Below, in pieces: positions 1 to 64,000 of a stretch of DNA of 64,000 nucleotides. Under the pieces are notes generated by a model, which did not search any database, had not been told where the DNA came from, and saw nothing but the letters and a program-made list of their open reading frames with translations. The position numbers and the translations under genes are program-made. Within the stretch, counting starts at the first letter, position 1, and each line of letters begins with the position of its first letter. This DNA is from a virus. Location of the stretch: positions 1-64,000 of the IMG/VR virus record IMGVR_UViG_3300049736_000695; one strand, 5' to 3'.

Positions 1-749
1 AGACGCTTAGAATGTGTCGTAGTACTTGTTTGTGATGCTGTAGAATCTGCATCATTTCTCAGTCTTGAATCTGCGGTGTTTATTGTGTATTGAGGACAAT
101 AGAAATTATTTTCATTCCATAGATGTCTCATTAGATCTGGACTAAATTCAAGATCTGTTAACATATGTGAATAGTAATAACCAGTCACTACATTTGAATG
201 CTCAACCCACATACCAAACAATTTGTCGGTCATAATCACATGAATTGCATAACAATTGCCAGGATTTATTGGCATTCTCCACAGAGATGCGCCTGTATCA
301 CCAGTCCAACTGCCGGCAGTGTCACCTGTACTGTATGGAAATGCCTGTGAGTTAGCTTTATCAGTAGTACGACATATCAAACCATAAGTATCATACCATC
401 TAATTGTGACGTAATTAAATGCACCAAAATTTGTATCAGTACTACCAGCTTCTTGATTACCATAATGGTATTTTTTAAATCTAATGTAATGATTATTATA
501 CGAAGCGGTGGTAGTGTTATTTCCAGTAACACTTCTATAAATGTTTGCTGATGGTCTATTGGCTGTATCATTAATAATTACTGAAGCAGCAGCATTAATA
601 TACGTTGAATTCATATCACTTGTTGCAGTATGAGTACCATCCAGAAATCCTTGAATTTCATCCATCACATACCGTCTATGAGCGGCGTTGCTCATATTAG
701 TTGAGCCACCCCAACTGGTATGATTCATTATTAGTTTTAAATATGCCAT
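1..749 (-). CDS. putative virion/tail-associated protein, runs off the window edge (3' partial)
   Basis: Not in ORF track. Open frame from ATG at 749 (TAATG overlap with upstream stop): MAYLKLIMNHTSWGGSTNMSN... with no stop before base 1; lies in the fibre operon. Confidence 0.7.
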   Translation of the reverse strand, partial: MAYLKLIMNHTSWGGSTNMSNAAHRRYVMDEIQGFLDGTHTATSDMNSTYINAAASVIINDTANRPSANIYRSVTGNNTTTASYNNHYIRFKKYHYGNQEAGSTDTNFGAFNYVTIRWYDTYGLICRTTDKANSQAFPYSTGDTAGSWTGDTGASLWRMPINPGNCYAIHVIMTDKLFGMWVEHSNVVTGYYYSHMLTDLEFSPDLMRHLWNENNFYCPQYTINTADSRLRNDADSTASQTSTTTHSKR

Positions 750-1024
750 TAGTGTAGCTCCTCTAGATCGCTGTTTGATGAATCATAATCATGCCCACCT
801 AAAACAAATATATTCGTTGTTCCGCCAGATTGATGGCCAAGTTCTTCTGTACCAATCGAATGATTAGTAATTAAGTTTGGTAAATCATCATCGCTTACTC
901 CGACAATGCGATACCAATGAGCAGAATCCCAATTAACATCCGATGCTGTCATCGGTTCTCCGACGGAATCTACAAGTTTAAATAGGTCTAGTGCAGATTG
1001 TTTAGCATCTGAATCCCATGACAT
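749..1024 (-). CDS. small acidic hypothetical protein (fibre-associated), 4 DS motifs
   Basis: 91-aa ORF, GGAG SD upstream, coupled to downstream gene. Confidence 0.7.
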   Translation of the reverse strand: MSWDSDAKQSALDLFKLVDSVGEPMTASDVNWDSAHWYRIVGVSDDDLPNLITNHSIGTEELGHQSGGTTNIFVLGGHDYDSSNSDLEELH

Positions 1025-1036
1025 TGTTACTTCTCC

Positions 1037-2602
1037 TTATTTATAAGATATGACGACATTCAAATCAGATCCTGCCGTAGAAGAACCAATTTGTGTTATG
1101 TCGATAGTTAAATAGTCGCCTTCGGCAACTGATAAATTTAAATTATTCGTAACATTAGTGGTAGAACCATCAGCAATATTAAAAGTTGATATCGATGAAC
1201 CATTCTTTTTTAATGTCATATTTAGCGTTGCTCCTGCTGGCGCCACAGAAACGTGTTTTCTAATCTTTGTGATAGTCACGGCTCGAGGTGAATACCACCG
1301 TGCCGTACCAGCAGCTACAGTTAATGCCCCATCTTGAACAAATGTGGTATTATTTTCTTTTTGAATTGTTGATGATGCTGCATCTGTAAATCCTAGTCTC
1401 GTAGCAATATAATCAGAATCAATTAAAGTTGTCTTTGTTCCAGAAATTATACCTTCTACCTTTGCCGAATCAAGAGAACTTGCCACAAATGTTTCTGATG
1501 CATCTAAAATATTTTTTTCTTGCATAAAGGTTTTCATTCTATTTTCATTAATAGAATTATTGGTAATTTCTTCTTTAATACGATTTACAAATGAAACCGT
1601 TTTATTCATATAATCACCCAAGTCTTGTGGAACAAACTTATTTTTTGCTGCATCATATGTTAAACACATTTGACTTTGTATGGTTGGAACTTCTTTTATA
1701 GGAACTTCAGTAGCATGGCCTTCCTGAGAATGCTGTAGATAAATTATATCTTGACCTGCTCCATTGCTATCTGTTTTTAAATCTTTAATAGTGATATTAC
1801 CACGCATGGCACCATGGATACCACACTGATATGTTAATGTACTAGGCGCATCAGCGGGAACAACAAACGTCATCGTTGCATTATTATTTGCTCTTGAATT
1901 CGTAACTCCAGATGTATATTCACCAACATAATTACCAGATACAAAATTGTCACCATTATCTGTTGAAAGATAAATTGGATGTCCATTTGTGCTTGAGTCT
2001 AAAACAAATTCATATGTATTACCTTTATAGAATGGACCCAACGCCTGATTGTTTCCCATTCTAAGTCCAGTGAAAGTATATGCTCCTGAAACTGCACCAA
2101 TATTATATGTGTGTGTAGAAGTATTTAATGACGGTATTGTGTAACTTGCAGGAACACTCCATGATAACCTTTGCGCCCTTGTAGCAGAATCAGTACCACC
2201 AGAATCTGTTACTCCAACAAAAGAATAACTTCCGCTATCATATGTTACCCAATCAACAAGGTTTGCTGTGCCAGCTTCATTTAACCATTTTAGAAAAATT
2301 TTATGAGTTTGGTCTGCATCACCACGTGTTCTAAAAGCAGTAAAATTATCTAAGCGATATGTCCCTTGCTTGTAAATAGGAACTTCATTTTGTGCTTTCA
2401 TAGTAATAGATTCTCTTCCATAAGGAAGAGTCGTAACATTCCATGACCATTTCCAATCGGGCATGTGACCCGCTGAATCTACATCAGTTGCAAAATTTAA
2501 CGTTTCTGGGTCAATTGACTGATCCACCAGCGCATCAAATGCACTTTCTCTCACATCACCGGATAAGTTTATTACAGTCGCAAGTTTCTTATTTATGCTC
2601 AT
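1037..2602 (-). CDS. tail-fibre/virion structural protein with cupredoxin-like domain
   Basis: T/S/G-rich beta composition; GHP...YQCGIHGAM type-1-copper-like motif. Confidence 0.7.
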   Translation of the reverse strand: MSINKKLATVINLSGDVRESAFDALVDQSIDPETLNFATDVDSAGHMPDWKWSWNVTTLPYGRESITMKAQNEVPIYKQGTYRLDNFTAFRTRGDADQTHKIFLKWLNEAGTANLVDWVTYDSGSYSFVGVTDSGGTDSATRAQRLSWSVPASYTIPSLNTSTHTYNIGAVSGAYTFTGLRMGNNQALGPFYKGNTYEFVLDSSTNGHPIYLSTDNGDNFVSGNYVGEYTSGVTNSRANNNATMTFVVPADAPSTLTYQCGIHGAMRGNITIKDLKTDSNGAGQDIIYLQHSQEGHATEVPIKEVPTIQSQMCLTYDAAKNKFVPQDLGDYMNKTVSFVNRIKEEITNNSINENRMKTFMQEKNILDASETFVASSLDSAKVEGIISGTKTTLIDSDYIATRLGFTDAASSTIQKENNTTFVQDGALTVAAGTARWYSPRAVTITKIRKHVSVAPAGATLNMTLKKNGSSISTFNIADGSTTNVTNNLNLSVAEGDYLTIDITQIGSSTAGSDLNVVISYK

Positions 2603-2627
2603 TTTACCTTATCCTGATTAATACGTC

Positions 2628-2999
2628 TTAAGCGTATGGTGAATCACCAAGTGTTGTAGTATCCCATGCAGCTTTAAGCTCAGCGATTGTTGTAGCATCT
2701 GTAATTGCAGATGCGGCAGGTGCATCACGAAGAGCAGTTTTCTTTGTTGCAGCCGCAGCTTTTGCAGTTGCATCATCGTCTTCGATAGCGCGCATATACT
2801 TTACGTCTTCTGATTCTAATAGAGGTTTACGAACCTCACGAATTTTGTCTTTGAATAATACTTTTGCAGCATCTAGATCTTCACTGATAACATCACCAGA
2901 TAAAGACCAAGCACCACGAAATTGACGATCAGATGGCACTGTTACTGCACTAGCATCAGCCTGATTTCCATCCTTGTCAACGATATAAGTAGTTGCCAT
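2628..2999 (-). CDS. tail fibre assembly-like protein
   Basis: IREVRKPLL..EDV.YMRA.E...K.ALRDAP pattern typical of Tfa-like chaperones next to fibres; GGAG SD. Confidence 0.6.
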   Translation of the reverse strand: MATTYIVDKDGNQADASAVTVPSDRQFRGAWSLSGDVISEDLDAAKVLFKDKIREVRKPLLESEDVKYMRAIEDDDATAKAAAATKKTALRDAPAASAITDATTIAELKAAWDTTTLGDSPYA

Positions 3000-3011
3000 T
3001 TTATTTTCTCC

Positions 3012-3473
3012 TTAAGCAGCTTCTCTGCTATTTATATCAGGATCTATCTTCCAAGCATTTCGCCACTCTCTCGTTTGAGGTAGTTGCTCTTTTTTACAGA
3101 TGACCATCTTAGGTTTATTGCCTTCATTCCATGTACGCCAAATATGGTTTGGAATGTCTTTCATAATTAAATATTCAATTGCCTCTTCTTCACTCATAGG
3201 AGGCATAGGTTCTGTATCATGCAGCAGATAACCACGAGTATGTTTCTTAAATCCTGCCATTGCTTCATCTCTTGCAAGTTCATGATATACCCATACTGGT
3301 GGAAGAATACCGCCATTCATTGCGCATGCCATCCAATTTGGATCAGGCACAAGTACGCTTGCTGGTTCATCAACGTTATGCTCAAACACAACACGATAGT
3401 CTGATTGGTATGGCTCAAGGTTATCTTTTGCCCAACACAGTCTTTCAAATAATTTTAGTTCTTTCAATTCCAT
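3012..3473 (-). CDS. tail-fibre-associated conserved protein
   Basis: Start moved to ATG 3473 (TAATG coupling); ends with LP.TREWRNAW motif seen in marine phage fibre-assembly genes. Confidence 0.6.
   Translation of the reverse strand: MELKELKLFERLCWAKDNLEPYQSDYRVVFEHNVDEPASVLVPDPNWMACAMNGGILPPVWVYHELARDEAMAGFKKHTRGYLLHDTEPMPPMSEEEAIEYLIMKDIPNHIWRTWNEGNKPKMVICKKEQLPQTREWRNAWKIDPDINSREAA
3029..3036 (-). promoter_or_regulatory. T4-type late promoter TATAAATA
   Basis: Exact consensus 30 nt upstream of the 2999 start. Confidence 0.5.
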
Positions 3474-3859
3474 TATGCAAGGTCTCCGAATACGGCAATA
3501 TGACATTGTCCAGTGTTATGAGCATTGTCAGTTGTATAGATTTCAGTATCAATTATTGAGGTTGTTCGAGTAATAACTTGAAGACTTCTATTAGAAGGAT
3601 TGTTACGTGCAGATGTAGATGCGCCACCTCCAGCTACTGGAATATAGTATAAACTAGACATTACATTAGTTAAATTTACTTCGATTTCAGAAGCGTCATC
3701 TGTTAAACTAGATACTAGAAAGCTGGCATCCGGATTTGGTGGGTTGTCACCAGTATCAAAATAAACCCACGCCTTCGCAGTACCATTTGTCACATAAATA
3801 GAGGCGACAGTCTTTGCATTGGTGTCTTGTATAGTTCCTACTGTAATTTTTCCGGTCAT
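3473..3859 (-). CDS. small tail-fibre module (AKAW...GDLA family)
   Basis: TAKAWVYF...VSSLTD...GDLA; paralogous to 4344-4775. Confidence 0.65.
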   Translation of the reverse strand: MTGKITVGTIQDTNAKTVASIYVTNGTAKAWVYFDTGDNPPNPDASFLVSSLTDDASEIEVNLTNVMSSLYYIPVAGGGASTSARNNPSNRSLQVITRTTSIIDTEIYTTDNAHNTGQCHIAVFGDLA

Positions 3860-4347
3860 TGTGTTATTTCCATTAGAGTTACAGTTGACACTGTTCGACC
3901 GCCAGTGTTATTATTAGCATCTAATTCTGATCTATTAATGAAGATAGCTTTAGTATTATCATTTAGAAACCAAAATGCATATGTCAATTGATCTGTTGTG
4001 TTCGGATCATCTAAAAAACACATAAAAGTGGTATCAACTTGATTTCCATCATGAGTGTATCCAAATCCTGCATGTCCTAGTTGTTTACTACCGTCGACAG
4101 CGCCTATAGATCCACTCGGAATGGTTCCATTTCTTTTGAAAAATCCTTTATATGTAGTTACAGTACATCCATATGAGATACTTGCTTGTAATAAAATTTT
4201 ACTAGTTGCATATTTTGGAGTAATAATAGTGCGTAATCCTGTCACCTCTACTTCACTACCATTAGATACGACAGATGTTGCTGAAGTCATTACTGATTGC
4301 ACAACTTGAACAACACAATTATCAGCACCTGTAAGAGTTAATGTCAT
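3856..4347 (-). CDS. small tail-fibre module (beta-sandwich)
   Basis: VVQVVQ...ITPK..TSKIL...FLDDPNTT..LTY...STVTLMEI, a common phage fibre tip pattern. Confidence 0.65.
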   Translation of the reverse strand: MTLTLTGADNCVVQVVQSVMTSATSVVSNGSEVEVTGLRTIITPKYATSKILLQASISYGCTVTTYKGFFKRNGTIPSGSIGAVDGSKQLGHAGFGYTHDGNQVDTTFMCFLDDPNTTDQLTYAFWFLNDNTKAIFINRSELDANNNTGGRTVSTVTLMEITQ

Positions 4348-4775
4348 GCGAGGTCTCCATGTACGACACCGTAATTAAAATAATCAAAATGTAGACGAGA
4401 AGATCCATCATAATACGAGTAAAATTGCACCGAACTTGTTAGCGCTCCAGTTCTTGTGCCCATTCCTGCCAACCCATCTGTTGTAAAATTATGATAAACT
4501 TGGGCAGTCCTTGTATATACATCATTACCCCATCCAGTGTCATCAAAATTACAGTAATAAGTTTGTGAAGTCATATTATTTGTATATGAAACTGTTCGAT
4601 TCCCAGTACCGCCATCGACTAAACTACTTGAATTAATTCCACCGCTCATTGTCACAAATGCAGTTCCTGTATTATTTACACAGAAAAGTGCTTTTGCCGC
4701 AGTCTGATTAGTCAGTGCCGCTGGTCCATTACCAGTTATATTTGATAGCGTTGTTACTCTGAGTTCACTCGTCAT
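4344..4775 (-). CDS. small tail-fibre module (AKA...GDLA family)
   Basis: MTSELRV..L start, AAKA...SSLVDGGTG...GDLA end. Confidence 0.65.
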   Translation of the reverse strand: MTSELRVTTLSNITGNGPAALTNQTAAKALFCVNNTGTAFVTMSGGINSSSLVDGGTGNRTVSYTNNMTSQTYYCNFDDTGWGNDVYTRTAQVYHNFTTDGLAGMGTRTGALTSSVQFYSYYDGSSRLHFDYFNYGVVHGDLA

Positions 4776-5020
4776 TAGCTTATCACCAAGTTACCGTTGA
4801 TTGTTAGCACTACACCACTATCAAATGACATTGGTCCAGCAACATGCGCATTCTCTGCACTGTCTATTGTAGTATTTATATTGAGAGACTGTGAATTAAT
4901 TCTAAACATGTCACTCTTCAACTTGCCACTTAGTGAAAGAACTGTAGCAGAATCGGTTCCACCTCCACCGCCGCCAGCGCTGGTACTCCAATTGCTTCTT
5001 ATGTCTGTTAAATTTGCCAT
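4775..5020 (-). CDS. short fibre adaptor protein
   Basis: FRIN.Q.L..NTTI...ENA.VAGP....GV.LT.NG.LVI pattern; Gly linker followed by TDSAT. Confidence 0.6.
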   Translation of the reverse strand: MANLTDIRSNWSTSAGGGGGGTDSATVLSLSGKLKSDMFRINSQSLNINTTIDSAENAHVAGPMSFDSGVVLTINGNLVIS

Positions 5021-5021
5021 A

Positions 5022-8000
5022 TTAGTTCTCTATCAATACCCAACCTTGAGCAACGTTGTAATAAACCAATCCAATACCTGCTCTGTCTACGTTAATTGTT
5101 AAATCAGTTGTTCCACCTTGAATCTTATGACCATTCCGAGATACTGTAATATTATTTGATGATGCATTTCCTGTCACATCGATAATTCTAATTTCATCAC
5201 CTATACTTGCAGATGACGGAAGTGTTATAGTTTTAGCGGTTGATGTATCAATAAAGAGTTTATCACCTGCAGTTGCCGTAACTGGTGTACCACTTGGTGC
5301 TGACCATGCATTTGTTTTAATTGCATTTGTATTTGACACAAAAGATGCAATCTTAATTTCATCACTTGCATCGGCACCAGATGTAAGAACAACTGACATA
5401 CCATTATTTGCATTATAGTCATCTGAATCATTCAGTAACAGACCATTCATAAAGACTTGAATATTGCCAGTTTGATATGCAAGTGAAGTACCTGTAATAT
5501 CATTACCTTGGAAAATTGTTTGTCCAGAATCTGCAGTAAACTTATACAGCTCCATATTCTGACCAGGGTTACTAAATGCTGATACTATGATTTCATCATT
5601 CACGCTTGCTGCAGTTACGAGATTAATAGTTGAGCCATTCGTTGCGCTATAATCAACAGCTCGAAGTATGATACCATTCATATGAACTTGAATTGCGCCA
5701 GGTGCATACGATAGTGTATTACCATTAATATCAGCACCGCTAAATGATGTTTGATTAGCAGTTGCAGTAAATTCGTAATTTGCCACATTAGGTGATACAA
5801 CAACACCCTTACGGTTAATAAGAGTAACAATATCATTTGAATCCGTAGCAGATACAAGAGTTACAGTAGTACCAGCGTTAGTAGAATAATCATCTGAATC
5901 TTTGAGAAGAATACCATTGAGATATACATCTAAACCGCCAACTGAATAATCAAGAGTATCTCCATTATCATCATTGCCGGTAATTGAAGTTGTTGGTGTT
6001 GGCGTTGTAAAGTAGTATTTGGCTTCTACTAGTGCTCGTTGGGTAGCGACACGTCCACGCCTTTCAATAATTGAGACGCTGTATCCGCTGTCGACTCCTG
6101 TTCCGAACGTGACTGCTGATGTACTAGCAGTGTAATCATCATTGACTACTTGCAAGACACCATTGATATAGACATCAAGATGAGTAGCATCAATTGAACT
6201 ATGATTAAAGACTGTTTGTGCTGCTGTCGCTGTGTATTGCGATCTTTGTGTAGTAAATTCGCCACGAGTAAAGTCCACCTTTGAACCAATATAATCAGAA
6301 TCAACAGTCGATGTAATAAGAGCAATCGTTGCTGCTGAATCTGTTCCTGCCGCAGTTCTAGCTTGAACATATGCAGAATCAATAAGTGTTGTTACATTGG
6401 AATTACCATATGTACTTAGTTCAGAATAGTTAGCTAATCTTGTCCAGTTTCCTGCATGGGCAAAGTAACCAGCACCAGTACCATGAACATGAGCAAACAT
6501 ACCATGATAATTTGTGGCACTTGGTAATCCACCAACAGAATCATATACATTACCAAAGAGAACTTTGTTCCCTTCCATATCTAAATCTGATTTGGTAACT
6601 CTTAATCTTACATAATTGGAATCAATTAATGCAATCGCCTCGGCAGAATCAACAAAGTCTGTACCGAGAGTTGGAATAGTTGGAGTTCCTGTTAATGAAC
6701 TATATGCAAAGTCTTGTGCAGTTTGACGCGCTTGTACATAACCGCTATCTACAATTGCAAGAATACCAGACGAATCTTGAAACCGATCGCGAAGTTGAAT
6801 ATATGCCGAATCAACAAGATTTAATACATGAGAGGAATCAAATGGATTGACCCTAGCATTTATATAAGCAGAATCGATTAAAGATATTACGGCAGCCGAA
6901 TCGGTACCAGCTGCGGTTCTAGCTTGAATATAAGCACTATCAACGTTTGACGTAATAAGAGTTGTAACCCGACCTGAATCAACTCCAACATTATTACCAG
7001 AAAGTCTGTTAATTGTAATAAGATTGCCTGAATCAGCTGCAGTTGTTAAAGTAACTTTATTATTATTTGATGTGGAATAGTCGCCATTTGCTAATAATAC
7101 ACCGTTTAAAAATACTGTAACTTTATCATCAGTAAAATCTAGTGATTGTGAATTATCATCAGATCCTGTAAATATGGTTTGACCGGAATCTGCTGTAAAT
7201 TCAAAAAGCGTTTGTTCAAGAGGAGAGAACGTGCCAGTGCTACCTGACAAAATCTGGATATCTACAATGTCTCCTACAGTCGCTCCATTTATAAGTGTTA
7301 CATTACTACCAGCTCCGTTTTGAGTATAATCGGCTGAATCAAGAAGAAGTAAACCATTCAAATAAACGTTAATTCTATCTTGAGTATAGCTCAGTATTTG
7401 CGAATTATCGTCAGATCCTGTAAATAATGTTTGACCGGAATCTGCCGTGTAAATATAATGTCTTTGCTTTACTGCTACATGGCCAGTATCGTTACCAGAA
7501 AACTTAATAACTTCAAGAACATCACCACTATCGGCAGCTACTAATAAATCAACTTTTGATGAATTGTGAGTGTAATCAGATCTTGGAAGTAAAAGACCAT
7601 TCAGATAAACTTGGAATTTACCTGAATCAACATCAAGTCCAGTAAATGATGATTGACCTGAATCGGCATTAAAGTTAAATACTGTTTGAGTCAATTCAAC
7701 AGCAGTTGCAGAACCACCACCGCTACCACCAGCAATAGTAATAGTTTTTGTTGCGCCTGTTCCGGATGCGACAACACCAGAACCTACAAAATTAATTGTA
7801 GAAGCGGCAGTTGATAATGATGATCCTTCATCTTGTATTGTAATGGCGGATCCGCCACCACCTGATGACTGTCTTGCTTGAATATAAGCACTATCTACGA
7901 TAGCAATAATGTCTGCACTATCTACTGTACCACCACCGCCGGTGGTTTGTCTTGCTTGGATATAAGCAGAATCAATAAGGTTAATAGCGTCCGCAGAATC

Positions 8001-11000
8001 TAAATCTGATTTAGCATTAATAAGAGCCAGTAATGTATCCATAGCGGAATCATCATCATTTAAGGCTGCAGCTATTTCATTAAGAGTGTTGAGAGTACCG
8101 GGAGCGCCATCGATTAATGCGTTAATTTGACTGGTAACAAAGGCTGAGTCAACGTAATCTGTTCCGAATGTTGGAACTGATACTTCATCTAAAATAACAA
8201 TATTACCAACCATGCCACCATGATTAGTACATTGATAAACTAGTGAAGTCGGAGCATTCATATCCGGAGTAAAAAGAATATCTCCAGTTTGAGCACCGTT
8301 ATTTGTTACGCCTGTGCTATACGCTGATCCACCATTTGAAACTCTAATTTGGAATGGATGACCAGATGCTGCCATGGCAAATTTATATGTTTTACCACGT
8401 GTAAGATATAAGGTAGGATTATTACGGCCTGATGAAAAGCCGTCACCATTAAACGTATAAGCAGAAGAACCACTACTTGTAACATTAAAAATAGATTCTA
8501 CTGGTCTTCTTAATTCTATATAAGCAGAATCGACTGTAGAATTAATAAGGGATATTACTGTAGCAGAATCTGTTCCTGATTCACCATACACATTATTAAA
8601 TGTTTGTACAATATTAGTATCTGGATAAGATCTACCGGCACCCCAAATAATTCTTACGGCACCCCTTTTACCATGATTGGCAATCCCAGTACCACCTTCA
8701 CCATACAATTTAGTTAAAGCGGCGGCTGATGTTCCTAGTAGACTAGCGGCACCTGAAGTTGAACCGTTACCGGTATATTGACCGGCTCCACGAACTCCAC
8801 CGTTACCACCACCGTCATAGGATAAAGTTGTACCACCGGAACCACCACTACCATTACTGGCTCCGGAGCCACCAGTACCACCATTTGCTTGCAATAATAC
8901 AGTAGAGCTTCTTTTTATAGTAGTATTTCCAGCAGCGTCACCGCTTCCAACCGCGCCGGGTGGATCACTAGGCGCTTGACCACCATTGCCACTATGGCCA
9001 ACCGTAATTGTAAGTGTTTCGCCTGGAGTAACAGTAAGAGAAGTGTCGTATGATAGACCACCACCGCCACCATCACCACCACTACCGGACTGAACACCAC
9101 CTCCTCCACCACCACCAGCAATGGCGACGGCAGAAATAGTAGTAACTCCGGTCGGGACGATAAATGAATATACTTTATCTGTTAACCCACCTTCATTACC
9201 AATAAACTCTCTTGATTCAAAGTCATCAAATGATGCATCGGTAATATATCCTACATCATTATCAAAGTCACTGAGCTTAGTAGGTTTTGTAGAACCAGTT
9301 ATATAGAAATAATCGTATTGTTGTCTAGCTCTTACATATGCGGAATCAATAAGGTCAATTGCTTCTGCTGAATCTAGAGCATTTACGCGTTCTGCAATAT
9401 AAGCAGAATCAATGGCATTTGTCAATGACACATATGATTTTGAAGCAGCAACTGTTGCTGTTGCGCCATATACAGGCGAACTTGTACCGTATCCTGTGCC
9501 AGAAGTTGCATCACCAACAACATATGGATTATTAAATCCTCCAGAAGTATTAACGTTAATTCTAGGTGAATATGTTGAAATTAGAGGTAGTGTACCACCA
9601 TTTGCACTAATTGCCGCACCAATACCGCCAACGTAATCTGTATCATTAACCCAGCTGTATCCCGTTCCAACCCAACTAACAGTTACTACATTATTGGTTC
9701 TAGAAGCACTAGCTGTTCTAGTAGAACCAACACTATTGAAATTATCTCCAATGGAATAGTATTTTCCACCAGCATCTTTAAATCCTAATACAGTACCGGT
9801 AGTACTGCCTGGAAATTGTACTCCGTGAATTAATCCTTCGAAGTTTTCTGCAGATGCATCAGTGTCAAATGTCCAAGTTGCGTTATTTGTACCAGTTGCA
9901 ACTGCTGTTAGACCGAGCGCGGTTCTAGATGATGATGGTGCTGTAAAGGAAACTCTTTCACTAACATATGCACTATCAACAAGTTTAATAACTAATGCAG
10001 AGTCTAATCCACCACTTGCAATCGCAGGCGTATTAGTAAAGTTATTATAGTCAAGATAGAATGTGCCAGTTTGACCGTCGAGATTATCGGCATCGATATT
10101 TAATGAATTTACAAATGTTTGAGTAACTGTAGAAGTTACAAGAGATGAATCTTGAAATCTATCTCTTAGTGCAACATAGGCACTATCAACAAGAGCAATT
10201 ACGAGATCTGAGTCTAGACCTTCACGAGTAATAATATTTACAACTGTTGCAGAATCAATATAATTATTTCCAAATGATGGAATAGTTGGTGTATTTGTAA
10301 AATTAGTATAATCTAAATAGTGTGTACCGTTTTGGCCATCTAATGTGTCTGCGTCGACATTAAGCGCGTCAACAAAAGCTTTGTCTACATCAGCAGTAAC
10401 TTGTGTTGATACATCAGTAAGATCTAAAATTGCTGGTTTATTTGTAAAGTTATTATAATCAAGGTAATAATTACCATGTTGTCCATCTAATGTGTCTGCA
10501 TTAATATTTAATGTATTTACAAAAGCTGTATTAACATGTGAATCAATAATTGCTACTGCTTCGGCTGAATCTAAGAAATCATATGTAATTTGCCTTGCTT
10601 GAACATGAGCAGAGTCAATAACATTTGTTATAAACCCAGAGTCTCTCTGTAAGTCTACCTGACGTGCTTGAATATAAGCGCTGTCAATAAGTTGAATTGC
10701 ATCTGCTGAATCAAGAAATGGTGCTTCTTGAACACGAGCAAGAACATACGCAGAGTCAACTTTGTCTTCAATTGTGTTATTAATTGTAATACTAACAGTA
10801 TTGCCAGAATCATTAAGTGAAGCAGCAATATCAGAATCGGCTCTTGCTTTAGTATAATATAGATTTGTGCCTTCAGGCAAATTAGTTGTAGATTTAGTAG
10901 CATATTTAATTTCAAAATCAGAATCATGATTTGCAGTTGTGTAATGATCTGATCGAGCATTAATATAAGAGGAATCGATAATCGTAGCAAGATATGATTC

Positions 11001-11270
11001 AGGAATTAAAGCCTGAACATATGTAGCATCAATAAGACTTGTTACTTCGGCAGAGTCAAGTTGAGCTTGGGCTACAACCTCTACGGCATCAGCAATTGCT
11101 GCAACTCGTGCAGAGTCAACGAACGCCTGTATTTGATTGCTGCTAGTTTTATAGTAGATTTTTCCGTCGGCAAAGTTAATGGCGAGTTCGCCATAATCTA
11201 GATCGCTATCTACTGGTACTTTACCTACTACGGAAGACCGTTTAAGTAGTACTTTTGGTGTTGTTGTCAT
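5022..11270 (-). CDS. long modular tail fibre protein (2082 aa), about 57 DS motifs
   Basis: N-terminal KRSSV.GKVP...L.YGELAIN..DGK.YY fibre/neck motif, DSAY.QAR repeats, ADTLDG repeats, Gly-rich domain, cupredoxin-like domain, about 7 VYLNG..L...DY repeats, C-terminal ITLP..A..GD.I.IID domain. Confidence 0.85.
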   Translation of the reverse strand: MTTTPKVLLKRSSVVGKVPVDSDLDYGELAINFADGKIYYKTSSNQIQAFVDSARVAAIADAVEVVAQAQLDSAEVTSLIDATYVQALIPESYLATIIDSSYINARSDHYTTANHDSDFEIKYATKSTTNLPEGTNLYYTKARADSDIAASLNDSGNTVSITINNTIEDKVDSAYVLARVQEAPFLDSADAIQLIDSAYIQARQVDLQRDSGFITNVIDSAHVQARQITYDFLDSAEAVAIIDSHVNTAFVNTLNINADTLDGQHGNYYLDYNNFTNKPAILDLTDVSTQVTADVDKAFVDALNVDADTLDGQNGTHYLDYTNFTNTPTIPSFGNNYIDSATVVNIITREGLDSDLVIALVDSAYVALRDRFQDSSLVTSTVTQTFVNSLNIDADNLDGQTGTFYLDYNNFTNTPAIASGGLDSALVIKLVDSAYVSERVSFTAPSSSRTALGLTAVATGTNNATWTFDTDASAENFEGLIHGVQFPGSTTGTVLGFKDAGGKYYSIGDNFNSVGSTRTASASRTNNVVTVSWVGTGYSWVNDTDYVGGIGAAISANGGTLPLISTYSPRINVNTSGGFNNPYVVGDATSGTGYGTSSPVYGATATVAASKSYVSLTNAIDSAYIAERVNALDSAEAIDLIDSAYVRARQQYDYFYITGSTKPTKLSDFDNDVGYITDASFDDFESREFIGNEGGLTDKVYSFIVPTGVTTISAVAIAGGGGGGGVQSGSGGDGGGGGLSYDTSLTVTPGETLTITVGHSGNGGQAPSDPPGAVGSGDAAGNTTIKRSSTVLLQANGGTGGSGASNGSGGSGGTTLSYDGGGNGGVRGAGQYTGNGSTSGAASLLGTSAAALTKLYGEGGTGIANHGKRGAVRIIWGAGRSYPDTNIVQTFNNVYGESGTDSATVISLINSTVDSAYIELRRPVESIFNVTSSGSSAYTFNGDGFSSGRNNPTLYLTRGKTYKFAMAASGHPFQIRVSNGGSAYSTGVTNNGAQTGDILFTPDMNAPTSLVYQCTNHGGMVGNIVILDEVSVPTFGTDYVDSAFVTSQINALIDGAPGTLNTLNEIAAALNDDDSAMDTLLALINAKSDLDSADAINLIDSAYIQARQTTGGGGTVDSADIIAIVDSAYIQARQSSGGGGSAITIQDEGSSLSTAASTINFVGSGVVASGTGATKTITIAGGSGGGSATAVELTQTVFNFNADSGQSSFTGLDVDSGKFQVYLNGLLLPRSDYTHNSSKVDLLVAADSGDVLEVIKFSGNDTGHVAVKQRHYIYTADSGQTLFTGSDDNSQILSYTQDRINVYLNGLLLLDSADYTQNGAGSNVTLINGATVGDIVDIQILSGSTGTFSPLEQTLFEFTADSGQTIFTGSDDNSQSLDFTDDKVTVFLNGVLLANGDYSTSNNNKVTLTTAADSGNLITINRLSGNNVGVDSGRVTTLITSNVDSAYIQARTAAGTDSAAVISLIDSAYINARVNPFDSSHVLNLVDSAYIQLRDRFQDSSGILAIVDSGYVQARQTAQDFAYSSLTGTPTIPTLGTDFVDSAEAIALIDSNYVRLRVTKSDLDMEGNKVLFGNVYDSVGGLPSATNYHGMFAHVHGTGAGYFAHAGNWTRLANYSELSTYGNSNVTTLIDSAYVQARTAAGTDSAATIALITSTVDSDYIGSKVDFTRGEFTTQRSQYTATAAQTVFNHSSIDATHLDVYINGVLQVVNDDYTASTSAVTFGTGVDSGYSVSIIERRGRVATQRALVEAKYYFTTPTPTTSITGNDDNGDTLDYSVGGLDVYLNGILLKDSDDYSTNAGTTVTLVSATDSNDIVTLINRKGVVVSPNVANYEFTATANQTSFSGADINGNTLSYAPGAIQVHMNGIILRAVDYSATNGSTINLVTAASVNDEIIVSAFSNPGQNMELYKFTADSGQTIFQGNDITGTSLAYQTGNIQVFMNGLLLNDSDDYNANNGMSVVLTSGADASDEIKIASFVSNTNAIKTNAWSAPSGTPVTATAGDKLFIDTSTAKTITLPSSASIGDEIRIIDVTGNASSNNITVSRNGHKIQGGTTDLTINVDRAGIGLVYYNVAQGWVLIEN
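10021..10500 (-). repeat. three copies of ADxLDGQxGxxYLDYxNFTNxP repeat within the long fibre
   Basis: Visible in translation (approx. aa 257-417). Confidence 0.8.
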
Positions 11271-11298
11271 TTCGATTCCTAAGAAGGATAGTTAGTGC

Positions 11299-11306
11299 TA
11301 TTTATA
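11299..11306 (-). promoter_or_regulatory. T4-type late promoter TATAAATA
   Basis: Exact consensus, intergenic, upstream of the 2082-aa gene. Confidence 0.8.
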
Positions 11307-11307
11307 C

Positions 11308-12840
11308 TTAATAAGTTCCGCAATCAATAGTTTGTATTTCTACGTTACCCGCAGTTACTAAGAAATCAACCGAATCAAATTTTGCTCCACCTATATTATT
11401 AGATGTGGCCAATTCTGTACTAAGTGTAAGAACACCGGTTGCGTCATTGTAAGCTGCGTCTAGCCCTTCGGCCATTGATAACAAAGCTGCAACTCTGTCA
11501 TCAACTCTTTCATTTGTATAATATAAGTTAGTTCCTTCTGGTAGTACCGTTGTTGATGCATCTGCAAGGTCACTATCAAAATTTGTTTTAGTGTATACTT
11601 GTTCAACATCAATACTAAATACACCAGTAGATGAATTATAATCTAGATCTCCGGTTGCAGAAAGCTGTGATCTAATTTCACTAGCAGAAACTCCGGTAAA
11701 ATCAAATCTGCCTCGAGCAGAATCATAGGCTAAAGTACCAAATCCTGAAGGATTAGTAACAGATAAAGCACTGCGAGCAGCTAGGTCTGCACGTGCATTC
11801 GTATAATATAGATTTGTAGAACCTTCTGGTAATCTATCTGTTGTTGTGTTATTAAGATCGGAATCAAATCCAAGATAAGTTCCCGAGAATGTTGATGTAC
11901 TGATTGTTCCGGAAACATCAATATTATCAGCAAGTATTTTTTTATTAAAGTTCCAAGTGTCTGTAGCCGCTTTATAGAAAATATGTGCGTTTGCACCTTC
12001 TACTGTAATACCTGCAGAATCCGCTGCAACTGCATTTGCAGCACCTGACGCGAGTACAATATTTTTATCATCAACTTGAAGTGTAGTTGAATTAATAGTA
12101 GTCGTTGTACCATCAACCTGTAAGTTACCTGCAATAATAACTGTACCGGTATTACCTGGCGCATGTGGATCAAGCGTAAGGTTACCGCTAGTTGTAGCAA
12201 TTGTATTGCCATTAATATCTACATTGTCAACAGTAAGTCGAGAAAGCCCGAGTACATCAGAATCAAGATGTACTTTAACCTGTACACCACTTACAGTTTC
12301 TTTACGAACAGTATTAAGATTAAAACCACCGTTAATAGTTGCAGTTTCATCAAATCCAAGTTGACCGTCGCCAGTATTAACATCGCCACCAATATTAATT
12401 ACTGCTTTAGTGTCTACGTAATTTTTAGTAGCAGCGTCTTGTGCACTAACCGGATCTACAACATTCCTAATAAGAGATGTAGATGCTTGAATAGAACCGG
12501 CGCCGTTAGGACTGAATGTAATATTACCGTTTGTATCAGTTGACGCAATAGTATTTCCATCAATATTAATATTGTCAATATCGATTTTATTGATTTTACC
12601 ATTTGCATCTGTAATAATAGCACTAGATGGTACAACTGAACCTTTTGGATGGTCCATCATATCGGTGTAATATTTACCACCGATTGTATCTACACCGCCT
12701 GCAGCATTACCAATAAAGAGTCTATCACCACCTGCGCTGTCACCCGTAACAAATGAATAAGCAAGTTCTGCCGGTGTTACAGCACTATCTGGTACTACGG
12801 CAGTAGTGGTACTATTTTTGATTTGAATTTTAATTGCCAC
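11308..12840 (-). CDS. tail/whisker fibre protein
   Basis: GTG start; IDNI.IDGNTI repeats, DP..AQDAATKNYVD, TTTINSTTL.VDDKNI.L, LPEG.TNLYYT repeats, terminal IDCGTY. Confidence 0.8.
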   Translation of the reverse strand: MAIKIQIKNSTTTAVVPDSAVTPAELAYSFVTGDSAGGDRLFIGNAAGGVDTIGGKYYTDMMDHPKGSVVPSSAIITDANGKINKIDIDNINIDGNTIASTDTNGNITFSPNGAGSIQASTSLIRNVVDPVSAQDAATKNYVDTKAVINIGGDVNTGDGQLGFDETATINGGFNLNTVRKETVSGVQVKVHLDSDVLGLSRLTVDNVDINGNTIATTSGNLTLDPHAPGNTGTVIIAGNLQVDGTTTTINSTTLQVDDKNIVLASGAANAVAADSAGITVEGANAHIFYKAATDTWNFNKKILADNIDVSGTISTSTFSGTYLGFDSDLNNTTTDRLPEGSTNLYYTNARADLAARSALSVTNPSGFGTLAYDSARGRFDFTGVSASEIRSQLSATGDLDYNSSTGVFSIDVEQVYTKTNFDSDLADASTTVLPEGTNLYYTNERVDDRVAALLSMAEGLDAAYNDATGVLTLSTELATSNNIGGAKFDSVDFLVTAGNVEIQTIDCGTY

Positions 12841-13037
12841 TAAAATGTACCTCCGGTCAGAAGGTCAACATTCTTCCACAATCCAGTCGAAGCTTCATAT
12901 TGTAAAACATGATCATCTTCTAAATCTCTGATTCGTACATCTAATAGATCATCTAGTCGCTGAGCCTGTGCGCCCACAACTCTACGAACCGGAGTTCCTA
13001 TGGTAATTTTTCTTACGAGAGTTTTTGTTTCAGACAT
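12840..13037 (-). CDS. small virion protein
   Basis: 65 aa, L.DL.DV...VLQY....G.W.N fibre-type motif; translationally coupled. Confidence 0.6.
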   Translation of the reverse strand: MSETKTLVRKITIGTPVRRVVGAQAQRLDDLLDVRIRDLEDDHVLQYEASTGLWKNVDLLTGGTF

Positions 13038-13390
13038 TACGCATCCGTGACATTAGGGTTAACACGTATCTTTCCTTCAAGAACTCTTTCAATGATAGTA
13101 TTTGCTGAATCATCTAAGTAAGAGATCTCTACGTCATACACATAATTACCAACTTTAAGTGCAGTTGTTTGTGTATTTGTCAAAGAGAGTGTTAGTATGC
13201 CACCTGTTGCGTCTGCTATTGCTGTCGAAAAGGAATGAGTGTCTGATGAATCGCTATTAAAGTTGCGTTTCATCTGCGCAGCTGCTGAAAAGTTTGTTAA
13301 ATTTTTTGGATTGCCATTAATATCAACTAATTCTAGTTGAATCGCTATGTCCGACCCTTGGTCGATCGCAAATCTTTCGTATTCTGCCAT
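13037..13390 (-). CDS. virion structural protein (Ig-like fibre-attachment type)
   Basis: IDQGSD...LT.F.A.AQM...G.LTLSLT.TQT.ALK.G.YVYDVEI...RVLEG.I.V.P.VT, typical of marine T4-like structural genes. Confidence 0.65.
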   Translation of the reverse strand: MAEYERFAIDQGSDIAIQLELVDINGNPKNLTNFSAAAQMKRNFNSDSSDTHSFSTAIADATGGILTLSLTNTQTTALKVGNYVYDVEISYLDDSANTIIERVLEGKIRVNPNVTDA

Positions 13391-13433
13391 TTTACCACTC
13401 GATACTAAGTAACTCGAATCATTATTCTAATCT

Positions 13434-13441
13434 TATTTATA
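13434..13441 (-). promoter_or_regulatory. T4-type late promoter TATAAATA for fibre operon
   Basis: Exact consensus, intergenic. Confidence 0.8.
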
Positions 13442-13450
13442 AAAAAAAGT

Positions 13451-13480
13451 GTTTACATTGCTGCATAAATAGTGTATAAT
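13451..13480 (+). promoter_or_regulatory. sigma70/T4-early-type promoter of the enzyme island, with nested late-like CATAAATA
   Basis: GTTTACA, 17-nt spacer, TATAAT; A-tract upstream; AGGAG SD follows; CATAAATA at 13464-13471. Confidence 0.75.
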
Positions 13481-13491
13481 AGGAGATAATA

Positions 13492-14103
13492 ATGCTAGAA
13501 GAACTTTTATCTAGAAGAAAACAAGTTCAACGGTTTAAAGACGATGTTTTTCCGGAAAAAGAGTTAGTTAAAAGTCTCTTAGAAAAAACTTATGAACTGG
13601 TACCATCAAAACAAAATCTTATGCCATATGAAGTATTAGTATTAGGTCCAGATAAAATAAATGAAAAACAAGAATTACTTTACTTATCACAAAATGTACG
13701 ATCTACAGAATCGGGTCACACAAATTCATATCATAATAAACAATTGCTAGCACCATACGTTTTGATTTTTACACAACGATTAGCCTTTCCTCCTAACTTA
13801 CATGTTCAAGATTTAATAAATAAAGGTCATCCATATAGAGAATGTAATGTACATAATTATACAGAATATAGAAATATACCAGCTATTGAAACAGGAATGT
13901 TTATGTTAACATTATCTTGCTTATGTGCAGAAAATAATATTGATGTTTCTTATACTGCTTGCTTGCCGTGCAAAAAAGAAAAATTTAGTTTTATAAACGA
14001 AGATGTGTATATTGTTATGAGTTTAGGATATAAAACGCATATAAGAATGCGAAGCATAAATGAAAACAAACCAACTATTGATGAGGTTATTTCTTGGGTG
14101 TAA
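13492..14103 (+). CDS. nitroreductase-fold flavoprotein
   Basis: RRKQVQRF...P...PSKQNLMPYEVLV N-terminus, IETGMF...L.....ID.SY, SLGY. Confidence 0.65.
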   Translation: MLEELLSRRKQVQRFKDDVFPEKELVKSLLEKTYELVPSKQNLMPYEVLVLGPDKINEKQELLYLSQNVRSTESGHTNSYHNKQLLAPYVLIFTQRLAFPPNLHVQDLINKGHPYRECNVHNYTEYRNIPAIETGMFMLTLSCLCAENNIDVSYTACLPCKKEKFSFINEDVYIVMSLGYKTHIRMRSINENKPTIDEVISWV

Positions 14104-14921
14104 ATATAGTATGTACTGCCAAGCCGTGTGACGGGCTATTTTATTATAGTTATGAATACACTCAGTATCTTAATCATATCGGTATCAAAACTGATATGAT
14201 TATCGTTACACATCCACATTTTACAACTGAGGAATATTTTGATGCCATTACTCAAAAATACACCGCATTTGAAAATGTTATCTTCGATGACTTTGATAAT
14301 ATAGGTCACACACTAATAATGGGTCGCAGTATGATGACGTTACCTTTTATTAATCGTGAATCATATTCTATGGATCAATTGTTATTGCTTCATCTTTTGT
14401 TTAAGTACAGAGTTATTTCCGTATATTCAGAAAATCATCCTATCGTATATCATGACGCGTTAAGTTATTTTTGTCCAGCTCATGTAACTGATCTTTGCGA
14501 TTATGGAATATATCCGGATGGGGAAGGCGTGCATTTTGAAAAGAAAATATTCTTTGATATTCATAAGATGATTGAAAGAGATCGCAAATTCGAATATCTC
14601 TTTAACGGTACAAATAAGGAATATTATGATGCGGCTAAAAAAGTTATAAGTAATTATAAGTCTCATGGAGTAATGATATACAATATAGGACACTACGATT
14701 CGCGAATCAATAATATTATTGTACCTGTTGATAATCTTTTAGGTATTTTTGATAAATATGTTTATACAAAAGAAACACTTGATCCTGCGCCAAGGATTAT
14801 ACAGGAATGTAAATATCATAATAAAGAGATTATATTCGAAGCTACGAATAGAGGTGCTAAAGTTTATTTTGACAGACCAATTGAAAAGCCAAATGTGGAG
14901 GCAATTATAGATGCAATATGA
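14094..14921 (+). CDS. hypothetical protein, possible GT-B-like glycosyltransferase
   Basis: TTG start with GAGG SD; C-terminal DPAPRIIQECKYHNKEI resembles the GT-B E-x7-E-like nucleotide-binding segment. Confidence 0.4.
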   Translation: MGVNIVCTAKPCDGLFYYSYEYTQYLNHIGIKTDMIIVTHPHFTTEEYFDAITQKYTAFENVIFDDFDNIGHTLIMGRSMMTLPFINRESYSMDQLLLLHLLFKYRVISVYSENHPIVYHDALSYFCPAHVTDLCDYGIYPDGEGVHFEKKIFFDIHKMIERDRKFEYLFNGTNKEYYDAAKKVISNYKSHGVMIYNIGHYDSRINNIIVPVDNLLGIFDKYVYTKETLDPAPRIIQECKYHNKEIIFEATNRGAKVYFDRPIEKPNVEAIIDAI

Positions 14922-14932
14922 ATGGAGTATGA

Positions 14933-15619
14933 ATGATACAAGATTCATTAAAAAATAAAAAACACGTTTGGCATTATGATACTAATATAGTTCCGAACGA
15001 ATCAGAAATAGAAGACATAGTAAGAGAATCTTATAAGTTTGGCCAATCAAAACAAAAAGCATTTGCATACGAAATTTTTATCTTAGGACCTGATTCTGAA
15101 CGCAGCCAAAGATTAATGAATTTATGTGACGGAAACAGAATACAAGTTGACATAGATGCATACGGAAATAAAGGTGAAAATACTCATAGTAATATAAAAA
15201 GAAGAATTAATGACGGCCTTGTGCATTTGCTAACAGCCCCATGGACTTTAGTTATTACACCTAGATTGACTGAACCTAATCCTTATATAGCTAAACTATG
15301 GAAAGAATCTGATTCATATTGGCAGCACTTAGACCCTGACTTTTGTGAACGCAATCGACAGATACCACTTGAAGTAGGATTACTAGTAAATACGATCACT
15401 GGAATAACTTTAGATAAAGGCTTAGATATATCATACACACTTTGTGTACCAAAAAAGATAGAAGACATGGAAGATTTTCCTTATCTGACATTTACGCCAA
15501 TACTAATTGTAACTATAGGCAAAGCAAAAAAATATTATTATGAAAGGCTTACTGAAGAAGAAGCTTTAGAATATACTAAACCAGAATTTGAAGAAATATT
15601 TAAGTTTGTAGATAGGTGA
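14933..15619 (+). CDS. second, divergent nitroreductase-fold protein
   Basis: Paralogous to 13492 (SKQ..F.YE...LGP, L.AP..L..T.RL, EVG...GLDISYT.C.P). Confidence 0.6.
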   Translation: MIQDSLKNKKHVWHYDTNIVPNESEIEDIVRESYKFGQSKQKAFAYEIFILGPDSERSQRLMNLCDGNRIQVDIDAYGNKGENTHSNIKRRINDGLVHLLTAPWTLVITPRLTEPNPYIAKLWKESDSYWQHLDPDFCERNRQIPLEVGLLVNTITGITLDKGLDISYTLCVPKKIEDMEDFPYLTFTPILIVTIGKAKKYYYERLTEEEALEYTKPEFEEIFKFVDR

Positions 15620-15623
15620 TATA

Positions 15624-16688
15624 ATGAATTATGAAGGTTGGAATCAAGATTATCTTGAAAATAAAGAAGCATACATGAAACTTTTTGATAAGGTAATGCA
15701 AGAAGATAATGAAAAGAATGTAGAGTTTCTAGAAAAAAAGATAGCAAAATATGTAGGTAGGTCGCATGGTGTTTTAATTAATAGCGCCACTGATGCATTA
15801 CATTATTCGTTAAAGTGTTTAAATATCCAAGAAGGTGATGAGGTTCTAGTGAGTAATTTCTCATGGATATCGTCTGCATCTAGTATCCTTATGACAGGTG
15901 CATATCCTGTATTTTGTGATATTGATTTAGATTCTTACCATATCTCATTTGATGAAATTAAAAAGAACACTACGAGTAAAACTAAAGCCCTTATTTACAC
16001 TCATCTGTTTGGCAATATGACCGAAACAAAAGAGATAGAAAAATACTGTAAAGAAAACAACATAGCATTTATTGAGGATTCTGCACAATCACTCGGTTCA
16101 ATCTATAAAAGTAGATATGCTGGCTCGATCGGTGATATTAGTTCTTTTAGTTTTAATCATAACAAAGTTATATCCGGTATTTCCGGCGGTGGTATTATTC
16201 TTACTGATAATAAAGAACATGCTGATATGGCTCGTAAACTAAGACGTCATGGTAAAGGTGATGACTATGAAATACTCGGATATAATTCAAAGATGTTTTA
16301 TATTAATGCTGCCTTTATTGAGTTTAGATTTGATAAGATAAAAGAGTATCAAATGGCAAGAACTAAAGTTGCCTATAAATATTATGAGGCATTACAGGAT
16401 ATACCTATTATAACTCAGGAACCAGATGATATGACTGTGCTACATAATTACCATAAATTTGTGGTAAGATTTGAAAATAAAGAAATACGTGATGAAGTTA
16501 AAGATGAGTTAGGTGCAAAGATTCATTACGATTTACCGCTTGATCGCAATAAAGTTTTCTATCGACCTTATCACGCAAATAGCAATGCACAAATAGCAAG
16601 TGATACAATATTATCTTTGCCTTGTCATCCCTATGTAACAGAAGAAGAAGTACTAAAAACTAGTATGGTAATTGGATGTATGGCATGA
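15624..16688 (+). CDS. DegT/DnrJ/EryC1/StrS PLP-dependent sugar aminotransferase
   Basis: NSATDAL, GDEV, PVFCDID, HLFG, IEDSAQSLG, SFSFNHNK (PLP Lys), GGGII, LSLP.HP. Confidence 0.92.
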   Translation: MNYEGWNQDYLENKEAYMKLFDKVMQEDNEKNVEFLEKKIAKYVGRSHGVLINSATDALHYSLKCLNIQEGDEVLVSNFSWISSASSILMTGAYPVFCDIDLDSYHISFDEIKKNTTSKTKALIYTHLFGNMTETKEIEKYCKENNIAFIEDSAQSLGSIYKSRYAGSIGDISSFSFNHNKVISGISGGGIILTDNKEHADMARKLRRHGKGDDYEILGYNSKMFYINAAFIEFRFDKIKEYQMARTKVAYKYYEALQDIPIITQEPDDMTVLHNYHKFVVRFENKEIRDEVKDELGAKIHYDLPLDRNKVFYRPYHANSNAQIASDTILSLPCHPYVTEEEVLKTSMVIGCMA

Positions 16689-17335
16689 ACAGCGTTAATC
16701 ATAAAAAGCAAATGTATTTTTTAACTAGACGTAGTATTAATGTTGATATAACACACCGATGTTCATTAGAATGTCCTCGCTGTCAAAGATCCACATCTTT
16801 TATTTCCCATGGCATCAAGGTTCCAGGTGAAGATCTATCAATACAAAATTTTGCAAAGATAGTAAAGCATTTCAATCATGTAAACTTTTGTGGTCAAGTA
16901 TCTGATCCAGTACATCATCCTAAGTTCGTAGAGTTTCTAGAAATACTGTATAAAGAAAACAAAAGTACAGCTGTGCATCATGCTTCTGCCGCAAAAGGTA
17001 TGAATTGGTATCATAAAGCGTTTAAAGCTAATCCACACGCAAGATGGTGGTTAGCTCTAGATGGAACTCCAGATAGTAGCCCTATGTATAGAATAAACCA
17101 AGATGGATGGAAAATGTATGAAATAATGAAAATTGCTAAAGAACACTTGACAAATACTCCAGTTTGGCAATTTATAGTTTTTAGTTATAACGAAGACGAA
17201 ATGGAAATAGCACATAAAATGGCTAAAGAAATAGGCATAGATTTTGTAATAATAAACTCGTCTAGATGGCTAGGAAAAGACGATCCATTGAAACCATCAA
17301 ATCCTGAATTATCGTTGAGTTTGAATGATGGATGA
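16685..17335 (+). CDS. radical SAM protein (no fused SPASM)
   Basis: CSLECPRC; FCGQVSDP; LDG; WQFIVF.YNE; start set at ATGA overlap 16685. Confidence 0.85.
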   Translation: MNSVNHKKQMYFLTRRSINVDITHRCSLECPRCQRSTSFISHGIKVPGEDLSIQNFAKIVKHFNHVNFCGQVSDPVHHPKFVEFLEILYKENKSTAVHHASAAKGMNWYHKAFKANPHARWWLALDGTPDSSPMYRINQDGWKMYEIMKIAKEHLTNTPVWQFIVFSYNEDEMEIAHKMAKEIGIDFVIINSSRWLGKDDPLKPSNPELSLSLNDG

Positions 17336-17753
17336 AAAACAAAAACAGGCTCTGTATAATCCTGAAAGAACTGCAGTAGATGATGCTGAATTTTCTGAAT
17401 GGAAGAGTTATGAGCTGGATCCTAAATGCTTAGATGACAGACAGCCATCGTTTGCTTTGACTAATAGAGGTGAATTAATCCCATGTTGTTGGATGGACAC
17501 CCAAGTTAATCGTCATGATGAAGATTACCAAAAACTATTAGCAGTAAGTAAAATAGAAGATTATGATTCAATAGGTGAAATACTATTTACTGATGAATGG
17601 ATACAGTTTTCAAAAAATATTTCAAATGGTATTGGCTTTATATTCTGTTACCGAGCGTGTAAAAAAAGAGAAACTCCACAACAGAAACGTGAAAGCTTTT
17701 ATAAAAATGACGCATCGGATTTAGATGATATATCAAGAATCAAAGAATTATAA
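17325..17753 (+). CDS. stand-alone SPASM/twitch-like Fe-S protein
   Basis: PKC...G.LIPCCW...CYRAC cysteine pattern. Confidence 0.65.
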   Translation: MMDEKQKQALYNPERTAVDDAEFSEWKSYELDPKCLDDRQPSFALTNRGELIPCCWMDTQVNRHDEDYQKLLAVSKIEDYDSIGEILFTDEWIQFSKNISNGIGFIFCYRACKKRETPQQKRESFYKNDASDLDDISRIKEL

Positions 17754-17765
17754 GAGATTTATTTA

Positions 17766-18467
17766 ATGTGGTCTAAATATAATTGTAATGTGCTGTGTGA
17801 TCTTACGACTCATTGTAATGCTAAGTGTCCTCAGTGTTCTAGAACTAATCATAAAGGATTAACTCGAAACGAATACGTACCATTAAAACATGTTGATCTA
17901 AAAGAATGGATTGATATGTATGAAAAGTCGTATTCACATATCAGATCATTTCATTTCTCTGGGCAATGGGGAGACGCAATGATGAATCCTTATGTTGAAG
18001 ATATATTTAAGCATATAGTAGATAATTCAAAAGCTTGGATTAGTTTTTCTACAAATGGATCGTTAAGAGACGAAGAATTTTTTTGGCGTATTGGATCACT
18101 AACAAATAAAATATCGGGTATTTTTGACATGGATGGTATTACGCAAGAAACGCATGAATATTATAGACGCAATACAAATCTAAGTAAAGTAATGAATAAC
18201 TGTGAAACATTTGCAATGACTAATTCTAAGACCGAAGTCTTTACTGTTGTGTTTAAACATAATCAACATGAAATTGATAAAATAACTAAATGGTGTAACG
18301 ACCGCGGTATTGTTCATAAGCCTTTTCAATCAAATCGTTTTATAAGAACTCCTACGTGCAAATACACATGGAAAGGCAAAGAATATATATTAGAGCAAAC
18401 AACAGATAAAAGATTCTTAGATGTATATGAAGAAGACGGTAGGACGGTAAGAGATTGGCGAAAATAG
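17766..18467 (+). CDS. radical SAM protein
   Basis: CNAKCPQC; FSGQWGD; STNGS; DMDG; VFKHNQHEI. Confidence 0.88.
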   Translation: MWSKYNCNVLCDLTTHCNAKCPQCSRTNHKGLTRNEYVPLKHVDLKEWIDMYEKSYSHIRSFHFSGQWGDAMMNPYVEDIFKHIVDNSKAWISFSTNGSLRDEEFFWRIGSLTNKISGIFDMDGITQETHEYYRRNTNLSKVMNNCETFAMTNSKTEVFTVVFKHNQHEIDKITKWCNDRGIVHKPFQSNRFIRTPTCKYTWKGKEYILEQTTDKRFLDVYEEDGRTVRDWRK

Positions 18468-18763
18468 TTTGTGAGTGGGCTGAAGATAATAAAGTCTATG
18501 TTGATGAAAATGGTAATGTATACCCATGCTGTTATTGGCATCATGAAATTAGAACGCGGAGAGTTGAAATTCAGCCAGAGTTTATTATAAATTACAGTAA
18601 ACAAGTAGATATTGGTAAGTGGAACTTAAAAGATCAGTCGTTGATTGAAATTACAAATAGTGATTTTTATCAACGTGAATTAAAAGAACATATTGAAGGC
18701 GAATCGCCCAATAAAGTTTGTAAATGGCAATGTGGTAATGAAAAGCATAAAACAGCTGAATGA
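18455..18763 (+). CDS. stand-alone SPASM/twitch-like Fe-S protein (TTG start or -1 fusion to upstream)
   Basis: IVC...VYVD.NG.VYPCC...NL...SL.EI...CKWQC. Confidence 0.7.
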   Translation: MAKIVCEWAEDNKVYVDENGNVYPCCYWHHEIRTRRVEIQPEFIINYSKQVDIGKWNLKDQSLIEITNSDFYQRELKEHIEGESPNKVCKWQCGNEKHKTAE

Positions 18764-19550
18764 AGAAGGCTATCTTGCGATAGACTTCTACCTCTCAAAG
18801 TCTTGTAATAAGTCGTGTCATTATTGTACGGCATGGACTTTACAAATGAGAAACCTTGATGTAGATATGGAGTTCTTAAGTAATACACTTAAGTATTTGT
18901 CTCCATATAAAGCACGTATACAATTGCTAGGTGGAGAGCCGGGTCTTATTAAAAATCTAGATGAAGTGTTAAATGAAATTAAGAAGTATAAGAATCTTGT
19001 ACCATCAGTGTTATCAAATTCATTTGTACGAAATCGCTACCCGCATATTCTAGAAGATCCTTCAATTGTATATCAAGAACATTTGGTCTTAGACTTTTAT
19101 GAAGATAATATTGAAAAGCTTGGCAACTACGACTTCTTTGAAGAAAATGATAAAAACAATTATAACGTAATTATTATGACACCAAACTATTTTAAGTATC
19201 GCGAAAACTTTGATCTTTCAATTGTAGATCATAACAATACACTGTTTAAACATTTTAACTCACGATCGCCTGATTATGATATAGAAGAACAAGCACCCGA
19301 ATTTGAACGTAGAATGTGTGCAGCATTTCCAAAAGTACCAGTAATAGATTTCGAGATTCAAAAAATTAGGCATTGCAGTAAAAAGGTAATTAATGGATCA
19401 AGACAATTTGATGTTACAAAAGAAAACATAGATAAGATGATGAACTATGAATTATTTGAGTTTGAAGAATATTGTAAGAAATGTACTGAACATATTGAAA
19501 AAAGAACAGACGATCAGATATTAAAAATTATGGAAGCAGGGAATGTTTAG
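18738..19550 (+). CDS. radical SAM protein with C-terminal Cys cluster
   Basis: CNKSCHYC; LLGGEPGL; C...HC...CKKC; start moved to ATG 18738. Confidence 0.85.
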   Translation: MKSIKQLNEEGYLAIDFYLSKSCNKSCHYCTAWTLQMRNLDVDMEFLSNTLKYLSPYKARIQLLGGEPGLIKNLDEVLNEIKKYKNLVPSVLSNSFVRNRYPHILEDPSIVYQEHLVLDFYEDNIEKLGNYDFFEENDKNNYNVIIMTPNYFKYRENFDLSIVDHNNTLFKHFNSRSPDYDIEEQAPEFERRMCAAFPKVPVIDFEIQKIRHCSKKVINGSRQFDVTKENIDKMMNYELFEFEEYCKKCTEHIEKRTDDQILKIMEAGNV

Positions 19551-20931
19551 TGTAGCAATTGGACCACACGATCACAATACATATGATGGAAAATACCATA
19601 ATCAAATAGAAAGACATAGTCGTATCAAGCATAACTTTGATAAGACGCAAGAATTTTTTAATGATTATTATAAACCAAATAATCCTCTTTGTATTACTGC
19701 CACAATCGGTGGAATAGAAAACACGGGATTTAATCATAAGTGTTTATCTTTTAAACCTAAAAAGCTGTGGGATTATTGGTATGAAGATAATCTATACTAT
19801 ATAGATCATCACCAATCACATGCCGTCTATGCACTACTAACATCAGGTTTTTCTCAGTCAGATGTTTTAGCTATTGACGGTAGAGGTTGGAATTATAAAT
19901 GTGTTTTCTTTGATAAGAATGGTAACATTACTGATCTATCAAATAAAATACAAATAGGATTACAGTGGAATTATTTTTCGAAAAGACTGGGGTTTGGCGA
20001 TCTTGGTGCCGGTAAGCTTATGGGATTATCAGCTTACGGTGAATATAATATTGCAATACATTTAGCAATCGAAAACCAAAATTATGATTACCTACTAAAT
20101 GCTAAAAAAGAAGACATAGCCGCAACATTACAACATCATACCATTGAGCTTGTAAAACAGCATGTTCTTCCTCTTAAATCCTGTGATAACATTTGCGTTG
20201 CTGGTGGCGTTGCGTATAACGGATATATGAACGAAGAGTTTACAAAGCATTACGATAAAGTACATGTACCGCCGGCACCAGGAGATGAAGGTCAATCACT
20301 TGGCACTTATATGCATGCTGACTATATCTTAAACAACAACATTCATGTTCCGGAAACATACGCTGGTAAAGAATATAATTTTGATGAAGGTGATCCTATT
20401 ACACCGAGAGAAGTTGGTGAAGCAATAGCAGCTGGTAAGATTGTTGGATGGTTTCATGGTAAATCTGAATCAGGTAATAGAGCATTAGGCAATCGTAGCA
20501 TTCTTGCAGATCCACGTAATCCTAAAATTAAAGACATTATTAATAAAACTATTAAACAAAGAGAAGACTTTCGTCCATTTGCACCATCAGTTCTGGAAGG
20601 ACACTATCCGTATTACTTTAATACTAATCAATCAAGTCCTTATATGTCTCGTATCGTACCAGTTAAGTCTCACCTTCATGATGTCATTCCAGGCGTAACG
20701 CATGTTGATGGTACTGCACGAATACAAACAGTAAATAGAAAACAAAATGAAAAATTTCACGAAGTAATACAAGGGTTCTATCAAGCAACTGGTGTACCAA
20801 TGGTACTCAACACTAGTTTTAATTGTAAGGAACCGATTGTTGAAACTCCGGAAGATGCAATAAATACTTTTAATAAAACACAATTAGATATGTTGGTAAT
20901 AAATGAACGTAGTGTGCGTAAAATGGGGTAA
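19543..20931 (+). CDS. carbamoyltransferase (NodU/CmcH/TobZ family)
   Basis: ER.SR.K, HHQSHA, IDGRG, GKLMGL.AYG, AGGVAYN, GDEG.SLG, RALGNRSILADP, RE.FRPFAP, HVDGTARIQTV, LNTSFN. Confidence 0.95.
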   Translation: MFSVAIGPHDHNTYDGKYHNQIERHSRIKHNFDKTQEFFNDYYKPNNPLCITATIGGIENTGFNHKCLSFKPKKLWDYWYEDNLYYIDHHQSHAVYALLTSGFSQSDVLAIDGRGWNYKCVFFDKNGNITDLSNKIQIGLQWNYFSKRLGFGDLGAGKLMGLSAYGEYNIAIHLAIENQNYDYLLNAKKEDIAATLQHHTIELVKQHVLPLKSCDNICVAGGVAYNGYMNEEFTKHYDKVHVPPAPGDEGQSLGTYMHADYILNNNIHVPETYAGKEYNFDEGDPITPREVGEAIAAGKIVGWFHGKSESGNRALGNRSILADPRNPKIKDIINKTIKQREDFRPFAPSVLEGHYPYYFNTNQSSPYMSRIVPVKSHLHDVIPGVTHVDGTARIQTVNRKQNEKFHEVIQGFYQATGVPMVLNTSFNCKEPIVETPEDAINTFNKTQLDMLVINERSVRKMG

Positions 20932-21601
20932 TAAGTTTGATTCATTTCATGTGAATCGACTATATAAAATGGTAAAGCGAAATCTGCAGTGTGATTTTAA
21001 TTTTATATGTTATACTGAAGACGCAAATGGCATTGATCGTAACGTTATTATACAACCATTGCCTGATTATGATTTAGAAAAATGGTGGTGGAAACTTACT
21101 CTCTTCGAATATCCCACTAGAACTCTTACAATATTTTTAGATCTAGATGTTGTAATTCAAAATGACATTACGCACTTTAAAGATTATTGTGTAGATGACA
21201 TGTTATGTTTAGTAAAAGCATATTGGAAACCATATATGTCAATAGTAGAAGAAGAATTTGATGTTGATATTAATTCTTCTATTATGATATGGAATGGCGA
21301 TTGTACCGATATATGGAAATCATTTTATAATGACTATGAACATTACATATGGAAATACGCTGGAATAGATCGTTACTTGTATTACAACCAGTCAGATAAA
21401 TTATTGTATTTGCCAGAAGGTGAAGCCTATTCGCGATTATATGGAACAAATAAGTTTAACTACAATTTATATGGGCATGGTTTAAAAAGACTTTTCTATA
21501 GACCAGAAATACCTGTTTGTATTTTTGATGGATGGAATTTAGGTATTAATAAACCATTTGATGAAGGAGGATATAATGGCTTTGAAAAATATTGGAATTG
21601 A
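20903..21601 (+). CDS. GT-A-like glycosyltransferase (VCVKWG family)
   Basis: VVCVKWG.K...VNRL..MV, WW.KL.LF, FLDLDVVI DxD motif, NSSIM.W. Confidence 0.75.
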   Translation: MNVVCVKWGNKFDSFHVNRLYKMVKRNLQCDFNFICYTEDANGIDRNVIIQPLPDYDLEKWWWKLTLFEYPTRTLTIFLDLDVVIQNDITHFKDYCVDDMLCLVKAYWKPYMSIVEEEFDVDINSSIMIWNGDCTDIWKSFYNDYEHYIWKYAGIDRYLYYNQSDKLLYLPEGEAYSRLYGTNKFNYNLYGHGLKRLFYRPEIPVCIFDGWNLGINKPFDEGGYNGFEKYWN

Positions 21602-22181
21602 TATTTTTAAAAATATTATAGCAGAAGCTAGACATAATACTAACTTATTAGATTCTTATAGTCCTAATCAATTCAAGTCAAAAGAAAGCTTAATTAAACT
21701 AATACAAAAATTAGAGTTATTAAACCCTCATATCACAATACTCGGTAGTTGGTATGGAAGTATTTTAATACCCGCATTTGTAGATCAAGCCGAAAAGATA
21801 ACATGCATTGACTTAGAAGATATGTGCATTCGAATTGCTAAAAACAGATTGTTTAAAAAATATAAAAATATCGAATATTATAACGAAGATGTATTTGATC
21901 CTATATGCCATAATAGAATTAAAAATTCTAACTTAATTATAAACACTTCATGTGAACACATGTCTAATATGTCAGAACTACCAGCACTGTATGAAAGTAA
22001 CGCGTACTTCGCATTTCAATCTAATAACATGTATAACATACCCACACATATAAATTGTGTTGCAAGCATTGACGAGTTTTATTTTCAACTGCCACACAAC
22101 GCAACTGTTATAGCAGAAGATGAAGTAGAAGATGATAGAGGTACTAGGTTTACACTTATTGGTAAATTATGCGCAGAGTAA
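21576..22181 (+). CDS. class I SAM-dependent methyltransferase-like protein
   Basis: ILGSWYGS, CIDLE, INTSCEHM; start at ATG 21576 after AAGGAGG. Confidence 0.7.
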   Translation: MALKNIGIDIFKNIIAEARHNTNLLDSYSPNQFKSKESLIKLIQKLELLNPHITILGSWYGSILIPAFVDQAEKITCIDLEDMCIRIAKNRLFKKYKNIEYYNEDVFDPICHNRIKNSNLIINTSCEHMSNMSELPALYESNAYFAFQSNNMYNIPTHINCVASIDEFYFQLPHNATVIAEDEVEDDRGTRFTLIGKLCAE

Positions 22182-22957
22182 TATACAGTCTTTATATTGA
22201 TATGCAAAAACCTGTATCTCACTTTGAAAACCAAAAAAAGTTTAATGACAACTATGATTGGCTTTTAAAAAAACAAATGGCATATGCTGATACGATTGGA
22301 GTTGAGTATAAGCATTTTACATATGACGACGATTATATAGAATTTAGTAAACAGTTTGGTCCTGAAATATCTGAATATAATATCATTAATTTTTATAAGT
22401 TGCATCTCTTATATACTTTAGACTATGAAGAAATACTATATCTTGATTTAGATGTTATACCAGTGACAAATGAAAACTTTTTTGAAGTTTGGGATCTATC
22501 AAAAGGCATTGCAATTATGTCAGAAGATTGGTTCTGTAAAGACAGACATAGACAACACCATACCATACGATCTCCTCTTGCAAAATACTGGAATGCCCGC
22601 GCAATGCTAGGTGAAATTCATCCTGTATTTAATACAGGTATTATAGGTGCTAATAAAAAATCTTTAGACGAACTAGACTATTTTGGCAATTTTGAAAAAA
22701 CAATAGATTTTATGACTGATCTTATTAATGATGAATTTTGGCCGGATGATATTAGAAATTTATTTGGTTACGATAATGAAACGATGTTTGCATATAAGTT
22801 ATTTGGTCAAGGTTTAAAATATCAGAATCTATATGAAACTGGCTGGCACTTCTTTATGGATAAGTGGAGCTTTATACCAAAAAATACAAAATTTGTACAT
22901 TGTATAAACAAAGATTTCAGTTACGTAAAAGGTTGGTATGACAAACATTATATTTGA
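22169..22957 (+). CDS. GT-A-like glycosyltransferase
   Basis: YA..IG.EY, FYK..L, LYLDLDVIP, FNTGII, DNE, H.INK. Confidence 0.75.
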   Translation: MRRVIYSLYIDMQKPVSHFENQKKFNDNYDWLLKKQMAYADTIGVEYKHFTYDDDYIEFSKQFGPEISEYNIINFYKLHLLYTLDYEEILYLDLDVIPVTNENFFEVWDLSKGIAIMSEDWFCKDRHRQHHTIRSPLAKYWNARAMLGEIHPVFNTGIIGANKKSLDELDYFGNFEKTIDFMTDLINDEFWPDDIRNLFGYDNETMFAYKLFGQGLKYQNLYETGWHFFMDKWSFIPKNTKFVHCINKDFSYVKGWYDKHYI

Positions 22958-23582
22958 CATATGGATTGATTTTGGCGATAAACAGTGGTTAGCTTACAAA
23001 GACATTTTAATCGAAAAACATAAAAAGTATGCAGAGCTTTGTGACGCAGAATATAAACACTACAATATAAAACGCGAAAATAAAATCGATTTTACTACTT
23101 TAAATTTTATGAAAATTTATATTGCAGAAGACTTAGCTCAAAAATATAACAAGGTTTTGTATTTAGATTTAGATGTTATACCAAGAACCAAAATAAACTT
23201 TTTTGAATATCACGATTTCAGTAAATTGTTATGTCATAGAACATTAGCGCCTCTTTGGAAAATTAATAGAAAAAGACTAATGTTAGAATCAGAGGGAATT
23301 AATTCTGAACATAATGTAATAAATACGGGAGTGTTTGGCATAACAAAGGAAATTTGCAATCTTATAAAATTTCAAAAAAGGGAAAAAGAAATAAATCTAG
23401 AATATTCAAATGAATATGCTGCTAATAACGAAATTTATTTATCATATATTGTAGAAAAATATAATGTGCCGTATACCGATATTGGTAAAGCATGGAACTT
23501 TATAGTTGACGAAGCCTATCCTAAATCAGATGCATGTCATTTTTTACATATGTCTACAAAGGAATTTAGTTCTGTTTTATGA
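22938..23582 (+). CDS. GT-A-like glycosyltransferase (paralog of upstream gene)
   Basis: YA..C.AEY, FMK, LYLDLDVIP, INTGV, NNE, WNF. Confidence 0.75.
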   Translation: MTNIIFDIWIDFGDKQWLAYKDILIEKHKKYAELCDAEYKHYNIKRENKIDFTTLNFMKIYIAEDLAQKYNKVLYLDLDVIPRTKINFFEYHDFSKLLCHRTLAPLWKINRKRLMLESEGINSEHNVINTGVFGITKEICNLIKFQKREKEINLEYSNEYAANNEIYLSYIVEKYNVPYTDIGKAWNFIVDEAYPKSDACHFLHMSTKEFSSVL

Positions 23583-24060
23583 TTTGAATTGCTGATTCTA
23601 AAGCATCGATAGTATTAACCGCTTTTCGTATTTTAGCCTTTGCTTCTCTATCAGTTGAATTTTTAATAGCATCAAATTCAAACAATGCAAGTTTAAAAGC
23701 AAATAAAGATTCCTTTGCGGTTTGTTCGTTTTCGTCTTCAATAAAAATAATATCTAAAAGTTTTTTGTACGAATCGCTATTTTTTTCATCAAATTCTAAA
23801 AGCATGCCGCGCTTTTTAGCAATTGCCATAACCTCACTTTCATAATCTTCTTGAGATTGTCTAATGTACTCATGAGTTGATTCGTGCAATTCATCAATAG
23901 TAATATGTTTTAAAAGTTTTTTCCACTGAGGATTACCATCTTCTGCAGAAATAACATAAGGTATTTGATTGCCTTCATCATCCGCATAATATGCTTTTAC
24001 TTCTGTTCTTTCATTATTTCCAAAGTGTGCTCTAATAAATTTCATTTGCGTTATCCTCAA
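23566..24060 (-). CDS. hypothetical protein (possible fibre assembly factor)
   Basis: 164-aa ORF ending the structural operon; likely start is MKFIRA after GAGG. Confidence 0.6.
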   Translation of the reverse strand: MRITQMKFIRAHFGNNERTEVKAYYADDEGNQIPYVISAEDGNPQWKKLLKHITIDELHESTHEYIRQSQEDYESEVMAIAKKRGMLLEFDEKNSDSYKKLLDIIFIEDENEQTAKESLFAFKLALFEFDAIKNSTDREAKAKIRKAVNTIDALESAIQIIKQN

Positions 24061-25241
24061 ACTGGTTCAGTGTATGATCTAAGACTGTAAGTATTTTGAA
24101 TTTGTGGAGTACCATTAGGAAACTCTTGTGTACGATAGTTGTCGCCTGATGCTGGCTGATTCGGCCCTGTTGTATAACCCGCTGCTGAGCTTCCATCTAA
24201 TCTTTCATTCTCAACTTCGCCTGATCCTGCATCAAGCGGTGAAGAGCTTCCGCCGGTACCTGAATTAACTCCATTAATATTGTTCTGAATATACCAATGA
24301 AGCTTACCCGCTCCCGCCGAGTTATATCCATTTGCTGCAATATGTTGTACATATGGTTCAAAGAACTGTTGCATGCCCGCAAGGCTCCATTCGTGTATGC
24401 CACCATTTGCGTCAGCGTATACCATGTTTGGCGGTGGCGGCGGTGAATATGCTGGATCTTTATCCATAGAATAAAGATCCCATTTATTTGCATTGGTAAC
24501 GGCTAGTGGCTGATCTAGAGTTTCCGGAATTCCACCAGAAGTATATGCGTTTTTATTAGCAATTGTATCTTCAAATACTCTTCCCATACTTGTAAGAGTA
24601 CCTCCTTCATCATGCGTAGCAGGCACAGTAAAGTCTTTACGAATGATTGCGTATCCGCCATTTCTACCGATTACAATATCCGGATGTGTAAGATTTGATT
24701 TGTTTCCACCAATTTCAGCAAGAGCTTCTGCAACCAATTCAGCGAGTAGAAGCATTGGAAATTTTCTCATATTCTTTCTATTAGGCGAATATGAACCGAG
24801 AGTAAGCGGCGGTGAATCACACCCATAATTTAATATATTAGGCATAGGTACAGTCGTATCATAATTCACTTGAATTTTAGTCCAGTCAAATTCAAGTGAA
24901 TTAATATTAGGTGTTTGGCTTGCGCTTCGAAATGAACTTACGTGATTAGTAGCTGATCCGGCCTGATAACGAGTATCACGCATAATACCGAGGTTACCGC
25001 CAGATCCTACATATGACAATGTAACTGTTTGATTTCGAGTATAAAGATGCCGAATCCAATTATAAAACTGCAAAAGTTCAGTTGTATTCATTTCACGAAG
25101 ACCGTGCGCACCACCCTTTGTTCTAGAACCATAAAAATCATAACCACTAATAACATTACCGGTGTCGTTATTATTCATATATAATGTAGGATATCTTCTA
25201 TCAACTACAAGAGGTCTTGGAGCGGGTATTAATAATGACAT
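24057..25241 (-). CDS. putative virion structural protein
   Basis: G/S/N/T-rich 394 aa, YRTQEFPNG C-terminus, in late operon. Confidence 0.6.
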   Translation of the reverse strand: MSLLIPAPRPLVVDRRYPTLYMNNNDTGNVISGYDFYGSRTKGGAHGLREMNTTELLQFYNWIRHLYTRNQTVTLSYVGSGGNLGIMRDTRYQAGSATNHVSSFRSASQTPNINSLEFDWTKIQVNYDTTVPMPNILNYGCDSPPLTLGSYSPNRKNMRKFPMLLLAELVAEALAEIGGNKSNLTHPDIVIGRNGGYAIIRKDFTVPATHDEGGTLTSMGRVFEDTIANKNAYTSGGIPETLDQPLAVTNANKWDLYSMDKDPAYSPPPPPNMVYADANGGIHEWSLAGMQQFFEPYVQHIAANGYNSAGAGKLHWYIQNNINGVNSGTGGSSSPLDAGSGEVENERLDGSSAAGYTTGPNQPASGDNYRTQEFPNGTPQIQNTYSLRSYTEPV

Positions 25242-25253
25242 AAATTATAGTCC

Positions 25254-25913
25254 TTAAGGTACGTTAATATCACTATCAGTAGAAAGTAAATAACCGCCTA
25301 ACAATATTTGACCGATAGAATCTTTTATAGTAAATGGAAATACATGAGAAAAATCTATACTATCGAACTGAAAGTTACTTTTTACTACTAAGTTATTTAC
25401 AGTAGCATGACTTATATACGCACTATCTTCTACATTTAATTTATTAAAGCTTGCGCTATCATAATCTATATATTCACCTGATAAGTATTTAATTCTTCCA
25501 CTATCAAATTGAATTGACTGACCAGATAAGAAAGCAATTTCTGCACTTTCAATATGTGCGTCTACAAAATCGAGTTGATGCCCTCTTAAGATATGAGTGA
25601 ATGCTGAATCAACATCAGCACTATCTGCATACATGTAGTTTGCTCGCACTCTATTAATAACTGCACTATCAGCATAAATCGTAGAAACTTGCAGCGCTCC
25701 ACCAGAATCAAATAGTGCAGCTGAAACACTATCTATTTCACGGTGTAGATGATTAAGAGCTGAAACAAAATTTGAATCATTCTTACCAAACCTAGAAGAT
25801 TCAAAATGAGAATCAAGTAAATCTAGATCACCGAAATTATCTGACAGCACATTATTCTTAGCAATCCAGGTGCCGATAGAATTTGAAGTCTGTATTTGTA
25901 TTCTACGTGTCAT
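25254..25913 (-). CDS. DS-rich fibre-like virion protein (13 DS in 219 aa)
   Basis: N-terminal SN.....N.....GDLD.L shared with neighbour; beta-repeat body. Confidence 0.7.
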   Translation of the reverse strand: MTRRIQIQTSNSIGTWIAKNNVLSDNFGDLDLLDSHFESSRFGKNDSNFVSALNHLHREIDSVSAALFDSGGALQVSTIYADSAVINRVRANYMYADSADVDSAFTHILRGHQLDFVDAHIESAEIAFLSGQSIQFDSGRIKYLSGEYIDYDSASFNKLNVEDSAYISHATVNNLVVKSNFQFDSIDFSHVFPFTIKDSIGQILLGGYLLSTDSDINVP

Positions 25914-25929
25914 GTTCTATCTCTTGTTC

Positions 25930-25937
25930 TATTTATA
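25930..25937 (-). promoter_or_regulatory. T4-type late promoter TATAAATA
   Basis: Exact consensus upstream of 25913. Confidence 0.7.
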
Positions 25938-27108
25938 ACCGGTTATCCGAATCATATTGACTTAGCATTAATGTCCCGAAATGTATAGTACTACCATCAG
26001 ATTCATAAATTGTAAATGGAGAAGTATATTCAAAGCCACTATCAAGTCTTCCATGAAAATCAGCTCTATAAGATGAATCGAATCCTACTGGAATTGCAGG
26101 AGGAGTTGCTGAATCAAACGATGAGTCTACATCAAAAACAAATCTTTTAACATGTAGAGGAGAAGGGACATATAAGTTATCTCCATCTGATTCAACTATC
26201 CAAGTATCAAATGTGGCAGATTCGCGTACTACTATTTTTTTAAAATTAGCGCTATCATAATCAAGAGTCCAATTTTGAGAACTATCAGTTGAGTCTGGCG
26301 CTAAGAGTGTAATTGTGCTTTTGCCAGAATCAAAACTTAATGGAGTATTAATATTTATTGTTGACGAATCAAATGTATATCCATTTGGAAAACCTGGTTT
26401 GCGCGGTCTTGGGAATGGGAAAAGATTACGTGGACCATGTACAACGCCAATATATGCGCTATCTCTAACTGTAAATCCAAAATTAAAGACCGGTACAAAA
26501 CTACCTATACTATCAGTGCTATCATTAAAGAATGTACGGAAGCTGCTATCGCTTACCATCCATCGACCGACGTCTAAATCAATACCAGAAAAATTTCGTA
26601 TATAACCGCTGTCAATCGTAATTCCGGTATTAAAAACCGGCCCACCTTCAAAAGACGGTGTATAAAAATTACTGTCTAGACTATCTCTTACAATAGTTGC
26701 TGATGTAGAACTCAGATCAGAGTCTACTGGAATGAATAGCCCTTGTATTGTAAATCTTTTAAATACTGCACTATCTGCAACAAGAACTCGCTCAAAGCGT
26801 AATGTTGAAAATTCTAAACTGCTATCTACACTATCATTACTATCTAAAATTTCTTGGCCAAACATGGCCACTCTACATTTTTCTAGTTCACTATGTAACC
26901 ATTCTGCAGCAGCTACAGCTGACTGATTTGCAAGTCCACCGTTTTCGGTGTACTCGTTATCTTCAAAACCGCCTAAGTAGCTTCTTGTGCCTTTATAATT
27001 TCTTTTATTAAGGTCATCTAGATCACCAAGCCACTCATCCATTTGATTAATCTTATTAATCGTAGCAACGAGCGTATTGCTCATATTAAATATTACTTTA
27101 CGCGCCAT
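25933..27108 (-). CDS. DS-rich fibre-like virion protein (22 DS in 391 aa)
   Basis: Paralogous N- and C-termini with 25254-25913 (GDLD.L; PFTI..S.G....G..LS.DSD). Confidence 0.7.
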   Translation of the reverse strand: MARKVIFNMSNTLVATINKINQMDEWLGDLDDLNKRNYKGTRSYLGGFEDNEYTENGGLANQSAVAAAEWLHSELEKCRVAMFGQEILDSNDSVDSSLEFSTLRFERVLVADSAVFKRFTIQGLFIPVDSDLSSTSATIVRDSLDSNFYTPSFEGGPVFNTGITIDSGYIRNFSGIDLDVGRWMVSDSSFRTFFNDSTDSIGSFVPVFNFGFTVRDSAYIGVVHGPRNLFPFPRPRKPGFPNGYTFDSSTININTPLSFDSGKSTITLLAPDSTDSSQNWTLDYDSANFKKIVVRESATFDTWIVESDGDNLYVPSPLHVKRFVFDVDSSFDSATPPAIPVGFDSSYRADFHGRLDSGFEYTSPFTIYESDGSTIHFGTLMLSQYDSDNRL

Positions 27109-27313
27109 TGAGTTTATCCACGATTAAATTAAGTATATTTTTTATATCATTAACATCTTTTTTAAGATCTTCAATTTCTTGCTTATCTTGTATTTTCTTA
27201 AGCTTCCTGGCACGCGCTTGTTCTGTTGCGTTTTTATCTACATTCATAATTGCGTGTGTATTTCTATCTCTTACTAGACCGGCCGCACCTTCAACTTTTA
27301 TATAATCAATCAT
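27098..27313 (-). CDS. conserved small protein downstream of VrlC-like gene
   Basis: IKVEG...LVRD..T.AI.N plus C-terminal coiled coil, typical of marine T4-like phages. Confidence 0.7.
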   Translation of the reverse strand: MIDYIKVEGAAGLVRDRNTHAIMNVDKNATEQARARKLKKIQDKQEIEDLKKDVNDIKNILNLIVDKLNGA

Positions 27314-27315
27314 TA

Positions 27316-28893
27316 TTATACACTCAATGCAATAACTCTAAGATCCTTTATGATTGGTGATCTGCCTCTATTTACTGAGTTCAATACAATTTTTAATTGA
27401 AATGTTGTAAAATCAGGAAGCTCGCCACCTAAATTACCTACAAGATATTGATACTCTCTAAATACGAATCCTGCATTATCGATTGGGTTATTGCTCGTTG
27501 TAGGAGCCAATACCCAGTTAATAGTTTCAATATCAACACCTTCTTCACATGTTCTTGTATATAAATCAAAAGAAGTACCGCTAGGTCTATGAGCATCTAA
27601 TATAATTTTAAGACCAACTGCTGGTTCTACTACTGTAATTTTTCTAGTAATATGCTTTGATGCAGATGATCCTCCTGAAGGTTGTGTTTCAGAAATATAA
27701 TTTAGTGGAACATTAAAACCAACGGTTGCAGCAGAATCTTGATTATCAATAATTGCATCAATCAATGTCATTGAAGCCCTTTGCATATCTAGCATAGGTG
27801 CCACATAAGAATCACTAGTAGTGAAGACAACTTCTTGTTCTAGCGATTTTACACCAGCACCAAGATTGGCAACTTCCAATTCATTGTTAGCAACAACGTT
27901 AGCCTTGGTTGTATATACACTTCGTTGAACCTTAGACATTTTAAAATCTACATCTTTTTGATACGCTGTTTCAGTACCTGCAAAGGATTTGCTAGATGTT
28001 GCTTTAATAGCAGCAAATGTAGATGTTTTATCTGGTACTAATAGCTGAATATTATTATAGTAAGTTGACCAAGGGATATTTTTAGTTGCTAAAACATTAA
28101 ATCCACCACCTATACCGGCACTATCAGCAGCAGAATCGGCAGTAATTTCATATCCAGTCCAATCTACAGCAGTAATGTTTTTTGATGCACCCATAATACT
28201 GGTAGTACGCATACCACCAATAAGTGCAGCTGAATCCATACCTCTAATTGTTACATCATCATTTATGACGAATCCATGACCAACGTCAGCAATTCTTACA
28301 GTTGAACTTCCAGCAAACGTTTGTATAGGATCAGCATTTAAAAGTTTCTGTGGAACTGATGTATTTTTAAGAGCAACTTTACCGAGATCTCCCGTGTTAA
28401 ATGCTGCTCTATGAATTTCGAAAGTTAAATCTTGATCTTGTGCTGCAGTAAATGAGCCACCATTTGCAGAGTAGAAAATATTGCCGACCGCAGGATTCTT
28501 TGCCACTCTTCCAGCAGTTGTTCCAGTTAGAAATTCATCAATTTGGGCAATCCAAATTTGACAATCCGGAGAGTTTGACATTACAACAAATGCGTAATCA
28601 TTTAAACCCTGTAAAAATACTGGCTCTTCAAATACAAAAGATGTTACGGCAGTTGCATCATCGGAAAGATTAATATTTGATCCATTCACATATACAACAC
28701 CTTGAGGAATTATCTCAGAATTAGATGGAATTCCATTTATCATAGGCCTTAATTGTAAACAAACGGGACTAGATGTATTTCTAGATTTAAAGTAAAGATC
28801 GATTTTTGTAACATAAATCCCGCACGCTTCCTCAACATTAAAGGATTGTGCTATAGGGTTTCTATTAATTCGATAGCCTAGGGAAGTTGCCAT
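27316..28893 (-). CDS. VrlC/DUF4815-like virion protein, C-terminal part
   Basis: PIAQSF.V....GIYVTKIDLYF, F.FE.PVFL, Q.QDL.F, F..FQLKIV...P.IKDLR.IAL. Confidence 0.75.
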   Translation of the reverse strand: MATSLGYRINRNPIAQSFNVEEACGIYVTKIDLYFKSRNTSSPVCLQLRPMINGIPSNSEIIPQGVVYVNGSNINLSDDATAVTSFVFEEPVFLQGLNDYAFVVMSNSPDCQIWIAQIDEFLTGTTAGRVAKNPAVGNIFYSANGGSFTAAQDQDLTFEIHRAAFNTGDLGKVALKNTSVPQKLLNADPIQTFAGSSTVRIADVGHGFVINDDVTIRGMDSAALIGGMRTTSIMGASKNITAVDWTGYEITADSAADSAGIGGGFNVLATKNIPWSTYYNNIQLLVPDKTSTFAAIKATSSKSFAGTETAYQKDVDFKMSKVQRSVYTTKANVVANNELEVANLGAGVKSLEQEVVFTTSDSYVAPMLDMQRASMTLIDAIIDNQDSAATVGFNVPLNYISETQPSGGSSASKHITRKITVVEPAVGLKIILDAHRPSGTSFDLYTRTCEEGVDIETINWVLAPTTSNNPIDNAGFVFREYQYLVGNLGGELPDFTTFQLKIVLNSVNRGRSPIIKDLRVIALSV

Positions 28894-31800
28894 TATCTTT
28901 GCTCCGCTGTATTGTCAATATATTTATTTTTCAAAATAGATACCATATCTTTATATGTGGTATAAGCATTTTCATAATTTTTTTCGTCTATATAAATGAC
29001 AGCCTTTTGAATTTGATCATCAATCCATTGCCATTCATTATCATCAGTTATCGCTTCTACGAGAATCGGTGCAATGACATAGTATTCTTGTACTTCTACT
29101 TTTTTGTTTGCCATATATTCGTCTCTAAATTTACGCAATTTAGTCAAGGTTGGGCCATCATCAGCTTCGCCTCTTCTTTCCACAACAGCTGTAGTAATAA
29201 AGCAATTTGATGCGCCGGCGCTGCTACTAGTGCCAGTATCATGGAATCCATGATTATAACCATCTGTTGGTGCATTATGCGTCCAAGTATTGCCACCATC
29301 ATATGAAGTATAGCCTGGACCGGAGGTATCATTACCTCCGCCACCGCCGCCGCCACCGCCGGAATATTTCTTGGTTGTGGTTCGAATGTGTTCTACATTT
29401 AGAACTCTTGTCGATTTAATTGTTTGATCAATTGTATCTAGATAGCCACTAGAAGTATACAGTGCTCTCGCAATTGTACCCGAAGATTTTTCATCATCAG
29501 CACTAATATCTAATATTTTAAACTGTTGTGCTCCAGTTCTAAATCTTTGAGCAGAGCTATTTGGAATAAAGAACGAGCCTTCAACTGCACCATTGGCATC
29601 AGTAAGAATTTCTGTTATACCTTCTGGGTGCGAAGTTGCATTATTATGTTTATTACCATAATCAGTTGGATCATCTGAGACTCTAGTGAATGTTTCTTCT
29701 CTCACCCAATTATCAACTCTTGTATTAGCAAAATATATCCAGACCTTAGAACTAGGTCTTAGGCCTTGCGCTTTAAAGTATACTTTCTTTGATCTCATGA
29801 ATGGAATAAGAGCAATATCAATCACCTTTTCATCAATTACTTCTAATAATGTTTCTTCTGAAACAACCTTATTTACATTAGCAATAATCTTTGATGAGGT
29901 AGATTCATCTTTTTTATTTGTTGTTGCACCTACTTGTAAATCATTAATTGATGTGCCACCCCAGTTCCATTCCCAGTTGTTCCAAAGATATGCCTGTTTA
30001 GTATCAAGCTTTGAACCGCCATCAATGATCTTTTTGGCTCTAATATTAACTTCTCTCCATTCATCAGATGACGGAGATAATTCAATATCTCCATGATAAA
30101 CAACTGCTTCAAATGGATTAATTCTGATATGCTTAGTTGCCTGAGTTTGTTTTGCGTAAGAAACTTCAGAATGTCTAAGATAGATATTGTCACCCTTTTT
30201 CACAACATTAAGTGATGCATCTGAATCATAAACTAACTTAATATTATCTTCATTAAACTGTGGAGCTAAAAATCCTAGTTTAGGATCAATTGACGCTCTA
30301 TAGTCTTCTACATCTAAATCACTAAATAATTGAGTTGAAAAATTATCAACAAAGAATCCAGACTTTGTTCTGTCTAAACCATTAGAATCAAGAACTGCAA
30401 AGTTTTTTGTATCAATTTCAAGTAAATTTAAAGCAGTCAGTTCTTCAATCTTATCAACCCTTTGTTCAATCTTGCCAATATCCTTCATTGTATATCTACG
30501 ATGATCAATTTTAGACATAGACAAATCAGAATCATTTAATGTATTCGCATTAAGTTCTATATTATATAGTGGCATCTGGCCAACTGGTACATATGGTGGT
30601 TGCGGTTGAAATGCCGGCAATCCTAATCTTAATTGCACATCGCCTTCACCGTTAAGAGTGAGTATTCCACGTTGTGGTAAATAATAATCAACATCTGCCA
30701 CAACCGTGTCATTTACTTGAGGTAATTCGTGGATTCTAGCGCCATCACTAGTTGTAATAAAATCTTCATCTGAGTCTTTTACCGATCTAAAATCTATAAC
30801 ATTTCTTAGACTTACTCTTTCGCCAGTAGTTTTTCTAAATGAAGGAATATCAGCATAATCTATTTGTCCAGTGTAAGAGTTAATAGCAAAGAAATCTCCA
30901 TTAGCACCGTGATTAAAATATTGGTATCTTACAAATACAGTATTTGGTGCTGACATGCCTGGCTTTAATTTTAATTTACCGTGAGCATAAAAATTATCTC
31001 TTTGTCCATTGTCTATTTCATATCTATTTTTTAGGTCGATGCCATCAGAATCATCTTCTCTTATTCTTAGAACTTTAAAAATATCCGGTTTTTCTAAACC
31101 TACAGATCCATCAGCTGAAGCGGGGCCTTTAGTCAAAGTTGTTTCAGTTAGAGTTTTACTTCTAACGACACCAATAGATTTATTTACATATGCTAAAATT
31201 TCAACAGTAGAGCTTGTAGGTAATCCTGTAAAGTTAGCAGCAACTTGACCGGCAGGAGATGAACTAAATGTCAAACCTGTTGTAATAATATTTGTACCAG
31301 CTTTTGCAACAACCCAATCATTCTCATTTGCAAATGTTTCACCAGTTGCAGTTAATGAAATAGTTGCAGTTCCAGTACCACTTGTTGTTACTTGAAATCT
31401 TCTTTGTGTTTGTAAAGCAATATCATCTAAAGCCTTTGGCCTAGTTTGTGGTAATGTAAATAGAAGATTGTTTTTTCTAACGTCTCTTAATTCTGTTTTA
31501 CCGCCAGGTCTGTATAGGTTAAAATAATCACTGACACCTGTACCAACACTCATTGCATCTCTAAAGTTTTTGGTTGCATTCATTTGAATATCGAAAAGAT
31601 AAAATCTATAAAGATTTCCAGCATCTTCAGACACAGATCTTACTCTACATGTACCTATTGAAATACCACCGTGAGCTGCTGCAGATCTAATATTTAATTT
31701 AGCAAATGTATTAATGTTTGGTAGACCTTTAGTGTTAGAGGCAGTGCCTGCATCAACTAAAACATAGTTACCAAATCCAACGGGTGTTACCTCATTTTCT

Positions 31801-32864
31801 ATTTCAGCAGTAGAAAATGGCTTTGTAATTCTATCAGTATAAGGCACATAAAGCTTTGTTCTATATCCGCCAATAACTGCAATGCCCGGACTAAGATTAA
31901 GAATTAAATTATCTTTATCAGAATCTTCTTCAAATGTCAATTTAAAAGGTTTTACGAGATAATCGCCAGAATTTTCTTTAATTCTAGTTGCAATAAAATC
32001 ATTAACTACATTATAAGAATTATCAGCATCAATTACTTTTGAAATAACACCTTCAGTAATATTAGCAAGTGGGATAAAATTTTCATTAGATATAATTTTA
32101 TCTTGTGTTGTTAATGTAAGCGTAATTTTAAGTCGATCAGCTCCTGGAGATGAAACGTTCGGCACAGCGCCTTGATTATCATAAAGAGCAGTGTCATCGT
32201 CAACAGTGGCAATTGTCTCATCAATTTTATAACCAACTGTCTTGGTAACGGTATCACTAAATTTAGAAACAATATGACTTTGTTTTTCAGTAAATACAAA
32301 AAACCCTTTTGCAAAATAAACACCGGCATCAATTGAATATCTTACACCTCTGCCGACTGCAGGATTATCATCTGTATTTGTTTCTTGCACTCTAAGTGTT
32401 GTTGCACCATTTGTAATCGTTTCTCCTGGCGTAAATCTTACAGTTATAGCACCGGCAAGAGCGGTAGGAGCATTTGTATAAGCAATATAAATTGCTGCAG
32501 GGTCACCATCCTCGGCATCAATAACCTCAATAATTCTTGCTGTAACACCTGAAATGTTTCCGGTAAATACTGTACCGACAAGTGAACCGAAGCCATTAGG
32601 AAGCGCGTACTGTGTAGTAATAAGCTTTGCAAATTCATATGAGTTATTTAAGACTGATTCACCAGGTTTTACAACGCCTCCTTCTTTGAAGACATTATTA
32701 CCAAATTTGGTAATCTGCTGTTGCAGTATTGTTTGCATCTGTGTAAGTTCACGAGCTTGCAAAGGTCTGCCGCTATTAAACAAGATTCGATAGTAACCAT
32801 CGCTGTCGGCAAAATCATCTTTATATGTGTTACTTAGAACCCGTGAATTGAGTTTACTTGACAT
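28893..32864 (-). CDS. VrlC/DUF4815-like virion protein, N-terminal part, with C-terminal CFI-box domain
   Basis: YKDDF...YYRILF..GRPLQARELTQ.Q, PGADR, DNGQRD, RYTMKDI, KSGFFVDNF; ends with Gly tract and CFITTA...LRKFRD...YY.IAP. Confidence 0.8.
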   Translation of the reverse strand: MSSKLNSRVLSNTYKDDFADSDGYYRILFNSGRPLQARELTQMQTILQQQITKFGNNVFKEGGVVKPGESVLNNSYEFAKLITTQYALPNGFGSLVGTVFTGNISGVTARIIEVIDAEDGDPAAIYIAYTNAPTALAGAITVRFTPGETITNGATTLRVQETNTDDNPAVGRGVRYSIDAGVYFAKGFFVFTEKQSHIVSKFSDTVTKTVGYKIDETIATVDDDTALYDNQGAVPNVSSPGADRLKITLTLTTQDKIISNENFIPLANITEGVISKVIDADNSYNVVNDFIATRIKENSGDYLVKPFKLTFEEDSDKDNLILNLSPGIAVIGGYRTKLYVPYTDRITKPFSTAEIENEVTPVGFGNYVLVDAGTASNTKGLPNINTFAKLNIRSAAAHGGISIGTCRVRSVSEDAGNLYRFYLFDIQMNATKNFRDAMSVGTGVSDYFNLYRPGGKTELRDVRKNNLLFTLPQTRPKALDDIALQTQRRFQVTTSGTGTATISLTATGETFANENDWVVAKAGTNIITTGLTFSSSPAGQVAANFTGLPTSSTVEILAYVNKSIGVVRSKTLTETTLTKGPASADGSVGLEKPDIFKVLRIREDDSDGIDLKNRYEIDNGQRDNFYAHGKLKLKPGMSAPNTVFVRYQYFNHGANGDFFAINSYTGQIDYADIPSFRKTTGERVSLRNVIDFRSVKDSDEDFITTSDGARIHELPQVNDTVVADVDYYLPQRGILTLNGEGDVQLRLGLPAFQPQPPYVPVGQMPLYNIELNANTLNDSDLSMSKIDHRRYTMKDIGKIEQRVDKIEELTALNLLEIDTKNFAVLDSNGLDRTKSGFFVDNFSTQLFSDLDVEDYRASIDPKLGFLAPQFNEDNIKLVYDSDASLNVVKKGDNIYLRHSEVSYAKQTQATKHIRINPFEAVVYHGDIELSPSSDEWREVNIRAKKIIDGGSKLDTKQAYLWNNWEWNWGGTSINDLQVGATTNKKDESTSSKIIANVNKVVSEETLLEVIDEKVIDIALIPFMRSKKVYFKAQGLRPSSKVWIYFANTRVDNWVREETFTRVSDDPTDYGNKHNNATSHPEGITEILTDANGAVEGSFFIPNSSAQRFRTGAQQFKILDISADDEKSSGTIARALYTSSGYLDTIDQTIKSTRVLNVEHIRTTTKKYSGGGGGGGGGNDTSGPGYTSYDGGNTWTHNAPTDGYNHGFHDTGTSSSAGASNCFITTAVVERRGEADDGPTLTKLRKFRDEYMANKKVEVQEYYVIAPILVEAITDDNEWQWIDDQIQKAVIYIDEKNYENAYTTYKDMVSILKNKYIDNTAEQR

Positions 32865-32874
32865 ATTCTAATCC

Positions 32875-34230
32875 TTAAAATTGAATAATAACTTTAACGT
32901 CTTCATTTTGTGCAATGCTTCTATCAACCGGAGATCTGTTATCAATAAACAATACTTCACCAGTTGAAGGTAATACTTCTGGTAATATAGCTGCTGAATC
33001 TACTGTTCCTTCACCGGCTCCATTTGTTTCTTCAATTAATTCTCCTGGTTGAAAAGCTACAAAACCAGTGGCATTCGTTTGGTGATAATATAGAATATCT
33101 GAATCTACTTCATCTATATATGCTTCTGCTAAAGTAGTTGCACCACGAATAATTTTATCTGCAGTAAATTGTGTAATAATCGCGCCAAGTTTCATAGACT
33201 TAAGCGCATTACCCGTTGTTTCTGTAAAGATTGAACCTGAATTACTTTGTATATCTCTTATTAAACCGACTTGTCTAAAATCTTGATTTACAATAAAGTC
33301 ACTATCAGTTCCCTTTAGTTCTGCATGGAACATGACCGATGCTGATTTAAGATCTTCGCGTGGATCACGGCCAATACCAGAATCAGGTCCGAGTACTGCT
33401 CGTGCTGTAGCATTAAGTGTTGCACCTCCACCAGTAATTGAAATCGTGGGATTCGTATAACCCGAGCCATGCCCTGCAACATCACCGTTTGTACTATCAT
33501 CCATACGAATACGAACAACTTGTCCCGTTGCTGAATCAATAGTAATATTAAAACTAGCATTGTTTCCATTAGGATCTGTAATTGTTGCAGTTGGAACACT
33601 CGTATAACCTGCTCCACCGTCTGTTACAATAATACTTAATATTTCACCGGGTGTTGCCGCATTTTGTACGGCGGCTTGTTTAAGCTGAATACCAGTTGAA
33701 TTAGAATCAGTTGTGTCTTGTAAAAGTGTAGGCATAAAATTTGCTGATAAGAAATTATTTGCTCTTTCAGCACTAATTGTAAATAGGAATTTCCATACGT
33801 AACCATCAGCTTCTCTACGAGAATCAAGATTAGCATGAGTAGGTTGCTCAATAGAAGGACTTGCTGCGCCAGTAGCATCACGTCCAGTTTCTAAACAGAC
33901 ATAGACTTGACGTGATTCATTCATTATATAATACGGCAGTGTAGGATATCCTCCTTGCTGATCATCATACTGTGAGTAAATTCTACCAGATGACCATGTA
34001 TTACGTGGAACAACGAGTGATGTAGCTTCAACTTTCTTTACAGACTGTAAGCTATTTCTAAATGCCTCAGTAGTAGTTGGAGTGTTAGTAGGTGTTGGGA
34101 CCGTATCTGAAGAATCCCACTGCTCTGATCGTCCTATACCAATATAATACTTTCTTGTATCATTAGTAAATTGATCAAAGAAGTCCTGTGCAATTTGTCT
34201 TCTTAGTGCGTCTGTTACAATCGCTGGCAT
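32875..34230 (-). CDS. gp8: baseplate wedge subunit gp8-like
   Basis: YYIGIGR...W, VPR..W.SG..Y, VYVCL, DGYVWKFLFTI, FRQVGL, GEVLFIDNR.P..R...Q.EDVK.IIQF. Confidence 0.85.
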   Translation of the reverse strand: MPAIVTDALRRQIAQDFFDQFTNDTRKYYIGIGRSEQWDSSDTVPTPTNTPTTTEAFRNSLQSVKKVEATSLVVPRNTWSSGRIYSQYDDQQGGYPTLPYYIMNESRQVYVCLETGRDATGAASPSIEQPTHANLDSRREADGYVWKFLFTISAERANNFLSANFMPTLLQDTTDSNSTGIQLKQAAVQNAATPGEILSIIVTDGGAGYTSVPTATITDPNGNNASFNITIDSATGQVVRIRMDDSTNGDVAGHGSGYTNPTISITGGGATLNATARAVLGPDSGIGRDPREDLKSASVMFHAELKGTDSDFIVNQDFRQVGLIRDIQSNSGSIFTETTGNALKSMKLGAIITQFTADKIIRGATTLAEAYIDEVDSDILYYHQTNATGFVAFQPGELIEETNGAGEGTVDSAAILPEVLPSTGEVLFIDNRSPVDRSIAQNEDVKVIIQF

Positions 34231-34243
34231 TTTCTATATCCTA

Positions 34244-35458
34244 TTAAGTACTAATTTGATTTCCAAGTGCAATTCTTCTGTAATATCCCGCATCACTGTC
34301 GTAGACTGCAAGACAAGGTGCACCGGAATTACCGTTATTAACAAAAATTGTATTGCCATGTGGCACACTGTTTGGTACAGTATTTACTTCATAATTTCTA
34401 AAATCAATTTCTACTGCTTTGGCTCTTACATAATCAGAATCAACTGTTGCTTGAACATCCGAATCAGTAAATGCTGCTCTAGGTAGTGCAAACCAGCCAT
34501 CGCTATCTTTAAAGTTAAAATCTTTTGTTGCGCTATTGTAGTGAACTGTACCTTGACCGACAGAGCCACTATTAGTTGAATTATGACCGAGCTGTATATA
34601 ACCCGCAGGAGTATTCGAATCTCCGATTCTAATTTGTGGTGCGTTTTGGCTAAAGTGTACATAACCAAGACCATCAATTGTGCCAAAATTAAACTTAGGC
34701 GATCTTAGATTTACACTACTAGAATCTACAATTGAGTTACCTTTAAGGTCCATAGAATTTTCGACCTTAATATTTGCTTCAATTGGTCGACCAAATGTAA
34801 TATTACTTCCATCATTTTTAATTGTAGTATCACCTAAGTGAATAGTTGAGCCACTTAAATATAAGTCTTTCCATTTACGAGCAGAATCGCCTAGATCATA
34901 CGCGCTATCAATTGAAGGTACAACGTGACCAGCAATGGCTGTTAATTTTGTAAAGAGTGCAGAATCAGTACCGGCAAGTTGTCTAGCCTGAACATATGCA
35001 GAATCAATAAGAACAATGGCTTCAGCCGAATCAATTGAATTAGCTTGAACAATAAGTAGTGTGGCACCTGAATCCTGTGCAACACCAGTTCTTAATGCAA
35101 TATAATCTGAATCAACTGTAGTATTAATAATATTAATTGTAGCTGCATTTACAACTGCACTAATATTTGTATCTAGAACTAGAGTTCCACTTGAATCGGG
35201 TAGGTTGATCGTATTATCTTTAGTAGGATTAATAACGCTTAGTGTAGTTTCAAAAGAATCTGCTGTACCTTCAAATATAACTTCATTACTATCAAAGGTA
35301 ACACCTAAATTAGCAGCAGCACCAGAAGTAACTTGCAGAGTTCTTACATCAGTGTAAAGTTCATCGAAATTATCGTTTATCTTATTGCCAGCAGTGCGTA
35401 AATCGTCACCGGTACCGTCATTACCAGTACTTCCGACATTAATAGTTTGCTTACCCAT
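34244..35458 (-). CDS. gp9/gp10-like baseplate-fibre connector, DS-rich (16 DS)
   Basis: KQTINVG...NDGTGD.LR.AG.KINDNF.ELY N-terminus of T4 gp9/gp10. Confidence 0.8.
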   Translation of the reverse strand: MGKQTINVGSTGNDGTGDDLRTAGNKINDNFDELYTDVRTLQVTSGAAANLGVTFDSNEVIFEGTADSFETTLSVINPTKDNTINLPDSSGTLVLDTNISAVVNAATINIINTTVDSDYIALRTGVAQDSGATLLIVQANSIDSAEAIVLIDSAYVQARQLAGTDSALFTKLTAIAGHVVPSIDSAYDLGDSARKWKDLYLSGSTIHLGDTTIKNDGSNITFGRPIEANIKVENSMDLKGNSIVDSSSVNLRSPKFNFGTIDGLGYVHFSQNAPQIRIGDSNTPAGYIQLGHNSTNSGSVGQGTVHYNSATKDFNFKDSDGWFALPRAAFTDSDVQATVDSDYVRAKAVEIDFRNYEVNTVPNSVPHGNTIFVNNGNSGAPCLAVYDSDAGYYRRIALGNQIST

Positions 35459-35485
35459 ATTAAATCCTACAAATTGAATTATTGT

Positions 35486-35493
35486 TATTTATA
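35486..35493 (-). promoter_or_regulatory. T4-type late promoter TATAAATA
   Basis: Exact consensus, intergenic. Confidence 0.8.
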
Positions 35494-35499
35494 TAGTTT

Positions 35500-36510
35500 C
35501 TATAGCCCTGGAGTAACATAGTTGCCAATTACTGAACTGTTAAGGTTTTCTACATAACCAGGTTCTGCGTATGCTGCGCATACGACTTCATATTGTCTTA
35601 GATCCATTGTTTCATATTGATTATCAAAACTCATTACAGATGTATCCATAGTAATACCAGCTTTAGGGAACCCGCCCCATTCATCTAGATTACTATACCA
35701 AGTTGTAAAGTACTGCATGCTATTTGTCGCGCCACCGTAGAAATCGATAGTACGTAATGGATTCATTCTTTGTGGACAACCGTCAGAATCACCACCATCA
35801 TCTGCAATAAGTATCGTTGCATCAGTCTCAGGTAAATATGTAAGTGCTGCTGATGCTATTATCTTTAACCCTGGATCTAAATCAGGGTTTGACGACGCCG
35901 TTGAAATAACAACTTGACCTTCGCCTTCAAGTACAGTTTGCGCACCTAAGAAAAATCCAGTAGGATGTACAAATCTGCGATAAAGTTGTTCCCACGTATT
36001 AAGTGATATAGGCGACTTAATCATTATTGACAGAATTTGGTATAATCTGCCATCAGTAAGAACAAATGCTTGCTCAGGCCCGATTGGATCAACTCCAACT
36101 TTTAATATAGATTCCTTTGGATATACTACTTCTACATTTTCTTGAAAGAAAGCTCTAAAGAAACCGTCTGCAGAATAAAGAGAACCTTTTACTCTAAAGA
36201 AATTACCAAAGTTTCTAAGCGCTTCTCTTGGAAATGTAAATTGAGTGTGTGATATTCCTAATGCAAGTTCATCAAATACAAAGTCAAGTCTTTTTAATGT
36301 AGCATCTTGCAAATCTCTTATTGTATTTAATTCAGCAACAGCACCGCCAAAGTTATCATCTGAATCTAAAAATTCGTAATAACCTTCTAGAAACTGTACT
36401 AGACTCGGATATGACTGCTGAAAATATTCAGGCAATGACTCTTGAACCAAGCTTTTTCTAAAGTTTGGATCGAACCTAAAATAATCTTTTTGCGTTTCGA
36501 AGGATGCCAT
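35500..36510 (-). CDS. gp7: baseplate wedge subunit gp7-like (short)
   Basis: LPEYF...YP..V.FL..YYEF, KGS..S...FFR.FF.E.VEV.YP, VHP.GF; position after gp6. Confidence 0.7.
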   Translation of the reverse strand: MASFETQKDYFRFDPNFRKSLVQESLPEYFQQSYPSLVQFLEGYYEFLDSDDNFGGAVAELNTIRDLQDATLKRLDFVFDELALGISHTQFTFPREALRNFGNFFRVKGSLYSADGFFRAFFQENVEVVYPKESILKVGVDPIGPEQAFVLTDGRLYQILSIMIKSPISLNTWEQLYRRFVHPTGFFLGAQTVLEGEGQVVISTASSNPDLDPGLKIIASAALTYLPETDATILIADDGGDSDGCPQRMNPLRTIDFYGGATNSMQYFTTWYSNLDEWGGFPKAGITMDTSVMSFDNQYETMDLRQYEVVCAAYAEPGYVENLNSSVIGNYVTPGL

Positions 36511-38354
36511 TAGATACTAACTTGTAGATTTGGTGTCTGTCTGTCAATCCTTGCAGTTACCGAAGATCGATCAGTATCAAGCGCGAGGATATAATTTCTA
36601 AGTGGTTCAATCTTTGCATCACTTTGAGGTGTTATGTTTACTTTTAAAAATGATTTGCCGCTAACAATTTGACTTGGCTCGAATCCAATAAATGTTACTT
36701 TACCGTTTGCTGGGTTATAAGAACCTAGGTTATCAAGTAGAACATTTCCTTGTAAGTCAAAAATTTGTAAAACATTTGAAGATAATTTATTTTTAATTTG
36801 GGCCGGCAATCCATTAAATTCAATAGTATCCGATTGAACTCTATGAAAAACATCATCAGGCGATGCAATAGGTACAGGAAAATTTAACACAAAATTATTA
36901 GAAGCATTAACAACAACATTTTGTCTCATTTGCACTTTGATATTAATATCGTTAGATAAAATAGATTTATCTAGAGCATCAATTTCTGTTGTAAGATTTG
37001 ATTTTCGAAACACTTGACCAAAATCTCTAAGAAAACTATTAAAGTAGGTTTTTATAAAGCCCATAATTTGAGTTTCCATGGCGCCAAGCGTAGTTCCCGT
37101 GAGACCTGGATCAAATTGTACATCATCGTTTAATTCAAGGAAGACATAGACAGGATCTACAAATTCTGGTTTAATTGACATAACCGCAAGATTTGTAGTA
37201 TAGTTAGATACAATAGCATCTTTTACTGCCCGTTGTACTGAACTAGAAGTGCCACTAGTAAAGTTAATTGATATGAAAACTTTACCATAATCAATAGGCA
37301 CATTTTCGTCACCGCTCCATACGGATGCTGAAGAAACCTGAGGAAAGTTTGATTCAATCATTGCTTTGTAATCAAGAGAAGTGACAAGCCTTTGCTGACC
37401 TGCATAAGCGATTGGTGCAAGCTGTCTAATAGATTCTATAGATTGTTTTTCAGCACCGCCACTTGATTCAGTGTTTGTTACAACACTTAAAGAATATTCA
37501 ATACCACCAATTGTAATTCCACTTGTAGGTGTAAAGAGAGTACCGTTATTTGCTAATGGTCCCTTACATGAAAGATATTTTACTTCTACCTTTTCGCCGG
37601 GTTCAGGTGATTTGCCGAATGAAATGCCATCACCGAAGTTTAATTCATAAAATCCATTTGGAGATTCATGTAATGAAAAATGAGTAGTTGTTGCATCAAC
37701 ATTAATTGCCTGACTTAGAGGAGTAAAAGTTACAAAGCTTGATGAACTTACTGACTCAAATACTTTTACATCTGCTGTAAGTGTATCAATCGTTTCATCA
37801 GGTATAATATAGATCTGTCTTTCTACTTTTTCTCCAACAAGAAACGTTTTAGTTTTTTCAATTCCTTCAGTTATAGAAATGTTTTCACTACCGGCTGCAT
37901 TTTTAAATATGTACAATCCTGTGCCATCATCACTAGCAATAATAGCTTCTCTAGTTCTAAACGTATATGTTACACCATCAATAGAACTTGTAAATTGTTT
38001 TCCTCTATTAATAGTTAATTTTGCAGGTCGACCAGATACACTTGATAAATTAATTGAAATATTAATAAGTGCATTTGCGGCAGTACGAGATCTCGTTTGA
38101 TATCCAAGCATTTGTGCGTGTGATACTACAGAACTTCTTAATTGTGCAGTCGTAAGAAAAGATTCATTCATTGCAAAGTTAGCAGTGAGACCATTAAGAT
38201 GTGTATTATATGCGAGGACATCAAGCACATTCGAAAGACCTGAAGCTTCAAAATCATAACTCGAAAATTCTGATTTACTTTTCAGATGACTTTTAAGACT
38301 TTGCTTAATATTATTAAAATCTAGATCGGATGATTTTACTGTACTTGTTGCCAT
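36510..38354 (-). CDS. gp6: baseplate wedge subunit gp6
   Basis: LDF..IK.SLK, YDFE.SGLS..LDVLAYNTH, NESFL.TA.LR.SVVS.A, FGDG..GK, Q.RLVT..DY, YGKVFIS. Confidence 0.93.
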   Translation of the reverse strand: MATSTVKSSDLDFNNIKQSLKSHLKSKSEFSSYDFEASGLSNVLDVLAYNTHLNGLTANFAMNESFLTTAQLRSSVVSHAQMLGYQTRSRTAANALINISINLSSVSGRPAKLTINRGKQFTSSIDGVTYTFRTREAIIASDDGTGLYIFKNAAGSENISITEGIEKTKTFLVGEKVERQIYIIPDETIDTLTADVKVFESVSSSSFVTFTPLSQAINVDATTTHFSLHESPNGFYELNFGDGISFGKSPEPGEKVEVKYLSCKGPLANNGTLFTPTSGITIGGIEYSLSVVTNTESSGGAEKQSIESIRQLAPIAYAGQQRLVTSLDYKAMIESNFPQVSSASVWSGDENVPIDYGKVFISINFTSGTSSSVQRAVKDAIVSNYTTNLAVMSIKPEFVDPVYVFLELNDDVQFDPGLTGTTLGAMETQIMGFIKTYFNSFLRDFGQVFRKSNLTTEIDALDKSILSNDINIKVQMRQNVVVNASNNFVLNFPVPIASPDDVFHRVQSDTIEFNGLPAQIKNKLSSNVLQIFDLQGNVLLDNLGSYNPANGKVTFIGFEPSQIVSGKSFLKVNITPQSDAKIEPLRNYILALDTDRSSVTARIDRQTPNLQVSI

Positions 38355-38801
38355 TTATCTTAACCTTGTCAACGTTAGATCAAGTACAACTAATTCAGAT
38401 GTACTTAATACTTGAAATTCTACTGTAACTACTACTTCGTTTCTTGCTGGATATACATTGCCATTAACTTGTAGTACTTGAGCTCTAGGCTCATATAGAT
38501 CTACACACTCAATTATTTTTTCTGCTAATATATCAAAGTCTGTTTCAGTATCTAATTCGAAAAGAAAAGCATTTAAGTTGGCACCAAATTTCATATTAAA
38601 CGGCTTTTCAGTATTATTAGTAAGCAAAAGATTTTTTACAGACTGTTTAACATCAGCAGACTCGAGCTTCTTAAAAAGATCTCCGGATGGTTTTGGTGTA
38701 AATGTTAAATCAATATCTGAATAGGTCTGTTCCCTTGCAACAACAATTGATTTGTTAGCAAGATTACCGTCTTCAATAGAAAATGCTTTGTTTACTGCCA
38801 T
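38355..38801 (-). CDS. gp25: baseplate wedge subunit gp25
   Basis: YSDIDL.F, VKQSVKNLLLT...EKPF...FG..L...LFE, YEPR. Confidence 0.92.
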   Translation of the reverse strand: MAVNKAFSIEDGNLANKSIVVAREQTYSDIDLTFTPKPSGDLFKKLESADVKQSVKNLLLTNNTEKPFNMKFGANLNAFLFELDTETDFDILAEKIIECVDLYEPRAQVLQVNGNVYPARNEVVVTVEFQVLSTSELVVLDLTLTRLR

Positions 38802-38809
38802 AGTGTTAC

Positions 38810-38817
38810 TATTTATA
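38810..38817 (-). promoter_or_regulatory. T4-type late promoter TATAAATA
   Basis: Exact consensus 8 nt before gp25 ATG. Confidence 0.75.
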
Positions 38818-38822
38818 TCCTT

Positions 38823-40805
38823 TTATAGACATTCGACAATCTCATTTGTACTTTGTACAAAGTTATTATATCTAGTTTCAATCAAATTATTGAATGTAGC
38901 TGTATAATCTGGTTTTAGTTCAGGCATAATAAGAATAATCTGTGCTGTTAGCGCGCCACCTTGCGGATTAAATGTATCGTAACTTAAAATAAGCTTTTCA
39001 AATTGCAATGAATCTTTCCACCATGAAGCAAGATCAAATGTTTTATTAAGATCAATATTGCCTGTTCTGTCGTGTAATTCATAGACAACACATCTACCTT
39101 TTGATTTAAGATCATTGACACCAAGCGATGTCATACCTTCATTTGCATATTTGCGGTATATTCCTTCGGCAACTACAAGACGGTGTTCGCTGTATACATC
39201 ACTATTTACCATAATCGATCTGTTTGCATTTGCATTTAATAATAAATTCCTAGCAATCGTTACCTTTTTTGTATTATCAATTACATGATCAAACGTAACT
39301 GCATCGCCATAGCCACCTAAAAATCTACCTATAACAACACCTTGCGCTAATTCCGTGCGTGATGTAATAACTTTGTTATCAGGTTTGTAAACAGCACTAA
39401 TTGATACTTTACGTAATCCATCTCTTACTGATCCTTTGAATCTTTTTGTTTCACCACCTGGATTTTTGCCTAAGACTTTTTTAGATTGCGCTCTACGAAC
39501 AGTAGCTTCTCTTCCTTCAATACGATCAATATCATTTGGTGCAGCATTTGAAAATGAATGATGCATAAGACCTTCAGATAGTATAGCTCCAATAAACGTT
39601 TCGTTTTGTTGATTTAATGGATCTCTTAATTTTGATCTAACTTCTGCAGTCGTAAGTGTTCTATCTGAAACACCACCGTAATCTGCATCACGATTGATTT
39701 GATTATAAAGTAAAGCACCTGGATCAATCAACACTTCACGTACAGCGTGTTCATGTTTAGCAAGATAATCTTCAGATAATTCTGTTGTAAATTCTGTTGT
39801 AGTTACATTTGTTGCTGTTGTATTAGTATTTGTCCAGCCAGCCGGACCACCAGGTCCACCACCGTATGATGCATATATTGCAGTGTCAGATGCAATTGCT
39901 TCATCTGCTCTACCAGTAAGATCACCATGAAATGTTGGAGCATGCATAGACGTAGAATTAACTCTATCAATATGCGCAGTGGTTCCGTAATAAACAATTT
40001 GATCACCACCAATAGTACCAGCAGCGCCGAATACAGATAAACTAGTAGCACCAATATTAATATCAGGAGAAGACATAACTGCTTGAGATTCAGACGTCAT
40101 ACGCATAACGTCTTTTGACAAATTCTCTAATACACCTTGTACAAGATTCGACTTATTACCTTTAATGAAGTAGTCTTGATCACCGTGCACGACCCGCGTT
40201 TCATTCCTTGTAATTTGTGTAGTGACATTGCCGTTGATTAAAGATTGTATATTACCATTAACGTCCTGTCGAATGCCGCCTTTTATATCTTCCAATTTAT
40301 CGCCGTGCGTAGTAACATTAAAATCACCGCCGACATCAAGATCAAAATTACCATCAACTCTTAACTTAAGATTACCATGGTATGTTACATCACCATCACC
40401 TTCGATAATAACTTTCTCATCACCTGCTGTAACACGTACTGTATTCTTAGAACTATATAAAAGAATTGTACCGTCAGGTTGAAACTCAAGGCCTGTGCCA
40501 CTCTTATGTTTAATGAGAATTTTTTCACGACCAGGTGTATCGTCAAATTCAGTAACATGACCAGCTATTGTTCTTCGCACTTGATTAAAAGGATATTCGG
40601 AAGAAGTTTGATCGAGTAATTCTAAGTTTATTCCTTTATCACCACCGCCATATGGTATTTTATTTTCTTCAATACCACGCGCTTCAAGATTTGTAGATTG
40701 TTTTCCTGCATATTGCCTTAAAGGAAATGCACCTTGGAAATCTTCAAATCCGTCTACAGGGCTCTTATCCGCAGGAATGTCTTCTAAATTATCTACTTCT
40801 GTCAT
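38823..40805 (-). CDS. gp5: gp5 C-terminal part (beta-helix needle) plus extra domain
   Basis: YPFNQV..T.AGHV.EFDDTPG.E.I...HKSGT..E..PDG followed by VxG beta-helix repeats. Confidence 0.85.
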   Translation of the reverse strand: MTEVDNLEDIPADKSPVDGFEDFQGAFPLRQYAGKQSTNLEARGIEENKIPYGGGDKGINLELLDQTSSEYPFNQVRRTIAGHVTEFDDTPGREKILIKHKSGTGLEFQPDGTILLYSSKNTVRVTAGDEKVIIEGDGDVTYHGNLKLRVDGNFDLDVGGDFNVTTHGDKLEDIKGGIRQDVNGNIQSLINGNVTTQITRNETRVVHGDQDYFIKGNKSNLVQGVLENLSKDVMRMTSESQAVMSSPDINIGATSLSVFGAAGTIGGDQIVYYGTTAHIDRVNSTSMHAPTFHGDLTGRADEAIASDTAIYASYGGGPGGPAGWTNTNTTATNVTTTEFTTELSEDYLAKHEHAVREVLIDPGALLYNQINRDADYGGVSDRTLTTAEVRSKLRDPLNQQNETFIGAILSEGLMHHSFSNAAPNDIDRIEGREATVRRAQSKKVLGKNPGGETKRFKGSVRDGLRKVSISAVYKPDNKVITSRTELAQGVVIGRFLGGYGDAVTFDHVIDNTKKVTIARNLLLNANANRSIMVNSDVYSEHRLVVAEGIYRKYANEGMTSLGVNDLKSKGRCVVYELHDRTGNIDLNKTFDLASWWKDSLQFEKLILSYDTFNPQGGALTAQIILIMPELKPDYTATFNNLIETRYNNFVQSTNEIVECL

Positions 40806-42506
40806 TTATTTTCTCTCTTGCACATATTCATTTGTATCAGCACCAGCCATTAAATTTTCTCTATACTTGTCTGCATTAAATCCTGGTCCTAATTTACTAG
40901 TACCACCACCGTATGTAAAACCCAGTTCTTTTGAAATTATATCTGCTAATAATTCCATAGCAATATGTCCAGCGCCCGGATGAGACCTTACTGCAGCTTC
41001 GGCAATCATTCTATAAGAATCCATTTGTTCAGAAGTAATACTTTGATTGCTTAAAAACTTAACATTCTTTTCTGCTGTAGTGCACGTATAACCAGCATCA
41101 AAACAAATAACAATAGCCCCTTGGTATACTTTATTCATACTTTCTATAAACTTTGCTGTAGCAGTGTTTGCTCCTGCCATAGGTGGTATTTCTGGCGATG
41201 CTTCGGTATTTAATATTCTGTGAACTGATCCGTCTCTTAAAATAAGATAATGAGTATTTGCTGATTTACCATTTTTCTCAAGTGATGCTTCATTATATTT
41301 TTTTGCACTTTCTACTCTATTATCAGAGGTAGTCGCATTCCACCTTGCAATAAAAATACCTATATCTCTTTTCGTTGCACCAAGTTCTAGCTCAATTTCT
41401 TCTGATGTGTGAGCTGTTGTATAAACAGCTTCTTCTACAGGTCTATTACTTGGCACTCCAATTTCTTCTACAGGTGTTGAAGGCTGAATATTGTCTGGAA
41501 GTGTTTCTGATTTTTTAACAGTCTCTGCAAGATTAGTAAACCCTCCTTTATTAATAATATCTGGTATTTTGTCAGGAGATAATCCAGAAGCGGCGATGCT
41601 CGCATCGCTATTAATAGAAGGTAGATTTAAACCAAGATCTTTATTAACAGGTCCACCCTTGGCTAAAGATGCAATTGAACCTTGAATATTTCCAAAGTCT
41701 ACACCCATAGATCCAAATGGGTTTTTAGCCGCAAGAGATTCTGGTGAAAATCCAGTTTTACTTTGCATCTTACTAATAAGATCTGAACCCGGTGCTAAAG
41801 GATCACCGGCTTTTACATTTAATGAAGGTACATCTATTTTTGATTTAAAAGAACCAAATGGATTAGAAAGCTGGTCCATTTGATTTGATGCCATTTTCTT
41901 TTGCGCAGTTACTACTTGTGCTCCAATATTATTTGCTGCCAAGCCTGAAAGACCAGATTGAAGATTACCGGTGAGACCTGTAAACGTAGCAGAATCGATT
42001 CCTAGCTGTCTAAATTTTTCTTTTACTGCAGGATCATTTGCATTAATTTCTAATTGCTTTGCTGCATCGTCAAATTTTTGATTAATTTCTTTTTCTGTTA
42101 GTTGAAATCCATCTTTATTAGCCTGTCTTATACCTTCTATATTTCCAGGAGCAAGTACTTTTTTTACTACAGTTGAGGATGTTGACGTTTTACCGGTAAG
42201 AACATCAAGTGCAGCTTTTTGTGCAGCTGTTTGAGTATTACCTTTACCAGCACTCGGTCCTGATAGAGCTGGCGTAGGATCAGGTTTAGGATTTGCACCT
42301 CTTTTCTTTACACTAGCAGCTTTTGATATAAATCCTAATACTTCTTTACCCATATCTTCAGATATAGATGCATCTTTTTTAAGCGCTTGTTCCATCATTT
42401 TTTCAGCAAGTGCAAGACCTTCTTTTTCAAGCTCACTAGCGCCTTGTGCCTGAGCCATCTGATTGCGCATTGCGGTTCTTGCCGCTTTAATTAGTTCTTC
42501 TGTCAT
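40806..42506 (-). CDS. gp5-locus protein with degenerate amidase_2-like C-terminal domain
   Basis: HYLILRDGS, I.ICF.AG, T.EQ..S, PGF pattern; the first Zn-ligand His appears replaced (IFIARWNAT). Confidence 0.55.
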   Translation of the reverse strand: MTEELIKAARTAMRNQMAQAQGASELEKEGLALAEKMMEQALKKDASISEDMGKEVLGFISKAASVKKRGANPKPDPTPALSGPSAGKGNTQTAAQKAALDVLTGKTSTSSTVVKKVLAPGNIEGIRQANKDGFQLTEKEINQKFDDAAKQLEINANDPAVKEKFRQLGIDSATFTGLTGNLQSGLSGLAANNIGAQVVTAQKKMASNQMDQLSNPFGSFKSKIDVPSLNVKAGDPLAPGSDLISKMQSKTGFSPESLAAKNPFGSMGVDFGNIQGSIASLAKGGPVNKDLGLNLPSINSDASIAASGLSPDKIPDIINKGGFTNLAETVKKSETLPDNIQPSTPVEEIGVPSNRPVEEAVYTTAHTSEEIELELGATKRDIGIFIARWNATTSDNRVESAKKYNEASLEKNGKSANTHYLILRDGSVHRILNTEASPEIPPMAGANTATAKFIESMNKVYQGAIVICFDAGYTCTTAEKNVKFLSNQSITSEQMDSYRMIAEAAVRSHPGAGHIAMELLADIISKELGFTYGGGTSKLGPGFNADKYRENLMAGADTNEYVQERK

Positions 42507-43387
42507 GACGCCAATGTCCTAAAAAAATCTCTTGCTACTTTTTGTCTAGCAACTTGCCCTTTTTCTTTGGGATTTTCAAATCTATCTTCAAATATAATAC
42601 ATGCCTCCTCAGGTGTAGTTGCTCTTTTTAAATCATTTAAACGATAATATTTTTTTGATTCATATAGTTCATGAACAGTAAAAAGCAATTGCGGATATAA
42701 TGTGTCCCACGGTAAATTTTTTTTTCCAGAAAATTCTACAAGGTTTTGATATCGATATCCTGCATTTGAACTTGAATTCCATTGTGCAATACCAAATGAT
42801 CTCTCAGGTGGAGCAGACGCCGCCTTTGTGTTAAGATCACCTGTAATATTTGCTGCTGATTCAATCCAAAAATTACCTAGAATACCACAAGCTTGAGCTG
42901 GTGTAAATCCTCCACCTTCAGGAGTTAAAAAGAAATTAAATGCTTTTTCTGCGTTTGTAGCTCCTACAAGATATTCATTATCTGCATTAATACCACCGGG
43001 TATAACCTTTGGATTTCTTTGCACTTGATCAGGTACAGTACTAGAAGGATCTAAATTTAAATTTAAATTTCTTTCAAATTTAGGTATTGAACCAAGTACA
43101 AGAGGTAGCTGAGAATTTTTACCATCTAAAAAAATACCGTATACTTGTGCTTGCGGCTTTAGCCCGACATTTGTACCAATACCAGAACTACCGCCTTCAG
43201 TGATAGGTACAGCCACTTGAGCCCATGGTAAATCACCGTCAGAAATATCACTCACATTTTCTGTATGAATACCAAAGATTCTTACTTTCACTCTACCTAA
43301 TTCTACAGGATCATTAATATCTTTAATGACTCCTACGAACCAACGAGTTTCATCTCCGTAATATTCTTTATATGTTTTAGGTATCAT
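42503..43387 (-). CDS. gp5: gp5 N-terminal OB domain fused to phage tail lysozyme-like domain
   Basis: WFVGV..DINDP..LGRVKVRIFG.H, LPWA, G.FLDG...Q.P.VLG; QACGILGN...ES, FGIAQW, FE.P. Confidence 0.85.
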   Translation of the reverse strand: MIPKTYKEYYGDETRWFVGVIKDINDPVELGRVKVRIFGIHTENVSDISDGDLPWAQVAVPITEGGSSGIGTNVGLKPQAQVYGIFLDGKNSQLPLVLGSIPKFERNLNLNLDPSSTVPDQVQRNPKVIPGGINADNEYLVGATNAEKAFNFFLTPEGGGFTPAQACGILGNFWIESAANITGDLNTKAASAPPERSFGIAQWNSSSNAGYRYQNLVEFSGKKNLPWDTLYPQLLFTVHELYESKKYYRLNDLKRATTPEEACIIFEDRFENPKEKGQVARQKVARDFFRTLAS

Positions 43388-44721
43388 CCTATTACCTTCA
43401 ATGGATTATCATCCGTGTAGTTAGTTAGCTTTACACAATTTAGATGTATTTGATATCTATTACCTGCAAATGAATGCTTTGCCCCGTATATCAAATAATC
43501 CCCCGATTTTTTTAGATCAAGTTTTAAGTCTCCAAGATCCATTGGTCTATTAGCACTAAATAAAATTCTTATTACGTTACCTGTTGTGTAATGACCTTCC
43601 GAATTAATAAACCCCATACCATCTAAACGTATAGTTATCGGAGATTTACGTAAAAGTTTTTTAAGACTCCTTGATGCTACCTTCTTCTTATGACCTGTAT
43701 TTTCATCTTCATCATAAGATACATATCTATTTGTACCATCATCGTATGCGCCGGCGCTTGATATTTGTGTAATTGTTCTCGACTTTTGATTTTGCAGTTC
43801 AACGTCATTAAATGTAAAATTCGAAGCCATCACCGGTTCTTGATTTCTTATTTTACTCTCTATCATATTTTCTATAACATCATCGATAATATTATGATTG
43901 CATGCATAATCTGTGAAATTATGAGTGTCAATAAAATGATGCTCTGCTGATATTAACCCATCAGCTATTAAACCATACATGTCTTCTGCATTTTCTATAG
44001 AGTATTCTTTTATTGGAACAAGTCTAAATGATGACTTTTCTAAGTCATGATCCGTAGGTCCATGTATGAAAGGAGATGTTTTATTAATTGGCTCAGCTTC
44101 AATCATAGTTTTAAGATCTGCATATACTAATTTATTTTGTGTGAATGAAGAAAAAAGATATGTAGGAAACCCTTCAGTCGTTGTACCTCTATTTTTTATC
44201 CATGTCATGGCATCTACTGGAGTAAGGTTAGGTACAATAACCTTCATCTTCTTTTGAAATACATCAGAATAAATTTCTTCTACTTCATAGTCTAACCATT
44301 CTTGTGCAATCTTTGTAATGATTTCATCCGGACTACCTTGATAGCATTTATTCACATTTTTTAAATTAGAAAGAAAAAGTATATCTTCAACTAAATGAAG
44401 CATTACTAAGTCTGTTTGCTCATTTGCTTTTTTATTTGTTATAATTTTATCAATAACAAATCTATGTTCTACAAAGGCTCCTTCGGCTTCAGAATTTCGA
44501 AATGTTACTGTGCAAAATTCAGCACCCTGAATATCAATTCTATCATAAAGTCTTAACGTATCAATAAAAGCAATTTGGCCTGTAATATATGGTAAATCTA
44601 TGTGCTCGAAGATTTCCATATCAGAAACCACTCCAGCAATATCAACAGGCTCCAGCATACGAGACGAATTAATAATTACAGACTCGAGTACGTAACCTTG
44701 TTTTCCTTTTGTTTGTGCCAT
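43384..44721 (-). CDS. putative baseplate hub protein (gp27-like)
   Basis: Between gp53 and gp5; IFEHI..PYITG, SGDYLI...KH.F C-terminus. Confidence 0.55.
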   Translation of the reverse strand: MAQTKGKQGYVLESVIINSSRMLEPVDIAGVVSDMEIFEHIDLPYITGQIAFIDTLRLYDRIDIQGAEFCTVTFRNSEAEGAFVEHRFVIDKIITNKKANEQTDLVMLHLVEDILFLSNLKNVNKCYQGSPDEIITKIAQEWLDYEVEEIYSDVFQKKMKVIVPNLTPVDAMTWIKNRGTTTEGFPTYLFSSFTQNKLVYADLKTMIEAEPINKTSPFIHGPTDHDLEKSSFRLVPIKEYSIENAEDMYGLIADGLISAEHHFIDTHNFTDYACNHNIIDDVIENMIESKIRNQEPVMASNFTFNDVELQNQKSRTITQISSAGAYDDGTNRYVSYDEDENTGHKKKVASRSLKKLLRKSPITIRLDGMGFINSEGHYTTGNVIRILFSANRPMDLGDLKLDLKKSGDYLIYGAKHSFAGNRYQIHLNCVKLTNYTDDNPLKVIG

Positions 44722-44723
44722 AA

Positions 44724-45473
44724 CTAGCTTCTAATTGATTGGAAAAAAGCAGAAGATACTTCATTGATAAGATCAGGTTTAATAACTTTGATACTTTTTA
44801 ACTCATTGTTTTTTCTTACATATCTATCGAAGTGTGTTACTTCTGTGTAGATCGCGGGAGCATCTTGACTTGGATCAATATCAACATAATTGCCATCACC
44901 GTCTTCGTAATGATGCGTTGCTAAATGTTCGTTCATTACTGCGTGAGCAGTAATTGATCCAGGTATTTCTAAGTCGACTGTTACGTTTGTTACAATTTCA
45001 CCCTTAATAAAGGGGTTTGATGAATTTACAACAATTTGACCGAGATCTAGATTTCTTCTAAGAATTTCACCTCTAGTACCTGATGTTCCTCCGGATGCAG
45101 TTTGCCCTACAAGCAATACTCCTGTAAGAGGAGTTTTAGTGCGTATAACGTTATGAGGAAAATCTTGTTTCACTTGATCCTCCAATTGATTAAGTGTAAG
45201 AGGCCATCCTCTTGATCTTAGGTGATCGTTAAGAAGATAAAAAGTCCAGTGAAACTGTGGGCTACCATAGAGTTTAAACGACACCTGATCAGGTCTATCA
45301 TTTTCTTGAATATTGTATGTACGATAAAAACTTACATTGTCTTTAATTTGATCAATGATATCTGAATAGCGAGAAATATCCTGAAATACTTCGTACGATA
45401 ATTTTTCGCCACCTAAGTCTTTGTTATTACCAAAGTAGTATGCTGTTCTAGGAAAATTGCGAAAGTATAACAT
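44724..45473 (-). CDS. gp53: baseplate wedge subunit gp53
   Basis: YF..FP...Y, Y.I.E.DRPDQVS.KLYG....HW...LLN, WPL, N...K.IKVIKP. Confidence 0.9.
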   Translation of the reverse strand: MLYFRNFPRTAYYFGNNKDLGGEKLSYEVFQDISRYSDIIDQIKDNVSFYRTYNIQENDRPDQVSFKLYGSPQFHWTFYLLNDHLRSRGWPLTLNQLEDQVKQDFPHNVIRTKTPLTGVLLVGQTASGGTSGTRGEILRRNLDLGQIVVNSSNPFIKGEIVTNVTVDLEIPGSITAHAVMNEHLATHHYEDGDGNYVDIDPSQDAPAIYTEVTHFDRYVRKNNELKSIKVIKPDLINEVSSAFFQSIRS

Positions 45474-46753
45474 TAATAACCTCTTTCAATATCTTGTTTT
45501 GCTAGAGCGCGATACTCTTGGAATATCAAAGTCATATCTACTTCTGTTGGTTGACCATCGGCATGAAAAACCATTTGACTTCCATTATAATTTACTTGAC
45601 AACTTCGAAGATATGCTAATTGTATCTTTGGAAATTTTGCCTGTGAATTTAAAAACTTAAAAGATATCTCAAACAAATTAGGAAATCTATATCCAGCAGG
45701 TATACCTTCAGCAATATTGATTGCTTCAGGATACATTTCTGTACGAAATGATTTAATAATACTTTCTACTTGAGAAGCTTCTGCTGCAGAAGTGGCTATA
45801 AATCTAAATTGAAAAGTAAATTGACGAATATTCGGTCTGTCAAATATCATCCTTGTACCAGGATTGACGCCGGTTTGCAGGGCAGTCGACGCTGCTGCTC
45901 TTAATCCTGCAGAAGGTATTTTTTGTGATATACGTGCTGCAGCAACATTTGCAGTATCTCTTGTAATTTGACCAGTTGCTAAATTAAAAACACTTTCTAA
46001 TCCTTCAGCAACTGCATTTCCTATAGCTCCAAGTATTCCTGATCCGTTATTCATTGCAGCAGATGCAACTAATCCTCGCGTACCTAGATTTTCTTGATTG
46101 TATGATATATCATCATTTACAACAAGAGACTGTGGCATATAAATTCTAATCACTACTGGATTTACAGGATCCATCGTTTTTAATCCTGTTGCACCATCTC
46201 TACGAGGATTACGATCCTGTTTACTTGCTTCTTCAGCCTTTGCGCTAGCAACTCTATTCAGTTCGAATTGATTTACCGAACCGCGCTTTGCAGGTGGTCT
46301 ATTTAATTCAAATTGATTTACCGAACCGGTAGGGGTATCTTCTGCTTCCGCATCATCAAAGTCACCATCATTATTGGTAGTAGTCGCAAAATCGCCTTCT
46401 TCAACTGTTTCTTGATCTTGAACAGCCTCACTTTTTGTAAGGGCATTCCACCCTTTTGTTATTAAAGGAGCATCATAATATTGCGCGTATTCAGCGGTAT
46501 CAACTGTATATGCATCAACAGTTCGAACCTTAAATTGCATCATTGCCGGAAAATCTGCTGCACCATCTAAAGGATATTTGTATACTGTAGGTGCTGGGCT
46601 AAAATTTTCTTTTTGAATGGTTTCAGCTGACCTAGTAGCATTTTCATTTTTTACACTACCAAGACTTTGCACATTTTTTTCAGTATTATGTTGTTTCTTG
46701 TAAGCGGCGGTTGTGCCAAAATCACTGCTACCTGGTCCATCTTCTCGTGCCAT
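45473..46753 (-). CDS. gp48: baseplate tail-tube cap gp48-like
   Basis: I.IYMP, NP....FD.P..RQFTF.F.F, EA..V..II..FR, P..F.I, VNY, P.EVDMTL.F.E. Confidence 0.85.
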   Translation of the reverse strand: MAREDGPGSSDFGTTAAYKKQHNTEKNVQSLGSVKNENATRSAETIQKENFSPAPTVYKYPLDGAADFPAMMQFKVRTVDAYTVDTAEYAQYYDAPLITKGWNALTKSEAVQDQETVEEGDFATTTNNDGDFDDAEAEDTPTGSVNQFELNRPPAKRGSVNQFELNRVASAKAEEASKQDRNPRRDGATGLKTMDPVNPVVIRIYMPQSLVVNDDISYNQENLGTRGLVASAAMNNGSGILGAIGNAVAEGLESVFNLATGQITRDTANVAAARISQKIPSAGLRAAASTALQTGVNPGTRMIFDRPNIRQFTFQFRFIATSAAEASQVESIIKSFRTEMYPEAINIAEGIPAGYRFPNLFEISFKFLNSQAKFPKIQLAYLRSCQVNYNGSQMVFHADGQPTEVDMTLIFQEYRALAKQDIERGY

Positions 46754-46762
46754 TTTACTTCC

Positions 46763-46770
46763 TATAAATA
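46763..46770 (+). promoter_or_regulatory. late promoter TATAAATA for gp4
   Basis: Exact consensus. Confidence 0.8.
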
Positions 46771-46790
46771 CAATTAGTAAATTACAACAC

Positions 46791-46798
46791 TATTTATA
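46791..46798 (-). promoter_or_regulatory. late promoter TATAAATA for gp48 operon
   Basis: Exact consensus. Confidence 0.8.
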
Positions 46799-46805
46799 TC
46801 AAAAA

Positions 46806-47309
46806 ATGGCATATTCTGGAAAGTACATACCAAAGAATCTAAAGAAATACAGAGGTGATCCTGATAAAGTAACATATCGTTCTCATTGGGAAAAGCTTTG
46901 TTTCTTGTGGTGTGATCGTAATGACGATATAAAACATTGGTCATCAGAAGAAACAGTCGTACCTTATTTTTGGGATATTGATAAAAGATACCATAGATAT
47001 TTTGTAGATCTTAAGATTACATTTAACAACGGTCAAACAATACTTGTTGAAATAAAACCTGCCAAAGAAACAGAACCTCCTAAAAATGCCAATAAGAGTA
47101 AAAGATATATTGGCGAAGCAATGACATATGTAAAGAATATGAATAAGTGGGAAGCGGCTAATTCCTTTGCCAAAGATAGAGGATGGGAGTTTCAAATATG
47201 GACAGAGAACACTTTAAAGTCAATGGGTATTATGAAAGACCAAAAGGGTAAATTAAAGCCATTAAAACCATTAAAGCCATATCGAAAAAAGCCTAAGAAA
47301 AAGATATAA
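46806..47309 (+). CDS. gp4: head completion protein gp4 (TnsA-like nuclease fold)
   Basis: MAYSGKY.PKN..KY.GDP....YRS.WE, WSSEE..VPY, HRYF.D, EIKP, N..KWEAA; true start 46806. Confidence 0.93.
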   Translation: MAYSGKYIPKNLKKYRGDPDKVTYRSHWEKLCFLWCDRNDDIKHWSSEETVVPYFWDIDKRYHRYFVDLKITFNNGQTILVEIKPAKETEPPKNANKSKRYIGEAMTYVKNMNKWEAANSFAKDRGWEFQIWTENTLKSMGIMKDQKGKLKPLKPLKPYRKKPKKKI

Positions 47310-47312
47310 ATA
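47305..47312 (+). promoter_or_regulatory. late promoter TATAAATA for gp2 (likely leaderless mRNA)
   Basis: Exact consensus ending 6 nt before ATG; no SD. Confidence 0.75.
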
Positions 47313-47317
47313 GTTGC

Positions 47318-47908
47318 ATGAGTAACTTATTTGCAAAATTAGAATATGAAGCGTTTCGTGCTGGTGTTAATCCTCGTACAAAAGAGGCACAAGACTGGTT
47401 TCGGAAAAAAGCACAACAGATGCGAAGAGTAAATCGCAATGATTTGTTGCAAGATGAACAAGTGAAACTTGTGAATAGACAAAATCCTTTAATTGGATCT
47501 ATGAATATGTTTTTCTATGATCCAAAACACAAGGAAACTCTGCCTTACTACGATAGATTTCCTTTAGCAATTATTGTGGGACCGGCAGAAAAAGGATTCT
47601 ATGGTTTGAATCTACACTATTTGCCAAATGTATTAAGGGCTAAACTGCTTGATGCGCTACTTGATATTACAAATAATAATAAATACGATGAGTCTACTAG
47701 ATTTCAAGTATCTTATAAATTATTACAAGCATCAAGCAAGATGAAATACTTCAAACCATGCTATAAGCATTATTTGACTGCACACGTAAAATCTAGACTT
47801 GCAAGAGTATCGGCTCCTGAATGGGAAATAGCAACATTCTTACCAACAGCTGATTTCGAAAAGTCATCTGCATCAAATGTATATACACAATCAAGGAAAG
47901 CAATATGA
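47318..47908 (+). CDS. gp2: DNA end protector protein gp2
   Basis: F.YDPKHK.TLPYYD.FPL, GLNLHYLP...R, PC.KHYL..HV.S, W..A.FLP...F. Confidence 0.93.
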   Translation: MSNLFAKLEYEAFRAGVNPRTKEAQDWFRKKAQQMRRVNRNDLLQDEQVKLVNRQNPLIGSMNMFFYDPKHKETLPYYDRFPLAIIVGPAEKGFYGLNLHYLPNVLRAKLLDALLDITNNNKYDESTRFQVSYKLLQASSKMKYFKPCYKHYLTAHVKSRLARVSAPEWEIATFLPTADFEKSSASNVYTQSRKAI

Positions 47909-48600
47909 GTAGCATAGACCAAATTAAATCTCTTGCATCATCTAAACTCGGTTTTGCTCGAACCAACCAATTTTTAGTTGAGTTACCTACAAACTTTTCT
48001 GGTAGTGGTGGATTTCTTGGTTCACTTACTTCACTTCTTACAAGTGGTATCGGTCTTGGTTCTGGCGGTGGAGATCTTAACTTATTATGTTCATCAGCAA
48101 CATTGCCCGGTAAACAAATATTAACACATGAACGTCGTATTGGTATGGAGTTTCAAAAGGTTGCATATGGTTATGCCGTTGACGATGTAGCATTAACTTT
48201 CTATGCACTTAATGATTATGGCACACGAAAGTATTTTGATGAGTGGAGAAAATATACACTTAACGAAAATGGACATATTGCAGGTTATAAGAAAGATTAT
48301 GCAAAAGATGTAAAGATACATCAATTGCGCAAACCAATTAAGAATATCGGTACTTCGGCTGGACCGATTAAAATTAATATAGGACTAGGCGGTGGATCTG
48401 TTTATTCAGTAAGATTAAAAGATGCATTTCCTACAACAGTTCAGGCCGTTGAATTAAATAACGATATGGATGGACTTGTACAAATAAGTGTACAGTTATC
48501 ATATACAAATTGGGAAACAACGTCAAGCGGACAAGGCTGGATTCAAGCTACTGGTGGACTAACTGGTGGATTAGGCAGCTTGACTAATTTTTTATCATAG
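47905..48600 (+). CDS. gp54: baseplate tail-tube initiator gp54 (gp19-like fold)
   Basis: GFAR.N.F.V, C..A.LPG, LTFY, YF..W, L.DAFP..V..VEL. Confidence 0.75.
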   Translation: MSSIDQIKSLASSKLGFARTNQFLVELPTNFSGSGGFLGSLTSLLTSGIGLGSGGGDLNLLCSSATLPGKQILTHERRIGMEFQKVAYGYAVDDVALTFYALNDYGTRKYFDEWRKYTLNENGHIAGYKKDYAKDVKIHQLRKPIKNIGTSAGPIKINIGLGGGSVYSVRLKDAFPTTVQAVELNNDMDGLVQISVQLSYTNWETTSSGQGWIQATGGLTGGLGSLTNFLS

Positions 48601-48609
48601 GAGTAGAAT

Positions 48610-49329
48610 ATGGCGCTTCCGCGTTTGAATGAATCACCTCAGTATGAATTAACTATACCGTCAACACAAGAAGTAATACAATTTAGACCATTTCTTGTGA
48701 AAGAACAAAAAGTATTGTTAATGGCATTTGAAACAAAAGATAAAAAACAAATTCTTAATTCAATATTAGCTACAATAAAAGCATGTTGTACTAATATTGA
48801 TGAAAAGAAACTTACATCATTTGATGTAGATTATGTTTTTACAAATATTAGAACTAAAGCTGTAGGTGAAACTACCACAATTGCAGTAAAATGTTCAGAC
48901 GAATCATGCTTGCATTCAAACGAAGTAGTAGTAAATTTAGAGAATGCAGAACTAATAAATTTAAATGAATCTAATATTGTAAAAATTAATAATGACATTT
49001 CTCTTAAAATGAAATGGCCTTCTTACACTGAGATTATTAACAACAAAATTATTACTGAAGATAATTATTCAAATACTGAAATTGTATACGAAACAATTAA
49101 AATGTCAATTGATAGTATAATGACTGAAGATGAATTAATTTCGTTAAAAGATGAATCAAATGAAGAAATAGATCAATTTATAAATTCATTAACGACTAGT
49201 CAATTTAATGAAATTAATAAATTTATTTCAAATGCACCAACATTAAAATATGATGTTAAGTTTACATGCGAATCGTGCGGTAAAGAAAATCATAACGTAT
49301 TGGAAGGTATTCAGGATTTTTTTTCTTAA
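48610..49329 (+). CDS. gp26: baseplate hub assembly protein gp26
   Basis: MALP....P.Y.LTIPST....FRPFLVKEQK.LL.A, FD.DY.F..IR.K.VGE, CxxC, EG.QDFF. Confidence 0.9.
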   Translation: MALPRLNESPQYELTIPSTQEVIQFRPFLVKEQKVLLMAFETKDKKQILNSILATIKACCTNIDEKKLTSFDVDYVFTNIRTKAVGETTTIAVKCSDESCLHSNEVVVNLENAELINLNESNIVKINNDISLKMKWPSYTEIINNKIITEDNYSNTEIVYETIKMSIDSIMTEDELISLKDESNEEIDQFINSLTTSQFNEINKFISNAPTLKYDVKFTCESCGKENHNVLEGIQDFFS

Positions 49330-49502
49330 ACCTCTCTCATGATTCTTTAGAAAACTATTACAGAGTGAACTATCAACTAATGCAAAATTTTCAATACTCT
49401 TTAACAGAAATAGATTTAATGATACCTTGGGAGAGGGAAGTATATCTAACGTTACTTACAGAAGACTTAAAAGAAAAGAATGAACAAGCCCAAAGGGGAT
49501 AG
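49317..49502 (+). CDS. gp51: gp51-like baseplate hub assembly ORF, probably reached by -1 frameshift from gp26
   Basis: Not in ORF track: NLSHDSLENYYRVNYQLMQNFQYSLTEIDLMIPWEREVYL...; no start codon ahead of the conserved part; T8 run at 49317-49324. Confidence 0.8.
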   Translation, partial: FFFLNLSHDSLENYYRVNYQLMQNFQYSLTEIDLMIPWEREVYLTLLTEDLKEKNEQAQRG

Positions 49503-49504
49503 CA

Positions 49505-51025
49505 ATGGCTACATTAGCTGATATTAACGAAACGTTACAATCTAATCAAAAGCTAGCTGAAGACACTAATAAAAATATTAGTGAAATGAAAGTTGGTATA
49601 TTAGGTTTTTTTGATTTTGAAAAAAGAAAAAGACTTGATGATTTAGAAGCGTCAAGGGAAAAGAAAAATAATCAAGCCGCAGCTATATCTAGTGCTACAC
49701 AAGAAGGTAAAAAAGATGGGGTTGACGGTGAATTTGGTTTTGGAAATATTGGAAATTTCTTAGGTGGTCTGGGTTTTGGTAAGTTGTTAAGTGGTGCTGG
49801 TAAACTCTTTTCATTAGCATTTCTAGCAAGAATATTTAAACGCGGTATTTTCGGTACTATAGCTGTAATGCTTGCAGATGAGATTGCAAGTGGTGTAAAG
49901 GCTTTGACTGGTTCGGATCTTGCTGGTGCGTTAACAGAAGCTGGAATTGTTGGTGGTGGCTTAGGAGCTATGTTTGGGCCTAAGGGAATTATAATTGGAG
50001 CAATGGCTGGAGTAATTACAACATCTGCAAAAGCTTTTGGTGATTATGTAGAAGAAGAACTGAAAAAGCAAGATATAGATTTTGCACCGATAATAGGAGA
50101 AGCAGCTGGCGCAACTACTAATATTGCAGGATTTGCTACAGTTGGAGGACTAGTCCTAGGACCATTGGGAGCAATAGCAGGTGCAATTATTGGTGGATCT
50201 GTTTCATTATTTCAAACATACCAAAGATACCAAAATGATCCAGAGTTTAAGAAACTTGTAGATGAAAAAGCTGCAAACATTAAAAAGAATGTTGAAGATA
50301 GTATAATAGCTGCAGGTAATTTTATATTAGATTCATTAGATAAAATTGCTCCAGATTTAATTACAACAAAAGATGAAAAAGATGCTTTCAGACAAGCAAA
50401 ACCTGAACGAGCAAAATTACTCGATGAAACTCAAAAAGAAGTAAATATATTAGCCCGCAAAAAATTATATGAACCAGAATCATTTAGTGAAATTGATAGA
50501 AAAAAATTAACTGCATCAACAGCGTTGCTAAGTGAACTTCGAGCAGAACGTGATGCATTTCTTAATAGTGATAATAGAGATGCCATGCTTAGACGAGGAT
50601 CCTCTCAAGGCGGAATGACTGCAGAACAAGCAGCTGAGGCATTTGGGGCAAAGACCACAAAGGCAGATATAAAAACTGCCGATGAAATAATAAAATTTGT
50701 AGCAGTTAAAAGAGATAAAGAAAGAAAAATTGATTCTTTTACTAGAGGCTTAAAAGGTAGAGCTTTGGAAAGTTCACTATCACGGCAATTTGGCATAAGT
50801 GATATGACTAAAATAAAAGAACTGGCTAAAGAAATGAATATGTCGCTTATAGACTATTTTGAAAAATATAGAACAGTTGGTGTAAATACAACACCACCAG
50901 CTGTTGTTGATGCTTCTGTTACTAATGTTGGAAGTGCAACCACCGCTCTCGTTGGATCAGGCACAAACTCATTTGACGCAAATAATCCATTAGTACGAAG
51001 AGCGATGGAAGCTGTTGTTCTTTAG
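49505..51025 (+). CDS. tape-measure/baseplate hub gp29-like protein
   Basis: Follows gp26/gp51; Gly/Ala-rich hydrophobic segments between helical charged regions. Confidence 0.6.
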   Translation: MATLADINETLQSNQKLAEDTNKNISEMKVGILGFFDFEKRKRLDDLEASREKKNNQAAAISSATQEGKKDGVDGEFGFGNIGNFLGGLGFGKLLSGAGKLFSLAFLARIFKRGIFGTIAVMLADEIASGVKALTGSDLAGALTEAGIVGGGLGAMFGPKGIIIGAMAGVITTSAKAFGDYVEEELKKQDIDFAPIIGEAAGATTNIAGFATVGGLVLGPLGAIAGAIIGGSVSLFQTYQRYQNDPEFKKLVDEKAANIKKNVEDSIIAAGNFILDSLDKIAPDLITTKDEKDAFRQAKPERAKLLDETQKEVNILARKKLYEPESFSEIDRKKLTASTALLSELRAERDAFLNSDNRDAMLRRGSSQGGMTAEQAAEAFGAKTTKADIKTADEIIKFVAVKRDKERKIDSFTRGLKGRALESSLSRQFGISDMTKIKELAKEMNMSLIDYFEKYRTVGVNTTPPAVVDASVTNVGSATTALVGSGTNSFDANNPLVRRAMEAVVL

Positions 51026-51927
51026 TCTTCTTGTGCTAGTTTAGCAAAATAAGACATTGTATCATCATCACTTTGAAGATTAACTTCTTCAGCCGTGATT
51101 GGCTCAGCAACTTTATATTCAGGTTGCGGAGCTGGTGTATGCATTTGAGATTCTTGTCTCATAGTCGGTGCACCCATCGATGATTCCTCACCTAGAACTC
51201 GGGCTAATTTAGTTTTAAGTTCATCGTAGGTTTTATAGTTCTTTGCATCGTTGAATTCATTAAGATCATGCAATTGATTATACACTGCTTCTAGCTTAGC
51301 TTCATCTGACTCATAAAGAGCAGTTCCACTAGCAAACTCAGATTTATCATAGTTACGATAACCTTCGACCTGACGAATTTTAAGTTTGAAGTTAGCACCA
51401 TCCCAGAAATCAAATGGATTGATTGCTTTTTCATCAGCGAATGATGGTTGCATAACATCCATAATCTTATCAAAGATTTTCTTACCAAACTTATAGAGTA
51501 CAACACGACCTTGATTATGAGGTGCAGATGGATCTTCTACTACTAATGCATTAACTACGTAATGCAAACGCCGCTTTTGTGCACGTGCGGTTTCTTTATC
51601 GGCTTCAATCCCAGAATTCCAGAGTCTGGAGTTGAGTTCGCCAACAGGGTCAGGTTGACCAATCGATGTAAGACTATTTTCGATATACCAAAGACCGGTT
51701 GGTCCTTTGAATCCATGATCCCAGTATCTGACCCATGGTAGTTCTGAACCTTCTGCGGCTGGTAAGAAACGTAAGACTGCATATCCATTACCTGCCTTGT
51801 CTACGGTTGGTTTCCAGATACGCTCATCATCATAGTTTTTCTTTTCACCACCACCGACTGCTTCGGCTGCTTTTACGAGTTGTGAGATATCTGTACCGCG
51901 ATTGCGTTTAAGTGATTCGAATGACAT
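51022..51927 (-). CDS. gp32: single-stranded DNA-binding protein gp32
   Basis: D.R.WK..VDKAGNG.AV.RFLP, H.F.GP.G.WYIE.S, KFGKKIFDKI, NPFDFW.GANFKLK, NYDKSEF. Confidence 0.96.
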   Translation of the reverse strand: MSFESLKRNRGTDISQLVKAAEAVGGGEKKNYDDERIWKPTVDKAGNGYAVLRFLPAAEGSELPWVRYWDHGFKGPTGLWYIENSLTSIGQPDPVGELNSRLWNSGIEADKETARAQKRRLHYVVNALVVEDPSAPHNQGRVVLYKFGKKIFDKIMDVMQPSFADEKAINPFDFWDGANFKLKIRQVEGYRNYDKSEFASGTALYESDEAKLEAVYNQLHDLNEFNDAKNYKTYDELKTKLARVLGEESSMGAPTMRQESQMHTPAPQPEYKVAEPITAEEVNLQSDDDTMSYFAKLAQED

Positions 51928-51962
51928 ATTTATTTTTTCCTTGTATAGCTGAAATATGATTA

Positions 51963-51991
51963 ATTATAACACAGTATTGCTGTAATGTAAA
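51963..51991 (-). promoter_or_regulatory. sigma70-type promoter for gp32
   Basis: TTTACA-N17-TATAAT. Confidence 0.75.
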
Positions 51992-52007
51992 TCTATATAT
52001 ATTCATC

Positions 52008-52241
52008 TTATTCGAATAAAGCTGAATCAATAGAATTTGTTTTAGGTAGGAAGTTGAGGTTCATTGCTTCTGCCTCAAGCTTCCCTTTGATGATAGGTGA
52101 TATGAACTTATTGACATCTACTGGATCAATATCATTCTTATCACATAGATAGAGGATGGCATCCATGTAACTGATATGCATATCAACCACCGCTTTCTCT
52201 ATCAATTGCGTGAATTTACTTTTGTTGAGAAAGTCACTCAT
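52008..52241 (-). CDS. gp33: late transcription coactivator gp33
   Basis: F...IE..V.....SYMDAI...C....ID...V.K.IS..IK.KLE.EA..LNFL. Confidence 0.88.
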   Translation of the reverse strand: MSDFLNKSKFTQLIEKAVVDMHISYMDAILYLCDKNDIDPVDVNKFISPIIKGKLEAEAMNLNFLPKTNSIDSALFE

Positions 52242-53365
52242 TTATCTAATACCCTTAATAAGATTGTATCACTACCTAATCTACCATTTGGTATACTAGT
52301 TTTAGTAGTAAGTGTTTTCCATTCCTTATCAATTTGATTTGGTGTCTTACCCAAGACGATAGGAAGGAAAGCGTCAGGCTTTCTGAGTTTTACCGTCCGA
52401 CTATTTACTTTATCAATATTCTTGATAGAGGTGCCAGAGATCTCAAATCCTTTTACGTCCTGAGTAATATATTCCGTCAATGCACGTGTCTTAGTATTGA
52501 ACGTGTATAGACGGGTACCACCTACAATTTTAATAGGAGGTATTGACACTAGCTTAAATTCAGTATCTTCTTTCTTATACTGAACTTTAGCCACTTGTTT
52601 ATCTGCAGCTTTTGGTTGCTTTACCCGCGTTGCACGAGTAGCTTTTGCTGCAGAACGGATACGATCACAGTCAGCCAACATATCTTGGCAAGCTTTAATC
52701 CTCCGATTGAGTTCTGGTCTTTTCAAATGTGCATATCCTTCTACTGCATCTTCGCAGCGTTTGTGATATGCATCTTCATAATCAAGTAACCAGCCTTCAA
52801 TTACTTGTCTTACTGATGCAACAGCTGCACCGGTAAGACCATGTCTTTTAAATTCCTGATAGATATCAAGTTCAGCTTTTTCACCATCAATCCATTTATC
52901 TTCAAGATCAAGAAGATCTTGCATAATAGTATTACTAATCTTCTTTTGCAAACGTTGCATTGGTGAAAGAGATACTACAGTAGCAGAGTCTTTGAGCTTT
53001 GCTTGCTTTTCAAAGTAGATATCTTTACCTGACTCTACAAGCGTCATCACGTACTTGTATAGACCTTCAGCATACTTACTAGATTTTTCGTCTAGCTTAA
53101 GTCCACTGTTAATCCAAAAAGCGGTAGCACAATAGTGAGTGAAGATATAGAACTTATATTCAGGATTTGACAGGGCAAACTTTTGATTTTTAGAATCAAC
53201 GTTTGATTTAATATAAGACTTGAGCGTATTAATAAGATCTTTACGATCAACTTCTATATGAAAGTAATATTTTACAGCATCGAAGCCTTTGTCAATTGGT
53301 GCACCAGCAAGACCGGTTCTAGCACGTGCTCTGACTTTAGCTTTTTTACGTTTTACCATAGGCAT
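52238..53365 (-). CDS. conserved hypothetical T4-like phage protein
   Basis: 375 aa; EGY.HL, SI.P..IVG...LY.FNTK.R.L, GF.I.GTSI, LRKP, NGR...DTILL. Confidence 0.75.
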   Translation of the reverse strand: MPMVKRKKAKVRARARTGLAGAPIDKGFDAVKYYFHIEVDRKDLINTLKSYIKSNVDSKNQKFALSNPEYKFYIFTHYCATAFWINSGLKLDEKSSKYAEGLYKYVMTLVESGKDIYFEKQAKLKDSATVVSLSPMQRLQKKISNTIMQDLLDLEDKWIDGEKAELDIYQEFKRHGLTGAAVASVRQVIEGWLLDYEDAYHKRCEDAVEGYAHLKRPELNRRIKACQDMLADCDRIRSAAKATRATRVKQPKAADKQVAKVQYKKEDTEFKLVSIPPIKIVGGTRLYTFNTKTRALTEYITQDVKGFEISGTSIKNIDKVNSRTVKLRKPDAFLPIVLGKTPNQIDKEWKTLTTKTSIPNGRLGSDTILLRVLDK

Positions 53366-53391
53366 AAGAATTCTCCTCTTTTTTCATTCTT

Positions 53392-53435
53392 TATATATTC
53401 TATCACAGTTTCACGCAAATGTACACAGTTAATTT
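53392..53435 (-). promoter_or_regulatory. early promoter, copy of a 44-bp exact repeat
   Basis: TGTACA-N17-TAGAAT with TGn; identical to 55380-55423. Confidence 0.85.
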
Positions 53436-53444
53436 CACTATTTG

Positions 53445-53478
53445 TGAAAATAGTTGGAGCCAGGTTAAGCTGGTCCAA
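53445..53478 (-). terminator. possible intrinsic terminator
   Basis: TTGGACCAG-loop-CTGGCTCCAA hairpin followed by CTATTTT, downstream of the 53514 gene. Confidence 0.4.
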
Positions 53479-53513
53479 AGTTAGTGTATGTCTATACATC
53501 AACTGCACCAGAT

Positions 53514-53855
53514 TTAGCGTCTCATATTTGCGATGTCAATTGCATCCTTAGAATCTTTACGGACAGGTACCATATTTGATTTATGAAGAGTACCAATGCC
53601 AGCGAGCTCATCACCAGTATATTGATTAGCTTTACGCTTACCTTCTACCTTCATGATGAGATCGCTGGTGGGCACTGTCTCGGTTACGGTATAATCTGGA
53701 AGGTCAGCTTTCCAGCGACTACCCTTTTGATAGCCCAAAGACTTGAGGAGCTTTGCTGTTTCAGCTTCAGCTTGAAGTACAGCTTGCGTCTTTTTACGGG
53801 CTTTTCTCTTACGAGAAGAAAGCGTAGTCATACCGCGAACGAGGTGCATAGTCAT
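53514..53855 (-). CDS. conserved basic hypothetical protein
   Basis: YTG..L.GI.TLHKSN.VPV...A.DIA.MRR motif. Confidence 0.75.
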   Translation of the reverse strand: MTMHLVRGMTTLSSRKRKARKKTQAVLQAEAETAKLLKSLGYQKGSRWKADLPDYTVTETVPTSDLIMKVEGKRKANQYTGDELAGIGTLHKSNMVPVRKDSKDAIDIANMRR

Positions 53856-54022
53856 GATCTTTTATATCCCTTCCTTGTCATATCGTTGATGCGTTCTTGC
53901 AAATACTGACGAACAATCTTTTGAATTTGATCATACTGACCATCAGTAATTGATTTCATACGCTCCAGCTCACCTTCGAATACACGAACTGCCATCATAC
54001 GATCACTAGATAAGTTTTCCAT
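53852..54022 (-). CDS. 56-aa hypothetical protein (probably leaderless)
   Basis: MENLSSDRMMAVRVFEGELERMK...; ATGA overlap with next gene; ATG 7 nt after a -10 box. Confidence 0.65.
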   Translation of the reverse strand: MENLSSDRMMAVRVFEGELERMKSITDGQYDQIQKIVRQYLQERINDMTRKGYKRS

Positions 54023-54026
54023 TATA

Positions 54027-54686
54027 CTATTCTATCACAGTTTCCTCTGTTTGTACACCGTTAATTGCATCTACAAGCACTTTTGCCTCTTCTAATTCAG
54101 CAGTTTTTTGTGCTTTCACGTTGTCATCAAGTTCTTTGAATGCACGAGTTTCACGTAGCTTTTCAAGCAAGACTTCATTCTGTGCTATACGTGTCTTAAT
54201 AACACTATTAGCAACCGCGTTCTTGTACTCCAGAAGTACGTATGCACGATACTGTGTACCATTTTGTACGATCTGATTCTCTTTGACAGTATAACCTGCA
54301 ACATCTGCATCTGCAATCAGATTACGAGTTACCTGTTCAAAGTTATTTTGAACAGTGGCATCAAAGTCCGATGATCCCAATTTTGTTTTAAACAACTTCA
54401 TTTGAGAACGAATACGACTATCAACACGATCGGCAAGAGTAGTCTTAGCTGATAGTACTGCAATGTCAACCGCTAACTGAAGATCTGGCGTGACTGCAGT
54501 ACCGACTGCATATACGGCATCTTCTTCCTTAGGAATGTTTGTATACCAATTTGGCATATTATCAATTTGCTTTTCAACTTGAGCTGATTGATATTCAAAC
54601 ATTTGTTGCGACATTAATGTCTCTGGTGGGGTTTTATCACAAGCTGCCACAGCTGCGACGAGAGGAATAAACGCTAACCTTTTCAT
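54027..54686 (-). CDS. lipoprotein (LPP20-like)
   Basis: MKRLAFIPLVAAVAAC lipobox-like signal; P.WY, YAVGTA...DLQLA...A...AK..LA. Confidence 0.7.
   Translation of the reverse strand: MKRLAFIPLVAAVAACDKTPPETLMSQQMFEYQSAQVEKQIDNMPNWYTNIPKEEDAVYAVGTAVTPDLQLAVDIAVLSAKTTLADRVDSRIRSQMKLFKTKLGSSDFDATVQNNFEQVTRNLIADADVAGYTVKENQIVQNGTQYRAYVLLEYKNAVANSVIKTRIAQNEVLLEKLRETRAFKELDDNVKAQKTAELEEAKVLVDAINGVQTEETVIE
54029..54057 (-). promoter_or_regulatory. early promoter embedded in lipoprotein 3' end
   Basis: TGTACA-N17-TAGAAT; shares 17 bp with the 44-bp promoter repeat. Confidence 0.7.
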
Positions 54687-54687
54687 T

Positions 54688-54813
54688 TTATACTCCATTC
54701 AAAACTGCGACAATATTATCGCGCATACCAGAAGTAACAAACCAATTCATAACTTCTGGGTTGTATGTCACTAGCATTGCACCAGCAATCATACCTAATA
54801 CAAATTTAATCAT
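54688..54813 (-). CDS. 41-aa membrane peptide
   Basis: MIKFVLGMIAGAMLVTYNPEVMNWF...; TAATG coupling. Confidence 0.6.
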   Translation of the reverse strand: MIKFVLGMIAGAMLVTYNPEVMNWFVTSGMRDNIVAVLNGV

Positions 54814-55091
54814 TATAAAATTCCCATACTGACCAATGTACTGAAGAGGTGAGTAACTCCATTACCTTCTTCTTCCACACCAAATAAAAACTCACCTACT
54901 GATCTGTTTTTGGCGGGTATTTCTTTCTCAATGATTATAGTTTTTGGCGGTGATTTGCAATCATATCGTTTAATATCATCGACTATACTACCATCTTTAA
55001 AAAACGTTCTTTGAGAATAGAAACAATCTTGTGCCTGTGCACTAGTTCCAATCGTTATCCATAGCAACAGTATCGCGCATCTTTTCACCAT
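54813..55091 (-). CDS. exported hypothetical protein
   Basis: Signal-peptide-like AILLLWITIGTSAQA; likely start MVKRC. Confidence 0.5.
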   Translation of the reverse strand: MVKRCAILLLWITIGTSAQAQDCFYSQRTFFKDGSIVDDIKRYDCKSPPKTIIIEKEIPAKNRSVGEFLFGVEEEGNGVTHLFSTLVSMGIL

Positions 55092-55350
55092 AGTATTTCT
55101 CCGCATATTGTGGCGCATCTTGATAATGATTATGATTTTCATCGTATTGATTATGAATTTTAGAAACATAATCATTAAATTTTTTGCGTTCCTTCTTATC
55201 TACTTCATCGACGTAACGTACTACACGTGCAGCACTAGCAGCTAGCCTTGCGCGTCTTGCTTTGATTTTTTCAAATCTTTCAGCAGCTTCGCGAATGGCT
55301 AGCATACGCTCTTCTTGAGTAGAATTCTTAGTAATAACATAATTTGACAT
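55042..55350 (-). CDS. hypothetical early protein
   Basis: GAGGAG SD; downstream of promoter repeat. Confidence 0.7.
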   Translation of the reverse strand: MSNYVITKNSTQEERMLAIREAAERFEKIKARRARLAASAARVVRYVDEVDKKERKKFNDYVSKIHNQYDENHNHYQDAPQYAEKYYGEKMRDTVAMDNDWN

Positions 55351-55379
55351 TTTTAGCTCCTCAGCTGTTTTTAATCTTG

Positions 55380-55423
55380 TATATATTCTATCACAGTTTC
55401 ACGCAAATGTACACAGTTAATTT
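55380..55423 (-). promoter_or_regulatory. early promoter, second copy of 44-bp exact repeat
   Basis: Identical to 53392-53435. Confidence 0.85.
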
Positions 55424-55441
55424 GCATTAAAGTGATTTTTT

Positions 55442-55651
55442 TTATGCAGCGTGTGCTGACCAATATTCATCCCAAAGATTATAGACCCATTCATCCTGCT
55501 CTGGTCCGCTCAAGTGCATAATATTAACAAAGCACTTATCTTCGACAAGTTTCCAGTTAAGAGCATCTGCTGATTCGCATTCTTCTATACGAGCCAATAC
55601 TGCATCTTCAAACTTTTCTTCACAATCCATAACGTAACTTGACATACCCAT
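55442..55651 (-). CDS. hypothetical early protein
   Basis: 69 aa, GAGGAG SD. Confidence 0.65.
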   Translation of the reverse strand: MGMSSYVMDCEEKFEDAVLARIEECESADALNWKLVEDKCFVNIMHLSGPEQDEWVYNLWDEYWSAHAA

Positions 55652-55788
55652 TATTTTTTCTCCTCAACATCAATTCCATAATATTCTTTTGGATCTACTT
55701 CAAATCGACCACATTCTGACAAATAAGGATTTTCAATCCAAATTCCTTCATACTCAAAACCTTCTGGCACTGCGTGACGATGTTCCAT
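55651..55788 (-). CDS. 45-aa hypothetical protein
   Basis: MEHRHAVPEGFEYEGIWIENPYLSECGRFEVDP...; TAATG coupling at both ends. Confidence 0.6.
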   Translation of the reverse strand: MEHRHAVPEGFEYEGIWIENPYLSECGRFEVDPKEYYGIDVEEKK

Positions 55789-56060
55789 TAGCGCACCTCA
55801 TAACCAAGATTATCATAAACCCAATCTTCACCGAGATCAGCAGCAAAAGCCATTACCACACCTTCGCGTGGATGTGTATCCATACGATCGATGAAATGAC
55901 GTAGTGAGCCCATATGACCTTTGTTGAAACGATGCTTAGCTTCGATGACATCATTACGATCTTCGGCATACATTTCAGCCATATCGTGATCAACACCAAC
56001 AAACTCAACGTGGCTTTTCCAAAGGGTTTCTTCCAACTTTGTAAGATTCTCTAAAAACAT
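55788..56060 (-). CDS. hypothetical early protein
   Basis: 90 aa, GAGGAG SD, downstream of promoter. Confidence 0.7.
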   Translation of the reverse strand: MFLENLTKLEETLWKSHVEFVGVDHDMAEMYAEDRNDVIEAKHRFNKGHMGSLRHFIDRMDTHPREGVVMAFAADLGEDWVYDNLGYEVR

Positions 56061-56097
56061 TTTAAGCTCCTCTTTGCTTTTTTCATTTTATAGATAT

Positions 56098-56126
56098 ATT
56101 ATATCACAAAAACCACGAAATGTACA
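56098..56126 (-). promoter_or_regulatory. early promoter
   Basis: TGTACA-N17-TATAAT with TGn. Confidence 0.8.
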
Positions 56127-56179
56127 CAAAAAAGTGCACGAGGTTATTCAACAAAAACAACTACTTGTAATTTTTTTTT

Positions 56180-56443
56180 CTAAGAACGATAAATATTAAG
56201 CAGATGCTGCTCAAATTGCTCGACTTTATCTATGCGATTGGGCCATAAAATGTATTCTTTTTCAGGATTTTTCTTAAGATTGTTAAGAAGAGGAACAATG
56301 GCGTTGTAAAGCTTATCAAGTTTATCTTGACTGGTTCTTGCTTCTACTGAAACATCACCTGCCGCCTTTTGTGCATCTTGTACAGCTTGTAATTCAGACT
56401 CATCTACTGCTGTAAAACCAAAATCAAACATATCATCAGACAT
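56180..56443 (-). CDS. conserved hypothetical T4-like protein
   Basis: FDFGFTAVDE.EL...PLL.NLKKNPEKEYI.WPNR; start MSDD after AGGAG. Confidence 0.75.
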   Translation of the reverse strand: MSDDMFDFGFTAVDESELQAVQDAQKAAGDVSVEARTSQDKLDKLYNAIVPLLNNLKKNPEKEYILWPNRIDKVEQFEQHLLNIYRS

Positions 56444-56579
56444 GACCGTCTCTCCTTTGATACATGTATTGAACAAAAATTATCCATCCAATAAATGCCC
56501 AAAAGAAATTGTACATAATTCCTTGAGATATTACCCAAGCAAACATTGAAACCATTATGTGGTCATACCATTTAAGCAT
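56436..56579 (-). CDS. 47-aa two-helix membrane peptide
   Basis: MLKWYDHIMVSMFAWVISQGIMYNFFWAFIGWIIF...; AAGGA SD. Confidence 0.55.
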   Translation of the reverse strand: MLKWYDHIMVSMFAWVISQGIMYNFFWAFIGWIIFVQYMYQRRDGHV

Positions 56580-56595
56580 TCATTATCCTTAAAGT

Positions 56596-56730
56596 GATAG
56601 AGGAGAGACGAAAGGAATATTTCTCTCCTCTATCTTATTGAGCAGAGCCAACTTATAAATGCTGGATGCGTTCTCCTTTGTTATCGTCCCTAACATTAGG
56701 GACTATCGGGTCTATTAAGCGACCAACCTA
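56596..56730 (-). ncRNA. candidate structured RNA downstream of tRNA-Gly
   Basis: Four consecutive hairpins including a perfect 13-bp stem (56596-56608/56622-56634). Confidence 0.4.
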
Positions 56731-56742
56731 TTCATATTTATA

Positions 56743-56816
56743 TGGAGCGGGTAACCGGAGTCGAACCGATGTCTTTGGCTTGGAAGGCGATTGTAATACC
56801 ATTATACTATACCCGC
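56743..56816 (-). tRNA. tRNA-Gly(TCC), imperfect anticodon stem
   Basis: GCGGGTA/TACCCGC acceptor stem, TTCGACT loop, CTTCCAA anticodon loop, encoded CCA. Confidence 0.85.
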
Positions 56817-56821
56817 ATTAT

Positions 56822-56898
56822 TGGCGATTCCGAGAGGACTCGAACCCCTGACCGATTGCTTAGAAGGCAATTGCTCTATCCAACTGAGCTACGGAACC
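56822..56898 (-). tRNA. tRNA-Arg(TCT)
   Basis: Full cloverleaf, ATTGC-CTTCTAA-GCAAT, TTCGAGT loop, encoded CCA. Confidence 0.95.
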
Positions 56899-56904
56899 AA
56901 ATAA

Positions 56905-57051
56905 GGAGAGTCTTTCTTATGAGGGCACTCTATAATTCCCACCTGCGTCTTTATTTTAAAGTCGTTTACAGGCTTAACCGCGTTATACCGCTCGACTATA
57001 GGATTAGAAGAAGCTCAACTGAGAGAGGAGCGAGACAGGAGCCTCTTCTAA
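56905..57051 (-). ncRNA. candidate structured RNA upstream of tRNA-Arg
   Basis: 13-bp stem 57004-57016/57039-57051 with pyrimidine-rich CTCCTCTCT loop; AGTCG/CGACT and AGAGT/ACTCT stems. Confidence 0.4.
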
Positions 57052-57056
57052 ACTTT

Positions 57057-57305
57057 TTACCATATCCACTCAACTTCGATACCAAACTCTGGTTCTTTAT
57101 CTTGTTCTTGAGTAACATGGTTGAATCCACTATTATGATATGTTTTTAGATTGATAAGTTTTTTGCCAGACTTTTCATATTCCTCTCTAAGTTCTGCAAA
57201 CTTATCTGTAAGACTTACACCATCACCATTGTACTCATCGAATGGGTGTGTTGTAAAATAAGAAAAGACACCTTCAGTATCATAGATTTTAGTAGTGTCT
57301 AACAT
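57057..57305 (-). CDS. hypothetical protein
   Basis: 82 aa, TAATG coupling. Confidence 0.65.
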   Translation of the reverse strand: MLDTTKIYDTEGVFSYFTTHPFDEYNGDGVSLTDKFAELREEYEKSGKKLINLKTYHNSGFNHVTQEQDKEPEFGIEVEWIW

Positions 57306-57613
57306 TATGCAACCTCACGATTACAATTGAACTCGGCATATGCCACATCCAAATCGTCCATAGTGGTACAAAGGCTTAGCAAATACCGAGCATTGCCTTT
57401 TGATGTTAAGCCAGCAATATAGTCAAACAGACCATAGTACTCCATTTGGTATTCATACTGCTCGACAGTAGTAATACCTTGCTCTGCCCAATGTGCTGGG
57501 TCAGTCACGGTCATACCGTAGTAAGAACCAGGATTTTCATCCATCCACTTCTTACCTTCAGCATTTTTAGCTTCGATATGGGCCTGTAGTGCAATTTGAT
57601 CTTTAGTAAACAT
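57305..57613 (-). CDS. hypothetical early protein
   Basis: Likely start MFTKDQ after GAGGAG; D..HW...GITTVEQ motif. Confidence 0.7.
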   Translation of the reverse strand: MFTKDQIALQAHIEAKNAEGKKWMDENPGSYYGMTVTDPAHWAEQGITTVEQYEYQMEYYGLFDYIAGLTSKGNARYLLSLCTTMDDLDVAYAEFNCNREVA

Positions 57614-57645
57614 AATATGAACTCCTCTTTTCATTTTATAGATCT

Positions 57646-57674
57646 ATTATACACTATTTTTACGGCAATGTACA
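57646..57674 (-). promoter_or_regulatory. early promoter
   Basis: TGTACA-N17-TATAAT with the shared upstream AAATTAACTG. Confidence 0.8.
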
Positions 57675-57697
57675 CAGTTAATTTGCATTTTTTTCAA

Positions 57698-58097
57698 TTA
57701 TTTTTGAAAAGATAAACTGTATGTTTTGCCTAAGTATGTAAACGTAACCACGCTATGCGAATAGATTGATTTTGTTTTTTCATCATATCGCGTTTCAAAA
57801 TTACATACTCTGCGAGTACCGCCTGTGGCTTTACTATTATTATGAGCTAACATGCCACCTAATAAGGCACCAACTGCACCACCGTTGTCTACATTTTTGG
57901 TCACATTATTACCAATAGCACCACCGATAATAGCACCCATTAAGGTATCTCCGGTTTTATCACCAGAAGTTGATTGCTGTTGACATACTTCTACCTGATA
58001 AGGTGTTCTATCAATTACGGTTCTATTGACATCTGTTACAGTTTCAGCATTAGTAGGGCTTGCCGTCACCATCAACGCCGCTGACAACAATAGGGGG
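57698..58097 (-). CDS. glycine-zipper 2TM exported protein
   Basis: Signal peptide, GAIIGGAIGN...GAVGALLGG; ORF track span 57698-58117. Confidence 0.75.
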
Positions 58098-58271
58098 ACA
58101 TTCACAAACTTTGACATTATTTAACTCCTCAATCCTTTTATATGAGTTTTGCAATTGTTCTTGTAGTTCTTTAATGTTGTTTTCCAACATCTCTATTACA
58201 CCATCTTTATTTACTATTTCTCTACGAAATAATTCTAATTCAGATTGTTCGTGGTTTTGGAATTCTGCCAT
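58050..58271 (-). CDS. small coiled-coil hypothetical protein
   Basis: GAGG SD, heptad pattern. Confidence 0.55.
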   Translation of the reverse strand: MAEFQNHEQSELELFRREIVNKDGVIEMLENNIKELQEQLQNSYKRIEELNNVKVCECPPIVVSGVDGDGKPY

Positions 58272-58651
58272 TGGATTAATAATTCCTCCTGTACTCTATA
58301 TGCCTCAACTTCCCAAGGCAAGTTTAAATATTCTTCTCTGGTCTTATAAAAATTACATTCACTATATAATTCTTTTCTTACATATTGTTTTACATGAACC
58401 ATTTCATGAAATATTGTTGTAAGAAAATTATCTCCAAGACTTAACCTCTTATCTACCTCAATTATATAGTCTCTATTTTCAACGTCTAAACATGTACCGT
58501 CATATCCCTTTAAATTTTTAAGTTCAATATTAATAGTACATTTTTTAATCCTAGGCATAAGCTGTAACCATGCAAATGATGCTGCCTCAAACGCGAATTC
58601 ACGTTGTCTGCGACTGCCACCTTCTACAAAAATCAAACTTTTCTCCATCAT
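58235..58651 (-). CDS. zinc metallopeptidase-like protein (HExxH)
   Basis: TIFHEMVHVKQY...Y..LPWEVEAY. Confidence 0.75.
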   Translation of the reverse strand: MMEKSLIFVEGGSRRQREFAFEAASFAWLQLMPRIKKCTINIELKNLKGYDGTCLDVENRDYIIEVDKRLSLGDNFLTTIFHEMVHVKQYVRKELYSECNFYKTREEYLNLPWEVEAYRVQEELLIQWQNSKTTNNLN

Positions 58652-58657
58652 GTATTA

Positions 58658-58686
58658 ATTATACACTATTTTTATGGAAAAGTAAA
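58658..58686 (-). promoter_or_regulatory. early promoter (leaderless start at 58651)
   Basis: TTTACT-N17-TATAAT, AAATTAACTG upstream; ATG 7 nt downstream. Confidence 0.75.
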
Positions 58687-58694
58687 CAGTTAAT

Positions 58695-59375
58695 TTACAT
58701 TATTCCGTTTGCTGGAGGAACCCATGCTTCGTCTGATTTTCCTTCTTGTTCAGTAATCTCATCTCTACGACCGTACTTTTCAATAGTAACATTATTGCCA
58801 ATTTTAAATTTAAGATTATCATGCATATGGTGAATAACAAATTCGCATCGGCCATCACCGAAGTCTTTAAATATATTTTGCCAAAGCGGGCGCCAATTGT
58901 TAGTCAATCGGTTGTTATTCATACCGCCTCGATCTGAATTTATAAACGTATCTGTAAAGCTACGAAGATTAAAATCAAATATAGAATCAAATCCATACAT
59001 ATGAATTCTTTCGGCCTTTAGATGCTGAGCGGCAAAGTAAACAGCCATATGACCACAATTAAGATCTGTATAGTTTGCAGCATAGCTTGGTAGACGAGTG
59101 TAGAACATTTTAATTTGATGAGATCTTTGCATATGAAATTGAGAATTCTTTTCCATATACGCTTTAGGTCTTGCGCCAAGTATCCATTCTCCTGGCACAT
59201 CAACATCACCTTTATGAATATGTCGCATCATTTTAAAGTCAACCATGCAAGATGCATATAGATTTTCAATAGGAAAAGGTGGAAGATTGCAAGCTAGCTT
59301 TAGACCTTTTCTTGGCGCTTCATTATAAAACATTGCTGAATCGCCGTTACCGATTACGTGAACTGTTTTAGGCAT
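58695..59375 (-). CDS. Maf/sialyltransferase-like (GT29/GT42/DUF115-like) protein
   Basis: VIGNG.S, ACN, D, G..A...A..L....I.MYGFD pattern. Confidence 0.5.
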   Translation of the reverse strand: MPKTVHVIGNGDSAMFYNEAPRKGLKLACNLPPFPIENLYASCMVDFKMMRHIHKGDVDVPGEWILGARPKAYMEKNSQFHMQRSHQIKMFYTRLPSYAANYTDLNCGHMAVYFAAQHLKAERIHMYGFDSIFDFNLRSFTDTFINSDRGGMNNNRLTNNWRPLWQNIFKDFGDGRCEFVIHHMHDNLKFKIGNNVTIEKYGRRDEITEQEGKSDEAWVPPANGIM

Positions 59376-60051
59376 TCACAACCTCCGCAATTTTGATCTT
59401 ACCACGAATACGATCGTTTCCTTTTTCACCTGTCCAATGCATAATCTTTGCATTGGTTGCTGGCTCATCATCATGTTCTACCTGAAGTCTTAGCCAATTA
59501 TATTTATTCGGTAATTCATTAATATATGTCATTCTTGTAATAGGATTAAGCATACTATGTAATACCTCTTGATCCCCCACTTCTGGTTTTGAAGCAACCT
59601 TTTCTGCCCATTGTTTTAGAATATCTGGCTTTTGATAAAATCCTACAACGCCTGAGTTAAACCATTCTTCTTTTCTACGCTTTAGCCATGGTCTATCAAG
59701 TGACATACAAAGTTTGTTTGGTTGAATATGATCAAACATCCTTTCAATATTTCCAAGTATTTCACAATCAGTATCAATCCAAAAGCATCTTTTGCCCGGT
59801 GCTTTTAACATTGCCATCGGTTTACCAAACCACCCTTTAACGTCTTCTTTTATTTGAATATCCATATGGCAAAAAAGAGCAGGATGCGCAGATTGTTTTA
59901 CTCTTTCTTTCATCTCAATAGACATACCAAAGTCTGCAACTGCAATTGGTATAGTATTATGCTTATAATAATTTTCAATAAACCACCACAGCTGCCATTC
60001 TGTTTTTTCATCGCAACCGGTGATAATCAATTTTTCAGGCATTTTAGGCAT
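59368..60051 (-). CDS. GT-A glycosyltransferase (GT8-like)
   Basis: WF.KP, WIDTDC, FNSGVV, GDQEVL, YNWL, HWTG..G. Confidence 0.75.
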   Translation of the reverse strand: MPKMPEKLIITGCDEKTEWQLWWFIENYYKHNTIPIAVADFGMSIEMKERVKQSAHPALFCHMDIQIKEDVKGWFGKPMAMLKAPGKRCFWIDTDCEILGNIERMFDHIQPNKLCMSLDRPWLKRRKEEWFNSGVVGFYQKPDILKQWAEKVASKPEVGDQEVLHSMLNPITRMTYINELPNKYNWLRLQVEHDDEPATNAKIMHWTGEKGNDRIRGKIKIAEVVNA

Positions 60052-60691
60052 CGATTATTCCATATGTTTCGTTAAAGTTATGTTTAGCTTGTACACCAGC
60101 TTCTTTTTGAATTGTTGTAAATGAATCTGCTGCCATACATACCCATGGATAATACTCTTGTAAAAACGGAAAAGTATCTACATTCAGAAATATATCAGTC
60201 GGTGCACCACATGTTTTTGCTTTATTAATAATCTTTTGTGCGCCTTCTGGATTAACCATATAGCCATGCGCGCCACCAAAATATTTCTTTTGTATTAATC
60301 CATCTACACCAATATTGATAGGTGTATTAAAGTTTCCATACGAAGGCTTTGAAAATGTCATACAACCATCAAACGACGTTTCCGGAATCGGGCCTGTTAG
60401 AATAGCATCATGCTCAAAAATAACAACTGTTTCTTTTATCTTTACTGACTTTTCCCACAGCGCATGATGAGATAAGAAAGCAGCCATACAGTTTTCTGGT
60501 CTAGAATATTTTTCATGGAAAAAAGACGGTTGGATACCCTTTGTATGCAAAATAAGATGTGGATTATCTTTAGGAGTTATAGCCCAATGATGTTCTACTT
60601 CAAGTCCATGTTTAGCAGCGCTTTTAATACAACGTTTTGCAACCTGCATAGACTGTTCATTATCTTTAATTGTAATTACGAAAGCTTTCAT
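60044..60691 (-). CDS. glycosyltransferase family 25-like
   Basis: AFVITI, AAFLSH..LW, IFEHDA, GAHGY.V.P.GA. Confidence 0.8.
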   Translation of the reverse strand: MKAFVITIKDNEQSMQVAKRCIKSAAKHGLEVEHHWAITPKDNPHLILHTKGIQPSFFHEKYSRPENCMAAFLSHHALWEKSVKIKETVVIFEHDAILTGPIPETSFDGCMTFSKPSYGNFNTPINIGVDGLIQKKYFGGAHGYMVNPEGAQKIINKAKTCGAPTDIFLNVDTFPFLQEYYPWVCMAADSFTTIQKEAGVQAKHNFNETYGIIDA

Positions 60692-60903
60692 TCACAAGTC
60701 TTCTTTCCTGCACATTCTTTTGGAAAGCATTGTCTTGCAAAGAAATAGTATTCGTTGTCAAAACTTGCAGACCACTGTTCATTATCTATCATCCAATGAC
60801 ATTGTTTTTCTGACATGGGTTGCTGTAGTGCCATCTGACCGATATAGTGGTCTGTAACACCATCGCTGCCCCACATACTAATTACTAACATAAATTCTTT
60901 CAT
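60688..60903 (-). CDS. small Cys-containing hypothetical protein
   Basis: 71 aa within GT cluster. Confidence 0.6.
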   Translation of the reverse strand: MKEFMLVISMWGSDGVTDHYIGQMALQQPMSEKQCHWMIDNEQWSASFDNEYYFFARQCFPKECAGKKTCE

Positions 60904-61599
60904 TTAATTCACCGTTGTTGAAGGTAACCCTTGGACTCTTGTAAAATATGTTTTAGTTACACCAAGTTTAGGAACTAGTTGTTTGCACATAAGCGCATCG
61001 TTCGGCCATAAGCCATGTTCTCGAGCCGCTGATAGGATATCCTTTGCTCCATCTGGTTTAATTATATATGCAGAGTTTCCGGCTAAACCTTGTGGTATAT
61101 TAAATTCATCAACTGATGGTACCGGTTGGATCCATGATTCTCCGGCTTGCACCATGTCATGAAACTGATGAGCGCGCCTTGTAGCTGATGCAGGACTATT
61201 AATACCAATAATATTGTATTTACTTTCAAGTATCAATTTCCAATCTAATTTTTCAGTAAAGACTGCATCGTGTTCAAGTATAAGAATTGGCTCATTTAGT
61301 TTTTTACACTCATGCCACAATAACCAATGACTCATTGCGCATGCAATGCGAGAATTAGGATTTGCTGTTTGATATGCAGACTTAATAAGACCGGTTGCAA
61401 TATCGTTTTCTTTACCTTCCCAAGGATACTTCCATTTAAGACCATTACCGAACATAACAGTCTTAGCCATTTTTGCGGAAACTGCGTTAAAGATATCTAT
61501 CTCAAAATCATTATAAACTTTTTTAGAAGATATAATACAAGTATCAGCCCCTTTCTCTGATATCTCATTTCCTTTTAAACAAATCACATACGCTTTCAT
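60904..61599 (-). CDS. glycosyltransferase family 25-like
   Basis: AYVICL, ACAMSH..LW..C, ILEHDA, GNSAYII.P.GA, PND. Confidence 0.8.
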   Translation of the reverse strand: MKAYVICLKGNEISEKGADTCIISSKKVYNDFEIDIFNAVSAKMAKTVMFGNGLKWKYPWEGKENDIATGLIKSAYQTANPNSRIACAMSHWLLWHECKKLNEPILILEHDAVFTEKLDWKLILESKYNIIGINSPASATRRAHQFHDMVQAGESWIQPVPSVDEFNIPQGLAGNSAYIIKPDGAKDILSAAREHGLWPNDALMCKQLVPKLGVTKTYFTRVQGLPSTTVN

Positions 61600-62117
61600 C
61601 TTTTTAACTCATTCCTATGCGGAAATTCTTCCATAGTTTTATTGACATTGAGAAAGTCAAATAGTTTTTGGGGTTTGTCAACTCCATCTACAATATTTAG
61701 AATCAATAAAGAGCCAGGTCTATTTTTAAAATATTCCTTTATACTTTTCTCATGGTTATCCCATACTTTTTCATATACCTCATATACGAAGAACGGTTCT
61801 TTATACACTTGAGTTCGAATATTTACCTGTCTTGTAGATTGATTCCAATTTCTTTTTCTTTCAAGATAAGTTGACATAGACTGTAGCCATTTTTCTTTAT
61901 CTCTTGTTGTAAGAATAAACTTAGAGTTAGGAAACATTGTGTCAAGCTTTTTATATTTTGGTATGACAGGAATATCTGATGCACCATCATTGTTAAACGA
62001 AATCATATCATCATCAGATGGATAGTGAATATGATTATATCCCACTTCGTTTAATACATGTGTAAGTGTAGTCGTACCAGTTCTAGATAATCCTAGTCCC
62101 CAAATTTTTGCTTTCAT
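61596..62117 (-). CDS. PAPS-dependent sulfotransferase-like protein
   Basis: GLGLSRTGTTTL (5'-PSB), KFILTTRD...W..S (3'-PB), FPH.N. Confidence 0.8.
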   Translation of the reverse strand: MKAKIWGLGLSRTGTTTLTHVLNEVGYNHIHYPSDDDMISFNNDGASDIPVIPKYKKLDTMFPNSKFILTTRDKEKWLQSMSTYLERKRNWNQSTRQVNIRTQVYKEPFFVYEVYEKVWDNHEKSIKEYFKNRPGSLLILNIVDGVDKPQKLFDFLNVNKTMEEFPHRNELKR

Positions 62118-62944
62118 TTCACTGCTGCTTTATAATGTTTATGATTTAAATTCCATTCTTGAATAGGCAAATTTGTAATTCGCCACATTTCTTTTTCAGT
62201 ATACCATTTAGCTTCGCCTGGTTGAATGTGTACTAGCTTAGCATCTTTAGGTCTTGTATCGTTCATACGTCTTATCGGATTGCTTCGAGTTGACATATTA
62301 TGAACATGTGAATTCCATTTGTAATCTAATTCTGTAAAATCTGTTTCAAGTGAATGTGCCATAGCATGAAAATAATTTTGATCTAAGCAATAGAACTTAG
62401 AAAAATTTTGCGCTATTGTTTGTTGCACATACTTATTAAATTTCCACCAACGATTCTTTGCATGTCTTAAACCTTCTTTCGAAAACATTACCATTCCAGC
62501 ATTGTAAACTTTAAGTAAGCCATCATCACGTCGAGGCAGTTTTGTGTTTAGTGTACTATTAACCCATGCTGCCCATATTTCATCATTCTTATAATTAATA
62601 CTTCCGTGTAAAGTTTCTTTTCTAATTGTTTCGATAGCAGGTTCTCTACATGCTGCAACATGACCATACTCTAAATCAAAAATACTTTCTTCTAAACCAT
62701 CTACAGCAAATACATCTAAATCAATAATAGCAATATTGTCATATACAAGAAACGATGGATCAATGAGAGGATTTAGCCATTCCCAATAATGTTGGTGTAC
62801 ACCTGTGTTTACCGCTTGCGGTTTATTATGATCAAGTCTATATTCAGCGCCAATGCGTTTAGCATACTCTTCCATGTTTTTCTTACCAGCAAGAACTCCA
62901 CACGGCATATCTCCGCCCCAATATTGGTAGATTAGATTTCTCAT
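62114..62944 (-). CDS. GT-A glycosyltransferase-like
   Basis: YA.RIGAEY, IDLDVF, YNAGM, DQNY, WN. Confidence 0.7.
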   Translation of the reverse strand: MRNLIYQYWGGDMPCGVLAGKKNMEEYAKRIGAEYRLDHNKPQAVNTGVHQHYWEWLNPLIDPSFLVYDNIAIIDLDVFAVDGLEESIFDLEYGHVAACREPAIETIRKETLHGSINYKNDEIWAAWVNSTLNTKLPRRDDGLLKVYNAGMVMFSKEGLRHAKNRWWKFNKYVQQTIAQNFSKFYCLDQNYFHAMAHSLETDFTELDYKWNSHVHNMSTRSNPIRRMNDTRPKDAKLVHIQPGEAKWYTEKEMWRITNLPIQEWNLNHKHYKAAVK

Positions 62945-63603
62945 ATTACGCCTCTTTCGACAAGTGCTTTATAGTTTTCAATCTTAGGTCTTTTCGGTCC
63001 ACCTTGTCTTATTTTTGGTCTTATATGAATAATATTTGCTTTATCTACATCATCATCAAATGAACTATAGTTCCATTGTGCACGATCGAAGTAGCGTTTT
63101 TCTTTAAATCCTGCAAGTACAGCACATCTATGCATAATACCTTCATCATTAAAGTTGCCGCTGAATTGTAACATTTCACTTATATGTAAATGTTTTCTAA
63201 ATTCTTGTCGTAAATTTTTTTCTAAACGATAGCATGACCCACCCCAATATGGATATTCTGCATCACATAAGAATGGGAAATGACCTGCAAGTTTTTTTAC
63301 TAATGTTTCCTGAATATTATAATGTCTACCAATACCAGTTTCATCTGTAAAAATATTTGCTGTACAGCCTTTACGAAGAAACATATCAGTATCCATCATT
63401 ACAACAACATCATAGTCATCAAACTCTTCATTCATCATATAGAGTTTTTGTGATTGCGAACTAAGACCTGGATTAAATACCGCTCCGCGAAGTAACCTAT
63501 GATCAGCACCACAGAATTTAGCATACTCTTTAATATTTGCTACTGATAAATTTTCAAGTTCGCCTAGTGGACCAGACCAATGTTGTAAGATTATTTTTTT
63601 CAC
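62941..63603 (-). CDS. GT-A glycosyltransferase-like
   Basis: YA..CGAD, MDTDMF, DEGIMH, WN, IIH. Confidence 0.7.
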   Translation of the reverse strand: MKKIILQHWSGPLGELENLSVANIKEYAKFCGADHRLLRGAVFNPGLSSQSQKLYMMNEEFDDYDVVVMMDTDMFLRKGCTANIFTDETGIGRHYNIQETLVKKLAGHFPFLCDAEYPYWGGSCYRLEKNLRQEFRKHLHISEMLQFSGNFNDEGIMHRCAVLAGFKEKRYFDRAQWNYSSFDDDVDKANIIHIRPKIRQGGPKRPKIENYKALVERGVI

Positions 63604-64000
63604 TTTCTCGTTCCAATAAGGTAGTGATCATTTGCTCTAAGCGGACATTTCCACATTTTCATATTATGGCTTTCAGATAGTTTTTTCTTTATGCCATAAA
63701 AATATTCTTTATTATCGATACCATGAAATGCTTTATTTTGTTTATGTGCAATCATAATATACTTATACTGTTCATAGTATGCCTCAATAATTTTTCTATC
63801 ATCAAGTGGCATTTCATTAATACTGAATGTTCCAATCAAAAGTGATTCATTTGCAGTTTTCGTAAGATTCTCCGGCTTTAAAGTTTTACAGGCATATGAA
63901 CCTTGAATCGTATTTGATAAAAAGTATTCTTGCATTTCATTCATTTGCGGGAAATCAAGTATATTATAATTGCCAGTAAATCCAAGTTTATGCATTGAAT
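63600..64000 (-). CDS. putative (sugar O-)methyltransferase, 5' end probably beyond window
   Basis: Y.I.DFP.M...Q..FL...LIGTFSINEMP resembles the C-terminal half of sugar O-methyltransferases. Confidence 0.5.
   Translation of the reverse strand, partial: SMHKLGFTGNYNILDFPQMNEMQEYFLSNTIQGSYACKTLKPENLTKTANESLLIGTFSINEMPLDDRKIIEAYYEQYKYIMIAHKQNKAFHGIDNKEYFYGIKKKLSESHNMKMWKCPLRANDHYLIGTRK

Follow-up and report, generated by a model that had tools for sequence, protein, structure and literature searches.

The stretch of DNA analysed here (the window; 64,000 nucleotides, positions 1 to 64,000 of the IMG/VR record IMGVR_UViG_3300049736_000695) carries fibre, baseplate, and sugar-enzyme genes of a marine T4-like phage (Table 1). 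The arrangement resembles the host recognition cluster of pelagimyophages described in PMC7029224, in that the phage is T4-like and marine, a VrlC-type baseplate protein is encoded, and Pelagibacter (SAR11) phages are, together with phages of cyanobacteria, the nearest cultured relatives. As in that cluster, a hypervariable block of fibre, GT8, and radical SAM genes lies downstream of the VrlC-type gene, with island content varying. The gp8-like protein, which bears a tail-fiber-network domain, sets the phage apart from known pelagimyophages, as it shares only 26–29% identity with its counterparts in HTVC008M and Mosig, and 34% with that of phage C48C1; a separate uncultured clade is therefore represented. 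Fibre genes could not be identified in pelagimyophages according to PMC7029224, and the passages of that article searched contain no mention of an Asp-Ser (DS) motif.

Table 1. Features of the window considered in the analysis of DS.
Feature	Position	Strand	Remarks
91-aa protein	749..1024	-	4 DS vs 1.6 expected; p 0.06, alone not significant
521-aa fibre-module protein	1037..2602	-	8 DS vs 3.2 expected; z 3.2
81-aa protein	4775..5020	-	3 DS vs 0.8 expected; p 0.03, marginal
2082-aa tail fibre	5022..11270	-	57 DS
510-aa fibre-module protein	11308..12840	-	8 DS vs 4.0 expected; z 2.3, weak excess
Inverted enzyme island inside fibre module	13492..23582	+	Nitroreductase-like, DegT aminotransferase, three radical-SAM-like, carbamoyltransferase, glycosyltransferases
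phrog_1962 glycosyltransferase (in enzyme island)	20903-21601	+	
Two GT8-like proteins (in enzyme island)	22169-23582	+	
394-aa and 164-aa proteins between DS-rich pair and island	23566..25241	-	Not DS-enriched
219-aa DS-rich protein	25254..25913	-	13 DS; predicted triple-stranded beta-helix fibre/spike
391-aa paralogue of 219-aa protein	25933..27108	-	22 DS; highest density
VrlC-like DUF4815 baseplate protein, split 1323 aa + 525 aa	27316..32864	-	Not DS-enriched
gp8-like baseplate wedge protein, 451 aa	32875..34230	-	9 DS; Pfam BW3TFN + Phage-Gp8
gp9/10-like baseplate-fibre connector, 404 aa	34244..35458	-	16 DS; T4_gp9_10_N domain
Inner baseplate, hub, tail-tube-end proteins	36510..49329	.	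DS-poor
Second sugar-enzyme cluster	58695..64000	-	Two GT25, nucleotide-diphospho-sugar transferase-like (weak), sulfotransferase

The VrlC-like protein is encoded by a single ORF of 1650–1697 aa in some relatives. The 394-aa and 164-aa proteins show DS ratios of 0.93 and 1.04 and conserved synteny; at the position of the 164-aa gene, C48C1 has a gene annotated as a tail assembly chaperone, and the 164-aa protein may itself be such a chaperone; no recognisable chaperone family was matched. A variable version of the island follows the 164-aa gene in 22 of 22 relatives long enough to show the locus. In the window, two GT8-like proteins and one phrog_1962 glycosyltransferase are encoded inside the fibre module, so that glycosyltransferases are linked to the structural genes. 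Glycosyltransferase genes of the GT8-like and phrog_1962 types also neighbour the fibre genes in all 22 of these loci and in five of five further records, and the islands adjoin the DS-richest genes in every relative with enough sequence. Furthermore, the second sugar-enzyme cluster is kept in three relatives (G001–G003).

The DS excess in the fibre and outer baseplate proteins of this phage is real and conserved. Pooled over the nine DS-rich proteins, 140 DS occur where composition alone predicts 41.9 (z 15), and DS is the top outlier among all 400 dipeptides; without the 2082-aa fibre, 83 occur against 23.8 expected, and per-protein shuffling of the five DS-richest proteins yields z values from 4.1 to 10.7. 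No enrichment was seen for SD, DT, ES, or NS. A recount reproduced exactly the DS number given for each protein in the original prediction, including zero in each of gp6, gp25, the 445-aa hub, the gp32-like protein, and the carbamoyltransferase. The preference for A, D, G, S, or N directly after DS was likewise borne out (124 of 140 sites, 89%), Ala being the commonest following residue (40%) and D, G, or N occupying the third position in 53 sites (38%); the context logo additionally contains a hydrophobic V/I/L/F at −1 (about 60%) and V/I at +4. Both types of serine codon are used, with a TCN:AGY ratio of 95:45 at DS and 243:108 at other serines; codon usage at DS is thus that of other serines and the signal lies in the peptide, not in the DNA, in agreement with the selection on the peptide proposed earlier.

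By contrast, no dipeptide is depleted more strongly than DS in the inner baseplate, hub, and tail-tube-end proteins of the window, with 4 occurrences against 19.0 expected (ratio 0.21), and 36 occur against 79.7 expected (ratio 0.45) in the inner baseplates of four genomes, where the full hydrophobic-DS-small context is found twice against about 12 expected. The ratio is 0.86 in non-structural proteins, 0.78 in the inner-baseplate orthologues of HTVC008M, and 0.56–0.78 in outgroups; in the relative G002, the fibres summed hold about 3.5 times the expected DS and the inner ratio is 0.61. The claimed restriction of DS to fibres and peripheral baseplate was upheld. DS is near expectation and not enriched in capsid, sheath, portal, and tube proteins, and its enrichment tracks fibrous architecture (fibres and neck fibre-like proteins), not exposure. 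Capsid and sheath are the largest exposed surfaces, and the lack of enrichment there argues against the general, dense glycan coat that had been envisaged.

The 219-aa family consists of tandem DSAx(I/V/F) pentapeptides, and the gaps between DS sites in 38 members peak at 5 (37), 10 (38), 15 (86), and 20 (18). The predicted homotrimer of three copies of the 219-aa protein reached an ipSAE of 0.80, whereas the best control scored 0.00. In a calibration whose counts apply only roughly here, 20 of 30 solved pairs reached the mark, compared with 1 of 23 single chains. Partner pLDDT in the model was 87–88, more than 1000 contacts were formed, runs agreed in at least 98% of contacts, the interface was unbroken across residues 76–184, and the lowest-error inter-chain contacts connected residues i and i+5. 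At the level of the model, the protein forms the intertwined homotrimer that is a feature of triple-stranded beta-helix fibres and spikes, and the gaps and contacts suggest that one repeat would constitute one face with an inter-chain register shift of one repeat. The predicted contacts are consistent with a triple-stranded beta-helix with DS at its corners. The 219-aa protein matched no Pfam or PHROGs family. The AF2 monomer of the 391-aa paralogue has a pLDDT of only 34.5, as expected because this protein would be an intertwined oligomer. Triple-stranded beta-helices of phage spikes and fibres are represented by the C-terminal domain of T4 gp5, with its eight-residue VxGxxxxx repeat, and by related tail needles. 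The 219-aa model shares with them a homotrimer of intertwined chains, a short repeat that would form one face, faces on which adjacent strands belong to different chains, shifted by one repeat, and one small or polar position marking the corner, whereas its repeat has five residues (DSAx-hydrophobic) instead of eight, its corner is Asp-Ser instead of Gly, and it is known from a model alone.

The 2082-aa fibre, which has a Gly_rich_2 domain and whose last 76 aa resemble the solved tailspike protein 7rfv, contains 19 copies of the half-module (V/I/L)DSAY(V/I)QAR, 13 of LDSAEAIxL, 4 of ADSGQTxFTG, and 3 of LLxDSxDY; 32 of its 57 DS fall in two repeated module halves. When the repeats are collapsed, only 21–29 distinct contexts are left against 18.1 expected, so that the excess of this protein is nearly gone. 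The DS sites had been described as lying in non-repetitive sequence, which holds neither for the fibre nor for the 219-aa family with its degenerate tandem pentapeptide array. A DS-DS gap of 9 is the most frequent in the fibre, and gaps peak at 9 in fibre-like and gp9/10 proteins. The gp9/10-like protein carries the module DSAEAIxLIDSAYVQARQ found in the fibre, and because this module is common to both, the nine proteins are not all unrelated, contrary to the original description. In the AF2 model of the gp9/10-like protein (pLDDT 46.8, low confidence), helices are predicted to start at residues 117, 130, 144, 166, and 341, all of which are the Ser of a DS; strand-end turns hold four DS. Furthermore, the fibre stretch IDGAP...LNTLNEIAAAL is matched by two solved fibres, the collar fibre 9d93 gp4 and the upper fibre 6v8i gp68 (VDSAP...LDTLNELAAAL), in which DSAP is aligned with the fibre's own DGAP; VDSAP in these structures is presumably a helix start. 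The capped helices of the present proteins, as judged from a low-confidence model, differ from this motif in their shortness (9-residue spacing) and in recurring about 19 times within a single protein.

The DS trait is present across more than 80 related uncultured contigs, and DS residues are about 0.90 conserved against 0.56–0.67 for other D or S. In 36 homologues of the 391-aa protein at 35–91% identity the values are 0.90 and about 0.6, and lineage-specific insertions in this family contain new DS; in the gp9/10-like family, DS stands at 3.8 times expectation in 80 relatives. Where Asp is lost from a DS column in the gp9/10 and 219-aa families, mainly the classical N-cap residues N, G, S, and T take its place. 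Ser in these two of four families is replaced by Ala more commonly than by Thr, and both replacements are about equally rare in the gp8 columns. The gp8-like protein has seven DS sites with 97–100% conservation among 118 homologues, the most distant of which share 54% identity; they hold other residues in C48C1 and HTVC008M, and T4 gp8 has SS at the position matching DS residue 39. The check on aligned gp8 positions thus indicated that DS was gained at aligned sites in this clade only. In HTVC008M, a cultured relative without the GT8 and phrog_1962-type enzymes, neither the fibres nor gp8 are enriched in DS, so that the equal density in enzyme-less relatives that would have spoken against the original prediction was not seen there; C48C1 has a phrog_1962-type enzyme, yet little DS enrichment.

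Much of the DS excess is explained by structural repeats, with DS at beta-helix corners, helix N-caps, and strand-end turns, an outcome listed beforehand as refuting the idea of a glycan sequon and hence counting against it. The most likely role of DS is to mark where corners lie and helices begin in trimeric fibre repeats, and on balance we favour, as probable, a structural cap and corner motif of the fibre-building modules in this uncultured marine T4-like (pelagimyophage-like) clade. In the 219-aa family, and probably in the 391-aa family, the DSAx(I/V/F) pentapeptides of three chains would wind into a triple-stranded beta-helix, each face of which would comprise five residues, with Ala and the hydrophobic residue filling the core and Asp-Ser forming the corner. 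The long fibre and the gp9/10-like connector would use a module of about 20 residues, LDSAEAIxLIDSAY(V/I)QARQ, repeated about 19 times, in which Asp would cap the helix N-terminus, the helix would begin with Ser, and a hydrophobic staple would be formed by the residues at −1 and +4; the model resembles a classical N-cap and staple in that Asp just precedes the first helical residue, Ser is next, and hydrophobic residues stand at N′ and N4. Other DS sites would close beta-strands at tight turns, and these side-chain roles of Asp and Ser would extend by the same logic to the gp8 sites. The glycosyltransferase islands would act on another target, e.g., the host envelope, as proposed for pelagimyophages. 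However, a structural role does not account for the depletion of DS below all other dipeptides in the inner baseplate, nor for the seven strictly conserved sites in globular gp8 where outgroups of the same fold differ; moreover, one dipeptide would have three structural roles in this clade only, and the helix-cap evidence depends on the low-confidence connector model.

An unlikely alternative for the same pattern is that hydrophobic-Asp-Ser-small is the acceptor for a phage-encoded cytoplasmic O-glycosyltransferase, with fibres, neck fibres, and peripheral baseplate decorated using the two enzyme islands and inner virion proteins avoiding the motif, since modification there would disturb assembly. 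Both roles could coexist if Ser is exposed at beta-helix corners, by analogy with glycosylated beta-helical bacterial adhesins; it is doubtful, at the same low level, that this widespread clade uses its own cytoplasmic enzymes to attach O-glycans to fibres, neck fibres, and outer baseplate at a hydrophobic-Asp-Ser-small sequon on exposed corners of trimeric beta-helices and at helix starts, and has purged the inner baseplate of the sequon. Sugar tailoring may in that case add amino, carbamoyl, and sulfo groups. Glycosylation is favoured by the constant proximity of glycosyltransferase and fibre genes, the GT25 and sulfotransferase genes of the second cluster, the lack of both enzymes and enrichment in HTVC008M, the clade-specific gp8 sites, the depletion of DS in the inner baseplate but not in non-structural proteins, and the small residue after Ser in 89% of sites whatever the structural context. 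Against it, DT is not enriched, Ala replaces Ser more often than Thr does in two of four families, DS sites are fixed in position like structural residues, repeats account for most of the excess, and capsid and sheath are not enriched. Furthermore, depletion does not follow enrichment, as the inner ratio of G002 is near those of the outgroups despite its DS-rich fibres, C48C1 has the enzyme but little enrichment, and the co-occurrence of island and DS is a shared clade trait without independent contrasts. The published interpretation of such islands (PMC7029224) is host envelope modification, the cluster being proposed to modify the host O-chain. Phage-enzyme virion glycosylation is known in mycobacteriophages, where experiments demonstrated glycans on major capsid proteins (Freeman et al., 2023, Cell Host Microbe, as cited in PMC11256854); glycosyltransferases near structural genes and virion proteins as proposed target are common to both, whereas the capsid of the present phage is not DS-enriched and its glycosylation is a candidate only. 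If glycosylation occurs, the nearest working analogues would be AIDA-I with Aah and TibA with TibC. These are beta-helical autotransporter adhesins glycosylated in the cytoplasm by an adjacent dedicated transferase, and they share with the DS proteins, as modelled, a repeat-built beta-helix, periodic Ser, and nearby transferase genes; their enzymes, however, are heptosyltransferases of another family, of which none was detected here, their repeats have 19 residues, and their helix is single-chain.

The Bacteroidota O-glycosylation system, to which the original prediction linked DS, is rejected. Its general motif is D-(S/T)-(A/I/L/V/M/T) (PMC8550257, PMC12871550), with D, G, and N rare or not accepted after Ser/Thr (PMC12871550). 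The DS sites resemble it in having Asp before the candidate hydroxyl residue and Ala as the commonest next residue, but they use Ser only, and D, G, or N follow in over a third of them; nor is there any sign that the host belongs to the Bacteroidota, since SAR11 and cyanobacteria are the hosts of the nearest cultured relatives. Bacteroidota move a lipid-linked glycan to non-cytoplasmic proteins in the periplasm; tailed-phage virion proteins fold and assemble in the cytoplasm. We assign a considerably smaller probability than to glycosylation to the idea that DS is read by another partner, namely a fibre-assembly chaperone, fibre-to-fibre docking in the baseplate fibre network, or a divalent-cation ladder along the corners, inner proteins avoiding DS to escape mis-binding. 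Enrichment in fibre-contacting parts, i.e., the gp8-like protein with its tail-fiber-network domain and the gp9/10 connector, together with inner depletion, the conserved 164-aa gene at the chaperone position of C48C1, and the stacked Asp/Ser corners of the trimer model, whose geometry would suit ions, are consistent with it; no reader, metal site, or recognisable chaperone family was identified, and the idea is built only on what the two preceding explanations leave unexplained. Finally, selection on the DNA site GANTC (the CcrM/HinfI site of Alphaproteobacteria, the likely hosts), which Asp followed by a TCN Ser always spells, is rejected with next to no remaining probability. In fibre regions, GANTC exceeds expectation about 1.7-fold (81 against 48.7; 69 against 41.5), but its numbers match expectation in the inner-baseplate region (32 against 32.0) and elsewhere in the contig; ES also spells it, yet is not enriched, TCN:AGY usage at DS equals that elsewhere, and one third of DS make no GANTC.

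If DS is indeed a structural motif, much of the host-recognition apparatus of this clade would consist of a five-residue repeat (DSAx-hydrophobic) not described before and of a mini-helix module capped by DS. These would represent a compact new trimeric scaffold and provide a sequence signature for detecting fibres in marine viral metagenomes, in which the annotation of fibre genes notoriously fails. Should glycosylation prove true instead, this would be the first T4-like phage with virion glycosylation directed by a sequon. Pelagimyophage-type glycosyltransferase islands would then have to be seen as decorating the virion instead of modifying the host surface, which would bear on host range and on how virions survive in the ocean.

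The Asp-Ser (DS) dipeptide is strongly enriched in fibre and outer baseplate proteins encoded by the window. All nine DS counts of the original prediction were reproduced exactly, and the pooled 140 DS exceed the 41.9 that the composition of the individual proteins predicts (83 vs 23.8 with the 2082-aa tail fibre left out), which rules out chance or composition as the source of the excess. DS ranks top in enrichment among the 400 dipeptides in these proteins (z 15), followed by SA (7.3), and in the comparison with SD, DT, and ES, all three were at expectation, as was NS. In 124 of 140 cases, DS is followed by A, D, G, S, or N, and the residues preceding it are predominantly V, I, L, F, and T.

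The window covers the first 64 kb of a 78.4-kb IMG/VR contig, approximately 45% of the genome, and near-identical DNA was absent from 50,697 phage records. T4-like baseplate genes in the window comprise gp5, gp6, gp25, gp8, a gp9/10-like gene, and a DUF4815/VrlC-type gene. According to gp8 identity, the nearest deposited relative is phage C48C1 (34%); the Pelagibacter phages Mosig and HTVC008M share 29% and 26%, respectively, and cyanomyophages about 26%. Downstream of the VrlC-type gene, fibre genes are interspersed with GT8 and radical SAM genes, a layout known from pelagimyophages as the 'host recognition cluster' (PMC7029224). Freshwater pelagimyophages reportedly have no LPS-type or radical SAM genes (PMC7029224). 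The VrlC-like protein, which is in two pieces in the window, is a single ORF of 1650-1697 aa in related loci L041, L075, L077, and L082 and in the longer contig G003, and an additional ORF of ~155 aa separates the two halves in L004 and L005.

Features of the window and of related contigs
Sequence	Positions	Strand	Feature	Observation
Window	749-13390		Fibre genes	GANTC 81 vs 49 expected
Window	5022-11270	-	2082-aa tail fibre
Window	5022-5260	-	C-terminal 76 residues of fibre (2005-2080)	Match residues 100-175 of tailspikes 7rfv, 7rej, 7rfo (E 6e-7)
Window	13492-23582	+	Enzyme island in fibre module	Nitroreductase-like, DegT aminotransferase, three radical-SAM-like, carbamoyltransferase, phrog_1962 glycosyltransferase, two GT8-like
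Window	23566-35458		Fibre genes	GANTC 69 vs 42 expected
Window	23566-25241	-	164-aa and 394-aa genes
Window	25254-25913	-	219-aa protein
Window	25933-27108	-	391-aa paralogue
Window	27316-32864		DUF4815 VrlC-like baseplate protein	Two pieces, 1323 aa + 525 aa
Window	32875-34230	-	gp8-like
Window	34244-35458	-	gp9/10-like connector	N-terminal ~60 aa conserved; total length 170-796 aa among relatives (L008-L087)
Window	36510-49329		Inner baseplate, hub, and tube-end proteins	DS 4 vs 19.0 expected; most depleted dipeptide
Window	58695-64000	-	Second enzyme cluster	Two GT25, sulfotransferase, weak nucleotide-sugar transferase match
G001	13009-14220		Neck-block protein	DS 8 vs 2.8 expected; the only one of the three neck-block proteins to match HTVC008M gp14
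G002	4623-5612		Neck-block protein	DS 19 vs 3.3 expected; matches fibre
G002	6422-7645		Neck-block protein	DS 14 vs 4.1 expected
G001	77018-84515		Second enzyme cluster	Kept (two GT25, sulfotransferase, other transferase-like)
G002	63422-69762		Second enzyme cluster	Kept
G003	2112-4641		Second enzyme cluster	Kept
HTVC008M	56402-59681 (L007 31402-34681)		Inverted block at place of island	Four 2OG-Fe(II) oxygenases and ferrochelatase

DS enrichment is real, highly significant, and a strongly conserved trait of the whole clade. A gp8 profile search confirmed 585 relatives, and in the contigs of the 80 top-ranking ones, observed/expected DS was 4.8 in the 219-aa family (n = 42), 5.3 in the 391-aa family (n = 6), 3.8 in the gp9/10-like family (n = 80), and 3.0 in the gp8 family (n = 84). 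Conservation is 0.90 at DS residues vs 0.56-0.67 at other Asp or Ser and 0.65 over all positions. Many DS are invariant in the 391-aa protein among 36 homologues with identity down to 35%, and lineage-specific insertions in this family contain new DS; scanning viral contigs with two of its most distant homologues (P0031 and P0030) yielded no useful new loci. Each of seven DS sites in gp8 is 97-100% conserved (118 homologues).

The original prediction placed DS in non-repetitive sequence, which does not hold: fibre DS sit in repeats, and the 219-aa family consists of tandem pentapeptides. In the fibre, a '(V/I/L)DSAY(V/I)QAR' unit holds 19 DS and an 'LDSAEAIxL' unit 13, the two often adjoining to form one module with 9-residue spacing, and two domain repeats hold 7 further DS; after repeat collapse, 21-29 DS contexts are left vs 18.1 expected. 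This module is shared by the gp9/10-like protein. A tblastn search with the module region of the fibre gave no match, and the module is therefore considered absent from cultured phages. The solved fibres 9d93 gp4 and 6v8i gp68 match 'IDGAP...LNTLNEIAAAL' of the fibre, and the aligned position reads 'VDSAP'. The AlphaFold2 (AF2) monomer of the gp9/10-like protein was poor (pLDDT 46.8) and was used for secondary structure alone; in this low-confidence model, helices start at 117, 130, 144, 166, and 341, each the Ser of a DS, and four more DS end a β-strand at a turn. The logo hydrophobic-D-S-small-x-hydrophobic fits helix N-capping by Asp together with a hydrophobic staple. In DS columns of the gp9/10 and 219-aa families, the main substitutes for Asp are N, G, S, and T, and Ala is a commoner substitute for Ser than Thr. 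Regarding the wider architecture, the C-terminal 76 residues of the fibre may represent an attachment or adaptor domain shared at the fibre tip, and the gp9/10-like connectors exchange modules behind their N-terminal anchor.

The 219-aa family is composed of degenerate tandem DSAx(I/V/F) pentapeptides (alignment of 19-38 relatives), and its DS-DS gaps peak at 5, 10, 15, and 20. The homotrimer model of the 219-aa protein reached an ipSAE of 0.80 vs 0.00 for the highest-scoring of three controls, at pLDDT 87-88 and with at least 98% of contacts shared between runs; in calibration, 20 of 30 solved pairs and 1 of 23 single chains passed the mark, counts that hold only roughly because a custom alignment and three copies were used for this protein. 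The modeled interface is unbroken over residues 76-184, and its lowest-error contacts join residue i of one chain to i+5 of the next, the register expected of a triple-stranded β-helix with five-residue faces, which puts Asp-Ser at the corners. The monomer model of the 391-aa paralogue has no confident fold (pLDDT 34.5). ESM Atlas returned only sub-threshold viral hypothetical clusters without a structure for the 219-aa protein, and Pfam and PHROGs gave no match for the 219-, 391-, 394-, and 164-aa proteins.

Within the virion, neck fibre-like proteins of the three related longer contigs (G001-G003) are also DS-rich, so that the motif extends to probable neck or whisker fibres outside the window, whereas in the major capsid, sheath, portal, and tube proteins of these contigs DS occurs about as often as expected; enrichment therefore tracks fibrous build rather than surface exposure. 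The inner proteins are depleted: gp6 of the window has 0 DS vs 3.9 expected despite 73 Ser, clade representatives <70% identical have 69 vs 183.8 (gp6 15 vs 53, gp25 1 vs 10), and four genomes have 36 vs 79.7, with the full hydrophobic-DS-small context occurring 2 times vs ~12 expected. Non-structural proteins show a ratio of 0.86 with 23 full motifs, and the HTVC008M orthologues of the inner proteins show much weaker depletion (0.78). The inner ratio is graded (window 0.21, G001 0.34, G002 0.61, G003 0.73, C48C1 0.56) and follows fibre enrichment only loosely, in sequences that are not independent. This depletion, not yet covered by any explanation, is suggestive but not decisive.

Variable versions of the enzyme island lie behind the 164-aa gene in each of the 22 relatives whose sequence reaches that far, and GT8 or phrog_1962-type genes occur in 5 further records. 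The second cluster is more stable than the island, with gene order alike in G001 and G002. HTVC008M encodes neither a GT8 nor a phrog_1962-type enzyme; its block of different content shows that an inverted enzyme cassette is conserved at this spot of the structural module, with chemistry differing by lineage. C48C1 carries a phrog_1962-type gene at another location and shows mild DS enrichment in one fibre protein only, and the DS excess in fibres and gp8 of HTVC008M is weak at most.

The explanation considered most likely, with moderate confidence, is that DS serves as a structural cap and corner motif in fibre repeats of a new type, especially the five-residue triple β-helix repeat. That DS is instead an O-glycosylation acceptor, as originally proposed, is a live minority reading, although an unlikely one; it is kept mainly on account of the inner depletion and the gain of DS in globular gp8 of this clade only. 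The gp8 of C48C1 and of HTVC008M has this fold and length but unrelated residues at the seven sites. Inside the clade, neither a DS-enriched relative without a glycosyltransferase nor the reverse was found; this perfect link between enzymes and DS rests on shared ancestry without independent contrasts, the only controls, weak ones, being the outgroups HTVC008M and C48C1, and together with the loose tie between inner depletion and fibre enrichment, this weakens the glycosylation reading.

Phage virion proteins assemble in the cytoplasm. The Bacteroidota sequon, D-(S/T)-(A/I/L/V/M/T), acts as a periplasmic modification site of non-cytoplasmic proteins (PMC8550257, PMC12871550). By contrast, the phage sites use no Thr, their third residue is D, G, or N in 38%, and their carriers are assembled in the cytoplasm, so that assignment to Bacteroidota O-glycosylation fails on both motif and cell compartment (PMC12871550); nothing points to a Bacteroidota host. 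If DS were glycosylated, the nearest working analogues would be the cytoplasmic glycosylation of β-helical adhesins and mycobacteriophage virion glycosylation, although none of their defining enzymes or targets was seen in this phage.

The DS pattern also has a counterpart in the DNA. Wherever Asp precedes a serine encoded by TCN, the DNA reads GANTC, and GANTC counts are ~1.7x expectation in the two fibre-gene regions and equal to expectation outside them. GANTC as the cause of the pattern is ruled out by codon usage, as one-third of DS use AGY (TCN:AGY is 95:45 at DS vs 243:108 at other serines). The surplus in the fibre genes looks like a by-product of the DS peptide motif, and it could matter if a CcrM-type methylase or HinfI-type restriction is present in the host.

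Follow-up and report, generated by a model that had tools for sequence, protein, structure and literature searches.

A plus-strand operon of 14 open reading frames, at positions 13492-23582 of the window (the whole 64,000-nucleotide stretch analysed, from IMG/VR record IMGVR_UViG_3300049736_000695), probably directs the assembly and subsequent tailoring of a sugar chain decorated with amino, carbamoyl and methyl groups. The virion is tentatively favoured as the acceptor of this chain, because of the genomic position of the operon and its late-type promoters; chemistry and virion target taken together make a proposal that is plausible but falls somewhat short of an even chance.

An AT-rich operon within the structural module

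The source phage is uncultured, marine and T4-like. The features of the island and its immediate surroundings are as follows.

13037-13390, minus strand: fibre-assembly gene, adjoining the start of the island
13452-13480, plus strand: promoter region, TTTACA-N17-TATAAT with a late-like CATAAATA inside it at 13465-13472
13492-14103, plus strand: ORF1, nitroreductase-like flavoprotein, 203 aa
14094-14921, plus strand: ORF2, compact GT-B fold glycosyltransferase, 275 aa; member of the conserved core
14933-15619, plus strand: ORF3, diverged nitroreductase-like paralogue, 228 aa
15624-16688, plus strand: ORF4, DegT/DnrJ/EryC1 PLP aminotransferase, 354 aa
16676-17335, plus strand: ORF5, radical SAM core with CxxxCxxC, 219 aa
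17325-17753, plus strand: ORF6, stand-alone SPASM/twitch-type Fe-S protein, 142 aa; partner of ORF5
17766-18467, plus strand: ORF7, radical SAM core, 233 aa; PF04055 E 6.4e-10
18455-18763, plus strand: ORF8, SPASM domain in another frame, 102 aa; 13-nt overlap with the end of ORF7
18738-19550, plus strand: ORF9, twitch radical SAM protein, 270 aa from the ATG at 18738 (frame open from 18693)
19543-20931, plus strand: ORF10, NodU/CmcH/TobZ-family O-carbamoyltransferase, 462 aa
20903-21601, plus strand: ORF11, GT-A-like glycosyltransferase with a DxD motif, 232 aa; phrog_1962 E 3.8e-11
21558-22181, plus strand: ORF12, probable SAM methyltransferase, 207 aa
22169-22957, plus strand: ORF13, GT8-like glycosyltransferase, 262 aa; PF01501 30.8 bits (cut-off 24.3)
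22938-23582, plus strand: ORF14, GT8-like glycosyltransferase, 214 aa; PF01501 28.0 bits (cut-off 24.3)
27316-32864: VrlC homologue, phrog_358; 30% identical to VrlC of phages Mosig and HTVC008M

Neighbouring ORFs of the island overlap by 8-44 nt or are separated by at most 12 nt, the fibre and baseplate genes around it lie on the minus strand, and its GC content is 0.27-0.35 compared with 0.36-0.42 in the flanks. These values bear out the first-pass annotation, which had described a mostly overlapping plus-strand operon, more AT-rich than its flanks, among minus-strand virion genes. It had also placed genes rich in Asp-Ser (DS) on both sides; this is true of the regions 5022-11270 (57 DS observed, 18 expected) and 25254-27108 (35 observed, 7.7 expected), but not of the genes that directly abut the island. 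Since contigs identical to the window are present in an independent DNA run, the island is not an assembly artefact. Its 14 ORFs lie at the coordinates first given and encode about 12 functional units, because ORF5 with ORF6 and ORF7 with ORF8 are each a radical SAM core and its SPASM partner. Pfam and NCBIfam profiles recognise DegT, three radical SAM cores, SPASM, both carbamoyltransferase domains and two GT8 proteins, and thereby uphold the families first assigned (radical SAM, DegT, carbamoyltransferase and glycosyltransferase). No membrane segment was found in any island protein (maximum 19-residue hydropathy ≤1.28); all the enzymes are soluble and cytoplasmic.

Radical SAM and SPASM proteins

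ORF5 and ORF7 are paralogues, and the SPASM proteins that accompany them share the cysteine pattern C-x(13-20)-G-x4-CC...C-x3-C. The ORF6 family has five invariant cysteines and PF13186 matches 19 of its 28 members, the copy in the window being unmatched by itself, while ORF8 matches the same profile with an E value of 2.5e-9 (37.7 bits, cut-off 21.5). In 41 cases the SPASM gene follows the radical SAM core downstream, and in 22 it lies upstream of it. The ORF7-ORF8 junction recurs unchanged in an RNA-library contig, and fused forms of core and SPASM, 358-360 aa long, occur in the loci L010 and L018.

In ORF9, the CxxxCxxC motif (CNKSCHYC) is invariant in 17 sequences, as are the C-terminal auxiliary-cluster cysteines C194, C213, C246 and C249. 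BtrN and SpeY head its Foldseek ranking; VIA scores give a tie between BlsE (Z 12.9), SuiB (12.0) and BtrN (11.9) that includes the peptide-modifying SuiB. BtrN, SpeY and BlsE all act on sugars or cyclitols, and BtrN and BlsE work just upstream of DegT-type transamination. ORF9 is predicted to be a sugar alcohol oxidase that feeds the DegT enzyme, the fold match and the four additional invariant cysteines lending weight to the BtrN-type role initially suggested for it.

Sugar-handling enzymes

ORF4 is a clear DegT-family member (PF01041 E 4.9e-77, 260 bits against a curated cut-off of 19.8) whose translation retains the Schiff-base lysine in an SFxxxK-type motif; its PDB sequence matches are led by 7b0d (1.7e-57) and include QdtB, WbpE, ArnB and BtrS. 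ORF10 combines a Kae1-like N domain with a YrdC-like C domain, as is characteristic of its family (PF02543 E 2.4e-18, 67 bits; PF16861 E 2.3e-67, 226 bits), with invariant HHxxH, DG and GDEG motifs. Its N domain is shorter than that of TobZ (total lengths 462 aa and 576 aa), and its PDB matches are the novobiocin carbamoyltransferase, GdmN and TobZ.

ORF2 had been left unannotated in the first pass, and Pfam and PDB sequence searches returned no match. Its AF2 model (pLDDT 92.7) has two Rossmann-like domains and resembles the solved GT-B enzymes PimA, LanGT2, WaaC and BshA in Foldseek (probability 0.95-1.0, TM 0.34-0.53), with PimA, LanGT2 and WaaC at probability 1.0 and TM about 0.5; by fold, ORF2 is a GT-B transferase. 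PF01501 coverage is partial for both ORF13 and ORF14, which each contain a DxD motif in the form LDLDV. ORF12 has a weak NCBIfam match and no PDB sequence match, and is 50% identical to Mosig_00090, annotated as a ‘putative methyltransferase’. ORF1 and ORF3 are paralogues (E 7e-20); the PF00881 match of ORF1 (E 2.5e-4) is below cut-off, and against the Atlas it scores 0.94 to viral nitroreductase clusters.

Promoters

The TTTACA-N17-TATAAT element at 13452-13480 matches 11 of 12 positions and is the top site of its region; taken as a whole, promoter-like sites are no commoner than chance would give (59 observed, 65.7 expected). A canonical TATAAATA, the motif that precedes the virion genes of the window, lies at 13441 on the minus strand, divergent from the island promoter and serving the fibre-assembly gene. 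Among 11 distinct junctions between a fibre gene and the cassette, seven carry NATAAATA at a distance of 12-40 nt before the start of the first cassette gene, whereas the background frequency is 1.2% per 93-nt window; the late motif is missing at the other four, one of which has a perfect sigma-70 promoter. The operon does carry the promoter sequence with a nested late-like motif first proposed for it, but of these elements it is the late-type motif that relatives keep, the sigma-70-like promoter not being conserved.

Conservation of the cassette

Co-occurrence was surveyed in 80 related viral contigs or loci carrying the cassette. ORF9 anchors it, being present in all 80, together with the carbamoyltransferase (78), DegT (76), the methyltransferase (68) and GT-B (60). 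In nearly all loci the gene immediately before ORF9 is DegT, with the carbamoyltransferase and methyltransferase genes coming after it. Independent shuffling of the genes, named beforehand as an outcome that would count against the pathway, was not seen. Around this core, the outer transferases and additional radical SAM genes differ between loci: there are three to four glycosyltransferases and up to about ten radical SAM genes per locus, an ORF11-type GT-A transferase in 29 of 80, an added UDP-glucose dehydrogenase in seven, and in some relatives a B12-radical SAM enzyme and a 449-aa radical SAM enzyme.

About 30 loci share the order fibre-assembly gene (minus), cassette (plus), two conserved genes (minus), VrlC. 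Pelagibacter phage Mosig is the sole isolate with the cassette. The operon is phage-only, and the cassette was not found in any of the 80 cellular loci that hold the nearest carbamoyltransferases. Enzyme genes of other kinds also gather at the island site, a general hotspot for them; in HTVC008M it contains four 2OG oxygenases. That phage has an analogous cassette of glycosyltransferase, radical SAM, methyltransferase, carbamoyltransferase and UGDH genes beside its nrd genes, in the replication module rather than next to fibres.

A proposed pathway

From families and folds we infer a conversion of hydroxyl to ketone to amine on a transferred sugar, followed by carbamoylation and methylation. 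The starting material would be host nucleotide-sugars: the island contains no nucleotidyltransferase or 4,6-dehydratase gene for NDP-sugar activation and must therefore draw on the host, so that ‘near-complete pathway’, as it was originally termed, is an overstatement. ORF2, with the GT-A/GT8 enzymes ORF11, ORF13 and ORF14, would place sugars onto the acceptor. ORF9 would convert a sugar alcohol to a ketone or, on a uronic acid, may decarboxylate or dehydrate as BlsE does; the adjacent ORF4 would aminate the ketone, ORF10 would O-carbamoylate a hydroxyl via carbamoyl-AMP and ORF12 would add a methyl group. Additional radical steps, for instance epimerisation or deoxygenation, may be the work of the two split radical SAM/SPASM pairs, and the nitroreductase-like flavoproteins may be electron donors or dehydrogenases. 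Most likely, the chain would be attached at a late stage of infection to fibre or baseplate proteins of the phage itself.

Acceptor and alternative products

The location argument for a virion acceptor is weakened because the DS-rich fibres do not accompany the cassette, being absent from cassette-bearing Mosig, and because the HTVC008M counterpart lies in the replication module. The hotspot character of the site and the four junctions that lack a late motif also count against the proposal as a whole. The placement of the HTVC008M cassette favours a host envelope acceptor (LPS core, O-chain, capsule or surface glycoprotein) for the same chemistry, whereby remodelling from the cytoplasmic face would block superinfection by rival phages or mask the infected cell. 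A host-envelope role was proposed for the glycosyltransferases of this island by Zaragoza-Solas et al. 2020 (PMC7029224), who note that GT8 is chiefly an LPS family. The ORF2 fold matches WaaC and PimA act on lipid-linked acceptors at the inner face, and the GC content of the island is similar to that of SAR11. In a Pelagibacteraceae genome, a distant carbamoyltransferase (34% identity) sits within a nonulosonic-acid cluster alongside DegT and four methyltransferases, so that decorations of this kind are probably present on SAR11 surfaces. However, the island lacks a flippase, polymerase, ligase, polyprenyl-phosphate transferase or other membrane protein, late-type promoters at most operon starts are a poor fit to exclusion, which should act early, and the cellular loci surveyed are without the cassette. 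An envelope acceptor is the nearest rival, only a little less probable than the virion.

Other readings change the product or the target altogether. One such reading is a free aminoglycoside-like or nucleoside-like pseudo-saccharide directed at the host or at rival phages; if so, an antibiotic-type metabolite would be encoded by the phage partner of a virus-host pair that is among the most abundant in the ocean. Twitch radical SAM, DegT, TobZ-type carbamoyltransferase, methyltransferase and GT-B enzymes are typical of aminoglycoside and blasticidin-type pathways, the B12-radical SAM and 449-aa enzymes of relatives fit the same pathway types, and every enzyme is soluble. Yet no sugar-phosphate cyclase (2-deoxy-scyllo-inosose synthase) was found in the 14 ORFs or in the ten families scanned that are frequent neighbours in the 80 loci, nor was a nucleoside-forming enzyme, exporter or self-resistance gene found in the island or these families, and the number of glycosyltransferases per locus better suits a macromolecule-borne chain, making such a metabolite very unlikely. 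It is still more improbable that side chains of peptides or proteins are the substrates of the radical SAM/SPASM enzymes and flavoproteins, whether in a RiPP-like pathway or directly on virion proteins, with the sugar enzymes secondary. Most SPASM enzymes mature peptides, SuiB, anSME and PqqE score near BtrN and BlsE against ORF9, the radical SAM genes of a locus can be many, and nitroreductase-fold dehydrogenases are found in RiPP pathways; but a conserved small ORF for a precursor was looked for and not found, nor was a protease or transporter, and the invariant partners of ORF9 are the carbohydrate enzymes DegT, carbamoyltransferase and GT-B. Hypermodification of phage DNA, for example as carbamoylated or glycosylated hydroxymethyl bases, is scarcely credible. 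A TobZ-family enzyme does carbamoylate 5hmC in DNA (PMC8670742), and the DNA glucosyltransferases of T4 also adopt the GT-B fold, with 1y8z among the low-ranked matches of ORF2. This target is disfavoured because neither the record (45% complete) nor the genomes of Mosig and HTVC008M, both complete, yielded a PF00303 (thymidylate-synthase/dCMP-hydroxymethylase) homologue; TGT/DpdA was likewise not found in the record or Mosig, carbamoyltransferases beside glycosyltransferases came from unmodified contigs in PMC8670742, and a late promoter fires too late for precursor-level modification.

Comparison with known systems

In butirosin (BtrN and BtrS), spectinomycin (SpeY) and blasticidin S (BlsE and BlsH) biosynthesis, a keto sugar or cyclitol is made by a twitch radical SAM enzyme and aminated by a DegT-family enzyme, as proposed here; TobZ of the tobramycin pathway has the same two-domain Kae1/YrdC architecture for O-carbamoylation as ORF10, and a GT-B transferase and methyltransferase are common to the island and to aminoglycoside and peptidyl-nucleoside tailoring. 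Unlike the aminoglycoside and blasticidin clusters, the island has no 2-deoxy-scyllo-inosose synthase, cytosine-forming step, exporter or resistance gene. Its enzymes are only 11-15% identical in sequence to their aminoglycoside and peptidyl-nucleoside counterparts, and the setting is a lytic phage fibre module.

Mimivirus fibril glycans involve a DegT-type aminotransferase. Mycobacteriophages have glycosylated capsids and tails (Freeman et al. 2023, PMC10527164). In both cases viral glycosyltransferase and sugar-tailoring genes lie beside structural genes, as here, and their products decorate the particle surface. These systems use NAD-dependent dehydratases rather than radical SAM enzymes and are not known to include a carbamoyltransferase, and virion glycosylation has been demonstrated there, whereas here it is deduced from genes. 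The phage-borne 5-hydroxymethylcytosine carbamoyltransferase system found by MetaGPA (PMC8670742) shares its carbamoyltransferase family with ORF10 but is defined by an adjoining thymidylate-synthase-like hydroxymethylase, not found in this record. Gtr/Oac-type O-antigen modification has an integral membrane flippase, transferase or acetyltransferase, of which the island has no equivalent.

The closest parallel is the host recognition cluster of pelagimyophages (PMC7029224), an island type also known from cyanomyophages. Like the island, it is hypervariable, lies among structural genes beside VrlC and contains GT8 transferases and ‘radical SAM cassettes’. In the window, too, VrlC and fibre-assembly genes are close by, and the complement of GT8 transferases and radical SAM cassettes differs from one genome to another. 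The syntenic genes Mosig_00082-00094 are likewise on the plus strand; their proteins share 38-61% identity with those of the window, the counterparts of ORF2 and the radical SAM proteins being labelled there ‘molybdenum cofactor biosynthesis’. The island type is thus already published, in outline only and with host O-chain modification as its role (PMC7029224); what is added here is the conserved core, the GT-B enzyme identified by fold, the coupling of twitch radical SAM to DegT, the split SPASM genes and the late promoters.

Organisation of the island

The window derives from a 78.4-kb IMG/VR viral record with an estimated completeness of 45%. The island is filled by 14 plus-strand ORFs, whose junctions are either overlaps of 8-44 nt or gaps of at most 12 nt. 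GC content ranges from 0.27 to 0.35 per gene within the island, compared with 0.36-0.42 in the minus-strand genes on both sides. ORF junctions and GC content thus agree with the first-pass annotation, which had described a contiguous, mostly overlapping, AT-rich plus-strand operon between minus-strand virion genes.

Features of the island and its surroundings
Left flank (-): 2082-aa fibre/baseplate protein, 510-aa tail protein and fibre-assembly protein; virion genes
5022-11270, 25254-27108 and 34244-35458 (-): fibre proteins rich in Asp-Ser (DS) dipeptides
13391-13491: sole intergenic space of the island
13492-23582 (+): ORF1-ORF14
16676-18763 (+): split radical SAM and SPASM genes
23566-25241 (-): two unannotated genes, of 164 aa (acidic, helical) and 394 aa (rich in G, N, S and T)
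Right flank (-): split VrlC homologue; virion gene
27316-28893: VrlC segment
46713-47309 (+): ORF with a TnsA-like endonuclease domain (PF08722, E 1e-17)

Contigs identical to the island are present in an independent marine DNA run, and more than 94% of its sampled words occur in 14 seawater or marine runs, 6 of which are possibly the source sample. When the island was compared by megablast with 50,697 phage records, no match was returned.

In some 30 related loci the 164-aa and 394-aa genes adjoin the cassette at its glycosyltransferase end, and in one (L082) they are inverted and co-directional with it; they may be linked to its function. Identity to Mosig, a Pelagibacter phage isolate with the cassette, is only 31% for the VrlC segment but 38-61% for the cassette enzymes. 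By this sequence comparison, the cassette is better conserved than the surrounding virion proteins. The TnsA-like ORF is possibly a homing or otherwise mobile element; it lies where minus-strand baseplate genes give way to a plus-strand block that contains a member of a T4 baseplate-protein family (PF12322).

Gene functions and proposed chemistry

ORF4 is a DegT aminotransferase (E 5e-77) that retains the lysine motif. Both carbamoyltransferase domains are present in ORF10, whose best-matching relatives of solved structure are the novobiocin enzyme, GdmN and TobZ. Radical SAM cores are encoded by ORF5 and ORF7, and ORF13 and ORF14 lie above the GT8 cut-off. These profile matches bear out the DegT, carbamoyltransferase, radical SAM and glycosyltransferase families proposed at first pass. 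ORF11 hits a family of phage glycosyltransferases; the paralogues ORF1 and ORF3 resemble nitroreductases and belong to a clade confined to viruses; and ORF12 is probably a methyltransferase, judging from one faint NCBIfam match and the annotation of its Mosig homologue. ORF2 is without sequence annotation; its confident structural model (pLDDT 92.7) has a GT-B fold, and it is predicted to be a GT-B glycosyltransferase. No membrane segment was found in any island protein. Searching PDB sequences gave nothing informative for ORF2, ORF5, ORF7, ORF9 and ORF12. No publication was found for PDB entry 7B0D, and its label, 'glutamine--scyllo-inositol transaminase', was therefore given no weight.

ORF9, a twitch radical SAM protein, contains the radical SAM motif and four further invariant cysteines. 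BtrN and SpeY, twitch dehydrogenases of aminocyclitol pathways, rank first in Foldseek, and a second aligner places BlsE (Z 12.9), SuiB (12.0) and BtrN (11.9) in a tie. BtrN and BlsE each generate a keto intermediate on which a DegT-family aminotransferase then acts. A DegT gene lies immediately upstream of ORF9 in the phage loci, almost without exception. Given this gene order and the coupling of BtrN and BlsE to DegT enzymes, ORF9 and ORF4 would together convert a sugar hydroxyl to an amine. The pair would stand in for an NAD-dependent dehydratase or dehydrogenase, which the island does not encode. A sugar-tailoring chemistry is likely for the cassette.

Conservation and distribution

A search with an ORF9 alignment recovered 80 viral contigs, many of whose loci are cut by contig ends.

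Occurrence of cassette genes among the 80 loci
ORF9, twitch radical SAM: 80/80
ORF10, carbamoyltransferase: 78/80
ORF4, DegT: 76/80
ORF12, methyltransferase: 68/80
ORF2, GT-B: 60/80
ORF5, radical SAM core: 58/80
Nitroreductase-like: 50/80
ORF11: 29/80
GT8: 22/80

Gene-order strings reveal a fixed core of GT-B, DegT, ORF9, carbamoyltransferase and methyltransferase. Around it vary the number of radical SAM/SPASM pairs, 449-aa radical SAM enzymes and B12-type ones, the nitroreductase-like genes and an SGNH-like gene; seven loci include a UDP-glucose dehydrogenase (UGDH) in the cassette. As the order of the core is fixed across the loci, independent shuffling, which the first pass had named as a refuting outcome, does not hold for the core genes.

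Among the 50,697 phage records, homologues of ORF9 and ORF2 were found only in Mosig, while in metagenomes each is represented by roughly 1,000 clusters (90% identity). No ORF9 relatives emerged from a motif scan covering 185,579 species genomes; this is weak evidence of absence, because the scan patterns were strict. The nearest cellular carbamoyltransferases are 30-43% identical, and the cassette surrounds none of them. The cassette occurs only in phages and is very common in seawater. In RNA-library contigs of relatives, summed depth over ORF7-ORF14 is above that of the flanks, but it indicates neither expression level nor timing, since the depth of contigs is no basis for ranking genes and the flanks themselves are hypervariable.

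Split radical SAM and SPASM genes

ORF8 encodes a SPASM domain in a different frame from its radical SAM core. ORF6 is assigned to a stand-alone SPASM family on the strength of a Pfam scan, in which 19 of 28 members match PF13186; the hhalign comparison of the family with ORF8 is by itself weak (probability 38%). Across loci L006-L085, 41 cases have the SPASM gene directly 3' of its core, with overlaps of varying kind, and 22 have it directly 5'. Fused core and SPASM forms of 358-406 aa exist among some relatives; no fused form of ORF5 was found in a search covering only proteins of at least 385 aa. The ORF5/6 junction is identical in a contig of the independent marine DNA run, and the ORF7/8 junction in one from an RNA-library run. 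The occurrence of both gene orders, together with the fused relatives, shows that the split is a natural gene fission and permutation of a normally fused domain. Sequencing error and programmed frameshifting are ruled out by the two gene orders, the varied overlaps and the fused forms.

Promoters

The intergenic space holds TTTACA-N17-TATAAT, the top site of the region with 11 of 12 positions matched, although the overall number of promoter-like sites is at chance level. CATAAATA is nested within it, and TATAAATA precedes the virion genes of the window. Of 11 distinct junctions, 7 have NATAAATA 12-40 nt ahead of the first gene of the cassette, against a background of 1.2% per 93-nt window. This hand-checked count is more reliable than an automated operon-start survey (NATAAATA at 13 of 56 starts), which is noisy because unclustered ORFs broke gene runs. 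Thus, both the promoter and the nested late-like motif reported at first pass are present in the window, but the sigma-70-like promoter, on which emphasis had been placed, is not conserved in relatives.

Candidate acceptors of the sugar

The fibre and baseplate proteins of the virion are slightly ahead of the host envelope as the candidate acceptor. In some 30 loci the cassette is flanked by the fibre-assembly gene on one side and the two conserved genes adjoining VrlC on the other, and the placing of TATAAATA before virion genes and of NATAAATA before the cassette also favours the virion. However, the site attracts enzyme genes in general: four 2OG oxygenases lie there in the complete genome of phage HTVC008M, in which an analogous cassette adjoins ribonucleotide reductase genes instead. 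The DS-rich virion genes remarked on at first pass are real in the window, where several fibre proteins contain DS at 3-5 times expectation, but only 17 of 69 loci show the enrichment, for the most part the closest kin of the window. None of the virion proteins examined in Mosig and HTVC008M shows it, including fibre-region proteins of Mosig, which has the cassette. DS-rich fibres are therefore not supported as a sequon for the cassette, and this uncoupling, with the HTVC008M cassette, weakens the argument for the virion from location.

Decoration of a host envelope glycan, the reading favoured in PMC7029224, draws further support from a Pelagibacteraceae genome with a distant carbamoyltransferase in a nonulosonic-acid cluster; against it, the island has no membrane or export component and its promoter type is late. 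Phage DNA is disfavoured as the target, since no hydroxymethylase-type gene was found in the window's record (45% complete) or the complete Mosig and HTVC008M genomes, nor a TGT/DpdA gene in the window's record or Mosig. The published DNA-modifying carbamoyltransferases are defined by a hydroxymethylase neighbour (PMC8670742). As Mosig is cultured, all of these readings are directly testable.

If the fibres are decorated, marine T4-like phages would have their first virion glycan-tailoring system, with a bearing on host range and the SAR11 arms race. For enzymology, the cassette offers a route to amino sugars that would use radical SAM chemistry in an aerobic setting, naturally split core/SPASM pairs in both gene orders and an unstudied clade of compact GT-B enzymes.

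Comparison with known cassettes

The island type is known in outline from PMC7029224; a literature search found no publication joining radical SAM, carbamoyltransferase, DegT and phage. Added here for the window are the GT-B assignment of ORF2, the structural placement of ORF9, the 80-locus map of core and periphery, the SPASM fission and permutation, the promoter comparison and two results that weaken the location argument.

The fibre island of Mosig has additional Asp/Arg hydroxylases, an acetyltransferase, a TauD-like dioxygenase and an FMN reductase, and at the corresponding site in HTVC008M (L086, 56402-59681) a block on the opposite strand encodes four 2OG-Fe(II) oxygenases and a ferrochelatase. 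In Synechococcus phage ACG-2014d (L168, 105605-107104) a lone carbamoyltransferase is flanked by the major head protein gene and gp3 and runs in the direction of the late structural genes, and in S-SSM7 a carbamoyltransferase follows uvsW. In the SAR11 genome Pelagibacteraceae AG-891-J07 (L094, 5431-17092), a 567-aa carbamoyltransferase lies within a nonulosonic-acid cluster alongside NeuB, a cytidylyltransferase, DegT, a GFO/IDH/MocA oxidoreductase, an epimerase, an AsnB-like protein and four methyltransferases.

The HTVC008M cassette (L167, 125017-133406) comprises a glycosyltransferase, a hypothetical protein, a radical SAM protein, a methyltransferase, a carbamoyltransferase, an NAD-synthetase-like protein, UGDH and a 2OG oxygenase. 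It is analogous to that of the window but differently sited, and its carbamoyltransferase (33%) and UGDH (52%) are the only detectable homologues of cassette proteins of the window's lineage.
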